Origin: an uncultured delta proteobacterium
Lineage (GTDB): Bacteria; Desulfobacterota; Desulfobacteria; Desulfobacterales; B30-G6
NCBI GenBank assembly: GCA_963823335.1
Contig: CAWGLD010000006.1
Coordinates: forward strand, 157,595 to 221,594
Direction of reading: 5' to 3'
Length of the DNA stretch: 64,000 nucleotides
How positions within the stretch are numbered: position 1 is the first letter of the stretch; every line of letters begins with the position of its first letter. Both the position numbers and the translations under genes were made by a program. Under the pieces are notes generated by a model that did not search any database, was not told where the DNA came from, and worked only from the letters and a program-made list of their open reading frames with translations. Shown piece after piece: positions 1 through 64,000 of the stretch.

Positions 1-2040
1 ATCGGCGCATCGACCAAAGAGCTGTCCATCGGTAACCGCATCATTCGAAACCTTGTGGATTTTGGCTTCAAGGGACCCATTTTCCCTATCAATCCCAAAG
101 CGGATGAGGTCAGGGGCATCAAGGCCTACAAGTCCATATTGGATGCGCCGGACAATATCGATGTTGTCCACATGGTCATTCCAGCAAAATTCGTACCCAT
201 GGCTGTGGAAGACTGCGGCAAAAAAGGTGTCAAAAACATCATTATCAACTCGGGTGGTTTTTCCGAAATCGGCCCCGAAGGCGCTGTCTATGAAAAGGCG
301 TTTCTTAAAAAAGCCAGACAATACAATATTCGCGTTTTAGGCCCCAATTGCCAGGGAATCATCAATTCAGATCCCGAAGTAAGAGCCTACTGCAATTTTA
401 CATTTACCAAGCCCGATACTGGTCATATCTCCATCGTGGCCCTCAGCGGTGGGGTAGCTGAAGTTATTCACCAGGGCTTTTCCGCCATGGGCGTAGGCAC
501 ACGCATCTATGCTTCAAACGGTAACGCCTGCGACATCACAATTCCGGAAATCATTCAATACCTCGGTGATGATGACGGGACGCGGGTAATCGTCACATAC
601 GTCGAAGGGTTGAGGGATCCGGCGACCTTCATGAAAGTCGCCCGGGAAGTTGCAGCAAAAAAACCGATCTTGGCTATGAAGGCCGGCAGAACCATGCAGG
701 GGGCCAAAGCTGCAGCTTCTCATACCGGTGGTTTGGCCAAAGAAGATCTTGCAACAGACCTGATATTTAAAAAAGCCGGCGTACTGACTTTCATGGACGA
801 GGGTGAGTTGATCCAGGCAGCCGCTGCCTTTGCATCCCAGCCTGTTCCAAAAGGTAATCGTGTGGGTATTATCACCAACACAGGGGGTCCGGCCGTCATC
901 GCTACCGACATACTGGTGGGTGCCGGTGCGGAAATACCCCCGCTGTCAAAAAAAACAGAAACCCTCCTGAAAGACAGTCTCTTTCCGGAAGCATCTGTCA
1001 ACAATCCGGTAGATGTGCTTGCCACGGGGAATGCCGCGCATTACCGAACATGTATGGATGCCATGATAGCAGACGATAGTTTTGATGCCCTCTATATCAA
1101 TTTCGTAACACCCTTTTTTGTTGACACGGACAGCATCGCCAAGGAGATTGCCGCGGTCAATCAACAGGGGCGAAAGCCAATGGTCTGCAACCTGATGACG
1201 GACAAAAAACAGTGGGCGGAAACTACAAACATTCTGATGCAGGCGCAAGTTCCGACATATGCCCTGCCGGGCGAGGCTGCACGTGCCATGACTGCGCTGG
1301 TACGTTACCAGGGTATTCTGGCCCGTGACATAGGAGACGCTGCTGTTTTCAACGATGTAGACAAAGACAACGTCAGTGGAATTCTTAGCCGTGCCAAAGA
1401 GGCTGGGCTCACGTTTCTGACGGCTGCGGACGCATACGATATACTGGGGGCATATGGCATTCCTTCGGCAAAATGGTCCATGGTGAACACGGCCGAACAG
1501 GGAGCCGCTGCCGCCGAAGACATGGGGTATCCTGTTGTTGTCAAGGCAGACGCAGCTTCCATTGTACACAAAAGCGACATGGGTGCTGTGGCTGTGAATC
1601 TCAAGACTGCCGCCGAGGTTCAAAAAACCATCTCTGGAATGCGTGAACGTCTTAAAACGGACGATCTCAAGTTCTTTGTCCAGAAATATCTTCCAGGAGG
1701 ACTTGAAATTATTCTGGGCGCCAAGGCGGAACCCGGTCTGGGTCATTTGATCATGTTCGGGATGGGAGGTATCTACGTCGAAGTACTCAAAGATGTGGTG
1801 TTCAACCTGACACCGGTAACTTCATTTGAGGCTAGAGAAATGCTCGATGCCATTCAGCTGTCACCTATTTTAAAGGGTGTCCGGGGTCAGAAAGGGATAT
1901 GTCGAGACGGCGTCACGGACATCATTCAACGTTTGTCACAGCTCGTTTTGGATCACCCCATGATCCAGGAGCTGGACTTGAATCCCACATTGGCGTTTGA
2001 AGACAGGGTGGTAGTGGTGGATGCGAGGATCAGCATTTAG
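1..2040 (+). CDS. ADP-forming acyl-CoA synthetase (acetate--CoA ligase family, fused alpha/beta), 5' end outside the window
   Basis: Frame is open from base 1 (IGASTKELSIGNRIIRNL). CoA-binding GPNCQG, phospho-His motif AASHTG, and a C-terminal ATP-grasp domain (HKSDMG, ELDLNP). Confidence 0.92.
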   Translation: MGASTKELSIGNRIIRNLVDFGFKGPIFPINPKADEVRGIKAYKSILDAPDNIDVVHMVIPAKFVPMAVEDCGKKGVKNIIINSGGFSEIGPEGAVYEKAFLKKARQYNIRVLGPNCQGIINSDPEVRAYCNFTFTKPDTGHISIVALSGGVAEVIHQGFSAMGVGTRIYASNGNACDITIPEIIQYLGDDDGTRVIVTYVEGLRDPATFMKVAREVAAKKPILAMKAGRTMQGAKAAASHTGGLAKEDLATDLIFKKAGVLTFMDEGELIQAAAAFASQPVPKGNRVGIITNTGGPAVIATDILVGAGAEIPPLSKKTETLLKDSLFPEASVNNPVDVLATGNAAHYRTCMDAMIADDSFDALYINFVTPFFVDTDSIAKEIAAVNQQGRKPMVCNLMTDKKQWAETTNILMQAQVPTYALPGEAARAMTALVRYQGILARDIGDAAVFNDVDKDNVSGILSRAKEAGLTFLTAADAYDILGAYGIPSAKWSMVNTAEQGAAAAEDMGYPVVVKADAASIVHKSDMGAVAVNLKTAAEVQKTISGMRERLKTDDLKFFVQKYLPGGLEIILGAKAEPGLGHLIMFGMGGIYVEVLKDVVFNLTPVTSFEAREMLDAIQLSPILKGVRGQKGICRDGVTDIIQRLSQLVLDHPMIQELDLNPTLAFEDRVVVVDARISI

Positions 2041-2095
2041 CTCATAGCCTTTAGCTGTTAGATAGCTATCAGCTAAGGGCTAACAGCTATGAGCT
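2039..2095. repeat. Palindromic AGCTAT/CAGCTA-type element (family A)
   Basis: AGCTCATAGC...GCTATGAGCT outer inverted repeat around the central palindrome GATAGCTATC; overlaps the upstream stop codon. Confidence 0.7.
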
Positions 2096-2182
2096 GCGTC
2101 GTGTTGATAGATTCAGAATAGTTTTAACTTCTCTTACTTACATAACAAGCAACGCTTTAATAAGACGCATAAGGAGACGCCC

Positions 2183-3748
2183 ATGACCGCCTGGATGAAT
2201 TTGGGTCAGCAGTTAAAAATAAATGCATCCAAGTACCCCGACACCATCGCACTGGCAGATAAAGACCGTAAATTTACCTATCCCGAGACCAACCAGCGGG
2301 TAAACAGAGTGTGCCATAGCCTACTGTCGTTGGGTTTGCGTAAGGGCGACAAGATAGCGGTGTTCATGGAAAACAGCATCGAGATCGTGGAAATTTTTCT
2401 GGCGACAGCCAAAACAGGCCTTGTGATCGTGCCCATCAATTTCCGTCTCGTGGGAAAAGAGGTCACCTACATCGTCAACAATTCAGATGCAAAAGCGTTC
2501 ATTATTGATGCTGAGTTCACACCCATGCTGGATGGTATCAAAGCGGACCTGGAGAATATCCCATCTGAAAATTACATCGTAGTCGGGAAAGCTGTTGATG
2601 GGTATCAAGCCTACGAGCTTTTCATGGGAAAAAGTCAGAGTCATGAACCTGAATGTCCTGTGGCGCCCGAAGATACCTGGATTTTGATCTACACCTCCGG
2701 CACAACCGGCAAACCGAAAGGGGTGGTTCGTTCCCACGAGTCTCATATTGCCTTTTTCCTTATCAATGCCATCGATTTCGGATTTAACGATCATGATGTC
2801 TGCCTGAATGTCATGCCCTTGTGTCATATCAACTCAACCTTTTTTACATTTACCTTCACCTATATCGGAGCAAGCGTATATATTCATCCGGCCCGTTCAT
2901 TCAAACCCGAACAAATTCTCGATATTATTCAGAAGGAAAAAATCACGTTTATATCATTGATCCCAACCCACTATAACCTGATTCTGAACATTTCGGAAAA
3001 AGCCAAAAAATACAATGTCACGTCTATCCGGAAACTACTCTGTTCTTCTGCACCGGTTCACAAAAAAATGAAACTTGCCATTATGGCGTTTTTCACGGAC
3101 GTAGAACTTTTTGAAGCTTATGGCTCCACAGAAGCCGGCATTGTCACGGTTCTGAAACCTGAAAATCAACTTCGAAAATTGGGTTCCATTGGACAAGAAT
3201 CCCTTGGCACTGATTTTATCAAAATTCTTGATGAAAACGGAAAAGAAGTCGCTCCCGGAGAGGTGGGCGAATTGTACTCCCGGGGTCCCATGTTGTTCGA
3301 TGAATATTACAAACTGCCCGACAAAACAAAAGAGGCTTTTCAAGGGGAATGGTTCAGTGCCGGCGACATGGCCCGTAAAGATGCAGACGGTTTTTATCAG
3401 ATCGTCGACAGAAAGGACAACATGATCATCACCGGGGGGGAAAATGTCTACCCCAGTGAAATCGAAGAAGTTGTCGGCAGCAACGATTGCGTATTCGACT
3501 GCGCGGTTATCGGCATCCCCGACGACAAATGGGGCGAGAAAGTTGTCGCAGTGGTCATTCCCAAGGGCAGTGAGGAGATTCAAATCACCGAGAAAATGAT
3601 CATGGATTGCTGCAAGGATCAGATGGCAGGTTACAAACGACCAAAGGAAATCCTGTTTATCAAAGAGGATGAAATGCCCCGTACACCCACGGGGAAGATT
3701 CTGCACAGGAAATTGCGGGAGCATTTTAGAAATAGGGTTCCAGAATAA
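2183..3748 (+). CDS. AMP-forming acyl-CoA ligase (long-chain or aromatic acid--CoA ligase family)
   Basis: YTSGTTGKPKG, YGSTE, SAGD, DRKDNMIITGGENVYP and PTGK motifs; AAGGAG RBS. Confidence 0.92.
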   Translation: MTAWMNLGQQLKINASKYPDTIALADKDRKFTYPETNQRVNRVCHSLLSLGLRKGDKIAVFMENSIEIVEIFLATAKTGLVIVPINFRLVGKEVTYIVNNSDAKAFIIDAEFTPMLDGIKADLENIPSENYIVVGKAVDGYQAYELFMGKSQSHEPECPVAPEDTWILIYTSGTTGKPKGVVRSHESHIAFFLINAIDFGFNDHDVCLNVMPLCHINSTFFTFTFTYIGASVYIHPARSFKPEQILDIIQKEKITFISLIPTHYNLILNISEKAKKYNVTSIRKLLCSSAPVHKKMKLAIMAFFTDVELFEAYGSTEAGIVTVLKPENQLRKLGSIGQESLGTDFIKILDENGKEVAPGEVGELYSRGPMLFDEYYKLPDKTKEAFQGEWFSAGDMARKDADGFYQIVDRKDNMIITGGENVYPSEIEEVVGSNDCVFDCAVIGIPDDKWGEKVVAVVIPKGSEEIQITEKMIMDCCKDQMAGYKRPKEILFIKEDEMPRTPTGKILHRKLREHFRNRVPE

Positions 3749-3758
3749 TTTCATAAAG

Positions 3759-3987
3759 ATGAACGTCCAACATCGAACGCTGAACATCGAACATCGAATG
3801 AAAACAAATATTAAAGAGCACACTGTAACAAGACTTGTCGACGAGGAGTTTGGCTGAGGCTCACTCGAAGACCTATAGTCAAGTCGCTACGGGAAATGTG
3901 CTCAGTATTGCCGTTCAATACTGACGTCTGTTTCTTCATATTTCAAATTCAACATTCGATGTTGGACGTTCGATGTTCGAAGTTCAT
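3759..3987. repeat. Element bounded by inverted heptamer arrays (family B, ACATCGA/ACGTCCA)
   Basis: Left array GAACGTCCAACATCGAACGCTGAACATCGAACATCGAATG; right array CATTCGATGTTGGACGTTCGATGTTCGAAGTTCAT; the same arrays recur at 27352-27666. Confidence 0.85.
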
Positions 3988-4127
3988 TTGTTTTTGGACA
4001 CCAGGTTATTGTGTCGACACCATAGGGTGGGATGCGAACCTTATTCGCAAATTCGTACTTTCGTAATAAAAGATTTTTATTGTGACGTAACAAGTTAAAA
4101 CTAGTATTTACCGAAAGGAGACCGACA

Positions 4128-5318
4128 ATGTTAACCAAAGCCTTTATCCCCTACGGCGGTTATTACAGCTCACCGTTTTGCCGCTGGCAGGGAAGTCTGC
4201 AGAACGAAAATTCCATTGTACTGGGTGCTGAAACCTCTAAACGGTGGCTTGCCGAAAAGGGCTACGATGCCGGTATGTTCGATTATCTTTACCTCGGTGT
4301 CACCATCAGTCAGATTCATCAGTTCTACGCCGCTCCCTGGGCCGCAGCCTTGATGGGGGCCGGTCATGTACCCGGTATTGCCTTGAGTCAGGCCTGCACC
4401 ACCGGTACCACCTGCGTTTTTCAGGCAGCCGTCGGCGTGGAAACAGGACTCTATAAAAATGCATACGTTCTGACGACGGACCGTACGTCCAACGGGCCAC
4501 ATACGATTTGGCCGAACCCCAAAGGACCCGGTGGTGAAGTTATTTCGGAGAACTGGCTCATGGACAACTTCAACGGTGACCCAAATGTTGGCCTGAGGAT
4601 GATTGAAACGGCAGAAAATGTTGCCAAAGAGGAAGGCATAACAAAGGAAGCCTGTGATGCCGCCTCATTGAAACGCTACGAGCAATATCTCATGGCGCTG
4701 GAAAACGACCGCGAGTTTCAGAAAAAATACATGTTTCCGGCGGAAATTCAACTATCCAGAAAAAAAAGTATTCTCGTGGAAGAAGATGAAGGCATTACAC
4801 CCGCCACGGCCGAAGGATTGGCTTCCCTCAGGCCGTTGATACCCAACGGTGTTCTCAGTTTCGGTGCCCAGACCCATCCAGCCGACGGCAATTCGAGTAT
4901 GATCGTCACCACCCAGGAGAAAGCCAAAGAACTGAGTGCCGATCCTTCCCTGCCGATTCAAGTGATCGCCTACGGTTTCTCCAGGGAGAGAAAGGGCTAC
5001 ATGGCAGCCGCCCCGGTTCCGGCGACCAAAATGGCGCTGGCTAATGCAGGTCTCGCTATCAACGACATGAAAGTCATCAAATCACACAACCCGTTTATCG
5101 TGAATGACATCAACTTTGCCAAACAATTCAATATCGATGTCGACAAAATGAATAACTATGGGTGTTCCATGATCTATGGACATCCCCAGGGATCTACGGC
5201 AACACGTCTGATTATAGAGGGTATCGAAGAAACCGTCATTAACGGCGGTGGCTATTTTCTCTGGACCGGCTGTGCCGCAGGAGACTGCGGGGCCGCTTTA
5301 ATCCTCAAAATCGGATAA
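4128..5318 (+). CDS. Thiolase family protein
   Basis: SQACTTG nucleophile region, PADG, GHPQG and C-terminal CAAG; AAGGAG RBS. Confidence 0.9.
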   Translation: MLTKAFIPYGGYYSSPFCRWQGSLQNENSIVLGAETSKRWLAEKGYDAGMFDYLYLGVTISQIHQFYAAPWAAALMGAGHVPGIALSQACTTGTTCVFQAAVGVETGLYKNAYVLTTDRTSNGPHTIWPNPKGPGGEVISENWLMDNFNGDPNVGLRMIETAENVAKEEGITKEACDAASLKRYEQYLMALENDREFQKKYMFPAEIQLSRKKSILVEEDEGITPATAEGLASLRPLIPNGVLSFGAQTHPADGNSSMIVTTQEKAKELSADPSLPIQVIAYGFSRERKGYMAAAPVPATKMALANAGLAINDMKVIKSHNPFIVNDINFAKQFNIDVDKMNNYGCSMIYGHPQGSTATRLIIEGIEETVINGGGYFLWTGCAAGDCGAALILKIG

Positions 5319-5356
5319 ATTCATTTCACGAATTTATATGACGCGACTTCGTCGCT
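5315..5356 (+). repeat. Two-hairpin REP-like element (family C), copy 1
   Basis: ATAAATTC-atttcac-GAATTTAT followed by CGCGAC-ttc-GTCGCT; overlaps the thiolase stop codon. Confidence 0.8.
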
Positions 5357-5361
5357 TATCT

Positions 5362-5404
5362 AACGCCCTGATAAAAAAAGACTTTTTATCAGGGCGTTTT
5401 TTTT
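5362..5404 (+). terminator. Intrinsic terminator
   Basis: AACGCCCTGATAAAAA / TTTTTATCAGGGCGTT stem followed by a T-run, between convergent genes. Confidence 0.85.
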
Positions 5405-5510
5405 CGTTTCGAACTATATAGCATTTGGTACGAGTAGATCCGCTGATATATAATTCTTATATCGTAGCACAGGTCTTTAGACCTGTAAGAAAAGTGTACA
5501 GCCCATAATG

Positions 5511-6128
5511 CTAAAAGGCTGATCTTGGGGGCGTTTGGTTTAAGGACAACACATGGAGACTACCCTTCTGGTATTCAATCAGATTGAGCGCCGCGTAGTC
5601 CTGTGGAATGCTGAACAGTTCCTGGATCGGTTTTTTTAAAAGGTGGCATAAAATTATGCGATTTACACCGGCATGTGCCACCACCAGAACGTTTCCGAGC
5701 GTTTTTAAAGCTATGTTTAAAAATATCGGAATGACCCGTGCATGAAGATCCTGAAAGCTCTCGCCATTGGGTGGCCGAAAACGCTCCATACACCTGCCCC
5801 GTTCTTCCCAGGCATCCGGGAACCGCGTCTTGATATTTTCCATGCCTTTGCCGTCCCAGTCACCAAGATTGATTTCGCGCAATTGTGACATCGTTTCAAC
5901 ATCTGAAACAGGAAGATCGGACACGATCAGGGCGGTATCAAGCGCACGGCTCAAATCACTGGAATATACTTTTTCAAAGTCGATCTGGGCCAGTTCCGCT
6001 CTCCACAACGTTGCCTGGCGCCTGCCTTTTGAACTTAAAGAAACATTCGTCTGGCCGATATAGCGGTTTTTTTCACTACCGGCAATCTCGCCATGACGGA
6101 GCAGGTATATTTGTTTTTTATTTTTCAT
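5511..6128 (-). CDS. Histidine phosphatase family protein (CobC/alpha-ribazole phosphatase-like)
   Basis: LLRHGE, YSSDLSRA, LREINLGDWDG, PPNGES and VAHAG motifs. Confidence 0.88.
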   Translation of the reverse strand: MKNKKQIYLLRHGEIAGSEKNRYIGQTNVSLSSKGRRQATLWRAELAQIDFEKVYSSDLSRALDTALIVSDLPVSDVETMSQLREINLGDWDGKGMENIKTRFPDAWEERGRCMERFRPPNGESFQDLHARVIPIFLNIALKTLGNVLVVAHAGVNRIILCHLLKKPIQELFSIPQDYAALNLIEYQKGSLHVLSLNQTPPRSAF

Positions 6129-6355
6129 GTATCCAGTTATGATGATGTTTATTCTGTTTCAGAAATGGAACATAATCAATAGAAATCATCAGCGTATTGT
6201 GTTAACTGTGTATTTCATCATCAATCCGGTGGGCACAAGACAGGGCTTTGTTTGATATGTCCTTTTGAAAAAAACAGGGTATCCCCTTTTCGGAGTAACC
6301 GGAACGTTATTTTGACAAATGCTATAGACGTATAAATTATTTTAAACGTGCCACA

Positions 6356-7447
6356 ATGACCCAGAATCACTTAAAAAATATCCATATCCCCTTACTAAAA
6401 TGGTACGACCACAACTGCCGGAATCTGCCCTGGAGAGAAACAAGCGACCCATATGCCATATGGGTTTCGGAAGTCATGCTGCAACAGACGCAGGTCAAAA
6501 CGGTTATTCCCTATTACCAGCGATTTTTGGACGCCTTCCCAACCATACAGGATCTGGCGGCTTCAGACCTTCAAACCGTGTTAAAGATCTGGGAAGGTCT
6601 GGGATACTACGGGCGCGCCCGCAATATGCATCGTGCGGCCCATATCGTTGTGCAAGACTGTCATGGAACCTTTCCTGGCACATGGGAGCATATCCGCAAC
6701 CTGCCGGGTATCGGTGATTACATTGCCGCTGCTGTAATGAGCATCGTCTTCAACGGACAGCATGCCGTCGTGGATGGCAATGTCAAACGGGTTCTGGCAC
6801 GTCTTCTCAGGGTCGACACGCCGGTGAATCAGGCTTCTGCGGGCAACACGTTTAAGAAGTATGCCGATAAATTGCTCTATAAACCAGAACCCGGAAAATA
6901 CAACCAGGCGATTATGGAACTGGGTGCCCTGATCTGTACACCCTACGCTCCGCTTTGCGACACGTGTCCGATTCAACCGGTATGCCAGGCATACCAAACG
7001 TCTACGGTGGACATTTATCCCAAGCGCGTTAAGAAACAACAGACGCCTCTTTACAACATCGCCATCGGTGTCGTTATTAACCATGATAGGGTACTGATTA
7101 CCCAGCGTCGTAACGATGGTCTGTTGGGGGGATTGTGGGAATTTCCGGGCGGTAAAATTAAAAAGGACGAAACATCTGCGAAAGCATGTATCCGTGAAAT
7201 CAAGGAAGAAACCGGTCTGACGGTTGCAGTTCATCAGTACTTGACTCAGGTCAAGCATGCCTATACCCATTTCAAGATCAGTGCGGATGTGTATATTTGT
7301 GACATTGTTTCTGGTATGGTTGCCCTGAATGGCCCGGTGGACTATCGATGGATCACACTGGAACAGATTGATGATTATCCATTTCCCAAGGCAAATCATA
7401 AGTTTATTCCTCGCCTCAGAGAGGCGATGGACGGAATGCAGGGGTGA
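6356..7447 (+). CDS. mutY: A/G-specific adenine glycosylase with C-terminal Nudix domain
   Basis: WVSEVMLQQTQV, HhH LPGIGDY, VVDGNVKRV, and the Fe-S cluster motif CTPYAPLCDTCPIQPVC. Confidence 0.95.
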   Translation: MTQNHLKNIHIPLLKWYDHNCRNLPWRETSDPYAIWVSEVMLQQTQVKTVIPYYQRFLDAFPTIQDLAASDLQTVLKIWEGLGYYGRARNMHRAAHIVVQDCHGTFPGTWEHIRNLPGIGDYIAAAVMSIVFNGQHAVVDGNVKRVLARLLRVDTPVNQASAGNTFKKYADKLLYKPEPGKYNQAIMELGALICTPYAPLCDTCPIQPVCQAYQTSTVDIYPKRVKKQQTPLYNIAIGVVINHDRVLITQRRNDGLLGGLWEFPGGKIKKDETSAKACIREIKEETGLTVAVHQYLTQVKHAYTHFKISADVYICDIVSGMVALNGPVDYRWITLEQIDDYPFPKANHKFIPRLREAMDGMQG

Positions 7448-7620
7448 AGGGGCGAAGGGTGATACAAGGGTTGGAGGGTAGCTAACAGCTATCAGCGATA
7501 AACCACTAAACGGGATAAACCGGAAAAGGTAAAAGGCTTTTAAGAAATACGAGGGTCGAAAGGACGAAAAGGTTCTAAGGGTCTTAGGGTTGCTATGAGC
7601 TTGTAGTCGTGAGCTTTAAC
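7441..7620. repeat. Composite intergenic repeats: GGGTTGGA/GGGTCGAA octamers (family J) plus family A motif
   Basis: GGGTGAAG-GGGCGAAG...GGGTTGGA-GGGTAGCTAACAGCTATCAGC; the TAAACCGGAAAAG(G/A)TAAAA block is shared with 10745-10962. Confidence 0.65.
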
Positions 7621-7659
7621 TGTTGACACCCAATGCCATTAACGTTAAGTATTTTAGAT

Positions 7660-7751
7660 GAACTGCAGAATATCGAACAAGAAATATCGAATTTCGAAGT
7701 GTTTTCTTTGACTTCTGCGGTTCGAAATTTATTGTTCAATATTCGATATTT
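7660..7751. repeat. Hairpin of AATATCG/ATTTCGA heptamers (family B-related)
   Basis: AATATCGAACAAGAAATATCGAATTTCGAAG...TTCGAAATTTATTGTTCAATATTCGATATT inverted arrangement; it produces the spurious N-terminal extension of ORF 7633. Confidence 0.7.
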
Positions 7752-7773
7752 ATTTTCAACCAACAGGTTTTAC

Positions 7774-8664
7774 ATGATAATCAAAGAACGTCACTTCGGC
7801 CCCATATGGTTCATTCCTGGGGATAACAAGGGTAAATATCCATTCTGTCACTCCATCTATATCGAAGGACCCGGCATCCTGATCGACCCGGCATCCAACC
7901 GTGAAAGACTGATGGAGCTTAAAAAAGATCCTGGTGTAAAGAGCATATGGCTGAGTCACTGGCATGAAGATCATTTCATGCATCTCGACCTTTTCGATGA
8001 ATTGCCGTTCATGGTGTCCCGGGAAGACGCCCCTCCCCTTTCCGGTATTGAGAACTTTCTCGATGCTTATGGCATTGAGCCGCAGGCGCGTGATGAATGG
8101 CGATCTTTGGCCACTGATTTTTTTCATTTTCATTCCAGGAAACCACATGCATTTCTTCCGGTTGGTTCATCACTCTCCTTTGGGTCCATTCATGTAGAAC
8201 TCCTGGCCGTGCCAGGTCATACCCCCGGAAGTATTGCCTTGCATTTTCCTGACAACGGTATTCTGTTCATGGCCGATTATGACCTGACCCCTTTCGGGCC
8301 CTGGTATGGTGATGTGGAATCGAGTATCGAACAAACCATAGCATCCATCAAAAAGCTGAGCCAGATACCGGCATCCACCTGGCTGACGTCCCATGAACAA
8401 GGTGTATTTGAGCAACCGCCCGGCCCATTGTGGCAACGCTATCTGGATGTTATCCATGAACGTGAAGCAAAACTATTGGCCCTCCTTGAAAGGCCTTGTT
8501 CCATCCAAGATATCGTCAACGCTTGGATCGTCTATCGTAAGCCGAGAGAACCACTCTCTTTCTATGTTTTTACTGAAAAAGCTTTGATGACAAAACACCT
8601 GGAGCTATTGATGCGCAAGGGTCTTGTTAAACAGGATAACGGTAACTACACGAGGATTGCATGA
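7774..8664 (+). CDS. Metallo-beta-lactamase-fold hydrolase
   Basis: SHWHEDH, PGHTPG and TSHE motifs. Start moved to the in-frame ATG at 7774 because 7633-7773 translates a repeat. Confidence 0.85.
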   Translation: MIIKERHFGPIWFIPGDNKGKYPFCHSIYIEGPGILIDPASNRERLMELKKDPGVKSIWLSHWHEDHFMHLDLFDELPFMVSREDAPPLSGIENFLDAYGIEPQARDEWRSLATDFFHFHSRKPHAFLPVGSSLSFGSIHVELLAVPGHTPGSIALHFPDNGILFMADYDLTPFGPWYGDVESSIEQTIASIKKLSQIPASTWLTSHEQGVFEQPPGPLWQRYLDVIHEREAKLLALLERPCSIQDIVNAWIVYRKPREPLSFYVFTEKALMTKHLELLMRKGLVKQDNGNYTRIA

Positions 8665-9068
8665 GCACAGATACAGATGTCATTGGCTACATGAAAAAAA
8701 TCACAGTCGCTCTGGAGGCAGGTACATCTCCGGACAACATGGATTTAAGTAAACACCCCTTCTCATTTCAGTTCATTTATGGCGTGGGTACCGAGGGTGT
8801 CTGTCTGTTTGAAAAGGCTCTTTATGAAAAACGGTCAGGTGAAAAAATCCTCTTGCAGGTAAATCCGCGCCAGGCAGGAGAGATCTTTGGTCATCTCAGG
8901 CAAGCCTTGATGGGCTTTCTGCCCAAGACCGCTCCCTTTTATTTGAAAACAACGGTAACCGTCATCGAAACCGCGGATAATCGTGAAATAGTGCGGGCCA
9001 TATCCAAAGGAGCTGGGTCAAGTGATTGCGGTGGAGGCTGTGATTGTGGTTGCGACTGTGATTGTTGA
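8661..9068 (+). CDS. Hypothetical protein, SlyD-like remnant with Cys-rich tail
   Basis: ATGA overlap with the upstream gene; FQFIYGVG..FEKAL resembles the FKBP/SlyD segment; tail DCGGGCDCGCDCDC. Confidence 0.65.
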   Translation: MSTDTDVIGYMKKITVALEAGTSPDNMDLSKHPFSFQFIYGVGTEGVCLFEKALYEKRSGEKILLQVNPRQAGEIFGHLRQALMGFLPKTAPFYLKTTVTVIETADNREIVRAISKGAGSSDCGGGCDCGCDCDC

Positions 9069-9315
9069 ACCACGGGAACTTTTGTTAACCCTTCGGAATT
9101 CTGAAATAAAATCGTGCAACGATTTTATTTGCATTCGATCTTAAAAAATAGTATTTCACATACAGCTATTTTAAAGCTATAATAAAGCTATAAAACCGCA
9201 TCAAAAAACCTCGAACATGAAAGCAGTGCTGTATATCAGGTTTTCTGACGAGTGAGCACGTCTTTCTCCTGCGGTTTTATCAATCGCAAAATGGGATACC
9301 CCATTTCGCTCTAAG

Positions 9316-9357
9316 AGCGACGAAGTCGCGTATGATAAATTCGTAGAACGAATTTAT
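9316..9357 (-). repeat. Family C element, copy 2
   Basis: AGCGAC-gaa-GTCGCG tatg ATAAATTCG-tagaa-CGAATTTAT, immediately upstream of the RBS. A lone hairpin 1 also lies at 9104-9130. Confidence 0.8.
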
Positions 9358-9372
9358 AGGGGGTAACGACGC

Positions 9373-9870
9373 ATGAAACATGAAATCACATTGAAGGTCA
9401 ACAATGACACTTATTCTCTGGCCATTGACCCCTGGCGTACCTTGAACGAGGTTTTGCGGGAAGATTTAAATCTTACCGGAACGAAACTTGGATGTGGTTC
9501 CGGAGATTGTGGTGCCTGTACCGTGATTGTGGACGGGCGCTCCATCAGTTCATGTCTCACGCTGGCTGTGGAAATGGACCAGAAGGATATTATGACCATC
9601 GAAGGTTTGGCCCCTTCCGGTGAAAAATTGCATCCCATCCAGGAGGCGTTTATTGAAAAAGGCGCCATCCAGTGCGGTTTTTGCACACCCGGCATGGAAC
9701 TGTCTGCTTACAATCTGCTCTCGCAGAATCCACAACCAAGCGAGATAGAAATCAGGGAATCCCTTTCTGGTAATTTGTGTCGCTGTACCGGATACACCAA
9801 AATCGTGGAGGCTATCGCGGAGTCTGCCGATAAAATGAAGCCCAAAAAGAGTAAAGGAAGAAAGAAATGA
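9373..9870 (+). CDS. Xanthine dehydrogenase family 2x[2Fe-2S] small subunit
   Basis: GCGSGDCGAC, QCGFCTPG and GNLCRCTGY. Confidence 0.93.
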   Translation: MKHEITLKVNNDTYSLAIDPWRTLNEVLREDLNLTGTKLGCGSGDCGACTVIVDGRSISSCLTLAVEMDQKDIMTIEGLAPSGEKLHPIQEAFIEKGAIQCGFCTPGMELSAYNLLSQNPQPSEIEIRESLSGNLCRCTGYTKIVEAIAESADKMKPKKSKGRKK

Positions 9871-10745
9871 CCCTTTCCAGGTTCGAATTGTTTTCACCTC
9901 AAGATTTAAATGAGGCTGTCGCCCTGCTGAAAGAAAAAGGGAAAGACACATTTGTCATGGCCGGGGGAACCGATCTGCTGATCAAACGACGTCACCAGAT
10001 TCTCCATCCAAAAACGATTGTCAGTCTTAAGAAAATCGGTGGATTGAATCGTATTTCATTCAGTGCCAACAAAGGTCTTACCATCGGTGCGACGGCATTA
10101 TTAGGAGATGTCGCCAGGCATCCGACTATTCTTGAGATATATCCTGCTATTGCAAAAGCAGCCGCAAATACAGCAAATGTTCAAATCAGAAACATGGGCA
10201 CCCTTGTAGGAAATCTCTGCAATGCATCACCTGCGGCTGACAATGCACCCACGCTTTTGGCCATGAACGCTGAGTTGACTATTTTGGGACCCCAGGGCGA
10301 AAGAACGATCGCCCTGGAAGATTTTTTCCTAGGACCTGGTTCTACAGCTCTTCAGTCTGCTGAAATCGTTACATCTGTTTTTGTGCCCACACCACTTCCC
10401 GGATCTGGAACCACGTACCTTCACCTGTCCGCAAGGGGGCGTATCGATTGTTCTGCTGCCAGTACGGGTGTCTCTTTATCTCTGAAAGGTTCCAGGGTCG
10501 ACAATGTCAGGATTTTTGTGGGCGCCTGCGGTCCCACGCCTTTGCGAATGCCCAGAACAGAAGAACAACTGATTAATCAAAACATCACCAAAACCATAGC
10601 GGAAAAGGCCGGCCTGCAGGCTTCAAAAGAATCCAAACCCATCTCGGATGTTCGGGCCAATGAGGATTATCGCTCTAAAATGGTAGCGGTTTTGGTAAAG
10701 AGGGCCATACTGGAGGCGTATGGGCTGGCGCGGGAAAACAAATGA
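9867..10745 (+). CDS. Xanthine dehydrogenase family FAD-binding medium subunit
   Basis: AGGTDL, QIRNMGTLVGNLCNASPAAD and PISDVRA. Confidence 0.92.
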   Translation: MTLSRFELFSPQDLNEAVALLKEKGKDTFVMAGGTDLLIKRRHQILHPKTIVSLKKIGGLNRISFSANKGLTIGATALLGDVARHPTILEIYPAIAKAAANTANVQIRNMGTLVGNLCNASPAADNAPTLLAMNAELTILGPQGERTIALEDFFLGPGSTALQSAEIVTSVFVPTPLPGSGTTYLHLSARGRIDCSAASTGVSLSLKGSRVDNVRIFVGACGPTPLRMPRTEEQLINQNITKTIAEKAGLQASKESKPISDVRANEDYRSKMVAVLVKRAILEAYGLARENK

Positions 10746-10962
10746 GGGTTCGAGGGTTGGAGGGTGGCTTAAAGCTTTTGGCGATAAGCAGTGAATAAAC
10801 TGTGGCCTAAACCCTAAAATGTATAAACCGGAAAAGATAAAAATCTTTTATCACGAAAGTACGAAAACACGAAAAAGACCATAGAGGGGTTCGAAAGTGG
10901 ATTTCTACTATCAGCGAAAAACCCACTCGAACCCTCGACCCCTTGAATCCTTGAACCCTTTT
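10745..10962. repeat. Family J element (inverted GGGTTCGA / CCCTTGAA octamer arrays) with an internal CACGAAA array
   Basis: Left GAGGGTTCGAGGGTTGGAGGG; right CACTCGAACCCTCGACCCCTTGAATCCTTGAACCC; lies inside the molybdoenzyme operon. Confidence 0.75.
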
Positions 10963-11015
10963 GATTATTAAACATAGTTAGTGAATCTAAGATAAACTGA
11001 ATTAGAGGTCCCCAT

Positions 11016-13292
11016 ATGAGTAAAGCCTACACAGTAATTGGCCACGATATTCCCCGAACCGATGGTCGTGAAAAAGCCACCGGCAGCGCAGTTTATACCG
11101 ATGACATGAAATTGCCGGGCATGCTGCATGGCAAGCTTTTGAGAAGCCCGGTAGCCCACGCCCGTATTGCTCATATCGATGTGAGCAAGGCTGCTGCCCT
11201 ACCCGGTGTCAAATGTGTCATTACCGGGGAAGATACGCCTAAAATTAAATATGGCAACTGGCGTCTGTTCCCGGCGACCCAGGACGAGTACCCCCTGGCT
11301 ATCGACAAGGTACGTTTTATCGGCGATGAGGTTGCCGCTGTCGCTGCGGTTGACAAGGACATTGCAGCGGAAGCCCTTGAATTGATACGGGTGGAGTATG
11401 AGGAGCTGCCGGCTGTTTTCGATATCGAAAATTCCCTGGCCAAGGGGGCTCCGATTATTCACGAGACATCCCCCAGCAACATCAGCATCGATCGAAAAAT
11501 TCAATATGGGAGCATTCAAAAAGGCTTTGCCGAAGCCGATTATGTCAGGGAGGACGTTTTTTCCGTCCACGCTGTCAGTCCGGCCTATCTCGAACCCTGC
11601 TCCTCCCTTGCCCAGTGCGAGATCGATGGAAGAATAACTCTCTGGACATCGACCCAGGTTCCTTATATTGTCCAGTGCCTGCTCGCATCCACACTCAACA
11701 TGCGCGAAAATGACATCCGCGTTATCAAACCTGCTGTTGGCGGAGGCTTTGGCGGCAAAATGGAGTTACGTCCCTGGGAATTCTGTGCGGCGTTCATGGC
11801 CATCAAAACGGGCAAGCCGGTCAAATTTACCCTGACCCGCGAGGAAGAGCTCACAACCGGCCGCAGACGTCATCCCATGAAACTGCGCTCCAAAGTAGGC
11901 TTCAAGAAAGACGGTACCCTTCTGGCAAAAGACCTGCATATCTATCTGGATGGTGGCGCCTACAATGCCATGGGACCCACGGCGACTTTTCTGTGCGGAA
12001 ACTTCGGCGCCATGCTCTACCGCTATCCCAATTACCGGTTTGTGGGCGAACATGTGTATACCAACAAGCCACCGGCAAGTGCCATGAGAGGATTTGGTGC
12101 GCCACAATCCCTGTTCGCGGCAGAGTCCCAGATGAATATCGCCGCCCAGGAACTGGGTATCGATCCCATCGATCTGAGGATCAAGAATGCCATGGTCACC
12201 GGTGATAAAATCCCGGATGTCGCCACCGTATCGAGCTGCGGATTCATTGAATCTCTGGAAGCGGTCAGGGAAATGTCAAACTGGAAGAAAAACCGCCGTC
12301 GAAAAAAGAAGGGCTATGGCATCGGTATCGGCTGCTACAGTTTTATTTCCGGGGGCGTGTTCAACTGGTTCAACACCCAGTACCCCTTTTCAGCCGCAGA
12401 GGTCAAAGTATTTTCAGATGGTACCGCCCATCTGTTGACCATGGCTTCAGATATCGGCCAGGGTGCCAACACGGTTCTCAAACAGATCCTGGCCGAGGAG
12501 CTTGGGCTCCGGATGGAGGACATCCGTCTCACCGCGGCGGACACCGCCATGACGCCCCAGGCTGATCTGGGAACCTGGGGTAGTCGGGTCACACTTATGG
12601 CGGGCAATGCCATCCTGCAGGCCGCCCGTCAGATAAAAGACGAAATTTTCGGTGCCGTCTCGGCCCGTTTTAACCTGAATGTCATTTTCGACATGGTGTG
12701 CAAAGATGGCCAGGTGTATGCCGAAGGAAAACCCGACCGGGGAATGTCCTTTGGTGAAGCCGTTGCCATGGTCCAAAAAGCCAATCGAGGGGAGCCGCTC
12801 ATTGCCAGAGGATATTACACACCACGTGGCAAAGGTCTGGTAACGCCCGCTTTCAGTTTTGGTGCACAGGTCGCCGAAGTTGCGGTGGACACGGAAACCG
12901 GTATCGTCAAGGTCGAAAAAATGTATACCGCCCACGACTGCGGAACCGTCATCAACCCCATGGCTGTCGAAGGACAACTGGAGGGCTCTATTCACATGGG
13001 TCTCGGGTATGCATTGTCGGAGGAATTGATTGTGGAGCAAGGCCGCACCCTCAACAACACCTTTCTCGATTATAAAATGCCCACGGCCCTGGATATGCCA
13101 CCCGGTGAATCCGTCTGCATCGAAACCTACGAACCCGAAGGTCCCATGGGTGCCAAAGAAGCCGGTGAAGGCCTGGCCTCCCCCACGGCCCCGGCCATCG
13201 CTGAAGCTGTCTATCATGCCACCGGGTATCGCTGTATGGATCTTCCCATTACAGCGGATAAGGTGCTGAAGGGGCAGAAAAAAAGGGTTTGA
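11016..13292 (+). CDS. Xanthine dehydrogenase family molybdopterin-binding large subunit (4-hydroxybenzoyl-CoA reductase alpha-like)
   Basis: GGGFGGK, AMRGFG, DIGQG, GTWGSR, VEGQLEG and AKEAGE motifs. Confidence 0.9.
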   Translation: MSKAYTVIGHDIPRTDGREKATGSAVYTDDMKLPGMLHGKLLRSPVAHARIAHIDVSKAAALPGVKCVITGEDTPKIKYGNWRLFPATQDEYPLAIDKVRFIGDEVAAVAAVDKDIAAEALELIRVEYEELPAVFDIENSLAKGAPIIHETSPSNISIDRKIQYGSIQKGFAEADYVREDVFSVHAVSPAYLEPCSSLAQCEIDGRITLWTSTQVPYIVQCLLASTLNMRENDIRVIKPAVGGGFGGKMELRPWEFCAAFMAIKTGKPVKFTLTREEELTTGRRRHPMKLRSKVGFKKDGTLLAKDLHIYLDGGAYNAMGPTATFLCGNFGAMLYRYPNYRFVGEHVYTNKPPASAMRGFGAPQSLFAAESQMNIAAQELGIDPIDLRIKNAMVTGDKIPDVATVSSCGFIESLEAVREMSNWKKNRRRKKKGYGIGIGCYSFISGGVFNWFNTQYPFSAAEVKVFSDGTAHLLTMASDIGQGANTVLKQILAEELGLRMEDIRLTAADTAMTPQADLGTWGSRVTLMAGNAILQAARQIKDEIFGAVSARFNLNVIFDMVCKDGQVYAEGKPDRGMSFGEAVAMVQKANRGEPLIARGYYTPRGKGLVTPAFSFGAQVAEVAVDTETGIVKVEKMYTAHDCGTVINPMAVEGQLEGSIHMGLGYALSEELIVEQGRTLNNTFLDYKMPTALDMPPGESVCIETYEPEGPMGAKEAGEGLASPTAPAIAEAVYHATGYRCMDLPITADKVLKGQKKRV

Positions 13293-13403
13293 GGGGCTGA
13301 GGTTTGGAGGGTTGAAGGGTGACTGAAAGCTATCAGCGGTAAGCACCTGACAGCCTACAGTCTATTCCAATTTAAAACTCAAAATTAAAAATTAAAAATT
13401 GAA
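13285..13403. repeat. Composite intergenic repeats (family J octamers, family A motif, AAAATTA heptamers of family M)
   Basis: GGGTTTGA-GGGGCTGA-GGTTTGGA-GGGTTGAA, then AAAGCTATCAGC, then AAAACTCAAAATTAAAAATTAAAAATT; the first unit supplies the TGA stop at 13290-13292. Confidence 0.7.
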
Positions 13404-13408
13404 CTTTC

Positions 13409-14185
13409 ATGCATACAGACAACGTCATCCAACACATCGTAAAAGAGTTGAACGCCTATTGTGACAAAGCAGGGTTAAAGGGATTTGTGGTCGGGGTTTC
13501 CGGCGGGATCGACTCTGCCGTCACATCCACACTCAGCGCCAAAACAGGCAGGAAAACCATTGCCCTCAACATGCCTATCCTTCAGGCAAAAAGCCAGGAC
13601 TCGCTTTCATCCAGTCATATTGCCTGGCTTGAAAAAGCTTACCCGAACGTACAGGGAATCCGCGTCGATCTTTCCGAGGCGTTCCTGACTCTATGCAGGA
13701 CCCTCCCCTCCGATATCCAGGATGAACTCAGCATGGCCAACACGCGTTCACGACTGCGCATGCTGACCCTGTATGCCTATGCAACCCACTACCGGTTTTT
13801 GGTAGTGGGCACCGGCAACAAGGTTGAAGATTTCGGGGTGGGGTTTTTTACAAAATACGGCGACGGTGGCGTGGACATTTCACCTATTGCAGATCTTTTA
13901 AAATCAGAGGTCTTTTTACTAGGTCAAACCCTTGGTGTCATCGAGGACATCATTCATGCCGCTCCCACGGACGGCCTATGGGAAGACAACCGGACCGATG
14001 AAAGCCAGATCGGTGCGAGCTATGCCGAACTGGAATGGGCCATGGCAGCGGCGACCCAGGAGAATACGGACAGCTTCACAGCACGTCAAAAAGAAGTGCT
14101 GTCGATTTATCGCCGTTTTCACGCCCGGAACCGGCATAAAATGGATCCGATACCGGTGATAAAGATACCGGAGAAATTTCGCTGA
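13409..14185 (+). CDS. nadE: NH3-dependent NAD+ synthetase
   Basis: GVSGGIDSA, NTRSRLRM, GTGNKVE, TKYGDG and PTDGLW...DE. Confidence 0.95.
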   Translation: MHTDNVIQHIVKELNAYCDKAGLKGFVVGVSGGIDSAVTSTLSAKTGRKTIALNMPILQAKSQDSLSSSHIAWLEKAYPNVQGIRVDLSEAFLTLCRTLPSDIQDELSMANTRSRLRMLTLYAYATHYRFLVVGTGNKVEDFGVGFFTKYGDGGVDISPIADLLKSEVFLLGQTLGVIEDIIHAAPTDGLWEDNRTDESQIGASYAELEWAMAAATQENTDSFTARQKEVLSIYRRFHARNRHKMDPIPVIKIPEKFR

Positions 14186-14230
14186 AGTGAAGTTCAATTG
14201 AGAGAGTGCTTATGGTTAACCGTTTTTTAT

Positions 14231-14512
14231 TTTCGCCACAGACTCACACAGACAATCTTCGGCCGACATAGCCGAAGATCAATCTCAATGCCCTTCGGGC
14301 ATTAAATTTTTGCTTATTTTATCAAAAACCGCTTCGCAACTTATTTGAGTAAATCTAATTTATGTAAATTTTTTTTGAAAATAAGAGATCATACCTCGCG
14401 ATAGCCATAATTGGTTATCTTCGATCAAGTCGATCGAAGATAAAAATAAAATGTCTGTGATTGTCTGCGTACCCCTCAAGGGGGTATTAAACAGAATGTG
14501 TCTGCGGCTACA
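14231..14512. mobile_element. MITE-like structured element (family D), copy 1
   Basis: GCCACAGACTCACACAGAC...GTGTCTGCGGC termini; hairpins with loops CGACATA and CAAGTCG; internal TGCCC-ttc-GGGCA. Confidence 0.8.
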
Positions 14513-14536
14513 TAAAAAGGATCTACACCGTTCACG

Positions 14537-14622
14537 AAACACCAAATACAAAACACCAAACACTAGACCCAACGAACGCAACAAACCCAACAAACTCAAT
14601 GAACGCAACAAACCCAATAAAC
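14537..14622 (+). repeat. AAACACC heptamers followed by AACCCAAC(A/G)/AACTCAATG nonamers (family I)
   Basis: AAACACCAAATACAAAACACCAAACACT then ACCCAACGAACGCAACAAACCCAACAAACTCAATGAACGCAACAAACCCAATAAAC, running into the GNAT start. Confidence 0.8.
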
Positions 14623-15096
14623 ATAACTGGCTATACCCCCGGCGCCATCGGTCGTATAACCGAACTTCATGGCAGGTATTACAATCAATCGTGGGGGTTT
14701 GGACCGTTCTTCGAGGCCAAAGTGGCCACCGAGTTATCCGAATTCATCGGCCGATTCGATGACCAGAAGGATGGCTTCTGGACGGCCTGCCTCGACAACC
14801 GCGTTCAGGGTTCAATTGTCATTGATGCTAAAAACGCCGATTCAGAAGGAGTCCATTTACGATGGTATATCGTTTCAGAAAGTCTTCACGGTCAAGGCAT
14901 CGGTGGTCTTCTTCTATCAGTGGCCATGCACTTTTGCCGTGAGCGGCACTATAAACAGGTGTTTCTCTGGACATTCAAGGGTCTCGATCCTGCCAGACAT
15001 CTGTATGATAAAAATGGGTTCAAGTTGGTACATGAGCAACAAGGATCTCAGTGGGGCACAACCGTCAAAGAACAGAAATATATCTGTGAGCTCTGA
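14599..15096 (+). CDS. GNAT family N-acetyltransferase
   Basis: HLRWYIV..HGQGIG acetyl-CoA motif and LWTFKGLDPARHLY. Confidence 0.88.
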   Translation: MNATNPINITGYTPGAIGRITELHGRYYNQSWGFGPFFEAKVATELSEFIGRFDDQKDGFWTACLDNRVQGSIVIDAKNADSEGVHLRWYIVSESLHGQGIGGLLLSVAMHFCRERHYKQVFLWTFKGLDPARHLYDKNGFKLVHEQQGSQWGTTVKEQKYICEL

Positions 15097-15181
15097 GCCT
15101 GACGGATCATCGCCCAATTTTAATTTATTTGGCTTATAGCTCCGTATTAAAAACTCAAAACTAAAAATTAAGAATTAAAAA

Positions 15182-15796
15182 TTGATCTTCTTAAAAGGTT
15201 TCATCATCGGCATATCCATCGCGGCGCCCGTCGGTCCCATCGGTGTGCTCTGCATTCAACGAACCATCAGCCATGGCAAGTTGAGCGGTCTGGCAACGGG
15301 TCTCGGTGCTGCCAGTGCAGATGCCGTATACGGTTTTGTGGCTGCCTTCGGTTTGACATTTATTTCCAACTTTCTTGTTGCCCAGCAAACCTGGTTCCGT
15401 CTTATCGGCGGCGGATTCCTCATCTATTTGGGCGTGCGGGCCTATTTTTCAAACCTGGACAATAGAACAGTAAACACAAACAACCCGAGCCTTGCCGGCG
15501 CTTACGGCACCACGTTTCTGCTGACCCTTTCCAATCCCATGACCATCCTCTCATTTGCAGCAATTTTTTCCGGTTTCGGTCTCGTGGATGCATCAATTCA
15601 TTATGGTTCGGCAGCACTGATGGTTATCGGTGTCTTTTGGGGATCCGCCTCCTGGTGGCTTTTCCTCTCCAGCGGCACCAACCTTTTACGTGGGAGACTG
15701 AATCAGAGACTGGTATGGGTCAACAAGTTATCCGGGATTGTCATTGCCGTCTTTGGTGTTGTAGCGATTGGCAGTCTATTGATAACAAGATACTAG
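15182..15796 (+). CDS. LysE/RhtB family translocator
   Basis: AAPVGPIGVLCI, GAASAD and LTLSNPMTI; six hydrophobic segments. TTG start is uncertain because a family M repeat precedes it. Confidence 0.88.
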   Translation: MIFLKGFIIGISIAAPVGPIGVLCIQRTISHGKLSGLATGLGAASADAVYGFVAAFGLTFISNFLVAQQTWFRLIGGGFLIYLGVRAYFSNLDNRTVNTNNPSLAGAYGTTFLLTLSNPMTILSFAAIFSGFGLVDASIHYGSAALMVIGVFWGSASWWLFLSSGTNLLRGRLNQRLVWVNKLSGIVIAVFGVVAIGSLLITRY

Positions 15797-15824
15797 ATTT
15801 CGGCCATGTTTTGAAATAAAAGCA

Positions 15825-15904
15825 ATCACGAAAACACGAAAATTTAAAAACACGAAAATCTTCATGGTCTATTTCGTGGTTTCGTACTTTCGTGATTTCG
15901 TGAT
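15825..15904. repeat. Palindromic CACGAAA(A) octamer element (family L)
   Basis: ATCACGAAAACACGAAAA...CACGAAAA / TTTCGTGGTTTCGTACTTTCGTGATTTCGTGAT. Confidence 0.8.
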
Positions 15905-15950
15905 AAATGATCTTTTTCTTTTCTCGTTTATCCAAACTGGAAAGTAAAAA

Positions 15951-16649
15951 ATGCATTTTCAGAAATTTATGCAGGGGATCTTGCGGTTTTTTCGTGGCTG
16001 GGGATTTTCCATCGTTGCGGCTGTTCTGATTGCCACGTCTTTCAAATCCGCCATTGCCGATTGGAACGATGTCCCGACAGGTTCCATGAAACCGACCATA
16101 CTCGTGGGAGACAGGGTCTTTATCAACAAACTGTCGTACGGTCTCAAAATCCCATACACAACCTGGCATGTCACCCGTTGGGGATCCCCCGCGCATGGCG
16201 ATATCGTTGTCTTCTATTCTCCCGCAGACGGCAAACGTCTGATCAAGCGAGTGATCGGCCTACCCGGGGATGAAATAGCTCTGCGCAACAACAAACTGAC
16301 TATCAATGGGAAAGCACTCGATTACAAAATAATTGACAAAACATCCCCCGGTCCCACAAACACAATAACGGAAGATGACTACGTCTACCTGCTTGAGGAT
16401 CTTTTAGGTAAGCGTCATTCCATCATGATATCAGATACTGGAACTCCTTTCGATTCTTTTGATCCTGTTATAGTACCAGAAGGCAGGATTTTTTTAATGG
16501 GAGATAACCGGGATAATTCAGCCGATTCCCGGTTTTTTGGTTTTGTCGAATTAAACCAGGTGCTGGGACATGCAACTAACATTGTTCTCAGTCGTGATGG
16601 ATCGTTCCTGAATCCGAGATGGGAGCGGTTCTTCAAAAAGCTTTTATAG
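15951..16649 (+). CDS. lepB: Signal peptidase I
   Basis: VPTGSMKPT (catalytic Ser), LIKRVIGLPGD (catalytic Lys) and MGDNRDNSADSR. Confidence 0.95.
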   Translation: MHFQKFMQGILRFFRGWGFSIVAAVLIATSFKSAIADWNDVPTGSMKPTILVGDRVFINKLSYGLKIPYTTWHVTRWGSPAHGDIVVFYSPADGKRLIKRVIGLPGDEIALRNNKLTINGKALDYKIIDKTSPGPTNTITEDDYVYLLEDLLGKRHSIMISDTGTPFDSFDPVIVPEGRIFLMGDNRDNSADSRFFGFVELNQVLGHATNIVLSRDGSFLNPRWERFFKKLL

Positions 16650-16785
16650 TTTTCAACGCAGTGTTGATAGCGCACGATTGTAAGGCTGGAATGATGGTGG
16701 TGAGAGATTAAAATATGCATGGTGTCTGAGTTTAACGATATATAGATCTCCTATGAGTCTCTACGCTGAAATATAAGGAGTTAAC

Positions 16786-17451
16786 ATGGAATTACGAGAA
16801 GCCATCCTGAATCGACGCAGTGTCCGAAAATTTTTAAAGAAAGATGTTCCTGAGGAACTGATCAAGGAGGTTCTGATGGATTCCCAGTGGGCGCCGTCCT
16901 GGGGAAACACACAACCATGGGAGGTCATGGTCATCACAGGGGCCCCTCTGGAAGAATTCAAACAGAAAAACAAAGAGGCTCTCTTCAGCGGTATAAAGCC
17001 GAAGCCTGAAATTCAGATGCCGGAAGTTTTTCCTTCCCGTTTAAAACATCGCTATGTCGATGTAGGCAAGAGAGTTCTGAAATCTCTTTCCATCGACCGG
17101 GAAGATCTCGACGCTCGACTCAAGTATTATGGTGATATGTTTTATCTCTTCGATGCGCCTGTCTTGGTCCTGTTTCTACTGAGAAAGGATGTTTTGCTGG
17201 AATATGCAATGTTGGATGTTGGTTTATACCTTCAGACATTGCTGCTGTCAGCCCATGACAAGGCGCTCGGTGGTATCGTGTTGGCGGCATCGGTCAACTA
17301 TCCGGACATCCTCCGTTCCCTCTTCCCCATCGATGCAGAAAAAACCATTGTTATGGGAACCGCTCTCGGCTGGCCGGACCACAAGGCGCCGGTGAATTGT
17401 TTTGAACGACAACGGGCCAGCCTGGACGATACGGTTACCTGGATCAAATGA
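16786..17451 (+). CDS. Nitroreductase family protein
   Basis: RRSVRKF and WAPSWGNTQPW; AAGGAG RBS. Confidence 0.92.
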   Translation: MELREAILNRRSVRKFLKKDVPEELIKEVLMDSQWAPSWGNTQPWEVMVITGAPLEEFKQKNKEALFSGIKPKPEIQMPEVFPSRLKHRYVDVGKRVLKSLSIDREDLDARLKYYGDMFYLFDAPVLVLFLLRKDVLLEYAMLDVGLYLQTLLLSAHDKALGGIVLAASVNYPDILRSLFPIDAEKTIVMGTALGWPDHKAPVNCFERQRASLDDTVTWIK

Positions 17452-17677
17452 ATAGAATCCTTTGAAAATATTTCTAAAATCATCATTCTTGAAATTTGAA
17501 ACACTCACTTTAGATCTTGACAATTTCACCCTATCCTCTTAATGTTATTTTTAATTTAAACCCTGCCATATTCTATGAATGCTTTTTATTTCGGGCAAGC
17601 TACCATACGGTACTGCTTTGGGTCGTTTGCCTAATGTCAGAACGAATTGTTTTAATTTTTTAACCAAGGAGGGGATC

Positions 17678-18871
17678 ATGCTTTCAAGAAGTTTTATAGT
17701 GTTCGTCTTGGCGTCTTTTCTTCTTATGCCCTGCACTGTTTTTGCCAACGACCCTGGGATTACCGACGATGAAATCGTTCTCGGCGTGACACAACCGTTG
17801 ACGGGCCCGGCTGCCGGATGGGGTGTTGCCATTACCGGTGGTATGCAGGCATGGGCAGACCACATCAACAACCAGGGGGGTATCCATGGCCGCAAAATCA
17901 AACTCATCATTAAGGACGACGGCTACAACCCGGCCAGAGCGATGGCAAACCTGCAGGAAATGAAAGACAAAATATTTGCAGTCGTGGCCCAGCTGGGCTC
18001 CGCCCCCTGCAACGCCGCAAAAGACTTTTATCCTGAAAACAAGATACCCTTGATAACCGCTTACGGAAGCCTGGGTATATATCAACACCAGCCCAAGGAA
18101 GCCCAGAAATACTACTTTATCTCCTACCCGGATTACGGAGACGAAACCGAATTTATGGCCACGTATGCCATAAAGAATCTCGGGGCCAAAAAAATTGCCC
18201 ATTTCTACCAAAACGACGAATATGGCTTGGGAGCCAATGCCGGTATTAAAAAAGCACTGAAAGCCAACCCCGGTGCGGCGACACTGGTGGCGGAAATTCC
18301 CTATGAAGTCACCGAAAGAGCTTTGGGGACCCACGCGCTCAAACTGAAAGAATCCGGGGCAGATCTACTCATCATGACAACCATGATGTCGAGTGGCGCC
18401 ATTATGACCAAAGAACTCGCAAAAATTGCCTATCACCCCACAGTCATGGGAAACTTCCCCATTGGCATGCCCGTCATGTATAAAATTGCCGGCGAAACAT
18501 GGGAAGGCACCTACACCAATGCGTCTGCTCACATGGGTCTGCCGGGTTTTCATCCCCCTGCAGACAGAGTTGCCGATATCATCAACGAGATCAATCCAAA
18601 ACTCAAAGGGCAGGAAGTTCTCGCTCTGTTTGGCGCTGCCTCGATGATGCACTTTGCCGAAGGAGCTAAAAACGCCGGCCGAAACCTTACAAGGGAATCC
18701 TTGATCAAGGGAATGGAAATGATCAAAGACTGGAAACCGGAAGGAATGGGGGCACCGGTTACATACGGACCCGATCGGCATAACGGTGTCAATGCCATCT
18801 ACCTCCAGATTGCCAAAGACGGCCAACACGTGCCCGTTGGAGACTACGTTGTCTTTCCGCCAAAATTTTAA
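17678..18871 (+). CDS. Liv-type ABC transporter substrate-binding protein
   Basis: AAGGAGG RBS before ATG 17678; signal peptide; PLTGPAA, GGIHGRKI and DDGYNP. Confidence 0.9.
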   Translation: MLSRSFIVFVLASFLLMPCTVFANDPGITDDEIVLGVTQPLTGPAAGWGVAITGGMQAWADHINNQGGIHGRKIKLIIKDDGYNPARAMANLQEMKDKIFAVVAQLGSAPCNAAKDFYPENKIPLITAYGSLGIYQHQPKEAQKYYFISYPDYGDETEFMATYAIKNLGAKKIAHFYQNDEYGLGANAGIKKALKANPGAATLVAEIPYEVTERALGTHALKLKESGADLLIMTTMMSSGAIMTKELAKIAYHPTVMGNFPIGMPVMYKIAGETWEGTYTNASAHMGLPGFHPPADRVADIINEINPKLKGQEVLALFGAASMMHFAEGAKNAGRNLTRESLIKGMEMIKDWKPEGMGAPVTYGPDRHNGVNAIYLQIAKDGQHVPVGDYVVFPPKF

Positions 18872-18880
18872 TCTCGTACG

Positions 18881-18963
18881 GGTTAATTCCCCGCAGCTTG
18901 CTGCGATAAGATTGGTATAATCTATTTTTAGCTACCTCGTGGCTTGCCGCGAGGTAGTTCATT
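18881..18963. repeat. Paired GCAGCTTGCTGC-type hairpins (family K, resembling IS200/IS605 or REP ends)
   Basis: CCCCGCAGCTTGCTGCG...TACCTCGTGGCTTGCCGCGAGGTAGTTCATT; a related CCTCGTAGCTTGCTGCGAGG lies near 27440-27460. Confidence 0.6.
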
Positions 18964-19008
18964 CCTTGACTTTTCGGATCTTTGGAACCTGTTTGAAGTC
19001 ACTTCTAT

Positions 19009-19764
19009 ATGTCTTTACTGAACATACATAATCTCAGCATCAGTTTCGGCGGCATCCAGGCCTTGTCGAACATCGATATCTCAGTCGAACCCGAGCAGAT
19101 CATGGCCGTCATCGGCCCCAACGGTTCAGGAAAAACTACGCTTTTCAACTGCATCTCGGGGTCCTATCGCCCACAGGAAGGTACGATAAATTTCAATGGC
19201 GAAAGTCTCTTGGGGCTGTCTCCGGACAAGGTCGCACGAAGAGGTATCGCACGCACTTTCCAGAACCTGAGACTGTTCCTGCACATGACGGTCCTCGACA
19301 ACCTCCTCCTGGGAAGGCATGTCAAGTTCAAAAAGAACCCGTTTCATGCCGTTTTTAGAATCCGTCGGGAAGAGATGAAACACCGGCAGAAAGTCGAAGA
19401 ACTCATCGATTTTCTGCAACTCGAAGCCTACCGTGCAGTGAGAATTTCCGACTGTCCCTATGGGGTGCAAAAAAGAGCGGAAATCGGTCGTGCGCTTGCA
19501 ACGGAACCCCGGATGCTGATGCTGGACGAACCGATCTCCGGACTGACCGCAGAAGAAAAGCAGGAAACCGCATATTTGATCAATGAAATCCGGGGACGCT
19601 TCAAACCAACTATATTGCTGGTGGAACATGATTTGAGGCTGGCTTCGTCCCTGTCCGACCGAATGGTGGCGCTCGACACCGGTATTAAAATAGCCGAAGG
19701 TACCCCTGAAGAAGTCCAGCGAAATTCCGCGGTCATCAAGGCATATCTGGGAGATGACGACTGA
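19009..19764 (+). CDS. Liv-type ABC transporter ATP-binding protein (LivG-like)
   Basis: GPNGSGKT, ARTFQN, LDEP, VEHD and AYLG. Confidence 0.92.
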   Translation: MSLLNIHNLSISFGGIQALSNIDISVEPEQIMAVIGPNGSGKTTLFNCISGSYRPQEGTINFNGESLLGLSPDKVARRGIARTFQNLRLFLHMTVLDNLLLGRHVKFKKNPFHAVFRIRREEMKHRQKVEELIDFLQLEAYRAVRISDCPYGVQKRAEIGRALATEPRMLMLDEPISGLTAEEKQETAYLINEIRGRFKPTILLVEHDLRLASSLSDRMVALDTGIKIAEGTPEEVQRNSAVIKAYLGDDD

Positions 19765-19771
19765 GAAAGAG

Positions 19772-20010
19772 CAATTTTGAATTATGAATTTTGATTATGA
19801 ATTAGATAGCTGATGACTGATAGCTCATAGGTTATAGGCAAGCGCTAGCATGCTGGATGCATTGTCAAAAACTCATCGTCGATCAAGTCGATCGATGATT
19901 GTCAGTGTGTGTCTGTGGCTAAATAAAAAAGATTTACACCTTTAGCGAAACACCAAACACTAAACACAAAATACCAAACACAAATTACACAATGAACCCA
20001 ACAAACACAC
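19772..20010. repeat. Composite intergenic repeats: family M, family A, right half of family D (19874-19922), AAACACC heptamers, family I start
   Basis: AATTTTGAATTATGAATTTTG; GATAGCTGATGACTGATAGCTCATAG; CATCGTCGAT-CAAGTCG-ATCGATG..GTGTGTGTCTGTGGCTAAATAAAAAAGAT; the right part mirrors the order seen at 14417-14622. Confidence 0.75.
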
Positions 20011-20780
20011 CGCTACTGCGCATCGCCAACATCGAAACACTCTATTTCGACAGGATCTATGCGCTGCATGGGCTTTCTCTCGAGATTCAGGAGGGCGAAA
20101 TATTTGCGGTGCTGGGCCCGAATGGTGCCGGCAAAACCACCCTTCTTAAAACCATTGCCGGCCTCCTGAAAGACCAGCCCAAAAAAGGTGTCATCGAATT
20201 CATGGGCAAACGCATTCACCGCCACCCGCCTGAACGTGTGGCCAATCTCGGCATCGTATATGTTCCCGAAGATCGCGGACTTTTCAGGGAATTGACCGTA
20301 CGGGAAAACTTGGATATCGGATGCTGGGGCAGAAAAGGAAAGGAAGTTCAGGAAGACTTGGAGTTTGTCTACACGCTGTTTCCCATATTAAAGGAGAGAG
20401 GCAAGCAGCAGGCAGAAACCCTGTCAGGTGGTCAACAGCAGATGCTGGCAGTTGCAAGGGCCATGCTCCGCCGACCCAAGCTTCTCATGCTGGACGAGCC
20501 ATCCCTGGGACTGGCTCCGCTGGTAGCAAAAGATGTTTATGGAGCACTCGTCAAGATCAGCGAAACCGGGACGACCATTCTCCTTGTAGAACAGAATGCA
20601 AAACTGGCGCTTGGAATTGCCGACTATGGTTATATCATGGAATCCGGACGCATTGTCCTCGAGGGCACTTCCCAGGATCTCAAGGAAAATGAAGATGTTC
20701 AGGAACTCTATTTGGGCATTGGCCAGGAAGATGCCGCATCTAAAGGATTCAGATTGTACAAGAAAAGGAGAACCTGGTAA
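19992..20780 (+). CDS. Liv-type ABC transporter ATP-binding protein (LivF-like)
   Basis: GPNGAGKT, LSGGQQQM, LDEPSLGLAP and VEQN. Confidence 0.92.
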   Translation: MNPTNTPLLRIANIETLYFDRIYALHGLSLEIQEGEIFAVLGPNGAGKTTLLKTIAGLLKDQPKKGVIEFMGKRIHRHPPERVANLGIVYVPEDRGLFRELTVRENLDIGCWGRKGKEVQEDLEFVYTLFPILKERGKQQAETLSGGQQQMLAVARAMLRRPKLLMLDEPSLGLAPLVAKDVYGALVKISETGTTILLVEQNAKLALGIADYGYIMESGRIVLEGTSQDLKENEDVQELYLGIGQEDAASKGFRLYKKRRTW

Positions 20781-22573
20781 TGACCTTTCAGGCTGACCAT
20801 TTTCCAGATCTCTTCTTTCATCAGACCAAGCGCCTGGGGGATAAAGTGGCACTTCGCCACAAAGATTACGGCATCTGGAATCGAATTTCCTGGAAAGAAT
20901 ATGGGAAAAATGTTCGTACGGCTGCCGCCGGATTCCTGGCCGCTGGTATCGACCTGGGCGACCGCATTGCCATTTTGGGCGACAACCGACCGGAATGGCT
21001 CATCTGTCACCTGGGTGCCATGACGGCCGGAGGTGTTACCTGCGGCATCTACCCCACCTCTTCTCCCGAAGAAATTGAATATGTCGTAGAACATTCCGAG
21101 TCCAAAATACTGTTTGTGGAAAATGAAGAGCAGATTGACAAAATACTTCAAATTATCGACCGTCTCAATGTCTCAAAAGTCATCATCTGGGACAAACAGG
21201 GACTCTGGGGGTTCTCACATCCACGGGTGGTTTTTTACGAGGAATTTATGGCCGGCGGCCAAGCATACCTCGATGCCCATCCAATGGGAATTGAAGATAG
21301 ATTGGCTGCCATCCAGCGGGACGATGTTGCCATGATGATCTACACGTCAGGCACCACTGGAAGACCCAAAGGCGCCATGATATCGCATGAGAATATTCTC
21401 TCTTTGACCGAGTCGCTCGTGAGCGTGATCGGAGAAAAAGAAAACGACGAACTTCTCTCATACCTCCCTTTGGCGCATATTTATGAAAACCTGATATCGG
21501 TATTTCAGGCAGTCTGGACCGGGGCCACTGTCAGTTTTGTCGAAAGTATCGATACCCTGTCCATCAACCTGAGAGAGATCTCTCCCACCATCTTCGCAAG
21601 TGTTCCCAGACTGTGGGAAAAATTCGTATCCATGGTCGAAATCAAAATATCGGATTCCACCATCGTGAAAAGGGCATTTTACCGTCTGGCTATCAACGTC
21701 GGCCTGCAACGGATTCGGACACCGGAAGACTCCCCCCGACGAAAGTGGCTGAATATTGCCTACTTGCCCTTGTACTGGACTGTATTGTACCACCTCAAAC
21801 GACAAATCGGACTGGAAAGAATCCGATATTCCATCTGTGGTGCGGCACCAGCCAGCCCTGAGCTGTTTGAGTGGTTTAACGCCATCGGTGTCCCCCTGAG
21901 GGAAGGCTACGGACAAACAGAATCGACAGGTGTTATTGCCATTCAGCGCCTGGATCGCTCACGATCCGGTTATGTGGGTGAAGCCTTGCCCGGGGTTGAG
22001 ATAAAAATTGCCGAAGACGGTGAAATTCTTTCCAGGGGAAAAGGTGTCTTCAAGGGCTATTACAAGCAGCCGGAGCTGACTGCCGAAACCATTCAAAACG
22101 GGTGGCTTCATACGGGAGATGTGGGCAAACTCGAGGACGGTTTTCTTAAAATTCTGGACAGAAAAAAAGATATCATCATCACCCGGGGCGGTAAAAACAT
22201 TACCCCGGCTTTCATCGAAAACAAACTGAAATTCAGTTTTTACATCCAGGACGCCGTTGTCATCGGCGACAACCGCAAATACCTGACGGCCCTTATCCTC
22301 ATCGACGAGGACACTGTCAACAAATATGCCCAGGATCATGCCATACCCTTTACGACGTTTGCCGATCTGACCAAAAATGAGGAAATCAATAAATTGATCG
22401 ACAAAGAGATTGACACTGTCAACAAGACGCTTGCCCGGGTGGAAACCATAAAAAAATTCAAACTTCTGCCCAGACGTTTCTATGCCGAAGACGGGGATGT
22501 CACCCCCACCCAGAAGGTCAAGCGACGGGCATTGGAAAAGACCTATGGAGAACTGATCGAATCAATGTACTAA
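20780..22573 (+). CDS. Long-chain acyl-CoA synthetase embedded in the ABC operon
   Basis: YTSGTTGRPKG, YLPLAH, GYGQTE, HTGD and TPTQKVKR; TAATG overlap with the upstream gene. Confidence 0.92.
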   Translation: MTFQADHFPDLFFHQTKRLGDKVALRHKDYGIWNRISWKEYGKNVRTAAAGFLAAGIDLGDRIAILGDNRPEWLICHLGAMTAGGVTCGIYPTSSPEEIEYVVEHSESKILFVENEEQIDKILQIIDRLNVSKVIIWDKQGLWGFSHPRVVFYEEFMAGGQAYLDAHPMGIEDRLAAIQRDDVAMMIYTSGTTGRPKGAMISHENILSLTESLVSVIGEKENDELLSYLPLAHIYENLISVFQAVWTGATVSFVESIDTLSINLREISPTIFASVPRLWEKFVSMVEIKISDSTIVKRAFYRLAINVGLQRIRTPEDSPRRKWLNIAYLPLYWTVLYHLKRQIGLERIRYSICGAAPASPELFEWFNAIGVPLREGYGQTESTGVIAIQRLDRSRSGYVGEALPGVEIKIAEDGEILSRGKGVFKGYYKQPELTAETIQNGWLHTGDVGKLEDGFLKILDRKKDIIITRGGKNITPAFIENKLKFSFYIQDAVVIGDNRKYLTALILIDEDTVNKYAQDHAIPFTTFADLTKNEEINKLIDKEIDTVNKTLARVETIKKFKLLPRRFYAEDGDVTPTQKVKRRALEKTYGELIESMY

Positions 22574-22711
22574 AGGCTTTTTGTAGATCGGTATCTCCCG
22601 ATCGGTGTTAAAAAAAGGCACTCTCTGTGACCTCTGTGTCTCTGTGGTGGAAAAAAAGAACCCTTTACCGATGCATTCTTAAACCTAAAGCCATTTAATT
22701 AGGATACTACG

Positions 22712-23692
22712 TTGGACTTAGTTGAAAGTTACGCCGAAGAACTGAAGCTCATCCGCAAAACCGGCACCAAAGCCTGGGTGTTTGCAGTGGTAATTGCCAT
22801 ATTTCTTTTGCCCCTCTATGCGCCCGAACACTTGGTATATGTGACCACGATCATCGCCATCTATGCCATCGGCATCATGGGGCAAAATCTCTTGATCGGG
22901 TACACCGGTCAGATCTCTTTTGCCCAGGCCGGGTTTTTCTGTATCGGGGCTTTTGCCTTCGGGCACTTGTATCGTGCCGGCATCCCATGGCCTGTGAGCG
23001 TTCTTGGGGCAGGTCTCATCACCGGACTGGTGGGTATACCCGTCGGGATTCCTTCCTTGCGGCTGAAGGGCCCTTACCTCGCCATCGCCACCATGGGCTT
23101 CGGGATTGCCGTCTACCAGGTCTTTGTCAATTCTCCCCTCCTCTCAGGCGGCCGCATGGGACTCATGATAACCAAGCTTGAACCCATGTTCGGCCTCTCC
23201 AGGGTCAATACCTATTTCTACATCAATCTGATCATCGCGGTTCTTTTCACCCTGATTGCCTACAACATCGTTTCTTCCTACATGGGCCGCGCATTCATCG
23301 CAATCCGTGACAATGACATTGCCGCCGAAGTCCTCGGTGTAAACCTGTTACAGTACAAACTGTTGTCCTTTGCCATCAGTTCCTTTTACGTGGGGGTCCA
23401 GGGCGGTCTCTACGCCCTCTTTCTGGGCTACCTGGAACCGAACATGTTCACCTTCATGGAAACCATCACCTTCCTTGTAGCAGTCATTGTAGGGGGATTG
23501 GCATCCGTGGAAGGCGCCATCATGGGGGCGGCTTTTGTGATACTCGTTCCCCATTTTTTCAGTGATCTGAAAGAATTTATACCGGTCATCTATGGTGTGG
23601 TCATTATCGTCATCCTCATCTTCGAGCCGGGCGGTATCGCCGGCCGCTGGATGAAGATAAGGCTCTATTTCCGTAACTGGCCATTCAGATAG
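22712..23692 (+). CDS. Liv-type ABC permease (LivM-like)
   Basis: GYTGQISF, LRLKGPYLAIAT and GRAFIAIRDN. Confidence 0.9.
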   Translation: MDLVESYAEELKLIRKTGTKAWVFAVVIAIFLLPLYAPEHLVYVTTIIAIYAIGIMGQNLLIGYTGQISFAQAGFFCIGAFAFGHLYRAGIPWPVSVLGAGLITGLVGIPVGIPSLRLKGPYLAIATMGFGIAVYQVFVNSPLLSGGRMGLMITKLEPMFGLSRVNTYFYINLIIAVLFTLIAYNIVSSYMGRAFIAIRDNDIAAEVLGVNLLQYKLLSFAISSFYVGVQGGLYALFLGYLEPNMFTFMETITFLVAVIVGGLASVEGAIMGAAFVILVPHFFSDLKEFIPVIYGVVIIVILIFEPGGIAGRWMKIRLYFRNWPFR

Positions 23693-23825
23693 TTAGATGA
23701 GTTTATTGGGTTCGTTGAGTTCGTTGGGTTGGTTGACAGTTATCGGGCTCCCTAATTTCCTGTCCGCCTGTTTACAGTTAACAACTCAATGAACACAATA
23801 AACACAACAAGCTCAAGAAACAAAG
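23693..23825. repeat. Empty family I element (inverted nonamer arrays)
   Basis: TGAGTTTATTGGGTTCGTTGAGTTCGTTGGGTTGG...AACTCAATGAACACAATAAACACAACAAGCTCAAG; same arrays as flank gene 26261-26650, but no ORF between them. Confidence 0.82.
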
Positions 23826-23834
23826 AAGGTTAAT

Positions 23835-24719
23835 ATGGAACGTATTCTTCAGTATACCGTATCAGGTCTCAGCCAGGGAAGTCTCTACGCCCTGGTAGCC
23901 TTGGGCGTCGTCCTCATCTACCGTTCGAACAGGGTGCTCAACTTTGCTCACGGAGACGTCACGACAGCCGGTACCTTCATCGCACTTTCTTTCATGCTGA
24001 TGAATTTTAACTGGTGGCTGGCCGCCTCCCTGTCCCTAATTATGGGAGCCGTGATATCCATTCTGTTCTATTTTGTTATCCTCCTACCTGCACAACGACG
24101 TGAAGCCACCCCGCTGGGGCAGGTGATCTTGACCCTGGGCTTTGGCCTCATTCTCCAGGGATTGATACTCAAATTCTGTAACACCGCCGAACCCCAGAAC
24201 TTCCCCTTCCCGCTTTCGGACACCAAGGTGTTCATGTTCGGAAATATCATCGTCAGTCATCTCAGCCTTGGGACTCTCGTGGTGGGAATTGTGGGCAGTC
24301 TTCTTTTCTATCTTCTCATCCAAAAAACCCGCATCGGTCTGGCCATGCGAGCCACATCGGAAAACCTGCAGGCAGCCCAGACGCTTGGCATCCCTACCCG
24401 TGGCATCCTGGCCCTTTCCTGGGGGATGGCAGCGTTTATCGGTGTACTGGCGGGACTTTTTTTGGCTGCCCAACTTCTCATCGACCCTTTTTTCATGCTG
24501 GAACCCTTTTTAAAAGGATTTGCTGCTGCCATTCTGGGCGGACTCAACAGTCTGCCCGGTGCCATTGTCGGCGGTTTGACATTAGGTGTGGTCGAAGCAT
24601 TATTTGGCGGGTTCATCTCTGTCGCCTTTAAAAACACCCTGGCATTTCTGATCATCATCATTGTGCTCGTTTTCAGGCCCGAGGGGCTGTTGGGTAAAGA
24701 GTTCATCGAACGTATATAA
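23835..24719 (+). CDS. Liv-type ABC permease (LivH-like)
   Basis: YALVALG, LNFAHG, GLAMRA, FAAAILGG and RPEGL. Confidence 0.92.
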   Translation: MERILQYTVSGLSQGSLYALVALGVVLIYRSNRVLNFAHGDVTTAGTFIALSFMLMNFNWWLAASLSLIMGAVISILFYFVILLPAQRREATPLGQVILTLGFGLILQGLILKFCNTAEPQNFPFPLSDTKVFMFGNIIVSHLSLGTLVVGIVGSLLFYLLIQKTRIGLAMRATSENLQAAQTLGIPTRGILALSWGMAAFIGVLAGLFLAAQLLIDPFFMLEPFLKGFAAAILGGLNSLPGAIVGGLTLGVVEALFGGFISVAFKNTLAFLIIIIVLVFRPEGLLGKEFIERI

Positions 24720-24721
24720 GA

Positions 24722-24763
24722 ATAAATTCGTATTGCGAATTTATCATACGCGACGCTGTCGCT
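24722..24763 (+). repeat. Family C element, copy 3
   Basis: ATAAATTCG-tattg-CGAATTTAT cata CGCGAC-gct-GTCGCT, just after the livH-like stop codon. Confidence 0.82.
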
Positions 24764-24907
24764 CTACGCTTCGCTTGATTTGGGATAAAAACGTTTCTTA
24801 CGTTTAAACCATGATCAGCGATTAATTACGCGCGCAGCGCAAATGTCGCCCGTAGGGCTAATGACATACCGGCAGAGCCACAACTCTTTTTTTATGGAGA
24901 TAATCGT

Positions 24908-26182
24908 ATGACTGACGATCTGCTCAAGAAGGCCAAAAAATATCGCTGGTACATTTTCTGGATCCTCGCTCTTGGATATGTTCTGGTATACTTCCATCGA
25001 CTCTGCCCGGCGGTCGTTGCGGTGGAAATGATGAAGGACCTCAATGCCACCGGCGCTTTGACCGGATTTCTGGGCGCCGCCTATTTCTACCCGTATGCAG
25101 CCATGCAGTTGCCGGCCGGACTCCTGTCGGACTCCTGGGGACCCCGGAACACCATTACCCTCTTTTTCATCATCGCCTTTTTCGGATCCGTCATTCTCGG
25201 TCTGGCACCCTCTGTTTCTATCGCAATCGTGGGACGGACTTTGGTGGGGCTTGGCGTTGCCATGCTTTTTGTGCCCACCATGAAGATCCTGGCAGAGTGG
25301 TTTCATATCAAAGAATTCGCCACCATGACCGGTATTCTCATGGCACTGGGCGGTGTGGGCTCTCTGATAGCCGCAACACCACTGGTTTGGGTCAGCAGCT
25401 GGATAGGTTGGCGACAGTCATTCATTCTGGTGGGTGTCATCACTGTGGTTCTGGCAATTCTCGTGTACTTGATTGTTCGGGATCGACCCGCAATAATGGG
25501 CTGGCCTTCCCCGGCCGGGACACCCCAGGCACCACCAAAACCCATTGCCCTCATGGCGGGTGTCAAGAAAGTGCTCACTACCCCATTTTTCTGGCCCGTG
25601 GCGATTTGGTTTTTCTTTGACTGTGCTATTTTTTTCTCATTCGGTGGTCTTTGGGGCGGCCCTTATCTCATGCAGGTCTATGGCTACAGCAAAGCCCAGT
25701 CCGGACATATTCTCTCCATGCTGGCCATCGGCATGATCGTCGGCAGTCCTCTGCTGAGCTATTTTTCGAACACAGTGCTCAGATCCAGAAAAATTGCCGT
25801 TATGATTTCGAGTGTGATGGTTCTCTGTCTGGTTTTCCCGCTTGCTTTTTTTACGGCAGAAATTCCCCTCATGGGGCATTACATCATCTGTCTGGGGCTG
25901 GGAATGTTTTCCAGCGCCATCGTGGTTATCGGTTTCACCACCAACAAGGAACTCTTTCCGGTTCAAATGGCCGGAACTGCCACCGGCATGATCAATCTGT
26001 TCCCTTTTTCAGGTGGTGCTGTGTTTCAACCGGTTCTGGGTTATGTGTTGGAAAAACAAGGCCGCATAGAGGGCGCATTTACTCTGGGTGGCTATCAGCA
26101 GGCGTTTCTGGTTCTGTTTGCCTGCAGTGTCATTGCCTTGATCGCCAGTTTTTTCTTCAAGGAAACACTTCAAAAAGGCTGA
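24908..26182 (+). CDS. MFS transporter
   Basis: About 12 hydrophobic segments; GLLSDSWGPR motif A; GRTLVGLG. Confidence 0.92.
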   Translation: MTDDLLKKAKKYRWYIFWILALGYVLVYFHRLCPAVVAVEMMKDLNATGALTGFLGAAYFYPYAAMQLPAGLLSDSWGPRNTITLFFIIAFFGSVILGLAPSVSIAIVGRTLVGLGVAMLFVPTMKILAEWFHIKEFATMTGILMALGGVGSLIAATPLVWVSSWIGWRQSFILVGVITVVLAILVYLIVRDRPAIMGWPSPAGTPQAPPKPIALMAGVKKVLTTPFFWPVAIWFFFDCAIFFSFGGLWGGPYLMQVYGYSKAQSGHILSMLAIGMIVGSPLLSYFSNTVLRSRKIAVMISSVMVLCLVFPLAFFTAEIPLMGHYIICLGLGMFSSAIVVIGFTTNKELFPVQMAGTATGMINLFPFSGGAVFQPVLGYVLEKQGRIEGAFTLGGYQQAFLVLFACSVIALIASFFFKETLQKG

Positions 26183-26190
26183 AAGCCTTT

Positions 26191-26730
26191 TTGGGTTATT
26201 GAGTTTGTTGGGTTTATTGAGTTCGTTGGGTTCGTTGCGTTTATTATTTGGGTGCAGTAAATGCCGATTAGAAGGTTTGAAGATATTGATGCATGGAAAG
26301 AGGCCAGAAAACTTGTTATTTTGGTCTATCAGGCGATTGATTCCAATGATTTTTTCAGAAAAGATTACAGACTTGTCAATCAAATTCAAGGTGCGGCAGT
26401 TTCTGCAATGTCAAATATTGCAGAGGGTTTTTCAAGAAGAAGCAACAAAGAATTCATCCAGTTTCTTTTTATTTCGAAAAGTTCAGCTGCAGAGGTTCAA
26501 AGTCAACTATACGTCGCCCTCGACCAGAAATATATCGACAATGAAACATTTAATAAACTTTATTCACAAGCCGAAACAGTTTCAAGACTTACTTCCGGCT
26601 TCATCAAATACCTAAGATCTCAACTCAACAAACCAAGGCAACCAGGTTAACTCAATGGCACTCCCATATGCCCCAGAGCATTCAACAACTCGACGAACTC
26701 AATAAACCCAACGAACCCAACGAACACGAC
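26191..26730. mobile_element. Family I element carrying a four-helix-bundle gene
   Basis: Upstream TTGGGTTATTGAGTTTGTTGGGTTTATTGAGTTCGTTGGGTTCGTTGCG and downstream AACTCAAC...AACTCGACGAACTCAATAAACCCAACGAACCCAACG form inverted arrays around the gene. Confidence 0.75.
26261..26650 (+). CDS. Four helix bundle protein (TIGR02436 / 23S-IVP / Avd-like family)
   Basis: FEDIDAWKEA, QIQGAAVSAMSNIAEGF, EFIQFLFISKSSAAEVQSQL. Confidence 0.93.
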   Translation: MPIRRFEDIDAWKEARKLVILVYQAIDSNDFFRKDYRLVNQIQGAAVSAMSNIAEGFSRRSNKEFIQFLFISKSSAAEVQSQLYVALDQKYIDNETFNKLYSQAETVSRLTSGFIKYLRSQLNKPRQPG

Positions 26731-26804
26731 AATCCTCTCTTGAAAATCATTCAAAACAGTTTATAGTTAGAATATCATTATCCAATTTAATTTGGGGGTA
26801 TCGT

Positions 26805-27254
26805 ATGAAACTCAAACAAATCACCATTTCAATTGAAAATGAGCCCGGTCGACTACTGGAAGTAACGGAGGCCCTGGGCAATGCCGGGATCAACCTCCGG
26901 GCACTCAATCTGGTGGACACCGGCGCCTTTGGTCAGCTGCGATTGCTTGTCTCCGATGTCAGAAAAACCCGTCACATCCTGATGGGTTTGCAAGCGGCAG
27001 CTCATGTCGAAGAAGTCGTTGCAGCAGAAATCGAAGACAAATCCGGCAGTTTGGCGGCCATCTTAAAACCACTCAAGGCTGCAAACATCAATGTTGTTTT
27101 CATGTACGCCTTTATTGGCTTGTCATCCGACAAGGCCGTCATGATCTTCAAATTCAGCGACAACGACAGGGCAATAGAACTCCTTCAAAGCATTCATGTC
27201 CGTATACTGGATGCCAAAGCCTTTGGCATCCTGGAGTCGGGGAACAACCATTAG
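26805..27254 (+). CDS. ACT domain-containing protein (two ACT repeats)
   Basis: QITISIENEPGRL..GINLRAL and EIEDKSGSL..INVVFMYAF. Confidence 0.88.
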   Translation: MKLKQITISIENEPGRLLEVTEALGNAGINLRALNLVDTGAFGQLRLLVSDVRKTRHILMGLQAAAHVEEVVAAEIEDKSGSLAAILKPLKAANINVVFMYAFIGLSSDKAVMIFKFSDNDRAIELLQSIHVRILDAKAFGILESGNNH

Positions 27255-27351
27255 GCTGTTAGGCTGTAGACTATGAGGGTTTGAGGGTAGCGTTCATTAA
27301 TCAGATCGCTTTTTCGTAAAGCGCTAAATTGTTTTGACGTTGAGAAACGAG

Positions 27352-27666
27352 TGAACATCGAACGTCCAACATCGAACATCGAATTTTGAACCGCAACAGC
27401 GTGCGCATTCCCGTAGGTTCTGCCGCACGGCAGAACATTCCTCGTAGCTTGCTGCGAGGTTCTTCAATTTAAAAAGAAGAAGAAACAGGCAAATCGTTGA
27501 AGGGCTTCCAAATATCAGAGCAAGTAAACATGTTGTGGCCAATTGTTAAGATTGAAAGCGTTGCCATACCCAAGGCATCAAACAAATTGAAAAGAAACAG
27601 ATATAATTCGATATTGATATTTGTTTTCATTCGATGTTGGACGTTGGACGTTCGATGTTCGACGTT
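27352..27666. repeat. Family B element, copy 2 (contains a family K hairpin)
   Basis: Left GAACATCGAACGTCCAACATCGAACATCGAA; right TTCGATGTTGGACGTTGGACGTTCGATGTTCGACGTT. Confidence 0.85.
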
Positions 27667-27696
27667 ATTCTTTTAAATAGTAACTCGGTAAATAAA

Positions 27697-30021
27697 ATGA
27701 ACAAACAACCATCTAGTGACTCCCACGGCCTGGAGGATGCCGGAAGCTTAGAAGCCTGTGACATACCTCAGGACCGCTATCGTGTTTTCATTCAGGACGT
27801 TGCCGATGCATTTTTTGAAACAAACATTCAGGGAGATTTTATATTCTTCAACGACGCGCTGTGCCGTATATTCGGATATTCCAGAGAGGAGATCGAACAT
27901 CAGAATTTCAGGCTTTTTATGGACGGTGCCACTGCTGAATATGCCTTTGACAGCTTCAACAAGATGTTCGAAACGGGAAAAGGTGTCAACAACATCCTAT
28001 GGGAAATATCCAGAAAAGATGGTGGAACCCGAATACTCGAAATAAATGCCAACCTCTTAGAAGATACAAACGGTGTCAAGGTAGGATTTCAGGGTATCGC
28101 CAGGGATGTTACCGACAAGATCAAAGCCGAGCAGGCATTGAAAGCATCGGACAAGCAAATCCAGGAGCAGTATCTGGCCAGCCGCATGGCAGAGCAGCGC
28201 TATCGCTCATTTATGGAATTCATGCCGGTTCCGGTGTTTGTCTTCAATATGGATGGCACCGTCTCTTATCTTAACCCGGCATTTGAAAAAACATTTGGAT
28301 GGACACTGGGCGAGCTCGAGGGCCGACATATCTCTTTTGTACCGGAGGATCAGAAGGCAAAAACCCGTCAGGGTATTCAGCAGCTCTTTGAAAAGAAAAG
28401 AATAACGGGCTTCAAAACCCAGCGTCTTACCAAGGACGGAAAAATTCTCGATATTGTTTTGGATGGCGCTATTTTTTATGACGAGAACAACCAGCCCGCC
28501 GGTCAGGTAGTCACACTCCAGGACGTCACACAGGAAAACCGCGGCGCCCGCATCAACCAGGCCCTCTTCAGGATCGCCCAGGCACTCTATCAATTCAGGG
28601 GACTGGACGAACGGCTGGAATTTATTGCCAAGGAAGTCAAGGAGCTCATCGACGGCAGCGGCGCCATGGTCATTCTGGTGGATCATAAAACAAACGAATT
28701 CTTTTTTCGCGAAGCCGCTTTTGAAAGCGAAATCACCGGCCAGAAAATAAAAGAACTTCGCTTTCCCCTGGACAAGGGTGTCGCCGGAGAAGTCTATCGT
28801 ACCGGCAAACCCATGATCGTCAACGACACCTCTAAAAACCCTCATATCTTCAGAAAAGTAGATGACCAGGCCGGGATGCAGACCCACAGCATGCTGGATG
28901 TCCCCATCCATATCGAAAACCGGATGATCGGGGTTTTGTGCATTGTCAACAAGCGCAGCGGCCCCTTTGACCAGGCAGACACCGACCTGGTGAGTACCAT
29001 CGCCAACATGGTGGCACTTCCCATCGAAAATGCCCGTATCAACGAAGCCCTCCGAAAGTCCTATGAAAATGTCACAAACCTGAACAGGGCCAAAGACCGG
29101 GTGATTCACCATCTGTCCCACGAACTCAAAACACCCGTGTCTGTTTTATCAGCCTCATTGAATCTTTTAAAGAAACGATATCAGGGGCCCGACGCAGCAG
29201 GTCTTTCGAAAATCCTGGATCGTGCCGAACGGAATCTCGATCGGATCCTGGACATGCAGTATGAAATCGAAGATATCATGGATCGACGTGACTATCGGAG
29301 TCATCGTATGCTCTCTTCCCTGCTGGATGTCTGTCAAGACGAACTCGAGGTCATGGTTGCCGATGAAACTGGTTCGGAACGATTTACAGATCGTTTGCGG
29401 CATCGTATCGACAGCCTTTTTGGTCCACGCAATATCATATCTGAGGAAATCAAACCCGCTTCTCTTTTATCGAATCTTTTTGAATCGTTGCGCCCTCGTT
29501 TCGCACATCGTTCTTTTGACATCGAAACACGCTTTGATCCTACCGAAGCGATATTGATTCCCCCGGAAGTCCTGACTAAAATTGCGGAAGGGCTTATTCG
29601 TAATGCCATTGAAAACACACCGGATGGCGGGCGCATTGTCATATCGTTGACCCAGGGATCCAAGGGGCCTGAGTTGGTTGTCCAGGATTTTGGCGTGGGG
29701 ATATCGGAAGAGAACCAGCGCTTGATTTTCGAAAACTATTTCACGGCATATGAGACAGCCCAATACGCATCACGCAAACAATATGACTTCAACGCCGGCG
29801 GCAAGGGGTTCGATCTTATTCGGATACGAATATTTTCCGAAAGATACCACTTTAAATTGAAGATGACATCCAAACGATGCCCTCATCTTACAAACGATAA
29901 GGATTCAGGCCCCGGCAGCATCGCTGCTTGTGAGCATTGCAGAAAAGATGCAGATTGTTTATCATCCGGAACCACCATGACAGTACTGTTTTTACCGGCT
30001 AAGACGGTAGCGGTTCAATGA
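27697..30021 (+). CDS. Cytoplasmic PAS-PAS-GAF sensor histidine kinase
   Basis: Two PAS domains, a GAF domain (KGVAGEV, MLDVPI), H-box HHLSHELKTP, RNAIENT and DFGVGI. Start set at ATG 27697 because the upstream extension translates a family B repeat. Confidence 0.9.
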   Translation: MNKQPSSDSHGLEDAGSLEACDIPQDRYRVFIQDVADAFFETNIQGDFIFFNDALCRIFGYSREEIEHQNFRLFMDGATAEYAFDSFNKMFETGKGVNNILWEISRKDGGTRILEINANLLEDTNGVKVGFQGIARDVTDKIKAEQALKASDKQIQEQYLASRMAEQRYRSFMEFMPVPVFVFNMDGTVSYLNPAFEKTFGWTLGELEGRHISFVPEDQKAKTRQGIQQLFEKKRITGFKTQRLTKDGKILDIVLDGAIFYDENNQPAGQVVTLQDVTQENRGARINQALFRIAQALYQFRGLDERLEFIAKEVKELIDGSGAMVILVDHKTNEFFFREAAFESEITGQKIKELRFPLDKGVAGEVYRTGKPMIVNDTSKNPHIFRKVDDQAGMQTHSMLDVPIHIENRMIGVLCIVNKRSGPFDQADTDLVSTIANMVALPIENARINEALRKSYENVTNLNRAKDRVIHHLSHELKTPVSVLSASLNLLKKRYQGPDAAGLSKILDRAERNLDRILDMQYEIEDIMDRRDYRSHRMLSSLLDVCQDELEVMVADETGSERFTDRLRHRIDSLFGPRNIISEEIKPASLLSNLFESLRPRFAHRSFDIETRFDPTEAILIPPEVLTKIAEGLIRNAIENTPDGGRIVISLTQGSKGPELVVQDFGVGISEENQRLIFENYFTAYETAQYASRKQYDFNAGGKGFDLIRIRIFSERYHFKLKMTSKRCPHLTNDKDSGPGSIAACEHCRKDADCLSSGTTMTVLFLPAKTVAVQ

Positions 30022-30105
30022 TAAATATCATTAACAGAATGTGTTTGGAGCAAATAAAAAAGCATTCGGACTTGTTTAAATTCTTATTATTGATGTAATA
30101 CACAT

Positions 30106-30191
30106 TGGAATGCTGAACGACCGGAATATTGGAATGATGGAAGGTTGGAATAGCGTTACACACTTAGACCAACCCAACATTCCATTATTCC
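30106..30191. repeat. GGAATATT/GGAATGAT octamer element (family N)
   Basis: TGGAATGCT..GGAATATTGGAATGATGGAAGGTTGGAATAG with the inverted CCAACATTCCATTATTCC. Confidence 0.7.
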
Positions 30192-30200
30192 TTTCAAGTA

Positions 30201-31001
30201 ATGGAATTCAACATGAACGAAAAAGAACAATTCCCAAAAAATGATTCCTTCTTTCAAGAACTGTCCGTAGAGTTCCTCATTCACGAGCTCAAAGATCCCA
30301 TTGCGGTGATCGAAACAGGTGCACGTACCCTGCTTGAAAAACAGGACAAATTCGGATCCCTGTCATCTCGCCAAGAAAAGACCATGAGCCGGATCATACG
30401 TAATGCCGGCAAGGCACGGGAAATGTTGTACAGCCTGCTGGAGGTGGGACGATCCGAAGCCGGCAGCTTTGCCTGTGATCAGTTTAAACCCGTAGAAACG
30501 ACTTTTGACGTGCTGGCAAACTGCCTGGAAGTGCATGACCCTTCTATTACCGATGAAATGCACCAGAATCCGGACATGGCTCAAGTTTTGACCACTCTCA
30601 TTTCATACGGTATTTCAGTATCTTCTGAACCGGACCTGCTTCAGATGGACATGCATCAGGATCAGGTTAAGTATCGCCAAATTGTCGGGAATCTTGTAAA
30701 AAATGCCCTGCATTTCCGGCGTGAACGCATTGACATCAAAATGGAAAAACACAAAGGCTGCCTGATGGTTACAGTGACGGATGACGGCCCAGGTGTTGAG
30801 CCTGAGCAGTGTGAATCTATTTTTCAGCGCTATTCTCAAGCAAATGATTGTACTATTACCCAGCGCCAGGGACACGGTTTGGGACTGGCCGGTGCCCGTA
30901 TCATGGCTCGCTGTTTGGGTGGTGATATTGAACTGACATGCAGCAAAACCGAAGGCACAAGATTTCAATTGACACTGCCGATAAACTTTACAACGATGTA
31001 A
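30201..31001 (+). CDS. Histidine kinase without an input domain
   Basis: LIHELKDP, NLVKNAL, DDGPG and GHGLGLA; the start may be at 30213. Confidence 0.88.
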   Translation: MEFNMNEKEQFPKNDSFFQELSVEFLIHELKDPIAVIETGARTLLEKQDKFGSLSSRQEKTMSRIIRNAGKAREMLYSLLEVGRSEAGSFACDQFKPVETTFDVLANCLEVHDPSITDEMHQNPDMAQVLTTLISYGISVSSEPDLLQMDMHQDQVKYRQIVGNLVKNALHFRRERIDIKMEKHKGCLMVTVTDDGPGVEPEQCESIFQRYSQANDCTITQRQGHGLGLAGARIMARCLGGDIELTCSKTEGTRFQLTLPINFTTM

Positions 31002-31060
31002 ATAATCCTGTCAAATAAATCTAATATCGGATTTGTTATTCAAATCGAGGGGGTAATTAA

Positions 31061-31612
31061 ATGACTGGGCATACATTTCTCGCGGGCAAATCGATTTTGG
31101 CGGTAGATGATGAAGCGGATATCCTGGAGACCATCGAAGATATCCTGGAAGAAGCGAACGTGGACACGGCACGGGACTATGAAAGTGCTTCTGAAAAAAT
31201 AAGAAAACAGACCTATGATCTGGTGATTCTCGATATTATGGGCGTCAACGGCCTGCAACTGTTGGAAGAATCTGTTGCAAAAGGCTTCCCGACCGTCATG
31301 CTGACAGCCCATGCCGTCAACCCGGAGTCTCTCATGGCCTCCATTCGCAAGGGTGCCATCTCTTATCTCCCTAAAGAGTCCCTGTCAGACCTGGATGAAC
31401 TTCTGAATGATCTGCTGGGTGCCTATGAAAGAGGTGAAGCACCCTGGAAACTGCTTTTCAGTAAACTGGGCGCCTATTTTGATGAACGCTTTGGTGCCGA
31501 CTGGAAAAAGAGCGACAAGACATTCTGGTCTGATTTCGACCGCACCTATGAAATCGGCAAAGGCATCCAGGAGCGTTTGAAAAAAGATTCGCGTATCGTC
31601 GGTAAATTTTAG
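31061..31612 (+). CDS. Response regulator (receiver domain with C-terminal extension)
   Basis: LAVDDE, LDIMG (phospho-Asp), MLTAH and YLPK. Confidence 0.9.
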   Translation: MTGHTFLAGKSILAVDDEADILETIEDILEEANVDTARDYESASEKIRKQTYDLVILDIMGVNGLQLLEESVAKGFPTVMLTAHAVNPESLMASIRKGAISYLPKESLSDLDELLNDLLGAYERGEAPWKLLFSKLGAYFDERFGADWKKSDKTFWSDFDRTYEIGKGIQERLKKDSRIVGKF

Positions 31613-31642
31613 AAAGTTATACCGCTGGGTAGATCTTTTTTA

Positions 31643-31957
31643 TTAGCCACAGACACACACAGACCTACACAGACAACCATCGATCGACTTGATCGATGAA
31701 TACCTATCAATGCCCTGCGGGCATACTCAAGTATTCCGAGGAGTTGAAGCAAGGGACCAACACAGAAATTGGGCTAAAAAACTTTTTTGAGATAGCTTCT
31801 ATTCTTTGTCTTAGAAAATATGATGGATTTGTTCGGCCAAGTCGGCCAAACAAATGTCTGTGTTCGTCTGCGAGTGTCTGCGGTAAATAAATAAAACACC
31901 TTTCAACTCGTAAACTGTAACAACCGTCCGTGCAAGTCCGTGTGTGTCTGTGGCAAA
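31643..31957. mobile_element. Family D element, copy 3
   Basis: TTAGCCACAGACACACACAGACCTACACAGAC; hairpin loops CGACTTG and CAAGTCG; TGCCC-tgc-GGGCA; right end doubled. Confidence 0.82.
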
Positions 31958-31963
31958 ATATAA

Positions 31964-32809
31964 TTAAAAACCGTCAGCTAAGAGCATCTTGTCTGCAAGC
32001 TCCTTCAACAGTTTCGCCGCCACCATGGCTGTCATACCATTGATATCTCGCAAGGGATTATACTCCACAATATCCGCGCCTACGATGGGCGCTTTGATCT
32101 GCTGAATTACCGAAATGATATCCCGCGTTCTCAAACCACCCGGTTCAAGATGCGATACCCCCGGGGCATAGGCCGGGTCCAGTGCGTCCAGATCGAGAGA
32201 GATATAGACCGGCCCGTTAAGTTTAAGTCTGGAAAGACCTTTTGGCCATGATTTCATATCGATAACCGTAACATTGAACCGATCGGCCTGCTCTTGCAGG
32301 TGGGGCGTCATGGTTCGGATGCCCACCTGCACCAATTTATGTATGAGCCCCTCTTCCATGATCCGGGCAAACGGGCAGGCATGTGAATATCGATTCCCTT
32401 GGAATTCGTCGTAAAGATCCGGGTGCGCATCAAATTGCAGAATATTCAGATGCGGAAAATGCTTTTCGTAGGCTCGAATAATAGGCAGCGTCACGGCATG
32501 GTCTCCCCCCAGAGACAGGACCCTTGCCTGGTTATCGAGTAGTTCCTGATAAACATGCTCGATGTGTCCCAGTACATTCATGCTCTTTTTCAGCTCCAGA
32601 TCGCCCACATCGAAGAAACTTTTTTGTTTGACCAGATCAAGCCCACTCTCCGTACATTTATTGGTGGCATCAGAGTTAAATGCTTCCCTGATTTTAGGGG
32701 GAGCTTTGGCCGGTCCCTTCATAAACGAAGAGTTTTCGTCGTAAGGAACCCCTACAACCGCCACGGATTTTCTATCAAGCTTGTTGTCTATTATGTCATT
32801 TAAATTCAT
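31964..32809 (-). CDS. speB: Agmatinase
   Basis: LGGDH, FDAHPD, SHACP, DLDALDPAYAPG and DIVEYNP. Confidence 0.9.
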   Translation of the reverse strand: MNLNDIIDNKLDRKSVAVVGVPYDENSSFMKGPAKAPPKIREAFNSDATNKCTESGLDLVKQKSFFDVGDLELKKSMNVLGHIEHVYQELLDNQARVLSLGGDHAVTLPIIRAYEKHFPHLNILQFDAHPDLYDEFQGNRYSHACPFARIMEEGLIHKLVQVGIRTMTPHLQEQADRFNVTVIDMKSWPKGLSRLKLNGPVYISLDLDALDPAYAPGVSHLEPGGLRTRDIISVIQQIKAPIVGADIVEYNPLRDINGMTAMVAAKLLKELADKMLLADGF

Positions 32810-32858
32810 ATTGTTATATCTTTATATTAACAATTAAGAACTCATAATTGCCCATATT

Positions 32859-33941
32859 TCATTTTTCTGTTTTCCCCCCGAACATCGCCTCCATCTTCAG
32901 CACCAGTTCAAACTCCCCCTCAACCGTATATTTCTCCTGAAAGAACATCGCCTGGCCATCGGCCTTGCCGGTCATGATGTCCATCCACACGTCAAATGGT
33001 GTTTTGATGGTAACAGATGGGGTGGCATGCTTGCCCATTTCCGCCCCTATCAACCCGTTTTCAATCGAAATAAAACAATCACCCTGCACGGAACCACTGA
33101 AACAGAACTGCATGATGGCCTGTATATCTCTTGCCCCTTCAGGGTTGAACCCCAGTTTGAGGATGGCCATATAACTCTCCAGGGAATCGGGTCTCGGGAT
33201 CATGCCTTTTTTTTCAAATTCTTTGGGGGTCACCCCCTCTGCGATGCAGGTCTTCCAGAAGAGGTTTATCAGCCCCTTGAACGAACCAGATTCACTAGAG
33301 ATCGGCTGCTGAATCTGGGCCATTGTGTTTTCGGATACCGATTTGCTCTCTACAATTTCCCGACCGGCCTCCTTTACCGCTTCAGCAATACGGGTTTTGA
33401 TGTCTTCCGTTCCGGGGTTCAGCATACTTTCTGCCCCGGGTCGATAAATCTCCGCGAGAAGCCTGTTTTTATACAAATAGCTAATATACTGTGATAATTG
33501 ATCAAAAACCCCAAGTTCTGAGAACCCGGCCACGGATATGCAGACCACATCCGGGTGCTGGTACCTAAGAGGGTGACTCGACCGGCCATCCTCTCGCTTG
33601 ATCACAAAAGGCTCGAGAATGGGCAGGGTCCTTTCAATAAAGGCTTTTAACTGTGCGTTAATTGTAAAGTGATATAGCGGTGTTGCATAGACCACCAGAT
33701 CCGCCGCTATAAATTTTGGAAATAGCTCTGCACTCATGTCATCCTTGTGAATGCATTGACCCGGTGTTTTTGTCCAGCAGGTAAAGCAGCCGATGCAATA
33801 GTTGATTTTCTTTTTGCGCAGGTCGACCTTTTCCACGGTTGCCCCGGCAGCTTGCATACCCGACACCAGATGATCGAGCATCCATTCCGTCTTGCTCTGT
33901 CCCCCGCCCCGCGGACTCGAATTCAGCGCTAAAACTTTCAT
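32859..33941 (-). CDS. Iron-sulfur flavoprotein/flavodoxin-like domain fused to an SCP2 domain
   Basis: NSSPR, CIGCFTCW..C and ATPLY; C-terminal SCP2 signature (IMTGKADGQAMFFQEKYTVEG). Confidence 0.85.
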   Translation of the reverse strand: MKVLALNSSPRGGGQSKTEWMLDHLVSGMQAAGATVEKVDLRKKKINYCIGCFTCWTKTPGQCIHKDDMSAELFPKFIAADLVVYATPLYHFTINAQLKAFIERTLPILEPFVIKREDGRSSHPLRYQHPDVVCISVAGFSELGVFDQLSQYISYLYKNRLLAEIYRPGAESMLNPGTEDIKTRIAEAVKEAGREIVESKSVSENTMAQIQQPISSESGSFKGLINLFWKTCIAEGVTPKEFEKKGMIPRPDSLESYMAILKLGFNPEGARDIQAIMQFCFSGSVQGDCFISIENGLIGAEMGKHATPSVTIKTPFDVWMDIMTGKADGQAMFFQEKYTVEGEFELVLKMEAMFGGKTEK

Positions 33942-33986
33942 GTGTAGGTCCCTTTTTAGACAGTAGAGGTTTAAAAGATCTTTTAT

Positions 33987-34147
33987 TTAGCCACGGACAC
34001 ACACAGACAATCACAGACATTTCTCTCTTTCGACTTGAAAGAGAGAAAAAATGCATTCACTTCGTGTCAGTATGATATGCCCAAAGGGCATTGAGATTGA
34101 TCTTCGACCATGTCGGTCGAAGATTGTCTATGTGTGTCCGTGGCTAA
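33987..34147. mobile_element. Family D element, copy 4 (short, reverse orientation)
   Basis: TTAGCCACGGACACACACAGAC...GTCTATGTGTGTCCGTGGCTAA; loops CGACTTG and CATGTCG; TGCCC-aaa-GGGCA. Confidence 0.85.
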
Positions 34148-34219
34148 AATAGAAATAAACGGATGACGGATAGCAGCCTCCAAACATACCAGCTTCCCAG
34201 CATCAACCAGCCGTCTCGC

Positions 34220-35560
34220 TTACAAGCGCCAAAAACGAACATGGTGCCTTTCCACGGCATCTGGATCGAACATGGACTTAACATCAATCAAACATCCACC
34301 GGGAATCAGCTTATTTACAATTTTATCAAGTGGCTGCTCGACATAAAACGAATGTGCCACGGCAACCACCAGGGCATCCAGATCTTTCAGTTCTTCGAAT
34401 GACACCAGACTAACTCCGTAAAATGCTTTGGCCTCATCTGGATCAGCCATCGGATCGTGCATCAAAACCTCAATGCCGTAGGTTGCCAGTTCCGCTGCAA
34501 TGTCCGGCACCCGCGAGTTTCTCAGATCCGGGCAGTTCTCCTTGAAAGTCAACCCCAAGACGCCCACCCTGCTTTCCTTGATGTGAGATCCGGCTGCGAT
34601 CATCATCTTGACCGTTTTCTCGGCAATAAACTTGCCCATGTTGTCATTGATGCGCCGCCCTGCCAGGATGATTTCCGGATGATAGCCCACCAGTTCGGCC
34701 TTGTGGGTCAGATAATACGGATCCACACCGATACAGTGCCCACCCACCAGACCCGGTCTGAAAGGCAAAAAATTCCACTTGGAGCCGGCTGCCTCCAGGA
34801 CATTGAGTGTGTCGATATTGAGTTTGTCAAAAATGATGGAAAGTTCGTTGATCAGGGCAATATTGATGTCACGCTGGATGTTTTCAATCACCTTGGCGGC
34901 CTCGGCTTCTTTGATACTGCCCGTACGATGGACTCCTGCAGTGACAATGGATTCGTAGAGAGCGGACACGGCATCCAGCGTCTCAGGGTCATCCCCGGAA
35001 ACCACTTTCTTGATTTTGGTCAGAGTGTGCTCTTTGTCGCCAGGATTGATCCGCTCCGGAGAATATCCCACGTGGAAATCCTTTCGCCAGGAAAGACCCG
35101 ATTGGGCTTCAATAATGGGAACGCAGACCTCCTCGGTGGCGCCCGGGTAAACAGTAGATTCAAAGATAACCACGGCACCCTTTTTGATGTGCTTTCCCAC
35201 GATGCGCGAAGCGGAAATCAAGGGACCGAGGTCGGGCTGTCGGGCAGCATCGATGGGTGTGGGTACGGCCACAATAATGAACTCTGCGCTTTCAATCGCG
35301 GTGGGGTCCGCCGTAACGGTCAGATGTTGCGCAGCTTCGAATCCTTCCCGAGACACTTCACCGGTAACATCCATCTGCTTAACCAGTTGAGATATTTTGG
35401 TTTTATTGAGATCGAATCCAATGGTGGTCAGTTTTTTACCGAAAGTTACCGCCAGCGGTAGTCCCACATAACCGAGACCGATCACAGCGATGGTCGCATC
35501 GCTGATGCGACGCTCCAATTTTGAGTTTTGAATGCTTAATTTTGAATTATCTGGGTTCAT
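34220..35560 (-). CDS. UDP-N-acetylhexosamine 6-dehydrogenase (TviB/WbpO-like nucleotide sugar dehydrogenase)
   Basis: GLGYVGLP, VAVPTP, ESTVYPG, SPERINPGD, GGHCIGVDP and FKENCPDLRNS. Confidence 0.92.
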   Translation of the reverse strand: MNPDNSKLSIQNSKLERRISDATIAVIGLGYVGLPLAVTFGKKLTTIGFDLNKTKISQLVKQMDVTGEVSREGFEAAQHLTVTADPTAIESAEFIIVAVPTPIDAARQPDLGPLISASRIVGKHIKKGAVVIFESTVYPGATEEVCVPIIEAQSGLSWRKDFHVGYSPERINPGDKEHTLTKIKKVVSGDDPETLDAVSALYESIVTAGVHRTGSIKEAEAAKVIENIQRDINIALINELSIIFDKLNIDTLNVLEAAGSKWNFLPFRPGLVGGHCIGVDPYYLTHKAELVGYHPEIILAGRRINDNMGKFIAEKTVKMMIAAGSHIKESRVGVLGLTFKENCPDLRNSRVPDIAAELATYGIEVLMHDPMADPDEAKAFYGVSLVSFEELKDLDALVVAVAHSFYVEQPLDKIVNKLIPGGCLIDVKSMFDPDAVERHHVRFWRL

Positions 35561-35592
35561 TGGCTCAGCGCCCCTCCTGCATCATTGATCAT

Positions 35593-35635
35593 AGCGACAA
35601 CGTCGCGTCATATAAAATCGTTCCAACGATTTTAT
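35593..35635 (-). repeat. Family C element, copy 4
   Basis: AGCGAC-aac-GTCGCG tcat ATAAAATCG-ttccaa-CGATTTTAT, next to the vapC stop codon. Confidence 0.8.
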
Positions 35636-35640
35636 TTTTA

Positions 35641-36027
35641 TTACCACACGGTCTTTACTCCATATGATTTGAACAAATTGTCCTTGGTCAAAACCGTCAT
35701 TTTCTCTTTCAATGCCTCGGCAATAATGATGCGATCAAAAGGATCACGGTGAATGAACGGAAGAGTTGCGGCGGATATAGCTGCAGTGAACCCAATTGGA
35801 ATTGGTAAAACATTGAGTTGTTGCAATGCTTCCGCTATAAACCGTTGCGGCACATCTGGAAGTTCAAGGCGTTTGAGCTGCTGCAGCATCGAGATCTCCC
35901 AAGCGCTCGCCGCGCTTAGATAGAGATGATTGTTTTGTTCTTCCACGATCTCCCGCACGTTTTCCGACAGGGACAACGGGTCGCCGGCCATCCAAAGAAA
36001 TGTGTGGGTGTCAAGAAGATAGGACAT
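35641..36027 (-). CDS. vapC: VapC-family PIN toxin
   Basis: YLLDTH, SAASAWEI and HRDPFDR; overlaps the antitoxin gene. Confidence 0.9.
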   Translation of the reverse strand: MSYLLDTHTFLWMAGDPLSLSENVREIVEEQNNHLYLSAASAWEISMLQQLKRLELPDVPQRFIAEALQQLNVLPIPIGFTAAISAATLPFIHRDPFDRIIIAEALKEKMTVLTKDNLFKSYGVKTVW

Positions 36028-36268
36028 CGTTTGCACGCTCGGGCCAAAAATCGTTTAAAATATCATCCGGTATCGGTTCATCAAAATCCTCATGAAGCTT
36101 CATTTTACCTGAATATACTCCCAGTTGCCGTTTCCCGCCTGCCTTTTTAACCGGGACCAGTTTTACCAGTGGATGCCCTGACTTGGTAATAATGACTTCT
36201 TCACCCGAAAGAACCGCCGGTATCAGTTTTGAAAGCTTTGTTTTTGCTTCATGAATACCGATTTCCAT
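36011..36268 (-). CDS. Phd/YefM-family antitoxin
   Basis: IHEAKTKLSKL..GEEVIITKSGHPLVKLVP; C-terminal DFDEP. Confidence 0.9.
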   Translation of the reverse strand: MEIGIHEAKTKLSKLIPAVLSGEEVIITKSGHPLVKLVPVKKAGGKRQLGVYSGKMKLHEDFDEPIPDDILNDFWPERANDVLSS

Positions 36269-36731
36269 TTTAACCCCCTCATGAATCGAATATTAGACAT
36301 ATTAGCTAACTCCTAAACTAAGCTATATAGATCTGCATGTCAACTATTAATTCTGACAGGATTAATGTGTCCGTGGATATTAACAAGTTATCCTCTCAAA
36401 AACGATTCCAGCATCATAGTGCAGTTCCTATGTCCTATAAACTATGAGCTGCCAGCGACAACCTATCATCTAATATTTTGATATTATTCAGCATATGATT
36501 TAATCAAAAAACTACCAGATATTGGGTCTATTTTTTTCTTGACACACAATTTTTCCTTTGACATAAGTCAACCTGTATTTTTAAAAACGCCCTGAATTGA
36601 ACGATTGTCTTAATCGCTACGGAAACTTCGACGATCGCTCAACTTAGATAATATTTTAACGACTCACCGCAACACGCAGAATCAATCCTCCAGAACACGG
36701 TGAAACAAAACAACACGGTGTTCATTCAATC

Positions 36732-38463
36732 ATGATATTCAAGCATTCGAACCATTTAAAAACCAAGTCTCATCCTCACAGTTCTCGGCCTGGCGCTCCT
36801 GTTTCCCGTGTTGTCTGAAGCCCAAACACAGGCGTCTTTTACATGGGATCCAAACATCGAGCCGGATATCGCAGGCTATCGCGTTTTTCATCGTGTTGCA
36901 GGAAACGCATACAATTACAGCAAACCCGCCTGGGAAGGATCTAAGACCTCATGCACCATCGATATAGCGACTGACGACATGCGCCATTATTTTGTTGCGC
37001 GCGCAGTTGACACCCGAGGCTTTCAAAGCCAGAACTCAGATGAGGTCTGTCTCGGGTGCTCCACTGATTCAGCCGATAACTGTCCAAACGATCCAAATAA
37101 AACCGAGCCAGGCGTATGTGGTTGCGGCACTCCGGATATCGACACGGACAGGGATGGAACTCTGGACTGCAATGACGGATGTCCGAATGACCCTGACAAG
37201 ACCAGACCAGGCGTAAACGGATGCGGCTTCCCGGAGCCCGTCAGTGATGGTGGAACCCCTGCAGACCCTGACAACTGTCCAACGGATCCCCAAAAAACCG
37301 AACCAGGTATATGCGGATGCGACATTCCGGACATCGACACGGACAGGGATGGAACTCTGGACTGCAATGACAGATGTCCGAATGACCCTGACAAGACCAG
37401 ACCAGGCGTAAACGGATGCGGCTTCCCGGAGCCCGTCAGTGATGGTGGAACCCCTGCAGACCCTGACAGCTGTCCAACCGATCCCAAAAAAACCGAGCCA
37501 GGTATATGCGGATGCGGCATTCCGGACATCGACACGGACAGGGATGGAACTCTGGACTGCAATGACAGCTGCCCGGATGACCCTGACAAGGTCAGGCCGG
37601 GTGTAGGCGGGTGCGGCTTCCCGGAGCCCGTCAGTGATGGAAGCCCCGCAGACCCTGACAACTGTCCAAACGATCCAAATAAAACCGATCCAGGCATATG
37701 CGGATGCGGCATTCCCGACATCGACACGGACCTGGACGGTAGACTCGACTGTAATGACAGATGCCCGGATGACCCCGACAAGGTCAAGCCGGGTACTTGC
37801 GGATGCGGTACAGCTGACACTGATGTGGATGAAGACGATGTGTTGGACTGTTATGATACGGATGATGACAACGACGGCATCAGTGATGCTGTTGAAGCAA
37901 AGGGCCCCAACCAGGGCGACGCCAACCGGGATGGCATCCTTGACAGTCTGCAATGCAACGTCGGCAGTATAAAAATGAGTGACAAAAAGAACTACATCAG
38001 CCTGGAAAGCCCGGAAGGCACCTGCATCAGTGATCTTATGCGAGCGGACAATCTGCCCTTTGTGGAATTTCCTCAAGATGTAGATTTTATCTATGGGCTG
38101 TACGAGTTCGTTGTTCAGGATACCGGTTATGGCAAAAATGTCATCGCAACGATCACCCTGCCCCAGGGCGCTTTCCCCGATACCTTTTACATTTATGGTC
38201 CAACACCTGAAAACCCCACCAACCACTGGCATGAATTCCTGGACAATGGTCAAACAGGGGCGGAAATCGAAGGAAACAGCATTACACTTTTCCTTACCGA
38301 TGGCCAAAGAGGAGATACTGTCCTCACCAAAGACAGAATGGTTGTCATTCTTGGTGGTCCAGGGTATATATCGACCGGTACGGAAAGGGATTACAGCCCC
38401 GACACTGATTCCAGCAGCAGCAGTGGGGGTAGTGCTTGCTTTGTAGACTGTTTGCCCAAATAA
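36732..38463 (+). CDS. Secreted Ca-binding repeat protein (FN3-like N-terminus, TSP3-like repeats, choice-of-anchor-U-like domain, CF(I/V) tail); apparent +1 frameshift in the signal peptide
   Basis: ORF 36808-38463. Removing one A from the A5 run at 36758-36762 joins ATG 36732 to give MIFKHSNHLKPSLILTVLGLALLFPVLSEA, a signal peptide. DxCPxDP and DxDxDG repeats; LTDGQRGD. Confidence 0.75.
37075..37810 (+). repeat. Intragenic tandem repeat of about 195 bp, about 3.8 copies
   Basis: Units start at 37075, 37270, 37465 and 37657 and encode DNCPxDPxKTEPGxCGCxxPDIDTDRDGTLDCNDxCPxDPDK..CG. Confidence 0.9.
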
Positions 38464-38502
38464 ATTCGTACGAACGAAGTTATTTTGCGCGACGGTGTCG
38501 CT
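38460..38502 (+). repeat. Family C element, copy 5
   Basis: ATAAATTCG-tacgaa-CGAAGTTAT tttg CGCGAC-ggt-GTCGCT; overlaps the TAA stop. Confidence 0.78.
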
Positions 38503-38519
38503 CCTATCAAAAAGATTGA

Positions 38520-38563
38520 AAAAATAAAAGCCCTTGCAACAAACTGCAAGGGCTTTTATTTTT
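38520..38563. terminator. Bidirectional intrinsic terminator
   Basis: AAAAATAAAAGCCCTTGCA-acaaac-TGCAAGGGCTTTTATTTTT between convergent genes. Confidence 0.88.
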
Positions 38564-38615
38564 CTTTATTAGACAGAATTTACTGGATCTTCAGGATTAT
38601 TTTGTCATCAAGGCG

Positions 38616-38790
38616 CGTGAGACGTTAGATAAAAAGATAACTTTAAGACTCTGCGTTGAGTAAGATTTAGACGATGCTCACTTTAAAACATCGTTAGACG
38701 TTAGAAGTAAGATGTTAGACGATGCTATCAGTCTCTACGTCTTCAGCTATCTCCTACATCTCACGTCTTACACTTTAAGTCTCACGTTTA
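38616..38790. repeat. Family H heptamer palindrome (GTGAGAC/GTTAGAC/GTAAGAT), copy 1
   Basis: GT(G/T/A)AGA(C/T) array, centre GACGATGCTATCAGTCTCTACGTC, then the inverted (G/A)TCTCAC array. Confidence 0.85.
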
Positions 38791-38798
38791 CCAGCTTC

Positions 38799-41700
38799 CT
38801 ATTTGACTAACCCTATAAAACAATTTGCAACCTCCTCTTCTGGAACTCCATCGTCACCGGCATCCCCGCCTCCCGCGCTTCTTTCAACCACGGCAGCCTG
38901 GATACCCGAGAAGTGGTAGACCTTCAGCTGGATGCGGCCGCTGGCGTTGACACGGGACCCCGGCACCATCCACCCGTCGATGGTCGCTTTTCCTTTCGAG
39001 TCGCACCCCAGGACCCATTCTACGCCATTGTAGAAATAGACACCGATGCCACTCACATCGTTTTTTCCCGGTGTGGGCACAATCAGTTTGACGGGCGTGC
39101 TGAAAACAGTGGGTGGTTGAAGATTGATGGAGTCACCCACGCCAATGGCATTGGTCACGTTGAATACGGGCAGTTCACCCGTGGGGCCCAGTGCCGGCGC
39201 AATATCCGCCGTATTGTAGACCAGTTTTGTGCCCGCCATATCACCATCGGTGATCCCAAAGCCGGCATTATAGGTCTCATTCGCATCCACGAACGCGGGA
39301 TCGCCCGGGCCCAGTGCTTCGTAAGTGGGCAACTGGTCGGGATCGGTCGCATCCATGTGCTCAGCTTCACTTTCCACTTTGAAGCTGTACGTTTCCTCTG
39401 TAATGTTGTTGGTGTTGTTTGTAACGGTTGCCGTAATGCTGACAAGCGCATCAAAGTCGAACACACCGTAAGTGTCCAGGGGCCTGTCGTAGACCACCCA
39501 CAGCTGACTTACGGCTGTATCCAAGTCTGTCTCGTCCATCTTGATGGTTCGCACCACCTGGGTGTTACCCAGACCGACCTCGTAGGAGGGGTGGGTGCCG
39601 TCATCGATGCGGAACATTACCCTGTCTTGGGTGGCGATGTCGATACCGCCGGTACCGGATATAAAAATGGCAAACGACGAATTGTTCGGCACCCTGAAGA
39701 CATCTGCCAGACCAGCCTGGTCGTGGGGCATGACCTGAAGTATATCAGACGGTGCCGGGGAGGATTTATTGCTCGTAGGATCGGTGTTGTTGATAAATTC
39801 CTCATAATTGCTATAGCCGTCTTCATCGTTGTCGCCATCCCTGCCCTGCCCCACAGTCGGATCACCACTGTTGGTATCTAAACCGAATAACGCTTCCCAG
39901 TCATCCGGCAGGTCGTCGGCGTCATTGTCGTTGATCCGGACCGTGTTCGGCTGTACCCGGTATCCATCGGCATCGGTAATCTCATTTCGGACGGTCAAGT
40001 TGTAAATGGTATAGGCTTCCACCGCAACAAAGGACATGCGATAGGTGCTTTGACCACCGGCAGTGCTGACAAGAACGACGGGATTGCCCGGACTTGCAAA
40101 GGTCAAGACCGGCGACAAGGTATAATTTCCTTTGACCTCGGCACCCTGCATGTTCAGTTCGTCATAGGTAATCTCGATGGTGTTGGCGCTTGCATCCAAG
40201 CGGGGATATTTTGTCTCCGGATATTCGACGATGGAGGGCGGATCCTCCGTTGTGGTGGTCAGGTTTCTCTCCACGGAGGCGTTCTCATCATTGGTGCTGG
40301 TTGCATAATTGTTGCCACTGGCATCGGTGGAGCTGACGCGCACGTAGTACAGCGTGCTGGGCGAAAGACCTGTCAGCGTAACACTGTGCTGGGTGGTCAT
40401 GCCGGCATCGTTCTCGCTGTAGGCGTACGCGTCCCAGAGACGGCTCCGGGTATCGTAACGCACCTGACTGTTGCTGGGTTCGTCGGTTGTCCAGGTAGCC
40501 AGGGCTGTTTCACCGGAAGTGGGCTGGACAAAGAAGTTAGAAATCTGCGGTGCGCTCTCGTCCGGGCCGTCTGCCGTGCTGAACTGTCCCTCGATGGAGG
40601 GGGCAGGCCCGTTACCCCTGGCATCGGTGGAGCCTGCCCGGAAATAATAGCGCGTCAAGGGTTGCAGAGCCGTGATTGTCAGGCTGTGGTTCATTACCAT
40701 GTCCGGATCGTTCTCGCTGCCCGTGTAGGTCTCCCAGCTGGCCGCTGATTGGCCGTACCGCACCTGGCTGTTGCCCGGTTCGTTCGTCTGCCAGGTGATC
40801 AAAGCGGTTTTGTTGGTAACCCATGCCACGTTGACGTTCGACACAATGGGGGCTGCGTTGTCAGGGCTCTGCTTGGTTTTGAAGGTCTCTTCGCCTGATG
40901 GATTGCTGGCGCTCTGGTTCAGGGTCGGACCGTTTCCAAGCGCATCGGTGGACCCTATGCGGTAGTAGAAGGTGCAGTCGCCCTGGGCACACACGGGTAC
41001 CGCCACGGTCACCTCTTCCTGGCCGATGACATTCCCATCGTCGTCATAGATGGGGACATATTCGGTTTCGTAGACAACAAAATTGTTCAGGTTCGTCAGC
41101 GTAACAGAATGCTGGGTCACCAGGGCGGCATCGTCTTCACTGTGGGTGTAGGTGGTCCATGTGGCGCTCTCCAGACCGTACTTGACGATACTGTTGGATG
41201 GTTCGTCCGTCTGCCACTCGATAATGGCTGTTTCCGAGTCGACCGCTGCAACAGTGGGTCCTGAAATAACCACCGGCGCGCTGTCATCGGGCTCCACCTC
41301 TGTGGTGAAGGTATCCTCGCTGAACGGATTGTTGGTGTCGTCTCCATCGGGATCGGGTCCGTTGCCGGCGGCATCCGTAGAGCCAACCATGAGATAGATC
41401 CGGCAACCACCGGAGTCACAGCCGGTGAGCAGATCGAGCCCGGTGATGGTGACGCTGTGGCTTGTCACCATGTCGCTGTCGTTTTCAATGTATCGGTAGG
41501 TTACCCAGTCCAGAGAATTGATATCGTAGCGCACCTCGCTGTTAGACGGCTCGTCCGTCTCCCACTCGATGGTGGCCGTTCCAACGGTCTTGTCTGTAAC
41601 GGTGGGCGGGCTGGTAATTCTGGGGGCTGTCAGATCGGGATCCGTATCGGTCCTGAAAGTGATCTCGTTGGAAACGCTGGGTCCGTTGCCGGCCGCGTCA

Positions 41701-44700
41701 GTGGTGGCAACCCTGAAATAATAGAGCGTGCTGCCGGTAAGCCCCGAAACACTCACGGTGTGAAAAGAAACCATCTCCGCGTCGTTTTCAGCGCTGTCAT
41801 AGCTTCCCCAGGCAGCTGAATTGTCCCCGTATTGGACCTGGCTGTTACCGGGTTCATCTGTTGACCAGGCGATGGTGGCCGAGTTGTTGGTCTTGGCCGT
41901 CACCGTAGGGGGTGACGTGAACTGCGGTGCGGTGACATCCGGATTCGGCAGGGTGACAAAAACGACCTCGCTCGACGTTGCAGGGCCGTTGCCGGAGGCA
42001 TCCGTGGATCCTGCCCGGAAATAATAGGCGGTATTGCCGCTCAAGTTGGTCAGCGTCAGAGAATGGCTGGTCAGCATGGCTGAATCGCTGCGTGTCAGCG
42101 GGTAATTGCTCCAGACACCGCTTTGGGTTCCGTAGCGTACCTGGCTGTTGCTCTCTTCGTCCGTGGTCCACTCGATGGTGGCGGTGGCGTTGGTTTTGAT
42201 TGTCACCGTGGGAGGCAGAACGATCTGGGGCGGTGCCGTGTCCGGGGCTGGATCTGTGGTAAAGGATATTTCACTGGATATCGCGACGTTCCCGGAGAGG
42301 TCACTGGATCCCACCCGCACATAATACAACGTGGATCCAGAAAGACCGGTGATGGTCATGCTGTGGGTCGTAACCATATTACTGTCGGTGGTATTGGAGG
42401 AATAACTTCCCCACGACCCGCTGAACTCGCCGAACTGCACCTCGGAATTGCTGGGCTCGTTCGTCGTCCAGTTAATGATGGCCGAATTGTGCGTCTTGGC
42501 CGTCACCGTGGGTGGTGAATCAAACTGGGGTGGTGTAACATCCGCAGCGGCACCGGTGGTGAACCTCACCTCGGTGGATACGGTGGGTCCGTTGCCTTCG
42601 ATGTCCATGGACCCCACCCGGAAGAAGTACGCTGCGCTGGGATCGAGTCCCGACAGGGTAACCACATGACTGGTCACCATACTGGCGTTGTTCTGACTGA
42701 AAGGGTAGCTTTCCCATGTGGCGGGTAAAAGCTTATTATACCGCACCAGGCTGTTACCGGGTTCGTCCGTGGACCAGGCAATGGTGGCTGTTGATTCGGT
42801 GATGCCGGTGACCGTCGGTGGTGACGTGATGGTGGGCGGCGTGGTGTCGGGCTGGGTGGTAAAACCAAGTTCCGTGTTGGTAGGGTTGTTGTCTCCGGTG
42901 GTGGCCGGGTCCGGGCCGTTTCCGCCCAGATCGGTGGACCCCACCCGAAAATAATATGCCTGATCACTCAGCAGGCCGGTGATCGTCACCGTGTGATGTG
43001 TCACCATAGCGGCGTCGGTTTTCGTTTTGGTGTAGGCAGCCCAGGTACGGGATACCGTGTCGTAGCGCACCTGACTGTTGCTGGGCTCGTTGGTGTCCCA
43101 TGCAATGGTCACCGTGCTTGCCGTAACCCCCGTCACGGTCGGTGCGGACGTTACCACCGGAGGGGTGGCGTCCGGTTTGGTCGCAAATGAGCGGGCCGTG
43201 TTGGTGGGGTTGTTGTCCGTGGTGTAAGCGGGGTTGGGAGTGTTGCCTGCCATATCCGTGCTTCCCACCCTGTAATAATAGGTCTGATTGACGGTCAAAC
43301 CCGTCAGTGTGACACTGTGCTGGGTTACCATGGCGGCGCTGGTGAAGGTTGTCCCAAGCGTTTCCCACGAACCTGCCATGGTATCGAAACGCACCTGGCT
43401 GTTGCCGGTTTCGTCGGTTTGCCACACGATGGTGGCCGTGGTGTCGGTGGTTCCGGTCACCGTGGGGGGCGAGATGACCACCGGCGCCGTGGTGTCGGGG
43501 GTAGCATCCGTGGTAAATGTGCTGTCAGATGAGTGCCGAGGACCATTGCCGGCCGCGTCTGTGGACCCCACCCGGAAGTGGTACAACGTGGCGTCTTTGA
43601 GCAGGGTCAGGGTCACACTGTGATTGGTAACGTAGGTGCTCAAGGAACTGGAACGGGTATAGGACGTGGTTTCTCCAAATTCGACGACACTGGTGGCAGG
43701 CTCGTTGGTTGTCCAAACGACGGTGGCGGTGGTGTCGGTGACGTTTATCGCCGTGGGAGCCGAGGTAATCACGGGCATGGTGGTATCCGGTGCCGGTTCA
43801 GTGGTAAAAGAATAATTGGGCGAGGTTGTGGGGCCGTTACCGGCGATGTCGGTGGATCTGACCCGGAACTGGTAAGTGGTGTTGGAATTCAGCCCTTGTA
43901 TCTGCACGCTGTGGGACACCACGTCTGCACTCAGGGTCCTGGAACTGCCGTAACTGGTGGTAAGACCGTATTGCACGACACTGTCGGAAGGTTCGTCGGT
44001 GGTCCAGGTGACCGTGGCCGTGGTGTCTGTAACACTGTTGGCACCCGGTATGTTGGTGATGACCGGCGGTGTGGTGTCGGTCTGGCCGGCACCGGCCGTG
44101 GTAAAGGTGTCGTCGGCAGATGGATTGGCATCGTTTAAATCGTTGTTGGGTCCAATTCCCTGGGCGCTCACGGCGCTGACCCTGAAATGATAGGTCGTGC
44201 TGGATGTCAAACCCGAGATCGTCACCAGGTGATCGGTGACATACTGGGTCGATGGCGGCACCGGAGCGGTGGAACCGTAAGCGCTCGTTGCCCCGTATTC
44301 GACGATGCTCGTGCCGGGTTTGTCCGTGGTCCAGGAAATCGTGGCTGTATTTTCAGTTACAGATAGGACTGTCGGTAAAGATGTCACCTGGGGCGCAGCA
44401 GTGTCGACTTCCAGGGAGGGGTCGCTTTCAAATCCCTCGTCATCGACAGCTGACACGACAAAGTACATGGGAGGCATATATTCCCCGGGAGACGGGTCCT
44501 GAAATATTATTGTGTGCCGGGGAGCAGTCGGATCAAAATTGCCCGAGGCAACGTTGAGGATCTCATCTCTGTCGTTGTCGGAATAATCGCCGGAAGTGGT
44601 GCTCCAATAGAATCGATAGGTGGCCACGTTATCATTGGTGTGATTGGGATCCCATTGAAAGGTATAGCTGACATCGGCATAACAGGGAACTGCAACCAGT

Positions 44701-44765
44701 AGCAGAAAAATGAAAAGGGATATCCCTTTATAGAACCGATGATTGAACGAAAAAAGCATTTTCAT
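38799..44765 (-). CDS. Large secreted surface protein with 13 FN3-like (purple acid phosphatase N-terminal type) repeats and a CFI tail
   Basis: Signal peptide; 13 repeats of TATIxWxT(D/N)EPxNSxVxY..H.VT.T.L..Y.FRVGSTD.GN; DxDxDG Ca-binding motifs; ends ANCFIGLVK. Confidence 0.9.
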   Translation of the reverse strand: MKMLFSFNHRFYKGISLFIFLLLVAVPCYADVSYTFQWDPNHTNDNVATYRFYWSTTSGDYSDNDRDEILNVASGNFDPTAPRHTIIFQDPSPGEYMPPMYFVVSAVDDEGFESDPSLEVDTAAPQVTSLPTVLSVTENTATISWTTDKPGTSIVEYGATSAYGSTAPVPPSTQYVTDHLVTISGLTSSTTYHFRVSAVSAQGIGPNNDLNDANPSADDTFTTAGAGQTDTTPPVITNIPGANSVTDTTATVTWTTDEPSDSVVQYGLTTSYGSSRTLSADVVSHSVQIQGLNSNTTYQFRVRSTDIAGNGPTTSPNYSFTTEPAPDTTMPVITSAPTAINVTDTTATVVWTTNEPATSVVEFGETTSYTRSSSLSTYVTNHSVTLTLLKDATLYHFRVGSTDAAGNGPRHSSDSTFTTDATPDTTAPVVISPPTVTGTTDTTATIVWQTDETGNSQVRFDTMAGSWETLGTTFTSAAMVTQHSVTLTGLTVNQTYYYRVGSTDMAGNTPNPAYTTDNNPTNTARSFATKPDATPPVVTSAPTVTGVTASTVTIAWDTNEPSNSQVRYDTVSRTWAAYTKTKTDAAMVTHHTVTITGLLSDQAYYFRVGSTDLGGNGPDPATTGDNNPTNTELGFTTQPDTTPPTITSPPTVTGITESTATIAWSTDEPGNSLVRYNKLLPATWESYPFSQNNASMVTSHVVTLSGLDPSAAYFFRVGSMDIEGNGPTVSTEVRFTTGAAADVTPPQFDSPPTVTAKTHNSAIINWTTNEPSNSEVQFGEFSGSWGSYSSNTTDSNMVTTHSMTITGLSGSTLYYVRVGSSDLSGNVAISSEISFTTDPAPDTAPPQIVLPPTVTIKTNATATIEWTTDEESNSQVRYGTQSGVWSNYPLTRSDSAMLTSHSLTLTNLSGNTAYYFRAGSTDASGNGPATSSEVVFVTLPNPDVTAPQFTSPPTVTAKTNNSATIAWSTDEPGNSQVQYGDNSAAWGSYDSAENDAEMVSFHTVSVSGLTGSTLYYFRVATTDAAGNGPSVSNEITFRTDTDPDLTAPRITSPPTVTDKTVGTATIEWETDEPSNSEVRYDINSLDWVTYRYIENDSDMVTSHSVTITGLDLLTGCDSGGCRIYLMVGSTDAAGNGPDPDGDDTNNPFSEDTFTTEVEPDDSAPVVISGPTVAAVDSETAIIEWQTDEPSNSIVKYGLESATWTTYTHSEDDAALVTQHSVTLTNLNNFVVYETEYVPIYDDDGNVIGQEEVTVAVPVCAQGDCTFYYRIGSTDALGNGPTLNQSASNPSGEETFKTKQSPDNAAPIVSNVNVAWVTNKTALITWQTNEPGNSQVRYGQSAASWETYTGSENDPDMVMNHSLTITALQPLTRYYFRAGSTDARGNGPAPSIEGQFSTADGPDESAPQISNFFVQPTSGETALATWTTDEPSNSQVRYDTRSRLWDAYAYSENDAGMTTQHSVTLTGLSPSTLYYVRVSSTDASGNNYATSTNDENASVERNLTTTTEDPPSIVEYPETKYPRLDASANTIEITYDELNMQGAEVKGNYTLSPVLTFASPGNPVVLVSTAGGQSTYRMSFVAVEAYTIYNLTVRNEITDADGYRVQPNTVRINDNDADDLPDDWEALFGLDTNSGDPTVGQGRDGDNDEDGYSNYEEFINNTDPTSNKSSPAPSDILQVMPHDQAGLADVFRVPNNSSFAIFISGTGGIDIATQDRVMFRIDDGTHPSYEVGLGNTQVVRTIKMDETDLDTAVSQLWVVYDRPLDTYGVFDFDALVSITATVTNNTNNITEETYSFKVESEAEHMDATDPDQLPTYEALGPGDPAFVDANETYNAGFGITDGDMAGTKLVYNTADIAPALGPTGELPVFNVTNAIGVGDSINLQPPTVFSTPVKLIVPTPGKNDVSGIGVYFYNGVEWVLGCDSKGKATIDGWMVPGSRVNASGRIQLKVYHFSGIQAAVVERSAGGGDAGDDGVPEEEVANCFIGLVK

Positions 44766-44871
44766 GATTCATTTCCTTAGCGATGAGAATATGTCTAAAC
44801 ATACCAAAGCATTAAGTCATTGAACCGCGATGTATCGATAGTATTACTCCGGCGGTTAAATACCCTACGGT

Positions 44872-44935
44872 CGTCATTCCCGCGAAGGCGGGAATCCAGA
44901 AAGACACTGGATGCCGGATCAAGTCCGGCATGACG
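44872..44935. repeat. ATTCCC-N8-GGGAAT (dRS3-like) palindromic element
   Basis: CGTCATTCCCGCGAAGGCGGGAATCCAG-aaagaca-CTGGATGCCGGATCAAGTCCGGCATGACG, nested in an imperfect inverted repeat at 44842-44965. Confidence 0.75.
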
Positions 44936-45204
44936 GAGTTGGCTATTTAGTCGCCAGGTTAATATTATCCAAATTGAACGATTGCCGAGGCTACAGTAGC
45001 AACAAGGTGTTAATAATAATCATAGCAAATCGACAACATATTAACTTTTTTTATAGTACCGTCCATGAAAACAAAAAGATGAGAATTGAATTCTTAGTCC
45101 AATTTATCTTTTAAGTCAAGATGTTACACAAAATGAACATCTATGAGGCAATTTTCATTGAATAAACAATAGCATTTTTCATGCCAGGAAGGATTGTTGA
45201 TCGT

Positions 45205-45373
45205 GTTAGACGTAAGATGTGAGACGTGGGAGGATTGTGAGATGCATGACGTGAGACATAAATCGTAAGATGTGAGATGTAAGACGTGAGACATAAACCG
45301 TAAGACGTAAGATGTTAGACGTGAGACGATGCTCGCAGCTTCCCGTCTTGCGTCTAACATCTTACGTCTCACG
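45205..45373. repeat. Family H, copy 2
   Basis: Long GTGAGAC/GTAAGAT array, centre GACGATGCTCGCAGCTTCCCGTC, inverted tail. Confidence 0.85.
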
Positions 45374-45524
45374 CTCTTATTTAGAAGCTATCTCAAAAAT
45401 GTCTTTTGGCCCAAATTCTGCGTTGGGCTCCTGTTTCAAATCCTCAAAATACATCAGTATTCCTGCGGGTTAAAACTTGATCCCGCCTTAACTTTGAACC
45501 AAAATCATATTTTTGAGATGGCTT

Positions 45525-47204
45525 CTAATAGGCTCCCTTCCTCCTCAACACCACAAATATCGTTTCAAACAAGGTGCTGAAATCGATTTCTAAGTTGCGG
45601 TTGTAGATGTAATAGAGGTCCAGCAGGATCATGTCGTCGAAGGATACGGAGCTCCTGCCGGCCACCTGCCAGAGACCGGTGATACCAGGGCGAACCATGG
45701 TGCGTTTCTTGTGCCATTTCTGATAGACTTCATATTCGTATGGCAAACAAGGTCTGGGCCCTACCAGGCTCATTTCGCCTTTGATGACATTGATAAGTTG
45801 GGGCAATTCGTCGAGGCTCAGTTTTCGCAATAGTCTGCCTACCCTGGTCACACGGGGATCGTCCGTAATCTTGATCGGGTTGTCTTGACTGTTGCTGACG
45901 TCGATCTCGCCTTTGATCAGGCGGGTAACATAATCTTTGTGCATGTCATGACTGCATTCGATCTGCATGGATCGATATTTGTACATCTGAAACGGCTTTT
46001 CGTTCTTCCCGATGACTTTGGCTTTGTAAAATACCGGCCCTTTGGAATCCAGCTTGATGGCCAGAGCGATGAGCGTGAACAACGGCAGTAACAATATAAA
46101 AACCGGCAAAGCGATCAGCGCGTCGAGGGTGTGTTTCATTTTGTTGACAAGCCACATGTTTTTGTTTGTGTTCAAGCGGATCATCTGGATACCACAAAAA
46201 TTATCGATCCACAGTTTGATGTCGATGATGGGCATGAGTTTGGGCTGAAACCAGACCGTAACACCAACCGAAGTACAAAAATCAACCAGTGACACCAACA
46301 GGGGTTTGTCGATGGTTTCATCGGTTACAATCAGTTCATCGATGTTTGTCTTCGAACATATATCCGGGAGCTTGTTCAATACTCCCAGGCTCAGTTTTGG
46401 AATTGTCGTGTTCAAGCCGGGCCCTTTCTCGGGGCCGACAATACCACAAATCCAAAAGGGGGCATTGTTGGCAATGATGTGGTTGGAAAGATCTACTGCT
46501 TCGGTATTGGAACCCACGATCAACACCTGGCGTCTGAAAGTTCGCGCCATCCAGACACTGAACACCACATGCACCAGAAATGCCCGGAAGACAACCACAA
46601 GGACGCAACAAAAAAGAAACCCCAACAGCAGGGCTGTGCCGTTGGTGATGACCGCCGGCACATTCTCCGAATCCATGAGGCTGAATATGCCGGTGGTAAG
46701 AAAACTCAAGCCGAGGACCCTGAGAATGTTCAACAGGTGTTCGCTCATAAACCGGCTCAACAGCAACAAGGTCAGAGCAAATAAAAACAGTACCGGCACA
46801 AAATACATGTTGCTCGGAATCTGGGGCCAAGCATACAAAGAGACTATGAGTAGTATGGTTACCATACTTGAAACAAGCGATTTCCCAAGTTGAATCAGAT
46901 GCAGTTTGCGGGAGAAAATCCGATGATAGCTGTAAAGATCGAAGGTGATAAAAAACGATATGGAAATCAGCGCGAACACAGCCAGACTGACTGTCTGCAC
47001 CCATCGAATACCGAAATCAAAATCGAACCCGCTGATTCGTGCGCCCAGGGCAAAAGCCGTAAACGCCACGAACGTATCCACCAGAAACAAAACCGTCTTA
47101 TAGTTGAAATACCGTGTCCGTTTCAATCGATTCAAGCTCTCAATCTTCTTGGGTGATAACAGCAGTGATTCTGCAACGCATCCAACATCGGTATATTCCG
47201 ACAT
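45525..47204 (-). CDS. Priming glycosyltransferase (polyprenyl glycosylphosphotransferase, WcaJ/WbaP-like)
   Basis: N-terminal TM segments; [30 protein letters not shown] and [10 protein letters not shown]. Confidence 0.93.
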
Positions 47205-47223
47205 TTTTCCTGGTCCTTCCCAA

Positions 47224-47264
47224 ATAAAAAGGTGGCCGATTTTATCGCTCGCGACGATGTCGCT
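47224..47264 (+). repeat. Family C element, copy 6 (degenerate hairpin 1)
   Basis: ATAAAAAG-gtggc-CGATTTTAT cgct CGCGAC-gat-GTCGCT, upstream of the start at 47204. Confidence 0.65.
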
Positions 47265-47497
47265 CTATTGATAAGAAATCCACCAAAAGCCATACATTGT
47301 TTGGCATCCTGTCTTTATACTTCAATTTTTATGCCAATTGACCTTATCATCCGGAAGAATTTTGAATTAGCAAATATTTCAATGGATAACATGCCATTAA
47401 TTAAATTATTTTTCAATGGGTCATGATAGGTGCTATCGATATGTTGAAAGGAGTTACATAGAAGGTGTGGTATAAAGTATATATACTTTTTCGTAGC

Positions 47498-47667
47498 GTT
47501 AGATGTGAGACCTAATAATTGCCGTTAGATGTAAGACGATGCTCACTTTAAAACATCGTGAGACGTTAGAAGTAAGACGTGAGACGATGCTATCAGCTCT
47601 ACGTCTCACGTCTCACATCTCGCTTCTCACGCTCTTGATCTTATGTCTCACCTCTCATGTTTCACGC
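47498..47667. repeat. Family H, copy 3
   Basis: Shares a block of about 70 bp with copies 1 and 6; merges with the four-helix gene stop codon. Confidence 0.85.
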
Positions 47668-48018
47668 CACTCTGGCAGCAATAGACTTTATCAACCCACT
47701 CAATAGTGCAAAAACTTTGTCAGCCTGTTGCAACAGTTCAGTATCTTTCGAAATATATCTAATATCAATAGCAATTAACAATTGGGTCTCGAGCTCACTC
47801 AAGGAGCCTCTCGCGATGTACAGAAATTGAAGGTATTCCTTTTTGCTGTTTCGAGCAGCGCCTTCTGCTATATTCGAAGGCACAGACACTGCCGCCCTAC
47901 GAATCTGACTCGTCAAACCATAGTTTTCATCTTTTGGGAAAACTTTTGTCGCTGTATATACCTGCTTGACCAAGGCCATGGATTCTATCCACACGTTTAA
48001 TTTTTGATGGCTCCGCAT
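47662..48018 (-). CDS. Four helix bundle protein (TIGR02436 / 23S-IVP / Avd-like family)
   Basis: HQKLNVW, FPKDENYGLTSQIRRAAVSVPSNIAEG, FLYIARGSLSELETQL. Confidence 0.95.
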   Translation of the reverse strand: MRSHQKLNVWIESMALVKQVYTATKVFPKDENYGLTSQIRRAAVSVPSNIAEGAARNSKKEYLQFLYIARGSLSELETQLLIAIDIRYISKDTELLQQADKVFALLSGLIKSIAARVA

Positions 48019-48047
48019 TCTTCATTCCTTACTGCAAATAAAAGATG

Positions 48048-48153
48048 GTTAGACGTAAGATGTGAGATGTACTGTTAGACGATGCTATCAGCTCTACGCT
48101 CACGTCTCACGTCTTACATTTCACGTCTCACGCTTCTGGTCTTACCTCTCACG
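48048..48153. repeat. Family H, copy 4
   Basis: GTTAGACGTAAGATGTGAGATG..GACGATGCTATCAGCTCTACG..TCACGTCTCACGTCTTAC. Confidence 0.85.
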
Positions 48154-49258
48154 CTTTTGTTTTAGCTCTAAATAGAGCCCCAACCCATCCTCCTGCCGTA
48201 TTCAACACCAGATCGTGTAAATTCGAGCTCCTGGACGGTATCCACGCCTGCACAATTTCAATGCCCAGGCTCAGTATAAAACAGAACAGGACAGTCAGGA
48301 GCATTGCACCCTTGTCGAACCGCCCTAGGTAACAACTCAAAACAACGGCAAGAACGAACCCCAGGGGGATGAATCCTACCAGGTTGACGGCCAGATCCAC
48401 GTAAAGACTGCGGTTAAACTTCAGGCTGCGCCAGGGTACTTCGAGAATGCGCTTTTGAAGTACCTGCATTTTTCGTGGAATCTCGAGATGGGCGCTATTT
48501 CCTGACCGGTCTGCTGCTTGTGTCCCCTGCCCCTCTTCAAAGGTGTACAGCAAGGCCGGTTGGTGTGCCTCGGCAAACATAAAACTTTTTACGGCAGACC
48601 ATTGCTCGAAATGAGATACAGCCTCATCGTCAGTCAAGACACGGTCGTACAGCGCCAGACCATGAATTTCCCCTTCCCAGGAATTGTTCCCATAAACGGA
48701 ATTCCCCAGTGTCAAGCGCGTGTTTTCTCCTTTCGGTAACCGGAGTATCAACTTTGAGTCTGATTTTGCGATATGACCATCAATATAAATCCTGGTACCT
48801 TGCTTCCCAGTCGTTATGGACATGAATATGGAATTACCCTTTTGAAAAGCCGTGTCCACCGAGATTCTGGGATCCTTTCTCTTGTGACTGTAATCATCGC
48901 CATTCATGACAATGATATGCGAACGCCACTGCCCTGCTATCAGCTGATTTCGATCCTTGCCATCATGAATGGAGAAAAGAAAGCCAAAATCCCCACGATT
49001 ACTCTCCATGGATTTAAAGGAAAATTCTATTGTGAAACCATTTTCAAAAATAGCATCACTTTCTGATTGTTTTATGAAAGGCTTCGCAAAAGCAAGTCCA
49101 TAATCGCTGAACCTGACACCCGCTTCCCCTTTCAGCCATGTCACGCCGTTTTCAAATTTAAAGTTTTTGGGCCGCAAACCCAAAAAGAGAATGCCGATCA
49201 TCAAGATTAGCAATATCCACAGCCATATCTTTTGATGCTTATCTTTCACATTGAACAT
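48149..49258 (-). CDS. VanZ-family membrane protein with a periplasmic LamG/concanavalin-like domain
   Basis: N-terminal TM; LamG-like WEGEIHGLALYDRVLT; VanZ DLAVNLVGFIPLG..IEIVQAWIPSRSSNLHDLVLN. Start set at 49258 because the upstream extension is a translated family H repeat. Confidence 0.85.
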   Translation of the reverse strand: MFNVKDKHQKIWLWILLILMIGILFLGLRPKNFKFENGVTWLKGEAGVRFSDYGLAFAKPFIKQSESDAIFENGFTIEFSFKSMESNRGDFGFLFSIHDGKDRNQLIAGQWRSHIIVMNGDDYSHKRKDPRISVDTAFQKGNSIFMSITTGKQGTRIYIDGHIAKSDSKLILRLPKGENTRLTLGNSVYGNNSWEGEIHGLALYDRVLTDDEAVSHFEQWSAVKSFMFAEAHQPALLYTFEEGQGTQAADRSGNSAHLEIPRKMQVLQKRILEVPWRSLKFNRSLYVDLAVNLVGFIPLGFVLAVVLSCYLGRFDKGAMLLTVLFCFILSLGIEIVQAWIPSRSSNLHDLVLNTAGGWVGALFRAKTKA

Positions 49259-49279
49259 TCGAATCCAGTTAAATACACG

Positions 49280-49403
49280 GTTAGACGTAAGACGTGAGAT
49301 GTGCAGCAACAAAGGATCGTTAGATGTAAGACGCAAGACGTGAGACGGGCTAATCTCTTCACGTCTCACGTTTAACGTCTTACTTCTCACGTCTTACATC
49401 TCA
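49280..49403. repeat. Family H, copy 5
   Basis: GTTAGACGTAAGACGTGAGAT...CACGTCTCACGTTTAACGTCTTACTTCTCAC. Confidence 0.85.
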
Positions 49404-49430
49404 AGTTTACCGTCTCCCCGTTCCATTTAT

Positions 49431-49672
49431 TCACCACAAAGACGCAGAGGACGCAAAGGATTTTCTTTTTTATCTTGATCGCTGAGACGCCGATCAAGAT
49501 AAACCACCATGCCCTGCGGGCAGGATAATTAATCGTAATCTTAGATAGATGGTCAGACAAACTTAAGGCAGTGAATGATTGATTTTCCGAAGGAATAAGA
49601 TCTTTTGATTTTCGGCGTCTCAGTGAAAATCAAAAAAATATGTTCTCTGCGTCCTCTGCGTCTTTGCGGTGA
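49431..49672. mobile_element. MITE-like structured element (family E, ACGCAGAGG/ACGCAAAG repeats)
   Basis: TCACCACAAAGACGCAGAGGACGCAAAG...CTCTGCGTCCTCTGCGTCTTTGCGGTGA; hairpin loops GCTGAGACGCC and GGCGTCTCAGT; mini-hairpins TGCCC-tgc-GGGCA and TTCC-gaa-GGAA. Confidence 0.85.
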
Positions 49673-49685
49673 GTTTTCTTTAATC

Positions 49686-50600
49686 TCAGTCCTCAGTGCT
49701 GCTCTTCAACTCCCCATATAGCCTATTTAGCATGTGCCGCAAATTCTCTTCCCACGGTTTTCGTTTGATACCGAAAGCGCGTTGAATCTTGTCACAAGAC
49801 AAGACCGAATTGGGCGGCCGTGGGGTGGGTGTAGGGTATTCCTGAGTTGTTATGGGGATCAGTTCTTGAAGTGCCAGTGTTTCATACCTGGAGGCAATTT
49901 TGAATATCGTCTCTGCAAAGCCATACCATGTCGTTTCACCCTTGTCGCAAAAGTGATATGCGCCCCAGGCATCAAAATTGTCGTTTTCATGTATCTTCCG
50001 GCAAATGGTTAAGACAGCAGAGGCCAATTCTGCGGCACTGGTCGGGCAGCCACGTTGATCGTTAACGACCTTTATTTCCGTCCTTTCGCGGCCCAGACGT
50101 AGCATCGTTTTTACAAAATTGTTGCCATGTACCCCATAGAGCCAGGCTGTACGGATAATGATGTGTTGTCTTGTGGCAGCTGCCACACGCTTCTCACCCT
50201 CGGCTTTGCTTTGCGCATAGATGCCCACCGGAGACATGGCGTCATCCTCGTCGTAGGCGCCGTGTTTCAACCCATCGAAAACATAGTCGGTTGAAATGTG
50301 AACAAAGGGTATGGATTTTGAATGACACACGGTCGCAAGATGATACGGCCCGTCACTGTTTACGGCAAAGGCTATCGGGGCGTCCTTTTCGGCCTGGTCC
50401 ACAGCCGTGTACGCTGCCGCATTGACCACCACGGAAAATGTCTGTTCTTTAAAGTAGGTCTGAACCGCAGATACGTTGGTGATGTCCAGTTCGTCAACGT
50501 CTATCCCGACAATGCCGCAGTCTTCCGTTTTCCCTTGCCGAACAATCTCCCGACCCAACTGTCCTTTAGCACCAATTATGAGTATGCTGTATTTTTTCAT
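49686..50600 (-). CDS. rfbD: dTDP-4-dehydrorhamnose reductase
   Basis: GAKGQLG, NAAAYTAVDQAE, HISTDYVFDG, YAQSK and DQRGCPT. Confidence 0.95.
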   Translation of the reverse strand: MKKYSILIIGAKGQLGREIVRQGKTEDCGIVGIDVDELDITNVSAVQTYFKEQTFSVVVNAAAYTAVDQAEKDAPIAFAVNSDGPYHLATVCHSKSIPFVHISTDYVFDGLKHGAYDEDDAMSPVGIYAQSKAEGEKRVAAATRQHIIIRTAWLYGVHGNNFVKTMLRLGRERTEIKVVNDQRGCPTSAAELASAVLTICRKIHENDNFDAWGAYHFCDKGETTWYGFAETIFKIASRYETLALQELIPITTQEYPTPTPRPPNSVLSCDKIQRAFGIKRKPWEENLRHMLNRLYGELKSSTED

Positions 50601-50615
50601 ATTACCTTCAATGTT

Positions 50616-50835
50616 CGTGAGACGTTAGAAGTCAGAGGTAAGACGATATTCACTATTAAAACAGCGTTAGACGTTAGAAGTAAGATGTTAGACGATGCTC
50701 ACTTAAAACATCGTTAGACGTAAGATGTGAGACGTTAGACGATGCTATCAGCTCTACGTCTCACGTCTTACATCTCACGTCTCACGTTTCTCGCCTCACT
50801 TCTTACATCTCACGTTTCTCGCCTCACATCTCACG
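50616..50835. repeat. Family H, copy 6
   Basis: Longest copy; fills the whole rfbC-rfbD gap and supplies the rfbC TGA stop. Confidence 0.87.
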
Positions 50836-51400
50836 CTTTCGGTCTATAGTTGTATTCCGGCAAATCCTGATCAGGAATATTTTTCAACAAAGGATACTGA
50901 GCGTCCTTTTCCGAAAGCACCGGCACTTTTACCGGCCAATCGACACCGACGCCCGGGTCCGACCACAAAACACCCTTTTCGCATTCAGGCGTATAAAAAT
51001 CACTGCATTTGTATGAAAATACGGCTTTGTCGCTCAACACGCAATAACCGTGGGCAAATCCTTCTGGAACGAACAGCTGCCGATGATTCTTCTCAGACAA
51101 ACCAATTCCACTCCAATGCCCAAATGTGGGAGACCCACGCCGAACGTCCACAATCACATCCAGCACCTCCCCCTGAAGAACCTGCACCAGTTTTGCCTGG
51201 GCGTGCGGATACTGGTAGTGGAGACCCCGCAAGGTTCCCCTGGTTGAAAAAGAGAGGTTGTCCTGAACAAAGGTTACACTGATGCCGAATTCACGGTAAC
51301 GTTTTTCCTGAAACGTTTCCAAAAAGTACCCACGATTGTCCGGGAATACATCCGGCTCGATAATCTTCACCCCTGGAAGTTCAATCTCGATAATTTTCAT
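50831..51400 (-). CDS. rfbC: dTDP-4-dehydrorhamnose 3,5-epimerase
   Basis: DNRGYFLE, VQDN, LRGLHYQ, QAKLV, PEGFAHG and LSEKD. Confidence 0.95.
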   Translation of the reverse strand: MKIIEIELPGVKIIEPDVFPDNRGYFLETFQEKRYREFGISVTFVQDNLSFSTRGTLRGLHYQYPHAQAKLVQVLQGEVLDVIVDVRRGSPTFGHWSGIGLSEKNHRQLFVPEGFAHGYCVLSDKAVFSYKCSDFYTPECEKGVLWSDPGVGVDWPVKVPVLSEKDAQYPLLKNIPDQDLPEYNYRPKA

Positions 51401-51442
51401 TAATAGCCTTGTAGCATTTGGATGAGAAAGTTCTTTATTCTT

Positions 51443-51689
51443 AGACAGGATTAACAGGATTTTGCAGGATTATCTTTTTTCTTTCTCTCTTTCCGGACGA
51501 AAGAGAGAAAACTCAATCCACTTTCGGTGGAAAACCATATAATGTGATTCAATCATTCACACGAATAAGTAATATATTTTTATGAGACGTTTAATTCATG
51601 ATGTGGATGGATATTTAGTTATCGCCAGAGGCGATGGAATCTTTGCGATTTCGTCTGGAAATCGCAAATAAATCATGTCAATCCTGTCA
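51443..51689. mobile_element. MITE-like structured element (family F, ACAGGATT repeats)
   Basis: GACAGGATTAACAGGATTTTGCAGGATT...AATCATGTCAATCCTGTC; hairpin loops CCGGACG and CGTCTGG; mini-hairpins TCCAC-tttcg-GTGGA and ATCGCC-aga-GGCGAT. Confidence 0.82.
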
Positions 51690-51774
51690 GATAAAACAAC
51701 CACCCTGCCTTTGAGCAACACAACCAATAATTAAAAACTCAAAATTCAAAATTGCTCATATGCATCCTATCCTA

Positions 51775-52648
51775 TCACCGTTCATGTTTCAACATATTCA
51801 ACAGATACTTACCGTAGTCGTTTTTCATCAACGGTTGAGCCAGTTTTTCAACCTGCTCGGCCGTAATATAGCCCTTGTTGTAGGCAATCTCTTCCAGACA
51901 CGCAATCTTCAGGCCCTGCCGCTCTTCAATGGTTTGGATGAAATTTTCTGCCTGCCGCAGGCTCTCGTGGGTTCCGGTGTCCAGCCAGGCCACACCGCGT
52001 CCCAGTTTTTGCACCTGGAGTTCTTTCCATTGCAGGTAGGTGTCGATGACGTCGACGATCTCCAATTCACCCCGCGCCGAGGGTTTGAGCCCTTCAGCAA
52101 TTTTTACAGCCCGGTTGTCGAAAAAATAGAGTCCGGTAACCGCCCAGTTAGACTTCGGTACTGCCGGTTTCTCTTCCAGATCGTAGGCCTGACCGGTGTC
52201 GTCGAAGGCGACCACGCCATAGCGCTCCGGATCGCTTACCCAGTAGCCGAATACAATGGCGCCTTTTTCAAGACGGGCGGCATCCTGCAGTTTACCGGTC
52301 ATCCCGTAGCCGTAAAAGATGTTGTCACCCAGAATCAGACACACATTGCTGTCGCCGACAAATTCCTTGCCGATAACAAAGGCCTGGGCCAGACCTTCGG
52401 GTCTGGGTTGCTCAGCATATGTCAAAGACAATCCCCACTGGGAACCGTCGCCCAAGAGCCTTTCAAAAAGCGGCAAATCCTGGGGAGTCGAGATAACGAG
52501 TATTTCCTTAATACCGGCCAGCATGAGAACCGACAGCGGGTAATAGATCATGGGTTTGTCGTACACCGGCAAGCAACTGTTTGCTGACCACCTTTGTAAT
52601 GGGATACAAACGCGTGCCAGATCCCCCGGCAAGTATAATTCCTTTCAT
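51775..52648 (-). CDS. rfbA: Glucose-1-phosphate thymidylyltransferase, with an apparent +1 frameshift near 52571
   Basis: ATG 52648 gives [26 protein letters not shown]; the sequence continues in the other frame as [36 protein letters not shown]. Confidence 0.9.
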
Positions 52649-52727
52649 GTTCGGTGTAATCCCCCTTTCATTTGTTTCAATTCGTCAGGTTTATTAAGGA
52701 TAATGCGTATGCCATATTTTCCAAGAG

Positions 52728-52842
52728 CGTAGACGTAAGGCGTGAGACGTTAGACGGGTTCCCCGTTTCCCGTCTTGCGTCTCACATCTTGCTTCTCACG
52801 CTCTTGATCTTATGTCTCGCGTCTCACGTCTTACATCTCACG
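52728..52842. repeat. Family H, copy 7
   Basis: GTAGACGTAAGGCGTGAGACGTTAGAC-GGGTTCCCCGTTTCCC-GTCTTGCGTCTCACATC; followed by a family E right end at 52852-52875. Confidence 0.83.
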
Positions 52843-52938
52843 TTCCTGGTATTGCGTCTTGCGGCTTTGCGGTGATAATTATGAGTTAAAATATAATTTT
52901 ACTTGTAATTTAAATGCATATTTGTATATTATTAACAC

Positions 52939-53211
52939 ATGAAATACGAATGGGACGAAGATAAAAATCAGGCAAATCAATCAAAGCACGGCATTGATTT
53001 CGAAACAGCAACAAGATTGTGGGATGATCCTAACAGGATAGAGATACAAACTGCATTTAGCGAAGAAAACCGTGTCATTCTAATAGGGATAATTGATAAA
53101 AAGCTCTGGACTGCAGTTTTTACCTCAAGAAATGGCGCTTATCGATTAATATCTGTAAGGCGCGCCAGAAAAAAGGAGATGATGCTATATGAAGACAGTA
53201 AAAATAGCTAA
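52939..53211 (+). CDS. brnT: BrnT-family toxin
   Basis: YEWDEDKNQANQSKHGIDF..ENR..RLISVRRA. Confidence 0.9.
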   Translation: MKYEWDEDKNQANQSKHGIDFETATRLWDDPNRIEIQTAFSEENRVILIGIIDKKLWTAVFTSRNGAYRLISVRRARKKEMMLYEDSKNS

Positions 53212-53455
53212 AAATGCTAATGAATTTGATCGTCGGTTTGATAATGGAGAAGATATTCACGATCTAATTGACATGAGCAAATCCAGAATAATCAGGCACG
53301 GGAAGAAAGTTCGAATAACGCTTGATATCGCCGAAACACTCGTGAAAGAAATCGATCAAATAAGGGGAGAAATAGGTGTTGATCGTTCTGCCTTAATAAA
53401 AATATGGCTCCACGAGCGGATACAGAAAGAGAAATCCTTGTCTCGAACTACTTGA
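53189..53455 (+). CDS. BrnA/CopG-family antitoxin
   Basis: EFDRRFDNGEDI; RHH-like KVRITLDI..GVDRSALIKIWL; overlaps brnT. Confidence 0.85.
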   Translation: MKTVKIAKNANEFDRRFDNGEDIHDLIDMSKSRIIRHGKKVRITLDIAETLVKEIDQIRGEIGVDRSALIKIWLHERIQKEKSLSRTT

Positions 53456-53655
53456 AAACGGTTCAATGTTATTCATCGCAAAGATGCAGAGATCGGGATA
53501 AAAAATGAAATACTTTGTGTGCTCTGTTTACCCCGTAGGTTCGGAAAATCGTATGGGGCGTCTTTGCAGTGAGTTTCCTCAATCCTTGAGCCTCAGTCCT
53601 ATCGGCTTAAGTTTCACAAAACGTTATTTATTTATGAATGTACGTCCCTGAGTTT

Positions 53656-53927
53656 CACACAGACTTACACAGACATTGTCTCTGTCGACATGACAGAGAC
53701 AATCCTCTCATGCCCTGCGGGCATACTATCATTCTTGATTCTATATCACGATTTTCTTATTCGATTCCAAATTTTGCAATATTTAGAATACTACCCGACA
53801 AAGAAAAAGTTCGGATTGAAATGGTAAATGAAAATTTCGCGATAGCGAAGATTGTTTTTCTTCGGACAATGTCGTCCGAAGAAAAGGAAAAAATTGTCTG
53901 TGTAAGTCTGCGTGGGTCTGTGGCTAA
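53656..53927. mobile_element. Family D element, copy 5
   Basis: CACACAGACTTACACAGAC; ATTGTCTCTGT-CGACATG-ACAGAGACAAT; TGCCC-tgc-GGGCA; right loop CAATGTCG; GTCTGTGGCTAAATAAAAA. Confidence 0.83.
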
Positions 53928-54061
53928 ATAAAAATATCTTCCCCCCTCCTCCATTTATTTTAGTTTTTAAACCGGGCAGTTAAGCTGGAAGGCCAAAAGC
54001 CTTCATCACAATTCAAGGTGCGACCCCAATGTCCTCAAAAGAGAATCAGGGGGATTTACAG

Positions 54062-54454
54062 TTATACCTTCAATTGCAGCAACCCCGGAACCAGCATGAA
54101 ATGTTTATCCTTGCTGAAAACCTTGTATCCATGCTGAAAGGCAACAGCGGCAATCCATATGTCATTGGTAGGAATGGGTGTGCCCGCTGTCTTAAGGCTA
54201 TCCAGAATGGAAGCATAAAAATCAGCGGTCCCTTCGTCTATGGAGTGAACGAAAACCCTTGGAGAATCCATAAAAATATTAAGTTCTTCTCTATTTTCGG
54301 CCTCATATCGCCCCCCTTTAAATCCCGAATAGAGTTCACCGATACTGATGGCTGAAAAACCAATTCGATCAATCTTTCTCAGCGTTTTAACGACGTTTAC
54401 ATCACCCTTCATGGCCAACGAATAAATATTGGTGTCGATCAACACTTTTTTCAT
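54062..54454 (-). CDS. vapC: VapC-family PIN toxin
   Basis: VLIDTNIY, ISIGEL, PIPTNDIWIAA and SKDKHF. Confidence 0.92.
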   Translation of the reverse strand: MKKVLIDTNIYSLAMKGDVNVVKTLRKIDRIGFSAISIGELYSGFKGGRYEAENREELNIFMDSPRVFVHSIDEGTADFYASILDSLKTAGTPIPTNDIWIAAVAFQHGYKVFSKDKHFMLVPGLLQLKV

Positions 54455-54714
54455 TGCCAGAGTTCCTGATCGATCTTTCGCTCACCGGCTATTTTTGCAT
54501 TTATCTCTTTGAATTCATCGTCGCTCCATCGTCCAAACAAATCATCCAGGTCGTTATACTCGCGTGTGAATTTCTTTTCTTTTGCAAGACCAAGACTTTC
54601 CTTGATGATTTCAACGGTTAGCTGGTTAATGCTTTTTCCTTGCTTGGCCGAAAGTTTCTTGAGTCTTTCGGACACCTCCGGCTCAATGCCCCGAATTGTG
54701 ACAACCTTCATCAT
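54451..54714 (-). CDS. FitA-like ribbon-helix-helix antitoxin
   Basis: VTIRGIEPEV..LK..SAKQGKSIN; DLDDLFGRWS; ATGA overlap with vapC. Confidence 0.85.
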   Translation of the reverse strand: MMKVVTIRGIEPEVSERLKKLSAKQGKSINQLTVEIIKESLGLAKEKKFTREYNDLDDLFGRWSDDEFKEINAKIAGERKIDQELWQ

Positions 54715-54773
54715 GCTCTCCTAAGTTTAATGTCAATTGATGACTTTATTATGCTATCAATATATGACATCAT

Positions 54774-55020
54774 TCATATTTCGTCAAGCAGACATTTTGA
54801 TCTGTACTTTATCTTCCCAGGGACGATTTTCCACAGTTCAAATGGCATTTTGCCTTTTGGACGACGCATGGTCGGATGGTGGCACATGGAACAGGCAATG
54901 TTGCATTCTGCCATGACTTCTACCACAAATCTCGTTGGGAGGGAAACCGGCTGCAAGAACTTGGCGATTTGGTCCAGTCCACCCAGTCCTTAGTCCTCTA
55001 CAATATGCGTTAGACGACAT
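54774..55020 (-). pseudogene. Radical SAM protein N-terminal fragment
   Basis: VEVMAECNIACSMCHH (CxxxCxxC) then RPKGKMPFELWK, stopping about 20 codons later; the 5' part is in a different frame. Confidence 0.7.
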
Positions 55021-55140
55021 AAACCATTAGACGTTAGATGTAAGACGTTAGACGATGCTCTCAGCTTCCCGTCTCACGTCTCACGTCTTGCTTCTCACGT
55101 TTCTGGTATTGCGTCTCACATCTCACGTTTCTCGTCTCAC
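55008..55140. repeat. Family H, copy 8
   Basis: GACGTTAGATGTAAGACGTTAGAC-GATGCTCTCAGCTTCCC-GTCTCACGTCTCAC. Confidence 0.85.
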
Positions 55141-55189
55141 AAAACGATATTTATATATGAATGTACGTCCCCTAGTTCTTCGCCCCGAA

Positions 55190-55339
55190 ATTATACTGAG
55201 CCTTCTGATTGAGTTAAATCAATATTACATCCCGGGAAGAACTTCCTCACTTATCGACGTAGCTGCTAACGGAATGGGCCATCTGATTGGAATGTTGATT
55301 TATTTCCTCGATAAGTCGATTCTAAAGAGGTATTCGTAG
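55190..55339 (+). pseudogene. VanZ C-terminal fragment
   Basis: ILSLLIELNQYYIPGRTSSLIDVAANGMG resembles the VanZ motif of 48149-49258; no N-terminal part. Confidence 0.6.
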
Positions 55340-55542
55340 GCAAATTATGTAAAGAGACTGCACCGCATTGGTTAAACAGCTATGTTTATTTTGTCTGGGT
55401 GGCCTTTTGGAGAGAAGCGGAAATCCAGGTTTTTTGGGGGCTTCGAGAAATCTTAGACCATAAGGAATAATGCCTATTTATGATTCGCTCCCTAACACAG
55501 CGGCAAGCAATAGGGTTATCGAGTGCTATTGCGGTTCAAATT

Positions 55543-56475
55543 CTAAAAATACTCGATCGTTTTGTCTAACCCCTCATCTAAAGTCACTTTTGGTTCCCAG
55601 CCGATTTTTTGCTTTGCCATCGATATGTCTGGCTTTCGGCGCATGGGATCGTCTTCCGGCAGTGGTTGGTATACGATTTCGGACTTGGAATCGGTTTTTT
55701 CGATAATCTTTTCTGCAATTCCTAATATGCTTGACTCCTCATCTGCCCCCAAATTTAAAGGGCCGGGGAAGTTGTCATCAGAACGCATGAAAAGAAGGAT
55801 TCCCTCGATCAGGTCATCCACATAACAGAAAGATCTCGTTTGTTTGCCGTCACCGTAAATCGTTATGGGATTGTTTCCAAGGGCCTGGACAATAAAGTTT
55901 GAAATGACACGGCCATCGTTTGGATGCATTTTGGGGCCATATGTGTTGAAAATCCTGGCCACTTTTATCGATAGATCATGCTGTCTGTAATAATCAAAAA
56001 AAAGGGTTTCGGCACATCGTTTTCCTTCGTTGTAACATGATCGGTACCCTATTGGATTGACATTTCCCCAGTAGGTTTCCGGTTGCGGATGGACAACCGG
56101 GTCGCCATACACTTCCGATGTCGAGGCCTGAAATATTTTTGCCTTGGTTCGTTTGGCAAGCCCCAGCATATTGATAGCACCGATGACCGATGTCTTTGTC
56201 GTCTGAACAGGATCAAATTGATAGTGGATGGGGGAGGCCGGGCATGCAAGATTGTATATTTCATCGACTTCGACATAAAGCGGGAACGTCACATCATGCC
56301 GATAAAACTCGAATTTTGGATTTTTTAATAGTTCATAAATATTGGCCTTGGTCCCCACAAAGCAGTTGTCTACGCAGATGACCTCCCTGCCCTCTTCGAG
56401 CAAACGTTGGCACAGATGCGACCCCAAAAAACCTGCACCACCCGTCACCAGGGATTTTATTGTCATACCTTTCAT
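55543..56475 (-). CDS. UDP-glucuronate decarboxylase (UDP-xylose synthase, SDR family)
   Basis: [52 protein letters not shown] and DDP.RR.PDI. Confidence 0.92.
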
Positions 56476-56576
56476 CGATCAGGTTCATCCTTCTTTATCA
56501 AAAAAACCACTTTAGCCTTCCTTCAGATTTGCGGCCTTGTGGTTTCTGCCAAAAAATAACACGATTATATCCAAAT

Positions 56577-56712
56577 AAGGGGTCAAGGGGTCAAGGGTCC
56601 GAGTGGAATGCTTTGATATTATAATAGTTAAGGGAAAAGATCGGGGATGCAGAGAGAATGTTGAAAGCGATGATCAAATCCCTGGAAAACAAACACTTGA
56701 ACCCTTGAATCG
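56577..56712. mobile_element. Family J element containing the 3' remnant of a four-helix-bundle gene
   Basis: GGGGTCAAGGGGTCAAGGGTCCGAGTG...CACTTGAACCCTTGAATC; 56628-56708 reads LREKIGDAERMLKAMIKSLENKHLNP-stop. Confidence 0.65.
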
Positions 56713-56758
56713 GGCACTTTTCTCCCAATTAATTGGGAGAAGAACCATCATAATCAAC

Positions 56759-59700
56759 TTACAACAAACACTCCTTCAGCTCCCCTGCCAGCTGACGGAC
56801 ACTGGGCTCGATCCAGAGGTTAATTTCGTTGGCCTGGAATCTCCCGCAGATCCACTTCACTCCTGAGTAAGCCTCCCCAACCCAGTGTCGGATCGGAGTG
56901 AATCCCAATCGGCTGCTGGCTGGCCCTGAATATGGCGGTACGCCCTGGGTATGGACGCGGCTTATATGTCTTTAAGGCCTTGTTGTGCATTTCGTACAAG
57001 CGGTGGAGCTTATACGCCTGGGAGTGCACGATCCTCAGCCGAATTCTGCTGAGCGGTTTCTCCAACTGCCGTTCCACAAAAGCAAGGACAGGGGGGAGAG
57101 GCGTCTTTATCTTTCGCAATAGATGCGATGCCCTCTTTTCCGGCTCGAGTCCGCGCAGTACCATTGATTCATAGTCAAACCTCTCGCGCAGCCTGTAAAG
57201 CAAACGGTGAATGATGGTGGTCCCTGCTAAAAACCTGGGGTACTCTGGGTTGGGGGTGTCGATCAGGGCAACCAGCGCCACCTTCTCACCTGCTTTATGA
57301 GAAGGTGTGCCATTTCCAATGCTATGTATCCTCCCATGCACCAACCACCTATTTGGTAGGGGCCATGGGGCTGGACGGTCTTTATCTCGTCCATGTAGTC
57401 GGAGGCCATATCGGTAAAGGAACGGGATTCGATCTTTCTTCCGTCCAGACCGCGCGCCTGCAAGCCATAAAACGGCTGTTCCCGGCCCAGATAGTTCGCC
57501 AGCGGATAATAGTTCAACACATTTCCGCGATGGGCGTGAATACAGAAAAAAGGAATTTTGGATCCGGCGGGCTTTATGGGCACCAGCGGTGACCAACTCT
57601 GTTCCCAGGCCTCCTCCTCGAGAATGGTTGCCAGTTGTTCGAGTGTAGGGGCCTTGAGCAGCATGGATAGCGGCATCCTGCTTCCCAGGGTCTTCTCAAT
57701 CTCCGCAAACATTCTTACGGCATCGATAGATTTGCCTCCCAGATAAAAAAAATGGTCTTTACGCCCTACACGGTTTACACGAAGCACTTTTGCCCAGATG
57801 GCGGCCAGTATTTTTTCCGTTCTGGAAACGGGTGCTTCGAAAGGTATTTCTTCCCGAACCGGGGCCGGCGCGGTATCTGTCAAAACAGAATCTGTCGATG
57901 GGAATCCTTCGGCTGAAGCGGCACCAGGGCCTTCGGTCTCGATCAGTTGCAGAAATGCGTCTTCCAGCTTTTTTGATAAAGCCGCTACCGTTGGTGAGGT
58001 AAACAAGGTGTGCAAGGGGAGATCGATGTTGCAGGCCTGCTTGATGCTTAAAATAATCAGGGTCGCCGTTAGTGATTCCCCTCCAATGTCAAAAAAGTTT
58101 TCGTCCCGGCCAACCTGTTGGACGCCAAGAACGTCGGCCCATAACCCTGCAAGCGCTTCTTCGATGTCCGTGCGCGGCGGGTCGAAGTCGACGCCCCTTT
58201 CGATTCTATCCATAGAGGGTGCAGGCAGCGCTTTGCGGTCGATCTTTTTGTTGGGCGTCTGCGGAAATGCATCCAGGGCGACAACATGAACCGGAACCAT
58301 GTAATCGGGAAGCTGGGTTTTGGCATAATCACGCAGCTGATTGGAGGTTGGATTCGCTCCCTTGACCGGGATCACGTAAGCCACGAGTCGTTTTTGTCCT
58401 GGCACATCTTCGCGTGCAATCACGACGGATTCGTGCAGGGCAGGATGTTTGTTCAGAACGGCTTCTATTTCACCGAGTTCGATGCGGTAGCCTCGAATCT
58501 TTACCTGGTGATCCATTCGGCCTATAAATTCGATGTTGCCATCGGGGAAGTAGCGCGCCAGATCACCAGTTCGATAGAGCCGGCTCTCCGGGTTTTGGCT
58601 GAATGGGTTTTTGATAAACCTTTCCGCGGTTAAATCGGGCTGTTTTAGATATCCTCGAACGACGCCCTCACCACCGATCATAAGTTCCCCCGGCACACCT
58701 AACGGGACCGGCTGGAGGTTTTGATCCAGTATGTAAATCGTCGTGTTGGCTATGGGTCGTCCAATCGGTATGGCTCGCCTGATCTTATCCAGTTTATAGG
58801 TGGTGGACCACACCGTTGTCTCGGTCGGTCCGTACATGTTGATGATGTCTCCACTCACAACTTCCTGTAACTGTTCGGCAAGCGCGGCAGGAAAGGCTTC
58901 TCCCCCGATCAGCAGTTTTTTCAGCTGGCCGAAGGCGTTTTTGGTCTCTTCATCCAGCATCAGCATACTTGCCATGGAGGGCGTGCACTGCAAATGGGTG
59001 ACCTTGTGCCGTTTTATCAGTTCCGGTATGCTGATGTCAGCAGGTTTTTCTGAGACCCCGCTGCCCCCCTCCCCTGAATCCTCACGACCTTCAACCCCGG
59101 TGTAGATAACCACCGTGAAACCGCGTGCCGTGGTCCATAGAAGTTCCAGGACAGAAATGTCAAAGGAGAGCGTGGTCACGGCCAGCCATATGCTGTCCGG
59201 ATCGTATGCACCACAGCCGTCAATACCCGTGAAAAAGTTGACCACATTGCGATGCTCGATCATGACGCCTTTGGGTTTGCCGGTGGAGCCGGACGTGTAG
59301 ATCACATATGACAGGTTGTGAGGTGCGACGTTGCAGTCCAGGTTGGTCGACGTCTCCTTGGCAATGTCATCCCACGCCGTATCGATCGAAATAAGATCGG
59401 CATCCACCGGGCCCAATTCATCCTTCAGGTCTTTGTTGGTAATAATGACCGAACATTCCGAATTTTCAATCATATAGGAAATTCGGTCCTTGGGGAATGA
59501 AGGGTCCAAAGGCACGTATGCGCCACCGGCCTTCAGGATGCCCATCACAGCAACAAACATGTCCAGGGAACGGTGCAAATAGACACCCACCAAGGTCTCT
59601 GTTTCAACGCCTGCATTCCTCAACCGGCGCGCCATCTGATTGCAGCGTTCATTCAATTGTCCATAAGCATGGCTGAGCCCCCTGTATACAATGGCTGTAG

Positions 59701-61472
59701 TCTCGGGTACTCTGGCAGCCTGCTCTTCGAATAGCTGGTGAATGCATTTTTCAGATGGAAATTCAACCTCTGTGTTGTTCCATTCTTCGAAAAGCCGGTT
59801 TTTCTCATCAGGTGAAAGTATAGACAACCCAGCAACCTTCCGATCTAAATCCCCAGTGGCGTCCTCTAAAAAGCTGATGAACTGTGCCACAAAGCGTTTG
59901 ACATCTTGTTCCGCGATTGCCTTTGGGTCAAATATGCATCGACAAGCATCAGGATCTCTCGAGACTGCCAGCGTGAGGACGCTTCTGGATTGGGCCTTGT
60001 GCGACTCGCCATCGTCTGTCATAACAATATTTACCGGGGATACAGACAGCCCGCCATTTCCATTGTTTTGGCCCAATTCGGCATACCGTCCCCAGACGTC
60101 CAATGCATAGGTTTTATTTTGGACTGTGGATTCAATGCTTACACACAAAGCCTTCAATACATCCTCAAAACCTGCCTCGGGGTCGATGCTTACACGCAAT
60201 GGCACGTATTCTGAAAACAGGCCAACGTGCCTCCCAATTTCTGCCATCAATGCAGCGTGGCTGAATCCAACATGAAAATCATTTATGCCGCAGTGCCGGC
60301 CGATAAAAATGCCCGAAAGCGGCCGATAGAGATATCCGGAGATCACCATCGAATTTCTTGAATGCACTTAAAACAGCACCGGGTATGTGTATGGGTACAC
60401 TTTTGAACTCGAGTTTCTTTTTAAAAGCAAATTTCTTTTTTGCGTAATGCAGGTCGACAAATGTCAATGCGGATAATTGATTGACCCAATAGCTTCACTC
60501 CCGGCAATCCCGGCATTCAGTTTATCAATTTCTTGCGCATCTTCATCGGCCGGTCCATCGAACCTGAATCCCCGGCTTTAAAGAATATGTATACGTCAAT
60601 CCGGCAATGGACAAGGGCACACCGTCTATGGATGCTCCTCTGGAAATTTCCACATCATTTGTTCCCGTTGCCACCCGGATGCGTTCTTCATCGATTGCGG
60701 TGATTGTCCCGGGAGTTTCGGTCGATGGCATGTCCGTAACTGCCAGTTCCCGAATCACGAAGTATTCATCACCCGCCTTTATTTTTGGCAAACCAAGGGG
60801 ATTCCCATAAGGACCAAAATCAAGTGCTTTCACGAGGGCCGAAATTTCTTCCGCACTCCTGCGCCAATCGATCGCGGACGCCTGGGCAGGCCGCTGATAT
60901 TTTCCGTAGTATGACCGTTTGTCGGAAAGCTGATGCGTGACCTTCGCCCCACCATTGGCGAGCTCCTGCACCAGTGTGCTAAATGATGAAAGCCCGGCCT
61001 CAAAGCATTTCGCATTCAAAGAAAGAGACGTTTCCATTTCGTCCACATCGAATACGGCCTGTTTGAGAATGCCTCCTTTGTCAATTTCAGAGCTGATTTC
61101 GTGCCAGGTAACCCCATGAGCCTTCTCCCGGTTCAGGATCGCCCATGAAGTGGCATTCAGACCCGCGTATCTGGGAAGCGGCCCGTCATGAAAGTTGATG
61201 GCAGACTTGCGAGGGGTATTGATAACCCCGTCGGGCAATACGGATAGATTGGTTATACTGAAAAGATAATCATAGGGTTTTTCTTTCAGGCAATCGGGCA
61301 GGCTTTTGTTCAGTTCCAGTGTTTGGATGTCTTTTTCGGCCGCCCACTGTTTAATGGTCGGATTCGATGAAACAATGCCGAAGATATTGTGCCCGCGTTG
61401 GAGCAGTACCTCGCTGCATTTTACCAGCAGCGATTTTTCTCCTATAATATAACAGCTGAACTTTTCGGACAT
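56759..61472 (-). CDS. Formyltransferase-(degenerate C)-A-T-T-TE NRPS-like protein, broken by about 5 frameshifts (pseudogene or assembly errors)
   Basis: 60543-61472 formyltransferase (INFHDGPLPRYAGL, IDKG); 57263-60367 A domain (YTSGSTGKPKG, SFDIS, NMYGPTE, YRTGD, GYRIELGEIE), two PCPs (GGESL, GGKSI) and TE (GWCMGG). Frames switch near 60560, 60493, 60310, 57295 and 56830; the last shift gives GHEINLW..CLL-stop at 56759. Confidence 0.8.
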
Positions 61473-61574
61473 TAGGTTAGATATCCTTTTTTTCTTGTCT
61501 TCACCCTCTTAAACCTTCAGATAAGCTTTAAGTCCGGGTTTTGTTTTGTACGTCTAATCTTTAGATTATTTTTG

Positions 61575-62548
61575 CTCTCGCCCGCTGTCGCTCGAGAACA
61601 CAGAGATCACAGGGAATTATAAGGACTTTCTCTGCGGCTCTGCGAACTCTGTGAGAGGTAATATTTTACTCTCGCCCGCTGTACGCTCGAGCTCTCAGAG
61701 GTCACAGAGAACTTATTTCCTTTATCTGATTCTTGAGAAGGGAGAATCAGATAAAACCACTCAAACAATATCCTCTCTTTTTATATTGATGACTCGAGTG
61801 ATTCCGTCCTTCAAAAACGGTTCATTAAAATATTGTATTGGTCAATACACGAAGTGTTGAGAGTTTTTCCTTTTCTTTCCCACTCAAAAGAAAAGGAAAT
61901 AATTAGTTCTCTGTGACTCTGCGCACTCTGTGAGAAGTAATATTTTACTCTCGCCCGCTTCGCTCGAGAACACAGAGAACTCAGAGAAAAATACTCAATC
62001 GGTACCCTTATTAACATCGTTAATGATTCGAGTAATTCCGTCCTTCAACAAAGGTTCATTAAAATTTATCAACAGCCCGAGTGGTTTATTTGCAATTTTT
62101 AAATAGGTCAACAATTGTTTTTTATGAACTTCTTTCACTTTTTCTACAGACTTCAATTCAACAATCACCGTGTCTTCTACCAGCAAATCTAACCGAAAAC
62201 CTTGATCACTAATTTCTTTTCCACGATAGAAAACGGGGCAAGGTTTTTCTCCTTCAACTTCTATTCCTATTTGGTTTAGTTCAATGATCATGCAAGATTG
62301 ATATACAGATTCAAGCAGACCAGGTCCTAATTCTTTATGGATGCGTATTGCAGCCTTGATGATATTTGAAGATATCTGATTTAACTCCATTTGTTTAAAT
62401 ATTTAATGGTCAATACACGAAGTGTTGAAAGTTTTTCCTTTTCTTTCCCCTCAAAAGAAAAGGAAATAATTAGTTCTCTGTGACTCTGAGATCTCTGTGA
62501 GAGATAAGATTTTCCTCTCGCCCGCTTTGCTCGAGACCTCAGAGAGAG
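61575..62548. mobile_element. Head-to-tail array of family G elements (CACAGAG/CTCTGTG repeats): mini unit, deleted unit, GxxExxY-bearing unit, partial unit
   Basis: CTCTCGCCCGCT..GCTCGAG starts at 61575, 61669, 61948 and 62515; right ends CTCTG..CTCTGTGAGA near 61657, 61937 and 62503. Confidence 0.85.
61995..62390 (-). CDS. GxxExxY protein (PD-(D/E)XK nuclease superfamily, PDDEXK_3-like)
   Basis: LGPGLLESVY, RLDLLVEDTVIVELKS, QLLTYL and GLLINF. Confidence 0.95.
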   Translation of the reverse strand: MELNQISSNIIKAAIRIHKELGPGLLESVYQSCMIIELNQIGIEVEGEKPCPVFYRGKEISDQGFRLDLLVEDTVIVELKSVEKVKEVHKKQLLTYLKIANKPLGLLINFNEPLLKDGITRIINDVNKGTD

Positions 62549-62581
62549 GCTCTAATTTTTTTTTGAGACGATCAAATTAGG

Positions 62582-63398
62582 CTATGGTTTGTTTGGTTGA
62601 TGCGTTGCCATGAACTTCTGCTGGGCAGCACGAAGCTTTCTGACGGCTTCGCTGGGGATCTCCGACAGACCCGAAGCTGGTACGTCAATTTTGCCGGTTC
62701 GATCGGGATGGGTTTGCACACACACGGATCCGGCCGGGAATTGGCCGCTAAAGTCTATATCACCCTGCATCAGGATTTGTGCCGGAACCCCCATTACCGT
62801 CGCACCGGCAGGAACATCCTGGACCACCGCGGAGTTCGCACCAATCGTTGCCCAGGGCCCCACCTTGAGATCCGGCATGATCGAAGCGTTTGTCCCCACA
62901 TACACGCCGTCACCGAGCTGAACGCGGGCATTGATTACGGCACCGGGCGCAACCACACATCCTCTTCCGACATGGCATCCGTGACCCACAAGTGACCGCA
63001 TCAAGGCCACCGATCCCGCCCCCACCGTCGCGTTCGCACACAGTTGGGCGCCCGGGTAGACGGTGATATCTCCATTGAAATCAACCCCCGAGGTGTCGAT
63101 ATCCGGATTGATAAGTGCACGCCAGAGGCAGACCGAATTCCTTGATTCTGTTCAAGGCGGACAGGCGTGCCTTAGTAGTCCGCGCCACCATGTTGGATAC
63201 CTCGTCAACATCCGGATCGGCGTGGGCAAGCATGCTGAAAGGCCCGGCTATCTCGATACCGAGTATCGAACGGCCATGTATTGCAGGGTTGTCATCCAGA
63301 ATGATCACCCTATCCCACCGGTTCTGGGCTTTGTTGACGGTCAGGGCCAGCCGGACCCCTTCAGGGTTCCCGGCGCCACATAGATACAACGTTTTCAT
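62582..63398 (-). CDS. NeuD/PglD-like sugar acetyltransferase (left-handed beta-helix), frameshifted near 63120
   Basis: N-terminal LYLCGAG..ILDDN; continues in another frame as ALINPDID.. hexapeptide repeats, IGANSAVVQDVP..VMGVPA. Confidence 0.8.
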
Positions 63399-63416
63399 TG
63401 CAATTTCCTTTCAGCA

Positions 63417-63458
63417 ATAAAATCGTGAAACGATTTCATGTAGCACGACTTCGTCGCT
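63417..63458 (+). repeat. Family C element, copy 7
   Basis: ATAAAATCG-tgaaa-CGATTTCAT gtag CACGAC-ttc-GTCGCT, upstream of the start at 63398. Confidence 0.72.
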
Positions 63459-63468
63459 TAAAATTATC

Positions 63469-63720
63469 TTCTCACAGAGTCCGCAGAGCCGCAGAGAACT
63501 AATTATTTCCTTTTCTTTTGAGATGAAAGAAAAGGAAATCTTCTCAACACTTCGTGTATTGACTGAGGTATTCGAACAGGGATTTGAACGCGAAAATATC
63601 TTATAGAACAAATCCGAAGGAATTGAGGAGTTTTGTCTGATTTTCCCCCTCGAAAAATCAGACAAAAAATAAAAATATCTCTGAGTTCTCTGTGTACTCG
63701 AGCGATAGCGGGCGAGAGTA
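63469..63720 (-). mobile_element. Empty family G element in inverted orientation
   Basis: TCTCACAGAGTCCGCAGAGCCGCAGAGAACTAATTATTTCCTTTTCTTT..CAACACTTCGTGTATTGAC..CTCGAGCGATAGCGGGCGAGAGTA, the reverse complement of both family G ends, with no ORF. Confidence 0.85.
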
Positions 63721-64000
63721 AAATTATTCGGATCTTCTCCCACTTTATATGAAAATAACTATTGGAAGATCTCTGATTGTTAGCATCTTCTATTCATTAT
63801 CTGTAATCAGCTTGGAATGTAATTTTTATATACGTGGTCTCTTTTAAGGAGCCAACAATTCGTTGTGCCCAGCTGATCGGTCATGTTAGTTGACGCGCTC
63901 GTGGCTTCAGTTGTGAATCGACCTCCAAAATGAATAGCAACATCCGTCTTTTTTTTGTAAAATACTTTTATGTTGTTTGTTCAATCAATTTGTATCCCAT

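Follow-up and report, generated by a model that had tools for sequence, protein, structure and literature searches.

Hairpin-armed intergenic DNA cassettes and their linkage to GxxExxY nuclease genes in an uncultured delta proteobacterium

Among the described systems closest to the locus discussed here are the REP/BIME (REPIN) sequences and the RAYTs, in which a small nuclease-type (HUH/Y1 transposase) gene is flanked by inverted, hairpin-forming repeats, gene-less inverted doublets are far more numerous, near-identical copies occur in the hundreds, and the repeat families match the lineages of the enzyme. The cyanobacterial STRR repeats may be linked to the word arrays described below; a literature search on short tandemly repeated repetitive and heptanucleotide sequences gave nothing useful. 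In the 23S rRNA IVS, as depicted in the relevant portion of one account (PMC4990558), terminal inverted repeats pair into a stem that RNase III cuts and whose loop houses an ORF. The protein family GxxExxY (PF13366) is given the function 'Unknown' and the remark 'multiple transfers' in the part of a PD-(D/E)XK survey that concerns it (PMC3424549), and a literature search on GxxExxY, PF13366, TIGR04256 and the four-helix-bundle families brought up no paper on cassettes or arms.

The DNA analysed here, termed the window, is a stretch of 64,000 nt from the 4.37-Mb genome (G000) of an uncultured delta proteobacterium, in which a preliminary description had listed ten copies of four element families (D, E, F and G) as small cassettes of one symmetric design. 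All ten were found in place, with their boundaries redrawn, and the four families do share one mirror-image plan of word array, long hairpin, small GC hairpin and core, which supports their union in a single superfamily. Read from the outside inwards, each arm opens with CCAC/CCGC as its terminus, continues with a tandem array of two to four 7-nt words that conform to C-R-C-R-R-A-N, and then forms a long hairpin that is fully Watson-Crick, followed in many cases by a 5-bp GC mini-hairpin; the loop of the long hairpin repeats the triplet that distinguishes the word (GAC, GAG or GGA), and the two arms of an element are inverted copies of one another. All copies are situated between protein genes, and the window gave no Rfam match at gathering thresholds, hence no rRNA, and no tRNA in a tRNA scan. 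The view of the cassettes as free-standing had to be abandoned, since complete members carry a GxxExxY nuclease gene, which had been overlooked.

D1 (14235-14508), which is complete, has no gene and is identical to its orthologue in genome G005 at 238 of 263 positions, runs in the order array, hairpin (loop CGACATA), TGCCC mini-hairpin, unique AT-rich core, TCGC mini-hairpin, hairpin (loop CAAGTCG) and array, the right array being split by an ACCCC..GGGGT hairpin; by consensus scoring only, its mini-hairpin is terminator-like on both strands and D1 contains no promoter-like site. D2 (19875-19919) is one D end alone, with a hairpin (loop CAAGTCG) and an inverted array, and is located between two ABC ATPase genes. 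D3 (31646-31883) carries a nested 82-nt dispersed repeat at 31720-31801 and is accompanied by an older outer D array (31927-31955), also present in G005, while D4 (33990-34144) is the shortest complete D element and D5 (53656-53924) is complete, gene-less and degenerate in its right loop. E1 (49431-49672) is built from the words CGCAGAG/CGCAAAG, the loop CTGAGACGC with its complement and the TGCCC mini-hairpin, and F1 (51441-51692) from the words ACAGGATT and the loops CCGGACG and CGTCTGG. The loops, the TGCCC-tgc-GGGCA mini-hairpin of D and E and the shared stem TTTCTCTCTTT are all as they had been reported, the last being the left stem of D4 and common to F1, with a D loop at 34031 and an F loop at 51493. 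Absent from the earlier list are a lone end of the GAG-word family (22586-22650; hairpin loop GTATCTCC, array CTCTGTG x3) and, surrounding the four-helix-bundle gene at 47662-48018, elements with GTGAGAC words.

The G family, which in the source genome is confined to the window's end, includes the full cassette G2 (61946-62504), assembled from terminal module, array, GxxExxY gene, mini-hairpin, long hairpin and inverted array. The gene (61995-62390, minus strand) encodes 131 aa with the D..ExK catalytic residues, and its product matches PF13366 (E 8.2e-42, 142.7 bits against a cut-off of 22) and TIGR04256 (E 2e-43, 147.4 bits against 35). G24, E27, Y30, D68, E78 and K80 are invariant in all 25 aligned GxxExxY sequences. 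When a structure model (pLDDT 93) was compared with the PDB by Foldseek, no match reached E <= 1e-3 and only weak PD-(D/E)XK neighbours appeared, the best fold match being Cas4 4r5q (E 4.1e-3, TM 0.49); the PDB searched by sequence returned no match, hence no solved close relative. GxxExxY proteins were found in 38 of 61 genomes of the order and in 34 of 121 of the phylum sample. G1 (61667-61937) is an internal-deletion derivative of G2, which retains 43 nt of the 3' end of the gene (61789-61831; 90.7% identity over 43 nt, or 15 aa at 86.7%) together with a right arm that is 94.8% identical over 97 nt. G3 (63470-63722) is complete, lacks the gene and bears its terminal module at the right side, and G0 (61573-61658), missing from the earlier list, is an 'empty' copy of terminal module, array, 9 nt and inverted array. 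All window copies except G2 are best read as gene-less or gene-deleted derivatives of nuclease cassettes.

Arms of the same kinds border GxxExxY genes elsewhere. D ends flank five of these genes in three genomes of the genus (G000, G004 and G007), an E-type element with the gene occurs in G008 (L039), F-type ends flank one in G001, and L033, L034, L037 and L043 are GAG-word relatives of E and G, which have GAGA-type loops and the gene in the core. F1 has 84.8% identity over 79 nt with the ends around the G001 gene, and its right hairpin has 93% identity over 43 nt with an F copy at a different locus in G001; in the source genome, E and F have no cognate nuclease gene. Of the GxxExxY genes of the order, 33 in number, a single C-R-C-R-R-A-N class of flank word dominates at 25, and two classes occur at two; the five scored as 'none' have GGATT-type words by eye, and the flank words of L033 are single copies by count, with arrays visible by eye. 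In the phylum-wide sample, a strict inverted-tandem-word test was passed by at least 10 of 27 GxxExxY flanks against 0 of 1350 shuffles, a lower bound in view of the strictness of the test. The gene lies inside the arms in the G and GAG types; in D, it follows a complete element or stands between two direct copies of one end, as at C5:489780-490325 and, in a similar layout, in G004. In three of the five D-flanked proteins, the C-terminal P(E/A)GH is encoded by the TGCCCnnnGGGCA mini-hairpin, which persists in gene-less copies. Only these C-terminal mini-hairpin codons were recovered by tblastn of the nuclease against the D, E and F cores, so that these AT-rich cores are not recognisable gene remains, and a true gene remnant exists in G1 alone. 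The four-helix-bundle genes of this genome sit in similar word-repeat arms, without the GxxExxY nuclease.

The co-variation of repeat unit and loop that had been anticipated is indeed observed: GAC words are accompanied by GACNT loops at 60 of 63 ends and GAG words by GAG[A/G/T] loops at 19 of 19, ends that are related copies and therefore stand for few independent word/loop events. In the nuclease tree, all seven GAC-word proteins fall into one clade (SH-aLRT 95) and those of the GAG and AAG classes into another; the word labels require 10 changes on this tree versus 21.2 in shuffles, none of 200 being as low. Judged from the sequences, the classes of word and loop correspond to the nuclease clade, and the match of protein clade with word class may reflect mere descent as one unit.

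Folded as single-stranded DNA, D4 forms a basal stem from both arrays and three hairpins (z = -11.45), and E1 folded as RNA gives z = -9.5. Across 26 D long hairpins, 89.3% of cells pair and both sides change in 9 of 11 stem pairs around the invariant loop C-GAC-N-T-G, which is the pattern of covarying stems and fixed loops sought since the preliminary description; the covariation score is 0.568, a value attained in none of 500 shuffles (0.178), and sliding brings it to 0.171 or less. Each arm is self-consistent on its own strand. Mismatches occupy 23 of 972 stem positions (5 of G-T type, 7 of A-C type and 11 others), and the lack of a G-T excess points to the DNA rather than the RNA level. 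Of the two options in the idea of recognition as folded single-stranded DNA or RNA, we favour, on these pairing statistics, arms that are read as DNA. In D elements with both loops listed, D5 being omitted for its degenerate right loop, the free loop base is by eye unlike between left and right in 5 of 9; loop-loop pairing is therefore not the conserved feature, and the kissing-loop idea is weakened. The 5' arm of the hairpin is T-rich in 62 of 87 cases and A-rich in 16 (control 165:188), which means that no U-run follows the hairpin in either direction. One RNA-library contig has 31 other letters in place of D3 31677-31925, which is a hint only because the shorter side of the joint measures just 29 letters; contig joints 19908->31935 and 22649->31061 were dismissed as array-to-array artefacts.

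In the source genome, E and F are present as one copy each, and D is confined to the window and C5:476-499 kb, where nearly every gene is separated from the next by a D element; the 18 D copies in these two contig regions have a best mutual identity of 82-83%, which makes them old, with no sign of recent activity. TGCCCTGCGGGCA occurs seven times in the genome versus 0.13 expected. Word arrays number 859 genome-wide versus 200 in shuffled sequence, 146 of them with an inverted partner within 2.5 kb, so that the four families are a sample of something larger.

Two orthologous gaps, picked because G000 has D in them, were followed through the genus. The NAD synthase/GNAT gap holds D in G000, G005 and G007, F in G001 and a four-helix-bundle cassette in G009; the response regulator/arginase gap holds D in G000 and G007, F in G001, nothing in G009 and, in G005, a GAG-type element between an F remnant and an old D array. 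As read from these gaps, families turn over at common intergenic sites in the genus. Identical occupancy of orthologous sites, earlier named as an argument against mobility, is found only in the sense that the same sites are filled across the genus, but by different families. Between G000 and G005, D1 is 90.5% identical and its unique core 86.3%, compared with 73.6% and 65.1% for the third codon positions of its neighbouring genes; in G007, the copy at the D1 site is largely deleted. No empty allele was alignable at either gap, and the compared loci revealed neither a transposition event nor a target-site duplication nor a site that is cleanly empty, a duplication being unreadable where the flanks are AT-rich and themselves inverted. 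The F1 site is not visible in the rmlC neighbourhood of relatives, since the sole close match is located at the beginning of a contig.

The explanation that we are somewhat inclined to accept treats the four families as lineages within a single superfamily of small DNA cassettes. A complete member carries the gene for a GxxExxY (PF13366, PD-(D/E)XK) nuclease of about 125 aa, and its arms are the putative targets of that nuclease. The cognate nuclease lineage would recognise the arms in DNA, as hairpins extruded in single-stranded or cruciform form, and would cut or mark them; cassettes might then be copied into, or swapped at, gaps in which such arms are already present. Copies that lack the gene would rely on the nuclease in trans, as REPINs do on RAYT, and some may be held by selection. 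That the nuclease confers mobility is something we infer, and the arms could be read by a factor of the host or by some other one in trans, because four-helix-bundle cassettes have similar ones without this nuclease. Further observations that speak against the explanation are the age of the copies, the lack of a transposition event at the compared loci, the clustering of D in one or two regions rather than dispersal, and the variable position of the gene.

Alternatively, the elements may be passengers at the RNA level, which are transcribed with the host operon, whose arrays pair into a stem cut by RNase III, whose hairpins serve RNA stability or processing, and for which the nuclease is cargo. 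The plan does recall the 23S rRNA IVS, with a stem of terminal inverted repeats, an ORF in the loop and RNase III cutting, as far as the consulted portion of PMC4990558 describes it; elements lie within operons, for instance D2 between its two ABC ATPase genes, left and right loops are complementary, and the T-rich 5' arms (62 of 87) avoid a U-run in both directions. A 627-nt RNA-library contig also bridges D2, but such contigs show no ends and prove no transcription. Given further that stems have 5 G-T versus 7 A-C mismatches and no G-U excess, that the free loop base differs in 5 of 9 D elements, and that word and loop class track the nuclease clade, we regard RNA passengers as unlikely.

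A comparably low probability is assigned to domesticated host elements, in which arrays and hairpins would act as binding sites or insulators between genes, notably in the polysaccharide cluster, and the nuclease-like protein would be a binding factor instead of a mobilising enzyme. The filling of the same gaps across the genus, the D elements that part nearly every gene in C5:476-499 kb, and the conservation of D1 and its core above flanking third codon positions (90.5% and 86.3% versus 73.6% and 65.1%) are in keeping with such a role, yet the copy at the D1 site of G007 is largely deleted, G009 has none at the response regulator/arginase gap, one site holds unrelated families in turn, E and F are orphans in the source genome, and the catalytic residues of the nuclease are strictly kept. 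Integron-like cassette exchange, whereby one end (mini-hairpin, long hairpin and array) would serve as an attC-like site folded from single-stranded DNA and gene-plus-end units would be inserted beside resident ends, appears highly improbable. It would account for the gene between two direct end copies at C5:489780-490325 and in G004, and for hairpins whose structure is conserved while the stem sequence varies; however, D-G elements are two-fold symmetric, unlike attC arrays, and what lies between D elements are biosynthesis genes, syntenic in relatives, rather than shuffled cassettes.

With nuclease cassettes as the preferred reading, GxxExxY, a large orphan protein family, gains a structured DNA partner, and the way in which the cassettes would move or act is putative. 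The match of word, loop and protein clade provides a defined candidate substrate, which opens the way to binding, cleavage and mobility tests. Cassettes account for a good part of the hairpin-rich intergenic DNA in these sulfate-reducer-type genomes, and their relics can supply coding sequence and be conserved above the silent sites of neighbouring genes. More tentatively, GxxExxY nucleases and their arms might constitute a class of selfish or semi-domesticated DNA elements that has yet to be described, in which a minimal PD-(D/E)XK nuclease would read a three-base code (GAC, GAG, GGA and others) displayed twice per arm, in the tandem words and in the extruded hairpin loop; nuclease lineages and codes would diversify together, cassettes would replace one another at arm-bearing gaps, and gene-less copies would persist under selection, in the manner of REPINs and RAYTs though with another enzyme and another type of site.

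The earlier statement that no described system has exactly this plan agrees with the literature search; its logic resembles that of REP/RAYT and MITEs. The 23S rRNA IVS with its S23p/four-helix-bundle ORF, in the portion of the source that treats it, likewise has a small ORF in a stem loop and is tolerated inside transcription units, and the four-helix-bundle genes of this genome lie in word-repeat arms of the same general kind; however, D-G lie between protein genes, have a nuclease instead of S23p as cargo, and show internal loop-conserved hairpins and DNA-type pairing statistics. Like integron attC sites, they are imperfect palindromes between genes in which the fold is kept more than the stem sequence, but they differ in their symmetric design, tandem words and fixed loops. 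Terminal inverted repeats without coding capacity, and the origin of G1 from G2 by internal deletion, are shared with MITEs; in D, only C-terminal codons are left in the mini-hairpin. Subterminal repeated motifs in the arms also recall some transposon ends, whereas no transposase was recognised, no target-site duplication is readable in the AT-rich, inverted flanks, and no burst of similar copies is seen. In comparison with REP/RAYT, the flanked genes belong to PF13366 (PD-(D/E)XK fold) rather than to the HUH/Y1 transposases, the arms are composites of 60-90 nt (tandem words, loop-specific long hairpin and mini-hairpin), and the copies are 18 clustered, diverged D elements (best identity about 83%) with E and F single. 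What the two systems have in common is that inverted hairpin repeats flank a gene, here GxxExxY, and occur in far larger number as gene-less doublets between genes, that they stay for long at fixed sites, and that repeat families are paired with enzyme lineages.

The elements of families D, E, F and G represent arms of cassettes that carry a GxxExxY nuclease gene (PF13366, PDDEXK_3; TIGR04256), together with relatives of these cassettes that lack the gene; the anatomy of the elements, their link to this gene, the co-variation of their parts and the turnover of families were all directly observed. The ten copies in the preliminary description (D1-D5, E1, F1 and G1-G3) were all recovered, with words (the array repeat units), loops and shared modules as stated. 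The symmetric architecture proposed there was borne out by D4 (33990-34144), which as single-stranded DNA folds into a basal stem of both arrays paired, enclosing two long hairpins with a mini-hairpin between them, with an MFE of -51.5 kcal/mol versus -16.4 for shuffles (z = -11.45). E1 (49431-49672), folded as RNA, gave z = -9.5. Alignment of 26 long D hairpins, derived from the window and from 476-499 kb of C5, another contig of the same genome, revealed that C, G, A, C and T of the loop are invariant and one position is free, that 89.3% of the stem cells are paired, and that 9 of 11 stem pairs have changed on both sides (55 cells). The stem covariation score was 0.568, against 0.178 for shuffled alignments (0/500 as high) and at most 0.171 with the partner slid. 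All these values overstate independence because the copies are related; the pattern is nevertheless unambiguous.

In RNA helices, G-U pairs normally accumulate. Of the 23 mismatches found at 972 stem positions of 82 hairpins, 5 were G-T, 7 were A-C and the other 11 belonged to neither type, and this lack of G-U accumulation indicates that both strands are held complementary. Moreover, the word and the loop of every arm lie on that arm's own strand, amounting to a two-fold DNA symmetry. The 5' arm was T-rich in 62 of 87 hairpins and A-rich in 16 (control 165:188), so whichever way the hairpin is read, it is not followed by a T-run, a property in keeping with elements that have to avoid terminating host operons.

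The connection with the nuclease is most direct in G2 (61946-62504), the core of which is a GxxExxY gene (61995-62390, Pfam). G1 retains 43 nt of the 3' end of this gene (90.7% identity), and its right arm matches at 94.8% over 97 nt, making it an internal-deletion copy. The remaining two PF13366 genes of the genome, one of them at C5:492880-493254, both lie among the D elements of C5, and in congeneric genomes D ends enclose or adjoin two GxxExxY genes in G004 and one in G007. Three of the five D-linked proteins have their coding end (..P-E/A-G-H..) in the TGCCCnnnGGGCA mini-hairpin, which is retained in gene-less copies and present reversed in E1. Elsewhere in the order, the flanks of PF13366 genes show this plan arranged around a central gene, as in locus L034, where an array, a hairpin with loop GGAGACGA, the gene, a hairpin with the complementary loop and an inverted array succeed one another. 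An E-type copy with a GxxExxY gene occurs in the relative G008 (L039), and in the congeneric G001 (L059) the gene stands between F-type ends with loop CGTCCGG, to which F1 (51441-51692) is 84.8% identical over 79 nt. A mosaic cassette was also noted in G004 (L015:5664-6345), its GxxExxY gene bearing on one side D-type words and a D-type hairpin, and on the other an E-type loop (CTGAGACT) and a mixture of CTCTGCG and GTCTGCG words, which implies that arms of different families can recombine.

Co-variation of repeat unit and loop, suggested earlier as a test, was confirmed among array-plus-hairpin ends, of which 110 were collected at first and 87 were left once 14 overlapping loci had been removed. 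GAC words were accompanied by GACNT loops at 60/63 ends, GAG words by GAG[A/G/T] loops at 19/19 and AAG words at 3/4, so the distinguishing triplet of the word recurs in the loop. When 33 GxxExxY proteins (125 columns) were placed in a quick maximum-likelihood tree, all seven with GAC words grouped as a clade (SH-aLRT 95), a second clade of 17 rows (SH-aLRT 99) comprised the GAG, AAG and "mix" classes, and GGATT-type rows stood apart; word labels changed 10 times, versus 21.2 when shuffled (0/200 shuffles as low). This match fits a cognate enzyme and site, and fits plain descent of word, loop and gene as one unit too. D68, E78, K80 and the GxxExxY motif were invariant in 25/25 sequences. The AlphaFold model (pLDDT 93) had Cas4, lambda-exonuclease-type nucleases and Hjc as its nearest solved folds, all weak (best E 4.1e-3), and a sequence search of the PDB gave no matches.

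Two orthologous gaps, both picked because the studied genome (G000) carries D there, were compared across the genus. Between the NAD synthase and GNAT genes, D is complete in G000 and G005 and shortened in G007; G001 has an F-type element there, and G009 a cassette with a four-helix-bundle gene. None of these was present in more distant genomes. Between the response regulator and arginase genes, D is accompanied in G000 by an older outer D array and is short in G007, and G001 holds an F half. The older D array is also present in G005, where a complete GAG-type element separates it from an F-array remnant; nothing recognisable was seen in G009. Different element families thus take each other's place at gaps that stay fixed, and seem to do so within earlier arms. 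D1 (14235-14508) is identical at 238/263 positions (90.5%) between G000 and G005, and its unique core at 86.3%, versus 73.6% and 65.1% for third codon positions of the flanking genes; this single pair points to either constraint or more recent exchange of the element only.

Other repeats and genes accompany these elements. The first codons (MN-A/P-TNP..) of the GNAT gene (14540-14630; about 1400-1520 in L023-L025) are a 9-nt word array, CAACAAACC / CAATGAAC, the right arm of the four-helix-bundle cassette that is complete at the same site in G009; since more distant GNAT orthologues are devoid of this extension, the start codon appears to derive from a repeat arm. CA-rich arrays (AAACACCAAA / CACTAAACAC; 14520-14600 and 19925-19990) separate the outer end of a D arm from the start codon that follows, both here and in G005/G007. 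Pfam placed four-helix-bundle (PF05635) genes at 26261-26650 and 47662-48018, the latter flanked by GTGAGAC/GTTAGAC words and their inverse around a shared centre; this word family (47490-47660, 48040-48150, 49350-49420, 50610-50835) also fills the rmlD/rmlC spacer as a gene-less hairpin. In the polysaccharide gene cluster of the genus, toxin-antitoxin-type genes (PIN, MNT/HEPN, Fic) and genes for four-helix bundles are scattered among the D elements (35641-36036, 54062-54454; L001, L017, L018). Left of D2, 19784-19878 holds arrays of other words (AATTTTGA.., GATAGCT/CATAGCT); an RNA-library contig from a strain with roughly 2% divergence (11 of 504 letters differ) has 7 letters instead of these 95 nt and keeps the D2 end. 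An 82-nt repeat (31720-31801) nested in the core of D3 (31646-31955) is found again at some 40 further sites spread over 8 contigs, with 92-100% identity over 68-87 nt, and is a separate small repeat, active much more recently. At 27207-27873 the contig depth (278-1144) is above that of the adjacent bins (~5) by a factor of 50-100 in all four runs, and many joints fall at 27376-27640; the stretch is probably another repeat, common to many organisms of these sediments.

Across the 4.37-Mb genome, blastn-short matches to D ends were confined to the window and the end of C5, and those to G to the end of the window; E and F gave one copy each. Scanning 2510 occurrences of the D loop motif yielded 39 within a hairpin, 26 in the window and C5 regions with stems of 7-12 bp and 13 elsewhere with 6-8 bp. 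Tandem 7-mer word arrays numbered 859, versus 200 in shuffled sequence, and 146 of them, with many different words, had an inverted partner within 2.5 kb, indicating that D, E, F and G are a sample of something larger.

Mechanistically, the nuclease may read extruded DNA hairpins and drive the copying or replacement of elements. Our literature search found no paper on such a design. It comes nearest to REP/RAYT, MITEs and the 23S rRNA intervening sequences (PMC4990558), and each of them has defining features that the present elements do not share.

Follow-up and report, generated by a model that had tools for sequence, protein, structure and literature searches.

A four-helix-bundle gene enclosed by inverted nonamer arrays as a small cassette with a lineage-specific repeat word

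Background

Why does a small gene in a bacterial genome sit between two arrays of the same nine-base word, one the inverse of the other? The arrangement occurs in a 64,000-nt stretch of DNA from an uncultured delta proteobacterium (hereafter the window), where a gene for a four-helix-bundle protein is found with its arrays between an MFS gene and an ACT gene. An initial annotation of the sequence described it and offered two readings: the arrays could pair and loop the gene out of an mRNA, in the manner of an rRNA intervening sequence (IVS), or they could be the ends of a mobile cassette bound by the protein. We evaluated both, together with the possibilities that the arrays spread on their own, that the protein is a regulator, and that gene and arrays are neighbours by chance.

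Short degenerate intergenic arrays of 7-nt units, such as the cyanobacterial STRR, lie at gene boundaries and have an unexplained origin. Among comparable arrays, often near starts, are the TAACTGA repeats of Beggiatoaceae (PMC4679880) and the GGGAATC repeats of Xanthomonas, which include inverted pairs (PMC4692102). For the former, a regulatory role was proposed and a mobile binding protein suggested (MacGregor 2015, PMC4679880), and that paper asks for the origin and binding partner of such arrays. Neither paper connects a protein family with its arrays, four-helix or helix-bundle terms having no match in either text, and a term search of PMC4679880 found no mention of IVS proteins.

The protein family has its own literature. 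ORF-bearing 23S rRNA IVSs of Coxiella, and also Leptospira, encode members of the same family, occur sporadically, and have an inverted-repeat stem of similar length; the 28-bp stem of the Coxiella burnetii S23p IVS is cut by RNase III, tandem heptamers precede the S23p ORF, excision is cleavage without religation, and relatives of the protein are pentamers (PMC4990558). The same fold is found in Avd of diversity-generating retroelements (DGRs), an RNA-binding pentamer that touches an RNA stem-loop with all five of its protomers and assists the reverse transcriptase (10.1101/2023.10.23.563531). The locus ties together two orphans, the widespread but function-less TIGR02436 family and the short degenerate intergenic arrays. 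Our full-text literature search, which covered few subscription papers, found no link of the PF05635 family to tandem arrays outside rRNA.

Results

The inverted nonamer arrays annotated around 26261-26650 were borne out, with five units on each side (Table 1). The accompanying statement that the last codons already belong to an array held in part: they overlap a degenerate run, but this run is separate from the main right arm, lying 29 nt from it and out of register. The hairpin on the MFS side was not scored as a terminator, and two relatives (G001 and G008) have hairpins with other stems at the equivalent place. On the ACT side, the sigma-70-like site is only a match to the consensus, with 3 such sites found where 1.8 are expected, and similar hexamers occur in cassette-free relatives. 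The cassette lies between protein genes, outside any rRNA gene; Rfam gave no match in 13000-28000, and no tRNA was found in the 64,000-nt window. By eye, against cassette-free MFS-ACT junctions, no target-site duplication or outer terminal repeat was visible.

Table 1. Positions of the cassette, its parts, and related arrays in the window
Feature	Position	Strand	Basis
Solo C/A arm, 6 units; contains predicted GNAT ATG 14599	14566..14619	+	
Short solo C/A arm, 3 weak units; contains predicted livF-like ATG 19992	19986..20012	+	
Gene-free inverted nonamer pair, livM-livH junction	23698..23822; arms 23698-23736 and 23783-23822	.	
11-bp hairpin over MFS stop codon, directly 5' of left arm (host side)	26170..26194	+	
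Left arm, G/T-rich nonamer array YRTTGNGTT	26191..26241 by TRF; five clean units 26197-26241	+	
Four-helix-bundle gene, 129 aa, PF05635/TIGR02436, 9-mer clade	26261..26650	+	ORF and profile matches
Inner degenerate run, four 9-nt units (2 exact), over last codons and stop	26622..26657	+	read from sequence
Right arm, array of five C/A-rich AACNCAAYR nonamers	26687..26731	+	
Sigma-70-like site of ACT gene, 10/12 consensus matches, 8 nt past right arm (host side)	26740..26767	+	

The family assigned initially was confirmed above curated cut-offs by PF05635, the only Pfam match of the 129-aa protein (E 6e-32, 110.4 bits vs cut-off 33.8), and by TIGR02436 (E 2e-31, 108.4 bits vs cut-off 24). The protein is all-helical, and its structure model has four long helices (pLDDT 95.4). 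Foldseek matched it to Xcc0516 (2gsc; TMq 0.83, rmsd 1.3), BT_0352 (TMq 0.74), and Avd (4dwl; TMq 0.71, 11% identity), so the relatedness to Avd claimed at the outset holds at the level of fold. The Avd profile NF033474 did not match it and gave a 7-mer paralogue 28.9 against a cut-off of 80. The 2GSC and 2RLD structures contain five chains each, and an Avd-like homopentamer is predicted. Relative to its homologs, the protein is conserved with saturated synonymous sites (pS 0.69–0.89, pN 0.15–0.18), and dN/dS is about 0.03–0.11 wherever dS is finite; the gene is under purifying selection. Such saturation beside a conserved protein implies that the non-coding word has been kept or regenerated. 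In-frame stops were observed in at least three genes of the 9-mer clade. Array read-through tails were considered as selected peptides and dropped, given that tail length and frame vary among relatives.

Across the 4.37-Mb genome to which the window belongs (G000), one detector found inverted arrays framing 11 of 15 full-length four-helix genes, near-copies included, against 19 of 3854 other predicted genes from crude calls made for this analysis. These rates, 73% and 0.5%, differ about 150-fold. Once near-copies were merged, 7 of 10 four-helix gene types were framed, and three of the 19 framed "other" genes proved to be truncated four-helix genes. Among the unframed types, one has a single arm and one is a tandem pair with none. 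Some array was found on at least one side of 850 of the 3854 predicted genes (~22%). Each framed type has its own word of 6, 7, 8, or 9 bases.

The window itself contains a second four-helix gene (47662-48018, minus strand) between inverted 7-mer arrays (47601-48153), and its 7-mer word is also present in long arrays at 45236, 49318, 50615, 52771, and 55027. Elsewhere in G000 (C4:64077-64895), two divergent four-helix genes form a tandem pair around which no arrays were detected; G001, G002, G004, G005, and G011 have similar pairs.

We surveyed 81 homolog loci, comprising the best 80 of 564 (from 17 of 64 collection parts) and the window. Judging by the labels of the nearest homologs and by habitat records, the host of the window is probably a sediment bacterium of Desulfobacterales type. 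The arrays were inverted at 37 loci, direct at 9, and otherwise arranged at 10, with one arm or none at 25, while 0 of 429 control windows had inverted arrays. The initial annotation had staked its case on an association of four-helix genes with inverted arrays beyond chance, which both comparisons support, and had suggested surveying whether protein clade and repeat unit go together. They do: in a quick tree built from 84 proteins, one 37-row branch of moderate support (SH-aLRT 86) takes in 32 of 33 period-9 rows, the other five rows of the branch having detector labels of 8, 10, or none. The word label changes 6 times on the tree, compared with 26.3 times when shuffled (0/500 shuffles as low), with the qualification that kin share labels and that the loci are mostly MAG contigs. 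The branch spans at least seven phylum labels, taken from MAG records. For 36 of its 37 rows (L115 left out), the arm layout is 18 inverted, 6 right only, 5 direct, 3 left only, and 4 undetected. In L018, L021, L025, L030, and L033, both flanks have a related nonamer in direct orientation, and no hairpin can therefore form there.

The word reads AACNCAAYR. Across the 149 units of 38 genomic arrays, fixity is 95–100% at positions 1-3 and 5-7 while 4, 8, and 9 vary, a result partly imposed by the search pattern, which was derived from the window's own arrays. The 38 arrays (at least three units, mostly 3–5) are spread over G000; on contigs C4 and C5, 10 real arrays compare with 0 and 0 in two order-3 Markov simulations. 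All are gene-free except two, the arms of the cassette (36/38). Neighbouring units are identical in 4 of 111 steps, where random draws expect 5%; being no more alike than random draws, they are unlike the products of fresh slippage. The G/T strand of the word has no fixed A. DGR-type adenine mutagenesis was rejected as the source of the free positions because other words have, by eye, fixed A on both strands.

The arms have a polarity. It is the outer end that lies closer to a gene boundary in 31 of the 38 arrays, and in 18 this end is within 25 nt of one; by the crude gene calls, 24 face a start. The half-arrays noted initially near 14565-14622 and 19992 were both recovered (Table 1), and since predicted GNAT and livF-like starts fall inside them, the arrays appear to code for the N-termini of host proteins. 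The gene-free inverted pair between the livM-like and livH-like genes is likewise present. Its description as an empty twin did not hold in the plain sense of a gene deletion: its 53-nt loop matches nothing else in G000, and a closer relative (G005) has no arrays there; the pair may stem from a loss or from an independent insertion. Four other gene-free pairs (C4:293157, C1:524447, C1:1980524, C9:62999) share one 47-nt loop at 78–89% identity, which indicates that units bounded by arms but empty of a gene have multiplied too. One joint between 26223 and 26696 among the DNA contigs of four runs was discarded; it has a 25-nt side and unknown letters between, and probably stems from a gene-free pair elsewhere.

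Occupancy of orthologous junctions is patchy, with a cassette-like gain and loss in line with the mobile cassette suggested initially. None of 10 relatives having both MFS and ACT carries the gene at this junction, which in one of them contains an N gap and in another the left arm only. In G008 the stop-codon hairpin and the promoter-like hexamer are just 4 nt apart; in the window, the whole cassette lies between them. Congener G009 has a gene-bearing cassette at livM-livH, where its register relative to the livM stop is that of the window's empty pair, and another between nadE and GNAT, whose right arm is the window's solo arm at the GNAT start. It has none at MFS-ACT, and across these junctions gene and arms come and go as a unit. 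The two G009 copies are 83% identical in DNA to each other and 69–71% to the window's gene, which points to duplication or conversion within the G009 lineage. G005, closer to G000, lacks nonamer arrays at both livM-livH and MFS-ACT but retains the solo arm at the GNAT start and the one at the livF-like start; the latter is kept in G000, G005, and G009. The MFS-ACT junction is an insertion hot spot. Different nested array-bounded inserts were seen there in the close relatives L082, L083, L084, and L101, all upstream of the conserved promoter-like site.

Arrays were found in 10 of 10 genomes of the genus, and this clade's gene, with this query, in only 3 of 10. Pattern matches number 113, 94, 67, 45, and 51 in G001, G002, G004, G005, and G011, where the clade gene was not found, and 37, 37, and 15 in the three gene-bearing genomes; the array-rich genomes without it hold other PF05635 genes. 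Two order-level genomes with the gene, G105 and G126, had 0 matches to the strict three-unit pattern. Neighbours within the clade are unrelated (carA-carB, pdhA-pdhB, nuoC-nuoD, glmU-glmS, T2SS L-M, and others). The strand is that of the four-helix gene for 30 of 31 Pfam-positive ORFs on the upstream side and for 23 of 25 ORFs on the downstream side. The 66 neighbour ORFs, each the longest within 700 nt and not always the nearest, included one transposase, one integrase, and no reverse transcriptase.

If the locus were an IVS-like mRNA element, the arms would pair, RNase III would cut the stem, and the RNA of the gene would be removed, with the word mattering only as stem. Such a helix can form: 26687-26716 are predicted to pair with 26203-26232 over 30 uninterrupted bp (27 Watson-Crick and 3 G-U), with 0 of 20 shuffles as stable (z -4.7), and the gene-free livM-livH pair also folds stably (z -3.6; 0/200 shuffles). 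In the window's helix, each of the three non-Watson-Crick pairs is a G-U in the sense-strand RNA; many copies are located within operons, and the Coxiella rRNA element, with its cut stem and tandem heptamers (PMC4990558), is the closest precedent. An excess of G-U over A-C pairs was observed in 21 loci with 7/8-mer arms (42 vs 20, p 0.007), nine of the G-U pairs coming from one locus and the cross-pair G-U share being 53%, and selection for a stem may hold in these other clades. The 9-mer arms, in contrast, show no such excess (45 vs 51, p 0.61; 24 inverted loci picked by eye) and no unit-order signal (13.5 observed vs 12.5, 189/500 shuffles as high, in a low-power test of 19 loci). In the 24 loci, an arm's own partner outscored foreign arms only slightly (24.5 vs 20.8, p 0.009), a difference that sub-family words and array length may explain. 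By a length-uncorrected score, 14 of 23 foreign right arms fit the window's left arm no worse than its own right arm does.

Direct arrays in 5 of 36 clade loci and right arms alone in 6 of 36 also speak against this reading, as does the word itself, since a stem requires no fixed word conserved across phyla; for the 9-mer arms, the word seems to be more important than any stem. The promoter-like site directly after the right arm is a further argument against loop-out, weak on its own. Excision of the IVS kind, cleavage without religation (PMC4990558), would split the host mRNA rather than splice it. Contigs from four metatranscriptomes, which cannot show RNA ends or absence and so count neither for nor against, contained no cassette-skipping joint; 26464-26624 was uncovered in all four, and the gene was matched by one contig of 151 nt, at 13 differences. 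Metatranscriptome joints between 23727 and 26196 were repeat artefacts. The loop-out proposal retains its helix, the 9-mer arms show no in-register co-variation, and we consider an IVS-like element unlikely here.

Discussion

We propose that the locus is a small cassette made of a four-helix gene and lineage-specific 9-base arrays, and that its protein likely recognises its own word. That it is a cassette we hold with high confidence; for the whole chain, recognition included, we see the case as evenly balanced. The proposal builds on the gene-array association, the branch-word tie, the patchy occupancy, the co-orientation with host genes, and the selection on the gene, all shown above. Its spread at unrelated gene junctions would likely be due to an Avd-like pentamer recognising its own word. 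The gene would be expressed from the host transcript, and the oligomer would read the fixed AAC.CAA positions of 3–6 tandem units, probably in RNA, with the free positions tolerated. A putative enzyme supplied in trans would then copy or insert the unit at gene boundaries. The gene would often be lost or broken later, leaving far more gene-free arms, some of which would supply host start codons. The long hairpin would be a by-product of the inverted arms that may make insertions tolerable, rather than a core function. Parts of this chain can be read otherwise: linked inheritance alone can produce a clade-word tie, patchy occupancy can reflect repeated loss, and the arrays may be what remains after a gene was lost, or may spread without it.

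The position of the arrays suggests instead a regulator with its own sites, binding beside start and stop codons, those of its own gene among them, to tune translation or mRNA stability, with movement incidental. The 18 of 38 arrays with an outer end at most 25 nt from a gene boundary, the 24 that face a start, and the arm at the livF-like start kept in three genomes all speak for it, and this is the role proposed for the TAACTGA repeats (MacGregor 2015, PMC4679880). We regard it as rather improbable as the main account, however, as the clade gene was found in 3 of 10 genus genomes against arrays in all 10, array sites differ between close relatives, and at least three clade genes have in-frame stops.

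Autonomous or host-driven repeats of the MITE kind, with the gene as passive cargo between arms, would account for the 36 gene-free arrays of G000, the four pairs with a common loop at different sites, and the plentiful arrays in genomes where the gene was not found; other four-helix cassettes of G000 also lie inside a terminal-repeat element with 8-bp duplications. Arbitrary cargo would be expected of such a system, yet four-helix genes are framed about 150-fold more often than others, and each four-helix lineage has a different word, so we judge this quite improbable. Chance co-location in a repeat-rich genome, which the ~22% of genes beside an array and the different repeat families at the MFS-ACT junction of relatives might have suggested, is refuted by the 81-locus survey, by the genome-wide framing rates, and by a word that follows its protein clade across phyla.

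Several known systems resemble such a cassette. REP/REPIN repeats with their RAYT, and MITEs, also combine a gene flanked by cognate repeats with many gene-free copies and pairs sharing a spacer. The cassette protein differs from RAYT in having no transposase or nuclease fold (not Y1/HUH), and its units are tandem words, not palindromes; unlike a MITE or non-autonomous IS, the cassette has no outer terminal inverted repeats or target duplication that we could see. It differs from Avd in sequence (11% identity, no NF033474 match) and in having no reverse transcriptase among the 66 cassette neighbours. The two reverse-transcriptase genes of G000 (C1:97337, C7:233479) lie on other contigs, not near any of the 38 nonamer arrays. 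The unit is 9 nt rather than the 7 nt of TAACTGA and GGGAATC arrays, and a protein family is linked to it here. Compared with the ORF-bearing 23S rRNA IVS, the cassette has long stem-forming ends (30 bp, z -4.7) but lies between protein genes rather than in rRNA; its arms are degenerate 9-mer arrays with no demonstrable co-variation, and its clade includes direct-orientation forms. We found no description of this arrangement around an ordinary-looking family member, which amounts to a variant of the ORF-bearing IVS design outside the IVS location.

More generally, and only tentatively, each S23p/Avd-like lineage might read its own word of 6–9 bases, with minimal mobile cassettes borrowing an enzyme in trans and seeding heptamer-to-nonamer arrays, and with ORF-bearing rRNA IVSs as the copies that landed in rRNA. 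Avd, as the partner of a reverse transcriptase, is the model for such borrowing. If this were true, the rRNA IVS would be a special case of a general element, and if the protein does recognise the word, a class of short bacterial repeats that has been puzzling would become easier to explain. The locus names a specific candidate protein-word pair, for which paralogues in the same genome are built-in specificity controls.

Two other repeats were observed along the way. G000 contains a non-autonomous element with ~22-bp GG...CC terminal repeats (56 ends when up to 4 mismatches are allowed; C7:353943-354259, C1:412354-412912, and about 50 further ends). Of the 6 pairs inspected, 2 have 8-bp AT-rich duplications. 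The element harbours four-helix cassettes whose arms are 8-mers or 6-mers, many of them internally deleted. Finally, the window has a 195-bp tandem repeat of 3.6 copies at 37078-37782, which is probably coding.

Follow-up and report, generated by a model that had tools for sequence, protein, structure and literature searches.

The question raised by this locus is whether a small nuclease gene and the repeats that surround it form a single selfish element, or whether the gene is only a lodger in repeats that spread by other means. The gene encodes a GxxExxY protein and lies inside one unit of a short array within the 64,000-nucleotide stretch of DNA that was analysed (the window). The initial annotation had described this array as a full-length, internally deleted and gene-less series, and had put forward the nuclease as a candidate for the enzyme that mobilises or processes the element.

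One modular repeat was found, as four head-to-tail units at window positions 61575–62549 and as an inverted solo copy at 63470–63718. The whole locus spans 2.2 kb, and the element is placed between a formyltransferase gene and an acyltransferase gene. The units share a common build, with word arms of the CRCAGAG type, inner hairpins and a 21-nt box; their coordinates are collected in Table 1. All four units described previously were recovered from their boxes and arms, with the intact gene, stub unit 1 and the remnant-bearing neighbour in the places given for them; the fourth unit, however, amounts to only a box and one arm. The inverted copy had been called ORF-less. It is indeed gene-less, but a 110-aa GTG frame (63411–63743, − strand) runs across it, which we did not take as coding because the length of the box centre differs between copies. 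Neither this frame nor the other two that cross repeats (61811–62017 and 61651–61860) matched a Pfam family. The 9-mer flanking the solo copy occurs only three times on its strand in the whole window.

Table 1. Features of the repeat array and of the solo copy (window coordinates; box positions are given on the + strand)
Feature	Position	Strand	Content
Stub unit 1	61575..61656	-	box 61575-61596, short word arm, 12-base interior, other word arm 61628-61656
A/T spacer separating units	61659..61668	.	repeated at 61938-61947; variant at ~62503-62514
Unit 2, internally deleted	61669..61935	-	box 61669-61691, word arm, inner hairpin 1 61723-61753, gene remnant, inner hairpin 2 61866-61899, word arm 61907-61935
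GxxExxY gene 3'-end remnant, 46 bp, inside unit 2	61786..61831	-	41/46 bases identical to 62020-62065
Unit 3, gene-bearing	61948..62502	-	box 61948-61968, word arm to 61987, gene, inner hairpin 2 62434-62466, word arm 62474-62502; without inner hairpin 1
Intact GxxExxY / PDDEXK_3 gene, 131 aa	61995..62390	-	profile matches, invariant residues, predicted fold
Stub unit 4	62515..62549	-	box 62515-62535 and one word arm, nothing else
Solo gene-less unit, opposite orientation	63470..63718	+	word arm 63470-63498, hairpin 2 63506-63538, hairpin 1 63631-63667, word arm 63678-63696, box 63697-63718
9-base direct repeat flanking solo unit	63459..63467 and 63719..63727	+	similar to inter-unit spacer

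The remnant in unit 2 was re-found with the identity reported for it. Read in the frame of the gene, three of its five differences are synonymous, as first noted, and the other two are conservative (F/L and V/I); five differences are too few for a test of selection. The deletion in unit 2 has brought together two similar short runs of A/T, which lie immediately ahead of the start codon and around codon 109. Unit 2 had been taken for unit 3 minus its interior. This is not so, since unit 2 has an inner hairpin that unit 3 has lost: hairpin 1 is present in unit 2, has a counterpart in the solo copy and is absent from unit 3, and units 2 and 3 are thus different deletion products of a fuller ancestor. 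The proposed series itself was borne out by the shared scaffold and by the remnant lying at its expected place, as would be found if gene-less copies arose from a gene-bearing copy by internal deletion. The locus thus holds a full-length, internally deleted and gene-less series, in which unit 3 is best explained as a near-full-length copy and the remaining copies (unit 2, both stubs and the solo) as deletion derivatives.

The units are also mosaic, the box end of unit 3 being nearest to the solo copy (96% over 47 bases) and its other end nearest to unit 2 (93% over 111 bases). Mis-assembly had been raised as a possible source of unit 2, and this concern was answered in part. An independent sediment contig (X2 record 9; 151 bases, 10 differences) covers 61727–61877, and with it the interior of unit 2 and the remnant, but none of the sequencing-run contigs that were compared spans the whole array, and the tandem order rests on the assembly. 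Contigs from the sequencing runs mostly match the element ends only and then continue into unlike DNA. The assembly comprises 11 contigs, and that of the window stops 270 bases beyond the solo copy. As a whole, the locus is best explained as a single family of modular, putatively selfish repeats gathered in a small array at one place.

The identification of the gene was confirmed. The 131-aa ORF matches PF13366 PDDEXK_3 over profile positions 2–117 of 117 (E 8.2e-42; 142.7 bits, cut-off 22) and TIGR04256 GxxExxY with 147.4 bits (cut-off 35). In an alignment of 29 sequences reaching down to 33% identity, residues G22, G24, E27, Y30, E37, Y55, D68, E78, K80, Q92 and G105 were invariant. The protein has the GxxExxY motif together with the D...ExK residues that form the catalytic set of the PD-(D/E)XK superfamily (G24, E27, Y30, D68, E78 and K80), and its catalytic residues are intact. 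An AlphaFold2 model (pLDDT 92.9) predicts a PD-(D/E)XK, restriction-endonuclease-like fold, for which the best Foldseek matches were Cas4 (4r5q, E 2.9e-4), lambda exonuclease and Hjc, with TM-scores of ∼0.4–0.5. Solved structures searched by sequence contained no relative, and the defence and phage libraries gave only remote matches to the Cas4 core (E ∼1e-4). PDDEXK_3 is the only gene in the element, with no recognised transposase. In PMC3424549, the one survey listing the family, PDDEXK_3 stands without an assigned function.

Homologues of GxxExxY are spread over more than 12 phyla, and PDDEXK_3 was detected in 74 of 151 near-complete genomes from the class of the source organism. About a quarter of the matches in these 151 genomes are fragments. 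A strong 3′-anchored copying bias was considered when C-terminal and N-terminal fragments were first counted (11 versus 2) and was dropped when the 151 genomes gave ∼21 versus 13, by a hand count that left out contig-end fragments and paired pieces of one broken gene.

It had been suggested that ends of the same type be sought at other GxxExxY genes, and the outcome was largely positive. In 41 related genomes, inverted word arrays (flanking inverted-repeat score of at least 28) were present around 23 of 30 GxxExxY genes compared with 5 of 63 control ORFs. A sample from many phyla, for which 80 loci were fetched with the single 131-aa protein as query and 73 were usable, had 39 loci above the 95th percentile of cross-locus controls, with medians of 40 and 19. 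Seven of the 10 closest homologues (65–76% identity) and none of the 63 others have the same box 3′ of the gene, in the orientation of the gene. One locus, L062, repeats the entire layout, flanking gene-less units included, and CRCAGAG words also occur beside homologues of ∼43–57% identity in other phyla. Among the 41 relatives, which are not independent of each other, genomes with more PDDEXK_3 matches have more CRCAGAG doublets (Spearman's rho 0.59), the median being 13.5 in genomes with the gene and 1 in those without. The GxxExxY family is therefore tightly and widely associated with inverted word arrays.

For 61 box-bearing units, we compared the upstream region with the unit's own 3′ arm and with the arms of other units. 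The mean score was 18.4 for own arms and 18.2 for the arms of other units, and the own arm was within the top 5% in only eight units. The arms are thus conserved as words rather than as paired stems, which points to a factor that reads sequence. In the complete genome G242 there are five GxxExxY genes of four lineages (30–44% identity) with one word per lineage, and the two genes that are 88% identical have one common word. The genome of the window likewise has two other GxxExxY genes, on contig C5, with words of the GTCTGYG/GTCCGTG type. Nuclease lineage and word type are accordingly matched within one cell. A match of lineage and word would equally be expected from plain co-inheritance of a gene and its arms.

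The centre of the box fits, on one strand, the DNA mini-hairpin rule GCGNAGC/GCGNNAGC. In PMC13037366, d(GCGNAGC)/d(GCGNNAGC) mini-hairpins are described at the single-strand priming sites of phages G4, St-1 and alpha3 and at RSF1010 ssiA. When a variable stretch of 1 to 5 bases was allowed and the last loop base was fixed, 101 distinct word-bearing boxes were obtained; the stretch was two bases long in 90 and three in 11, giving GCGNAGC or GCGNNAGC, and the first loop base was G in 94. With all three loop bases free, 301 genomes yielded 12 matches (GAA 8, GTA 1, GGA 1 and AAA 2), none of them flipped. The rule is thus obeyed by 94 of the 101 boxes and by 10 of the 12 free-loop matches. Among the five boxes at the locus, one fits GCGNAGC (GCGAAGC), two fit GCGNNAGC (GCGATAGC and GCGACAGC) and two fit neither form (GCAAAGC and GCGTACAGC); in the relative L168 the box centre is a longer hairpin. 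Nearest-neighbour DNA folding of the box alone gave the expected shape, with energies no better than those of shuffled sequences (z −0.58 to +0.20). The mini-hairpin is strand-specific, which suggests a role for a single-stranded form of the DNA.

In the genome of the window this box type is limited to the one locus, with five copies there and none elsewhere, and the genome therefore gives no sign of recent dispersal; dispersal is seen only across metagenomes and other genomes. In sediment metagenomes the box type is common and the same unit type occurs in many different contexts, with the gene in only 2 of 126 sampled box-bearing loci (80 taken with up to 1,500 bases on each side and the rest with 300). 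Turnover of the element is rapid: at two metagenome loci the flanks are 96–99% identical and the element in between is strongly different. Target duplication is inconsistent, with a 9-base direct repeat at the solo copy and none to be seen at L164 and L169, two relatives in which a gene-bearing unit stands alone. No orthologous element-free site was available for comparison, since the best counterpart of the neighbouring formyltransferase in 40 related genomes is only 32% identical. Elements of similar design with a four-helix-bundle gene have spread in the genome of the window, which has 20 PF05635 matches and one 577-bp look-alike with the same 131-aa ORF at four loci; the nuclease is thus not needed for that branch. 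The genome also has eight matches to PF01797 (Y1 transposase-like). Seven were examined; six had no hairpin candidate within 2.5 kb and the seventh had two, with other word types. Y1 transposases as helpers in trans were rejected, since those examined had no spatial link to the elements.

The reading that we prefer, tentatively and with slightly less than even confidence, is that of a selfish element which, when full-length, encodes a nuclease recognising the word arrays of the element itself, the gene-less units being its deletion derivatives. On the strand of the gene, the full-length unit would have, in this order, two or three words of the CRCAGAG type as its 5′ arm, an inner hairpin, the GxxExxY gene, a second inner hairpin, a 3′ arm of complementary words, the 21-nt box with the GCGNAGC mini-hairpin at its centre and an A/T spacer. 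The nuclease would be the element's own enzyme, reading the arrays of words that belong to its type of element and cutting at or near the element ends. Mending of the break or nick by copying, possibly through a single-stranded DNA form, would propagate the gene-bearing units and, in trans, the gene-less ones, and new copies would often land beside resident units and so build arrays. The nuclease is accordingly a candidate for the mobiliser of the element. Against a simple transposon we counted the confinement to one locus, the lack of duplication at L164 and L169, the antisense gene of L044, the missing 5′ arms of some gene units and the spread of the four-helix-bundle look-alikes.

The nuclease might instead be a passenger or a homing-type gene, with the word-array repeats being spread by a host function or by the enzyme of another element. 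The GxxExxY gene, like the four-helix-bundle gene, would then invade the repeats because a repeat interior is a harmless place, and the former might cut empty copies and be copied into them by repair. This would fit the large excess of gene-less over gene-bearing units in the metagenome sample, the presence of two unrelated small genes in the same kind of scaffold and the frequency of gene fragments, as expected of genes that repeatedly invade, decay and are lost. The layout is not fixed, and this reading would also fit the variable orientation and position of the gene, which is antisense to the box in L044 and lies in units without a 5′ arm in L162 and L170, as well as the three related genomes with at least 10 CRCAGAG doublets and no PDDEXK_3 match. 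A mere lodger, however, need not have its own word type for each lineage, even within one genome, and the compact elements of G242 consist of arm, gene and arm and nothing more. Nor did the surroundings of the elements yield another candidate enzyme, only one of the seven Y1-like matches being near hairpin candidates. We consider the passenger explanation unlikely, although it retains appreciable weight. The array could also reflect duplication in place, one gene-bearing unit having been multiplied by unequal recombination with subsequent loss of different parts from the copies, without any transposition at the locus. That the genome's five box copies all lie within 2.2 kb, that the mosaic units are as recombination between neighbours would leave them and that units 2 and 3 each lack a part kept by the other are all consistent with this. 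Yet one copy is inverted and is separated from the array by two unrelated ORFs, and one gene-bearing unit among gene-less units is also found in the unrelated contigs L062, L044, L167 and L170. The many metagenome contexts of the unit type further show that the family moves, even if the copies at this locus did not, and local duplication as the origin of this array is in our view improbable.

An RNA-level function is a further alternative to which we give little credence. Intervening sequences of Leptospira 23S rRNA carry ORFs. By analogy, the arms would pair in an operon transcript and be cut by RNase III, releasing or stabilising the message of the small ORF while the flanking genes keep working, and the repeats would persist as harmless or useful punctuation. 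The array does lie between genes on the same strand, an orientation that the nuclease gene shares, and the region has no excess of promoter-like sites (4 versus 3.7 expected). The accompanying scan for terminator-like sites gave 1 versus 2.4 expected. The gene-less units fold strongly as RNA, with z −5.16 for the solo copy (0 of 200 shuffles equally good) and −7.20 for stub 1 with unit 2 (0 of 100); the gene-bearing unit folds more weakly (z only −1.50). A stem-enclosed, ORF-bearing intervening sequence, with S23p, is also reported for the 23S rRNA of Coxiella burnetii in PMC4990558. On the other hand, arm mismatches in 21 units gave no G–U excess on the sense strand (25 of G–T type versus 29 of A–C type, without strand bias), and own arms pair no better than those of other units. 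The box loops, with three bases in 90 of 101 boxes and several four-base loops that are GNNA and not GNRA, are closer to the DNA mini-hairpin rule than to stable RNA tetraloops. The solo copy and its neighbour gene run in opposite directions, the orientation bias in metagenome loci is weak (8 same versus 5 opposite where the long frames on both sides agree, by crude frame calling), and an Rfam search of 61000–64000 at E up to 1 gave no match. Least probable of all, and by our estimate very improbable, is a cassette system of the integron type, in which a recombinase encoded elsewhere would use the junction modules, each folded from one DNA strand, as its recombination sites, and the nuclease gene would be just one cassette. 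Integron cassettes are characterised by attC sites with RYYYAAC/GTTRRRY cores and by an intI gene. The head-to-tail units with a structured junction between them, the strand-specific hairpin motif, a metagenome contig with more than 10 boxes between small genes (including nucleotidyltransferase/HEPN-like pairs) and a region of contig C5 with elements between successive genes all have something of this appearance. However, the arms of solo units face inward around an interior rather than forming a bare junction, alignments read by eye had no GTTRRRY-type core at the unit boundaries, and a UDP-glucose 4-epimerase-like gene (named by eye) lies between elements on C5.

The preferred reading, of an element mobilised by its own nuclease, can be set beside several known systems. 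In REP/REPIN systems the gene for a Y1 HUH transposase (RAYT) is flanked by its own repeats. As there, one protein gene, bracketed by repeats of its own, is accompanied by many short, gene-less, hairpin-forming intergenic repeats, and the repeat sequences differ from one gene lineage to another. The protein here, however, is of the PD-(D/E)XK and not the HUH type and is not PF01797, the arms are tandem words of 7–9 bases rather than a single palindrome, and the gene is inside the repeat unit. With MITEs and their autonomous insertion sequences the element has in common its terminal inverted arms and gene-less copies that arise by internal deletion and are far commoner; it differs in having no known transposase family, no consistent target duplication, a family undispersed in the genome of the window, word-array arms conserved across phyla and units in tandem arrays. 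PD-(D/E)XK enzymes of mobile DNA include the homing endonuclease I-Ssp6803I and TnsA of Tn7, small nucleases of the restriction-enzyme fold through which the elements that encode them spread, a role that is only proposed here. Neither was among the Foldseek matches listed, and no intron, intein or partner transposase genes accompany the present gene.

The 23S rRNA intervening sequences resemble the element in having a small ORF within a stem and in being regarded as selfish, and sister elements in the genome of the window carry the PF05635 four-helix-bundle gene typical of them; in contrast, the present element lies between protein genes, has a nuclease as cargo and gives no sign of selected pairing in the RNA strand. 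The box centre obeys the same one-strand sequence rule as the mini-hairpins of G4, St-1, alpha3 and RSF1010 ssiA. Unlike those priming sites, it is a module of a chromosomal repeat, and standard folding energies do not single it out. Intergenic arrays of TAACTGA-type heptamers, for which a word-binding protein and mobility were proposed, are described in Beggiatoaceae, cyanobacteria and Bacteroidetes in PMC4679880, whose main text does not contain the word 'nuclease'. These too consist of 7-base words repeated in tandem and occupy intergenic spacers in many phyla, but they are direct repeats upstream of genes, whereas the arrays described here are inverted pairs around a gene or its remains.

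Extended to the whole family, the proposal would be that GxxExxY proteins are the word-reading endonucleases of very widespread miniature mobile elements. Each lineage's own word of 7–9 bases would serve as the address in both arms, copying would proceed through single-stranded DNA bearing the mini-hairpin, and gene-less word-array hairpins, possibly including the heptamer repeats, would be the non-autonomous offspring. We regard this generalisation as speculative and rather unlikely to hold in full. No description of such an element was found in the literature searched, and the locus strengthens the case that a widespread gene family may belong to a type of selfish DNA element not yet in print.

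With full, deleted and empty forms next to one another, the locus lends itself well to testing. As the DNA partner is defined, consisting of lineage-specific word arrays and structured modules, the function of the nuclease is directly testable with the 131-aa protein and short oligonucleotides. If the nuclease does read its own words, nature would hold in this family a ready library of small nucleases with sequence specificity, and there would be an explanation for a common class of intergenic repeats, which interrupt metagenome assemblies and punctuate operons.

We found that repeat finding, a five-copy alignment and pattern look-ups gave a single scaffold common to five copies of the G unit, in agreement with the initial annotation, which had placed the GxxExxY gene in a G unit beside deleted and empty siblings. 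Units are read in the orientation of the nuclease gene (minus strand for the array). The order is an arm of two or three CRCAGAG-type words, the interior, an arm of complementary words, a box of 21–23 bases and an A/T spacer of about 10 bases. The window is the final 64 kb of contig C6 (assembly of 11 contigs, 4.37 Mb), and the contig ends 270 bases past the repeat feature. Just upstream of the repeat region is an ORF that, by eye from its sequence, we take to be NRPS-like. The two acyltransferase pieces on the other side are separated by 55 bases and do not share a frame; a frameshift, a pseudogene or faulty assembly may account for this.

Coordinates of the G units and neighbouring genes in the window
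Feature	Position	Strand	Content
Formyltransferase gene	60543-61472	-	One side of the repeat region
Stub 1	61575-61656	-	Two arms and box only
Unit 2	61669-61935	-	Both inner hairpins and a 46-bp match to the gene 3′ end
Unit 3	61948-62502	-	One inner hairpin and the intact gene
Stub 4	62515-62549	-	One arm and box only
Hexapeptide acyltransferase gene, split in two frames	62582-63025 and 63081-63398	-	Other side of the repeat region; 147-aa hexapeptide-repeat frame and 105-aa N-terminal frame without a Pfam family, respectively
Solo copy	63470-63718	Opposite orientation to array	Two inner hairpins between the arms

The remnant in unit 2 is identical to the gene 3′ end at 41 of 46 bases, the differences being three synonymous and two conservative. 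In this unit the deletion joins two short A/T strings that resemble each other, one from immediately 5′ of the start codon and one from about codon 109. Compared on the shared scaffold, units 2 and 3 therefore each arose by a different deletion from a fuller ancestor; the proposed series of full-length, deleted and gene-less units is real, but unit 2 does not descend from unit 3. Contigs of four marine-sediment runs stack on element ends, mostly continuing into unlike DNA. As regards mis-assembly, one of these contigs covers the interior of unit 2 with its remnant, although none spans the array. The gene-less units folded far better than their shuffles (z −5.16 for the solo copy, −7.20 for stub 1 plus unit 2), whereas the gene-bearing unit reached a z of only −1.50.

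The 131-aa product of the intact gene is a full-length GxxExxY protein (TIGR04256; PDDEXK_3, PF13366). Across 29 aligned relatives with identities as low as 33%, G22, G24, E27, Y30, E37, Y55, D68, E78, K80, Q92 and G105 are invariant. The predicted structure has a restriction-enzyme fold (pLDDT 92.9), and the top structural neighbours of the model, all distant, are Cas4, lambda exonuclease and Hjc. A sequence search found no solved relative, and none of the defence families claimed the protein. The survey that defines PDDEXK_3 lists its function as unknown, with multiple transfers (PMC3424549). The literature searched, which lay outside subscription journals, yielded no description of a GxxExxY-carrying repeat element; one paper using the term mentions it only in passing.

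PDDEXK_3 is present in 26 of 41 related genomes. Each ORF was scored by aligning its upstream 300 bases locally with its reverse-complemented downstream 300 bases and taking the best match. Scores of at least 28 were obtained for 23 of the 30 nuclease ORFs with enough flank, compared to 5 of 63 other ORFs of the same loci. The matching stretches are word arrays, for example CCGCAGAG, GCGCAAAG, CACAAAG, CCGCAGAC and CACGGAT. CRCAGAG doublets occur in 31 of the 41 genomes (a reversed control pattern, 0–1 per genome), and their count increases with that of PDDEXK_3 matches (Spearman 0.59 over 41 genomes that are kin and not independent); three genomes have at least 10 doublets and zero PDDEXK_3 matches. 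Roughly a quarter of PDDEXK_3 matches are fragments, and several N-terminal fragments coincide precisely with the end of a contig, which is what assemblies broken by identical copies would show.

With the protein as sole query, 80 loci were obtained, spread over Desulfobacterota, Acidobacteriota, Planctomycetota, Bacteroidota, Verrucomicrobiota, Alphaproteobacteria, Abditibacteriota, Bacillota and further groups. The inverted flank match exceeded the 95th percentile of cross-locus controls at 39 of 73 usable loci, the controls themselves being inflated by CACAGAG-type words common to many loci. Of the 10 homologues closest in sequence (65–76% identity), 7 have the box 3′ of the gene and on its strand; this arrangement is absent from the 63 others. 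The refuting condition named in the initial annotation, GxxExxY genes elsewhere without such ends, thus does not refute its proposal.

The complete genome of a relative, G242, has five GxxExxY genes in four lineages (30–44% identity). Each lineage has its own word in the enclosing arms (CACGGAA, CACGAAG, CACAAAG or CACGAAT), and two 88%-identical genes have one word in common. Gene and arms inherited together would produce this pattern too. Even so, every array is uniform internally while arrays of different lineages differ within this one cell, as predicted if the element's own protein recognises them. Four of the five genes (L242–L246, on G242:C1) have arms on both sides, a few to ∼35 bases from their start and stop codons. 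The minimal element (∼450 bp) is thus little more than a gene between two arms. The outermost bases are ACCAC...GTGGT in three of the five elements.

The exact box pattern was found at at least 126 metagenome loci, and among the matches listed word arrays directly adjoin the box in 101 of 135 distinct contexts. With flanks checked up to 1,500 bases at 80 loci and 300 at the rest, a PDDEXK_3 ORF was present at 2 of the 126 loci among the matches listed. One, L062, has the same layout as the window, with gene-less units on both sides; in the other, L044, the gene is on the strand opposite to the box. The close relatives L162 and L170 have gene units without a 5′ arm, and no flanking duplication was seen at the gene-bearing solos L164 and L169. 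Within the order the box is patchy (7 of 301 representative genomes, 6 of 155 genera). Two metagenome loci, L078:480-840 and L083:1340-1760, have flanks 96–99% identical around a strongly diverged intergenic element, with the box in one only.

For 61 box-bearing units, the match of the unit's own 3′ arm to its own upstream 300 bases averaged 18.4, against 18.2 for other units' arms, and the own arm was within the top 5% in 8 of 61. Arm mismatches in 21 units had no strand bias (25 G-T type, 29 A-C type). What is conserved in the arms is thus the word itself and not its pairing with the opposite arm. Intergenic arrays of the heptamer TAACTGA are known, in a paper whose main text lacks the word 'nuclease' (PMC4679880).

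The first loop base of the box centre is G in 94 of 101 word-bearing boxes, and the variable stretch has two bases in 90 and three in 11, which yields GCGNAGC or GCGNNAGC. When none of the three loop bases was fixed, the 12 matches in 301 genomes were GAA, GTA, GGA or AAA, none flipped; one relative has a longer hairpin at the centre. A review of mini-hairpin DNA gives precisely these two consensus forms and locates them where single-strand priming occurs in phages G4, St-1 and alpha3 and at RSF1010 ssiA (PMC13037366). Standard folding energies did not single out the box; judged by the sequence rule, its centre appears to follow the DNA mini-hairpin form.

In the window's own genome all five occurrences of the box (at most one mismatch in the 12 most conserved bases) are at the locus described here, and whole-unit BLAST gave only weak partial matches elsewhere. 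An inverted-repeat scan (pairs within 1 kb) returned 155 candidates, many with a 7–9-base arm period and many different words; several enclose a four-helix-bundle gene (PF05635; 20 genome matches). The G units thus form a single small family among the many such elements of this genome. Titles and abstracts searched by the four-helix-bundle family names described no such elements. A 577-bp four-helix-bundle hairpin element lies at C2:12905-13481, C4:31246-31822, C4:218298-218874 and C4:341919-342495, with a partial copy at C7:100363-100821; its 131-aa ORF is common to the four loci (identical first 60 residues and profile score). These copies point to a sister element, lacking the nuclease, that has spread recently.

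The genome has only three PDDEXK_3 genes. The other two are close to the end of contig C5, separated by 3 kb, in a setting of structured repeats that share the design but not the sequence (GTCTGYG/GTCCGTG-type words, GNA-loop hairpins). At least seven such repeats are interleaved at C5:488400-498830 (L001, L003) with a run of genes that by eye are presumably sugar-modifying. Besides the two GxxExxY genes, the region holds a four-helix-bundle gene (C5:488603-488917) and what we take, again by eye, to be a nucleotidyltransferase-like ORF and a transposase gene spread over more than one frame. In this lineage (L001:1462-1926; relatives L011, L016, L034 and L035) the last nuclease codons run through a GNA-loop hairpin, so that the gene end overlaps the cis module and a ...PEGH/PAGH tail recurs. 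Further word-array hairpins in the window (22623-22646, 31636-31894, 33986-34148 and 49431-49672) comprise CACAGAG-type doublets, GCCACAGAC-type repeats like the C5 elements and a CGCAGAG/CGCAAAG element; the box is in none of the four. Y1 transposase-like (PF01797) matches occur at eight places (e.g. C7:406630-406968, C4:395371-395691; frames up to ∼450 aa), with no hairpin candidates within 2.5 kb at six of the seven examined.

The main rival to an enzyme role is that the nuclease is a lodger or homing gene, like the four-helix-bundle gene, in repeats spread by something else. Processing at the RNA level is less likely; the conservation of words argues for a word-reading factor and makes an explanation by RNA stems alone weaker. 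Duplication and decay confined to this locus is also less likely. The array itself is no proof of transposition. An integron-like cassette system is likewise among the less likely readings.

The word-conservation, box-centre and lineage-word tests therefore favour an element-encoded, word-reading nuclease that would drive copying of the element. The nuclease would read the words and cut at the element ends; these cuts would lead to copying of full and gene-less units, possibly involving a single-stranded form, and new copies would often land beside existing units. The initial annotation's interpretation is supported in part: the role of its candidate enzyme is still conjectural, but the link between gene and repeats is strong and general, and the nuclease is one of two gene kinds housed in such elements.
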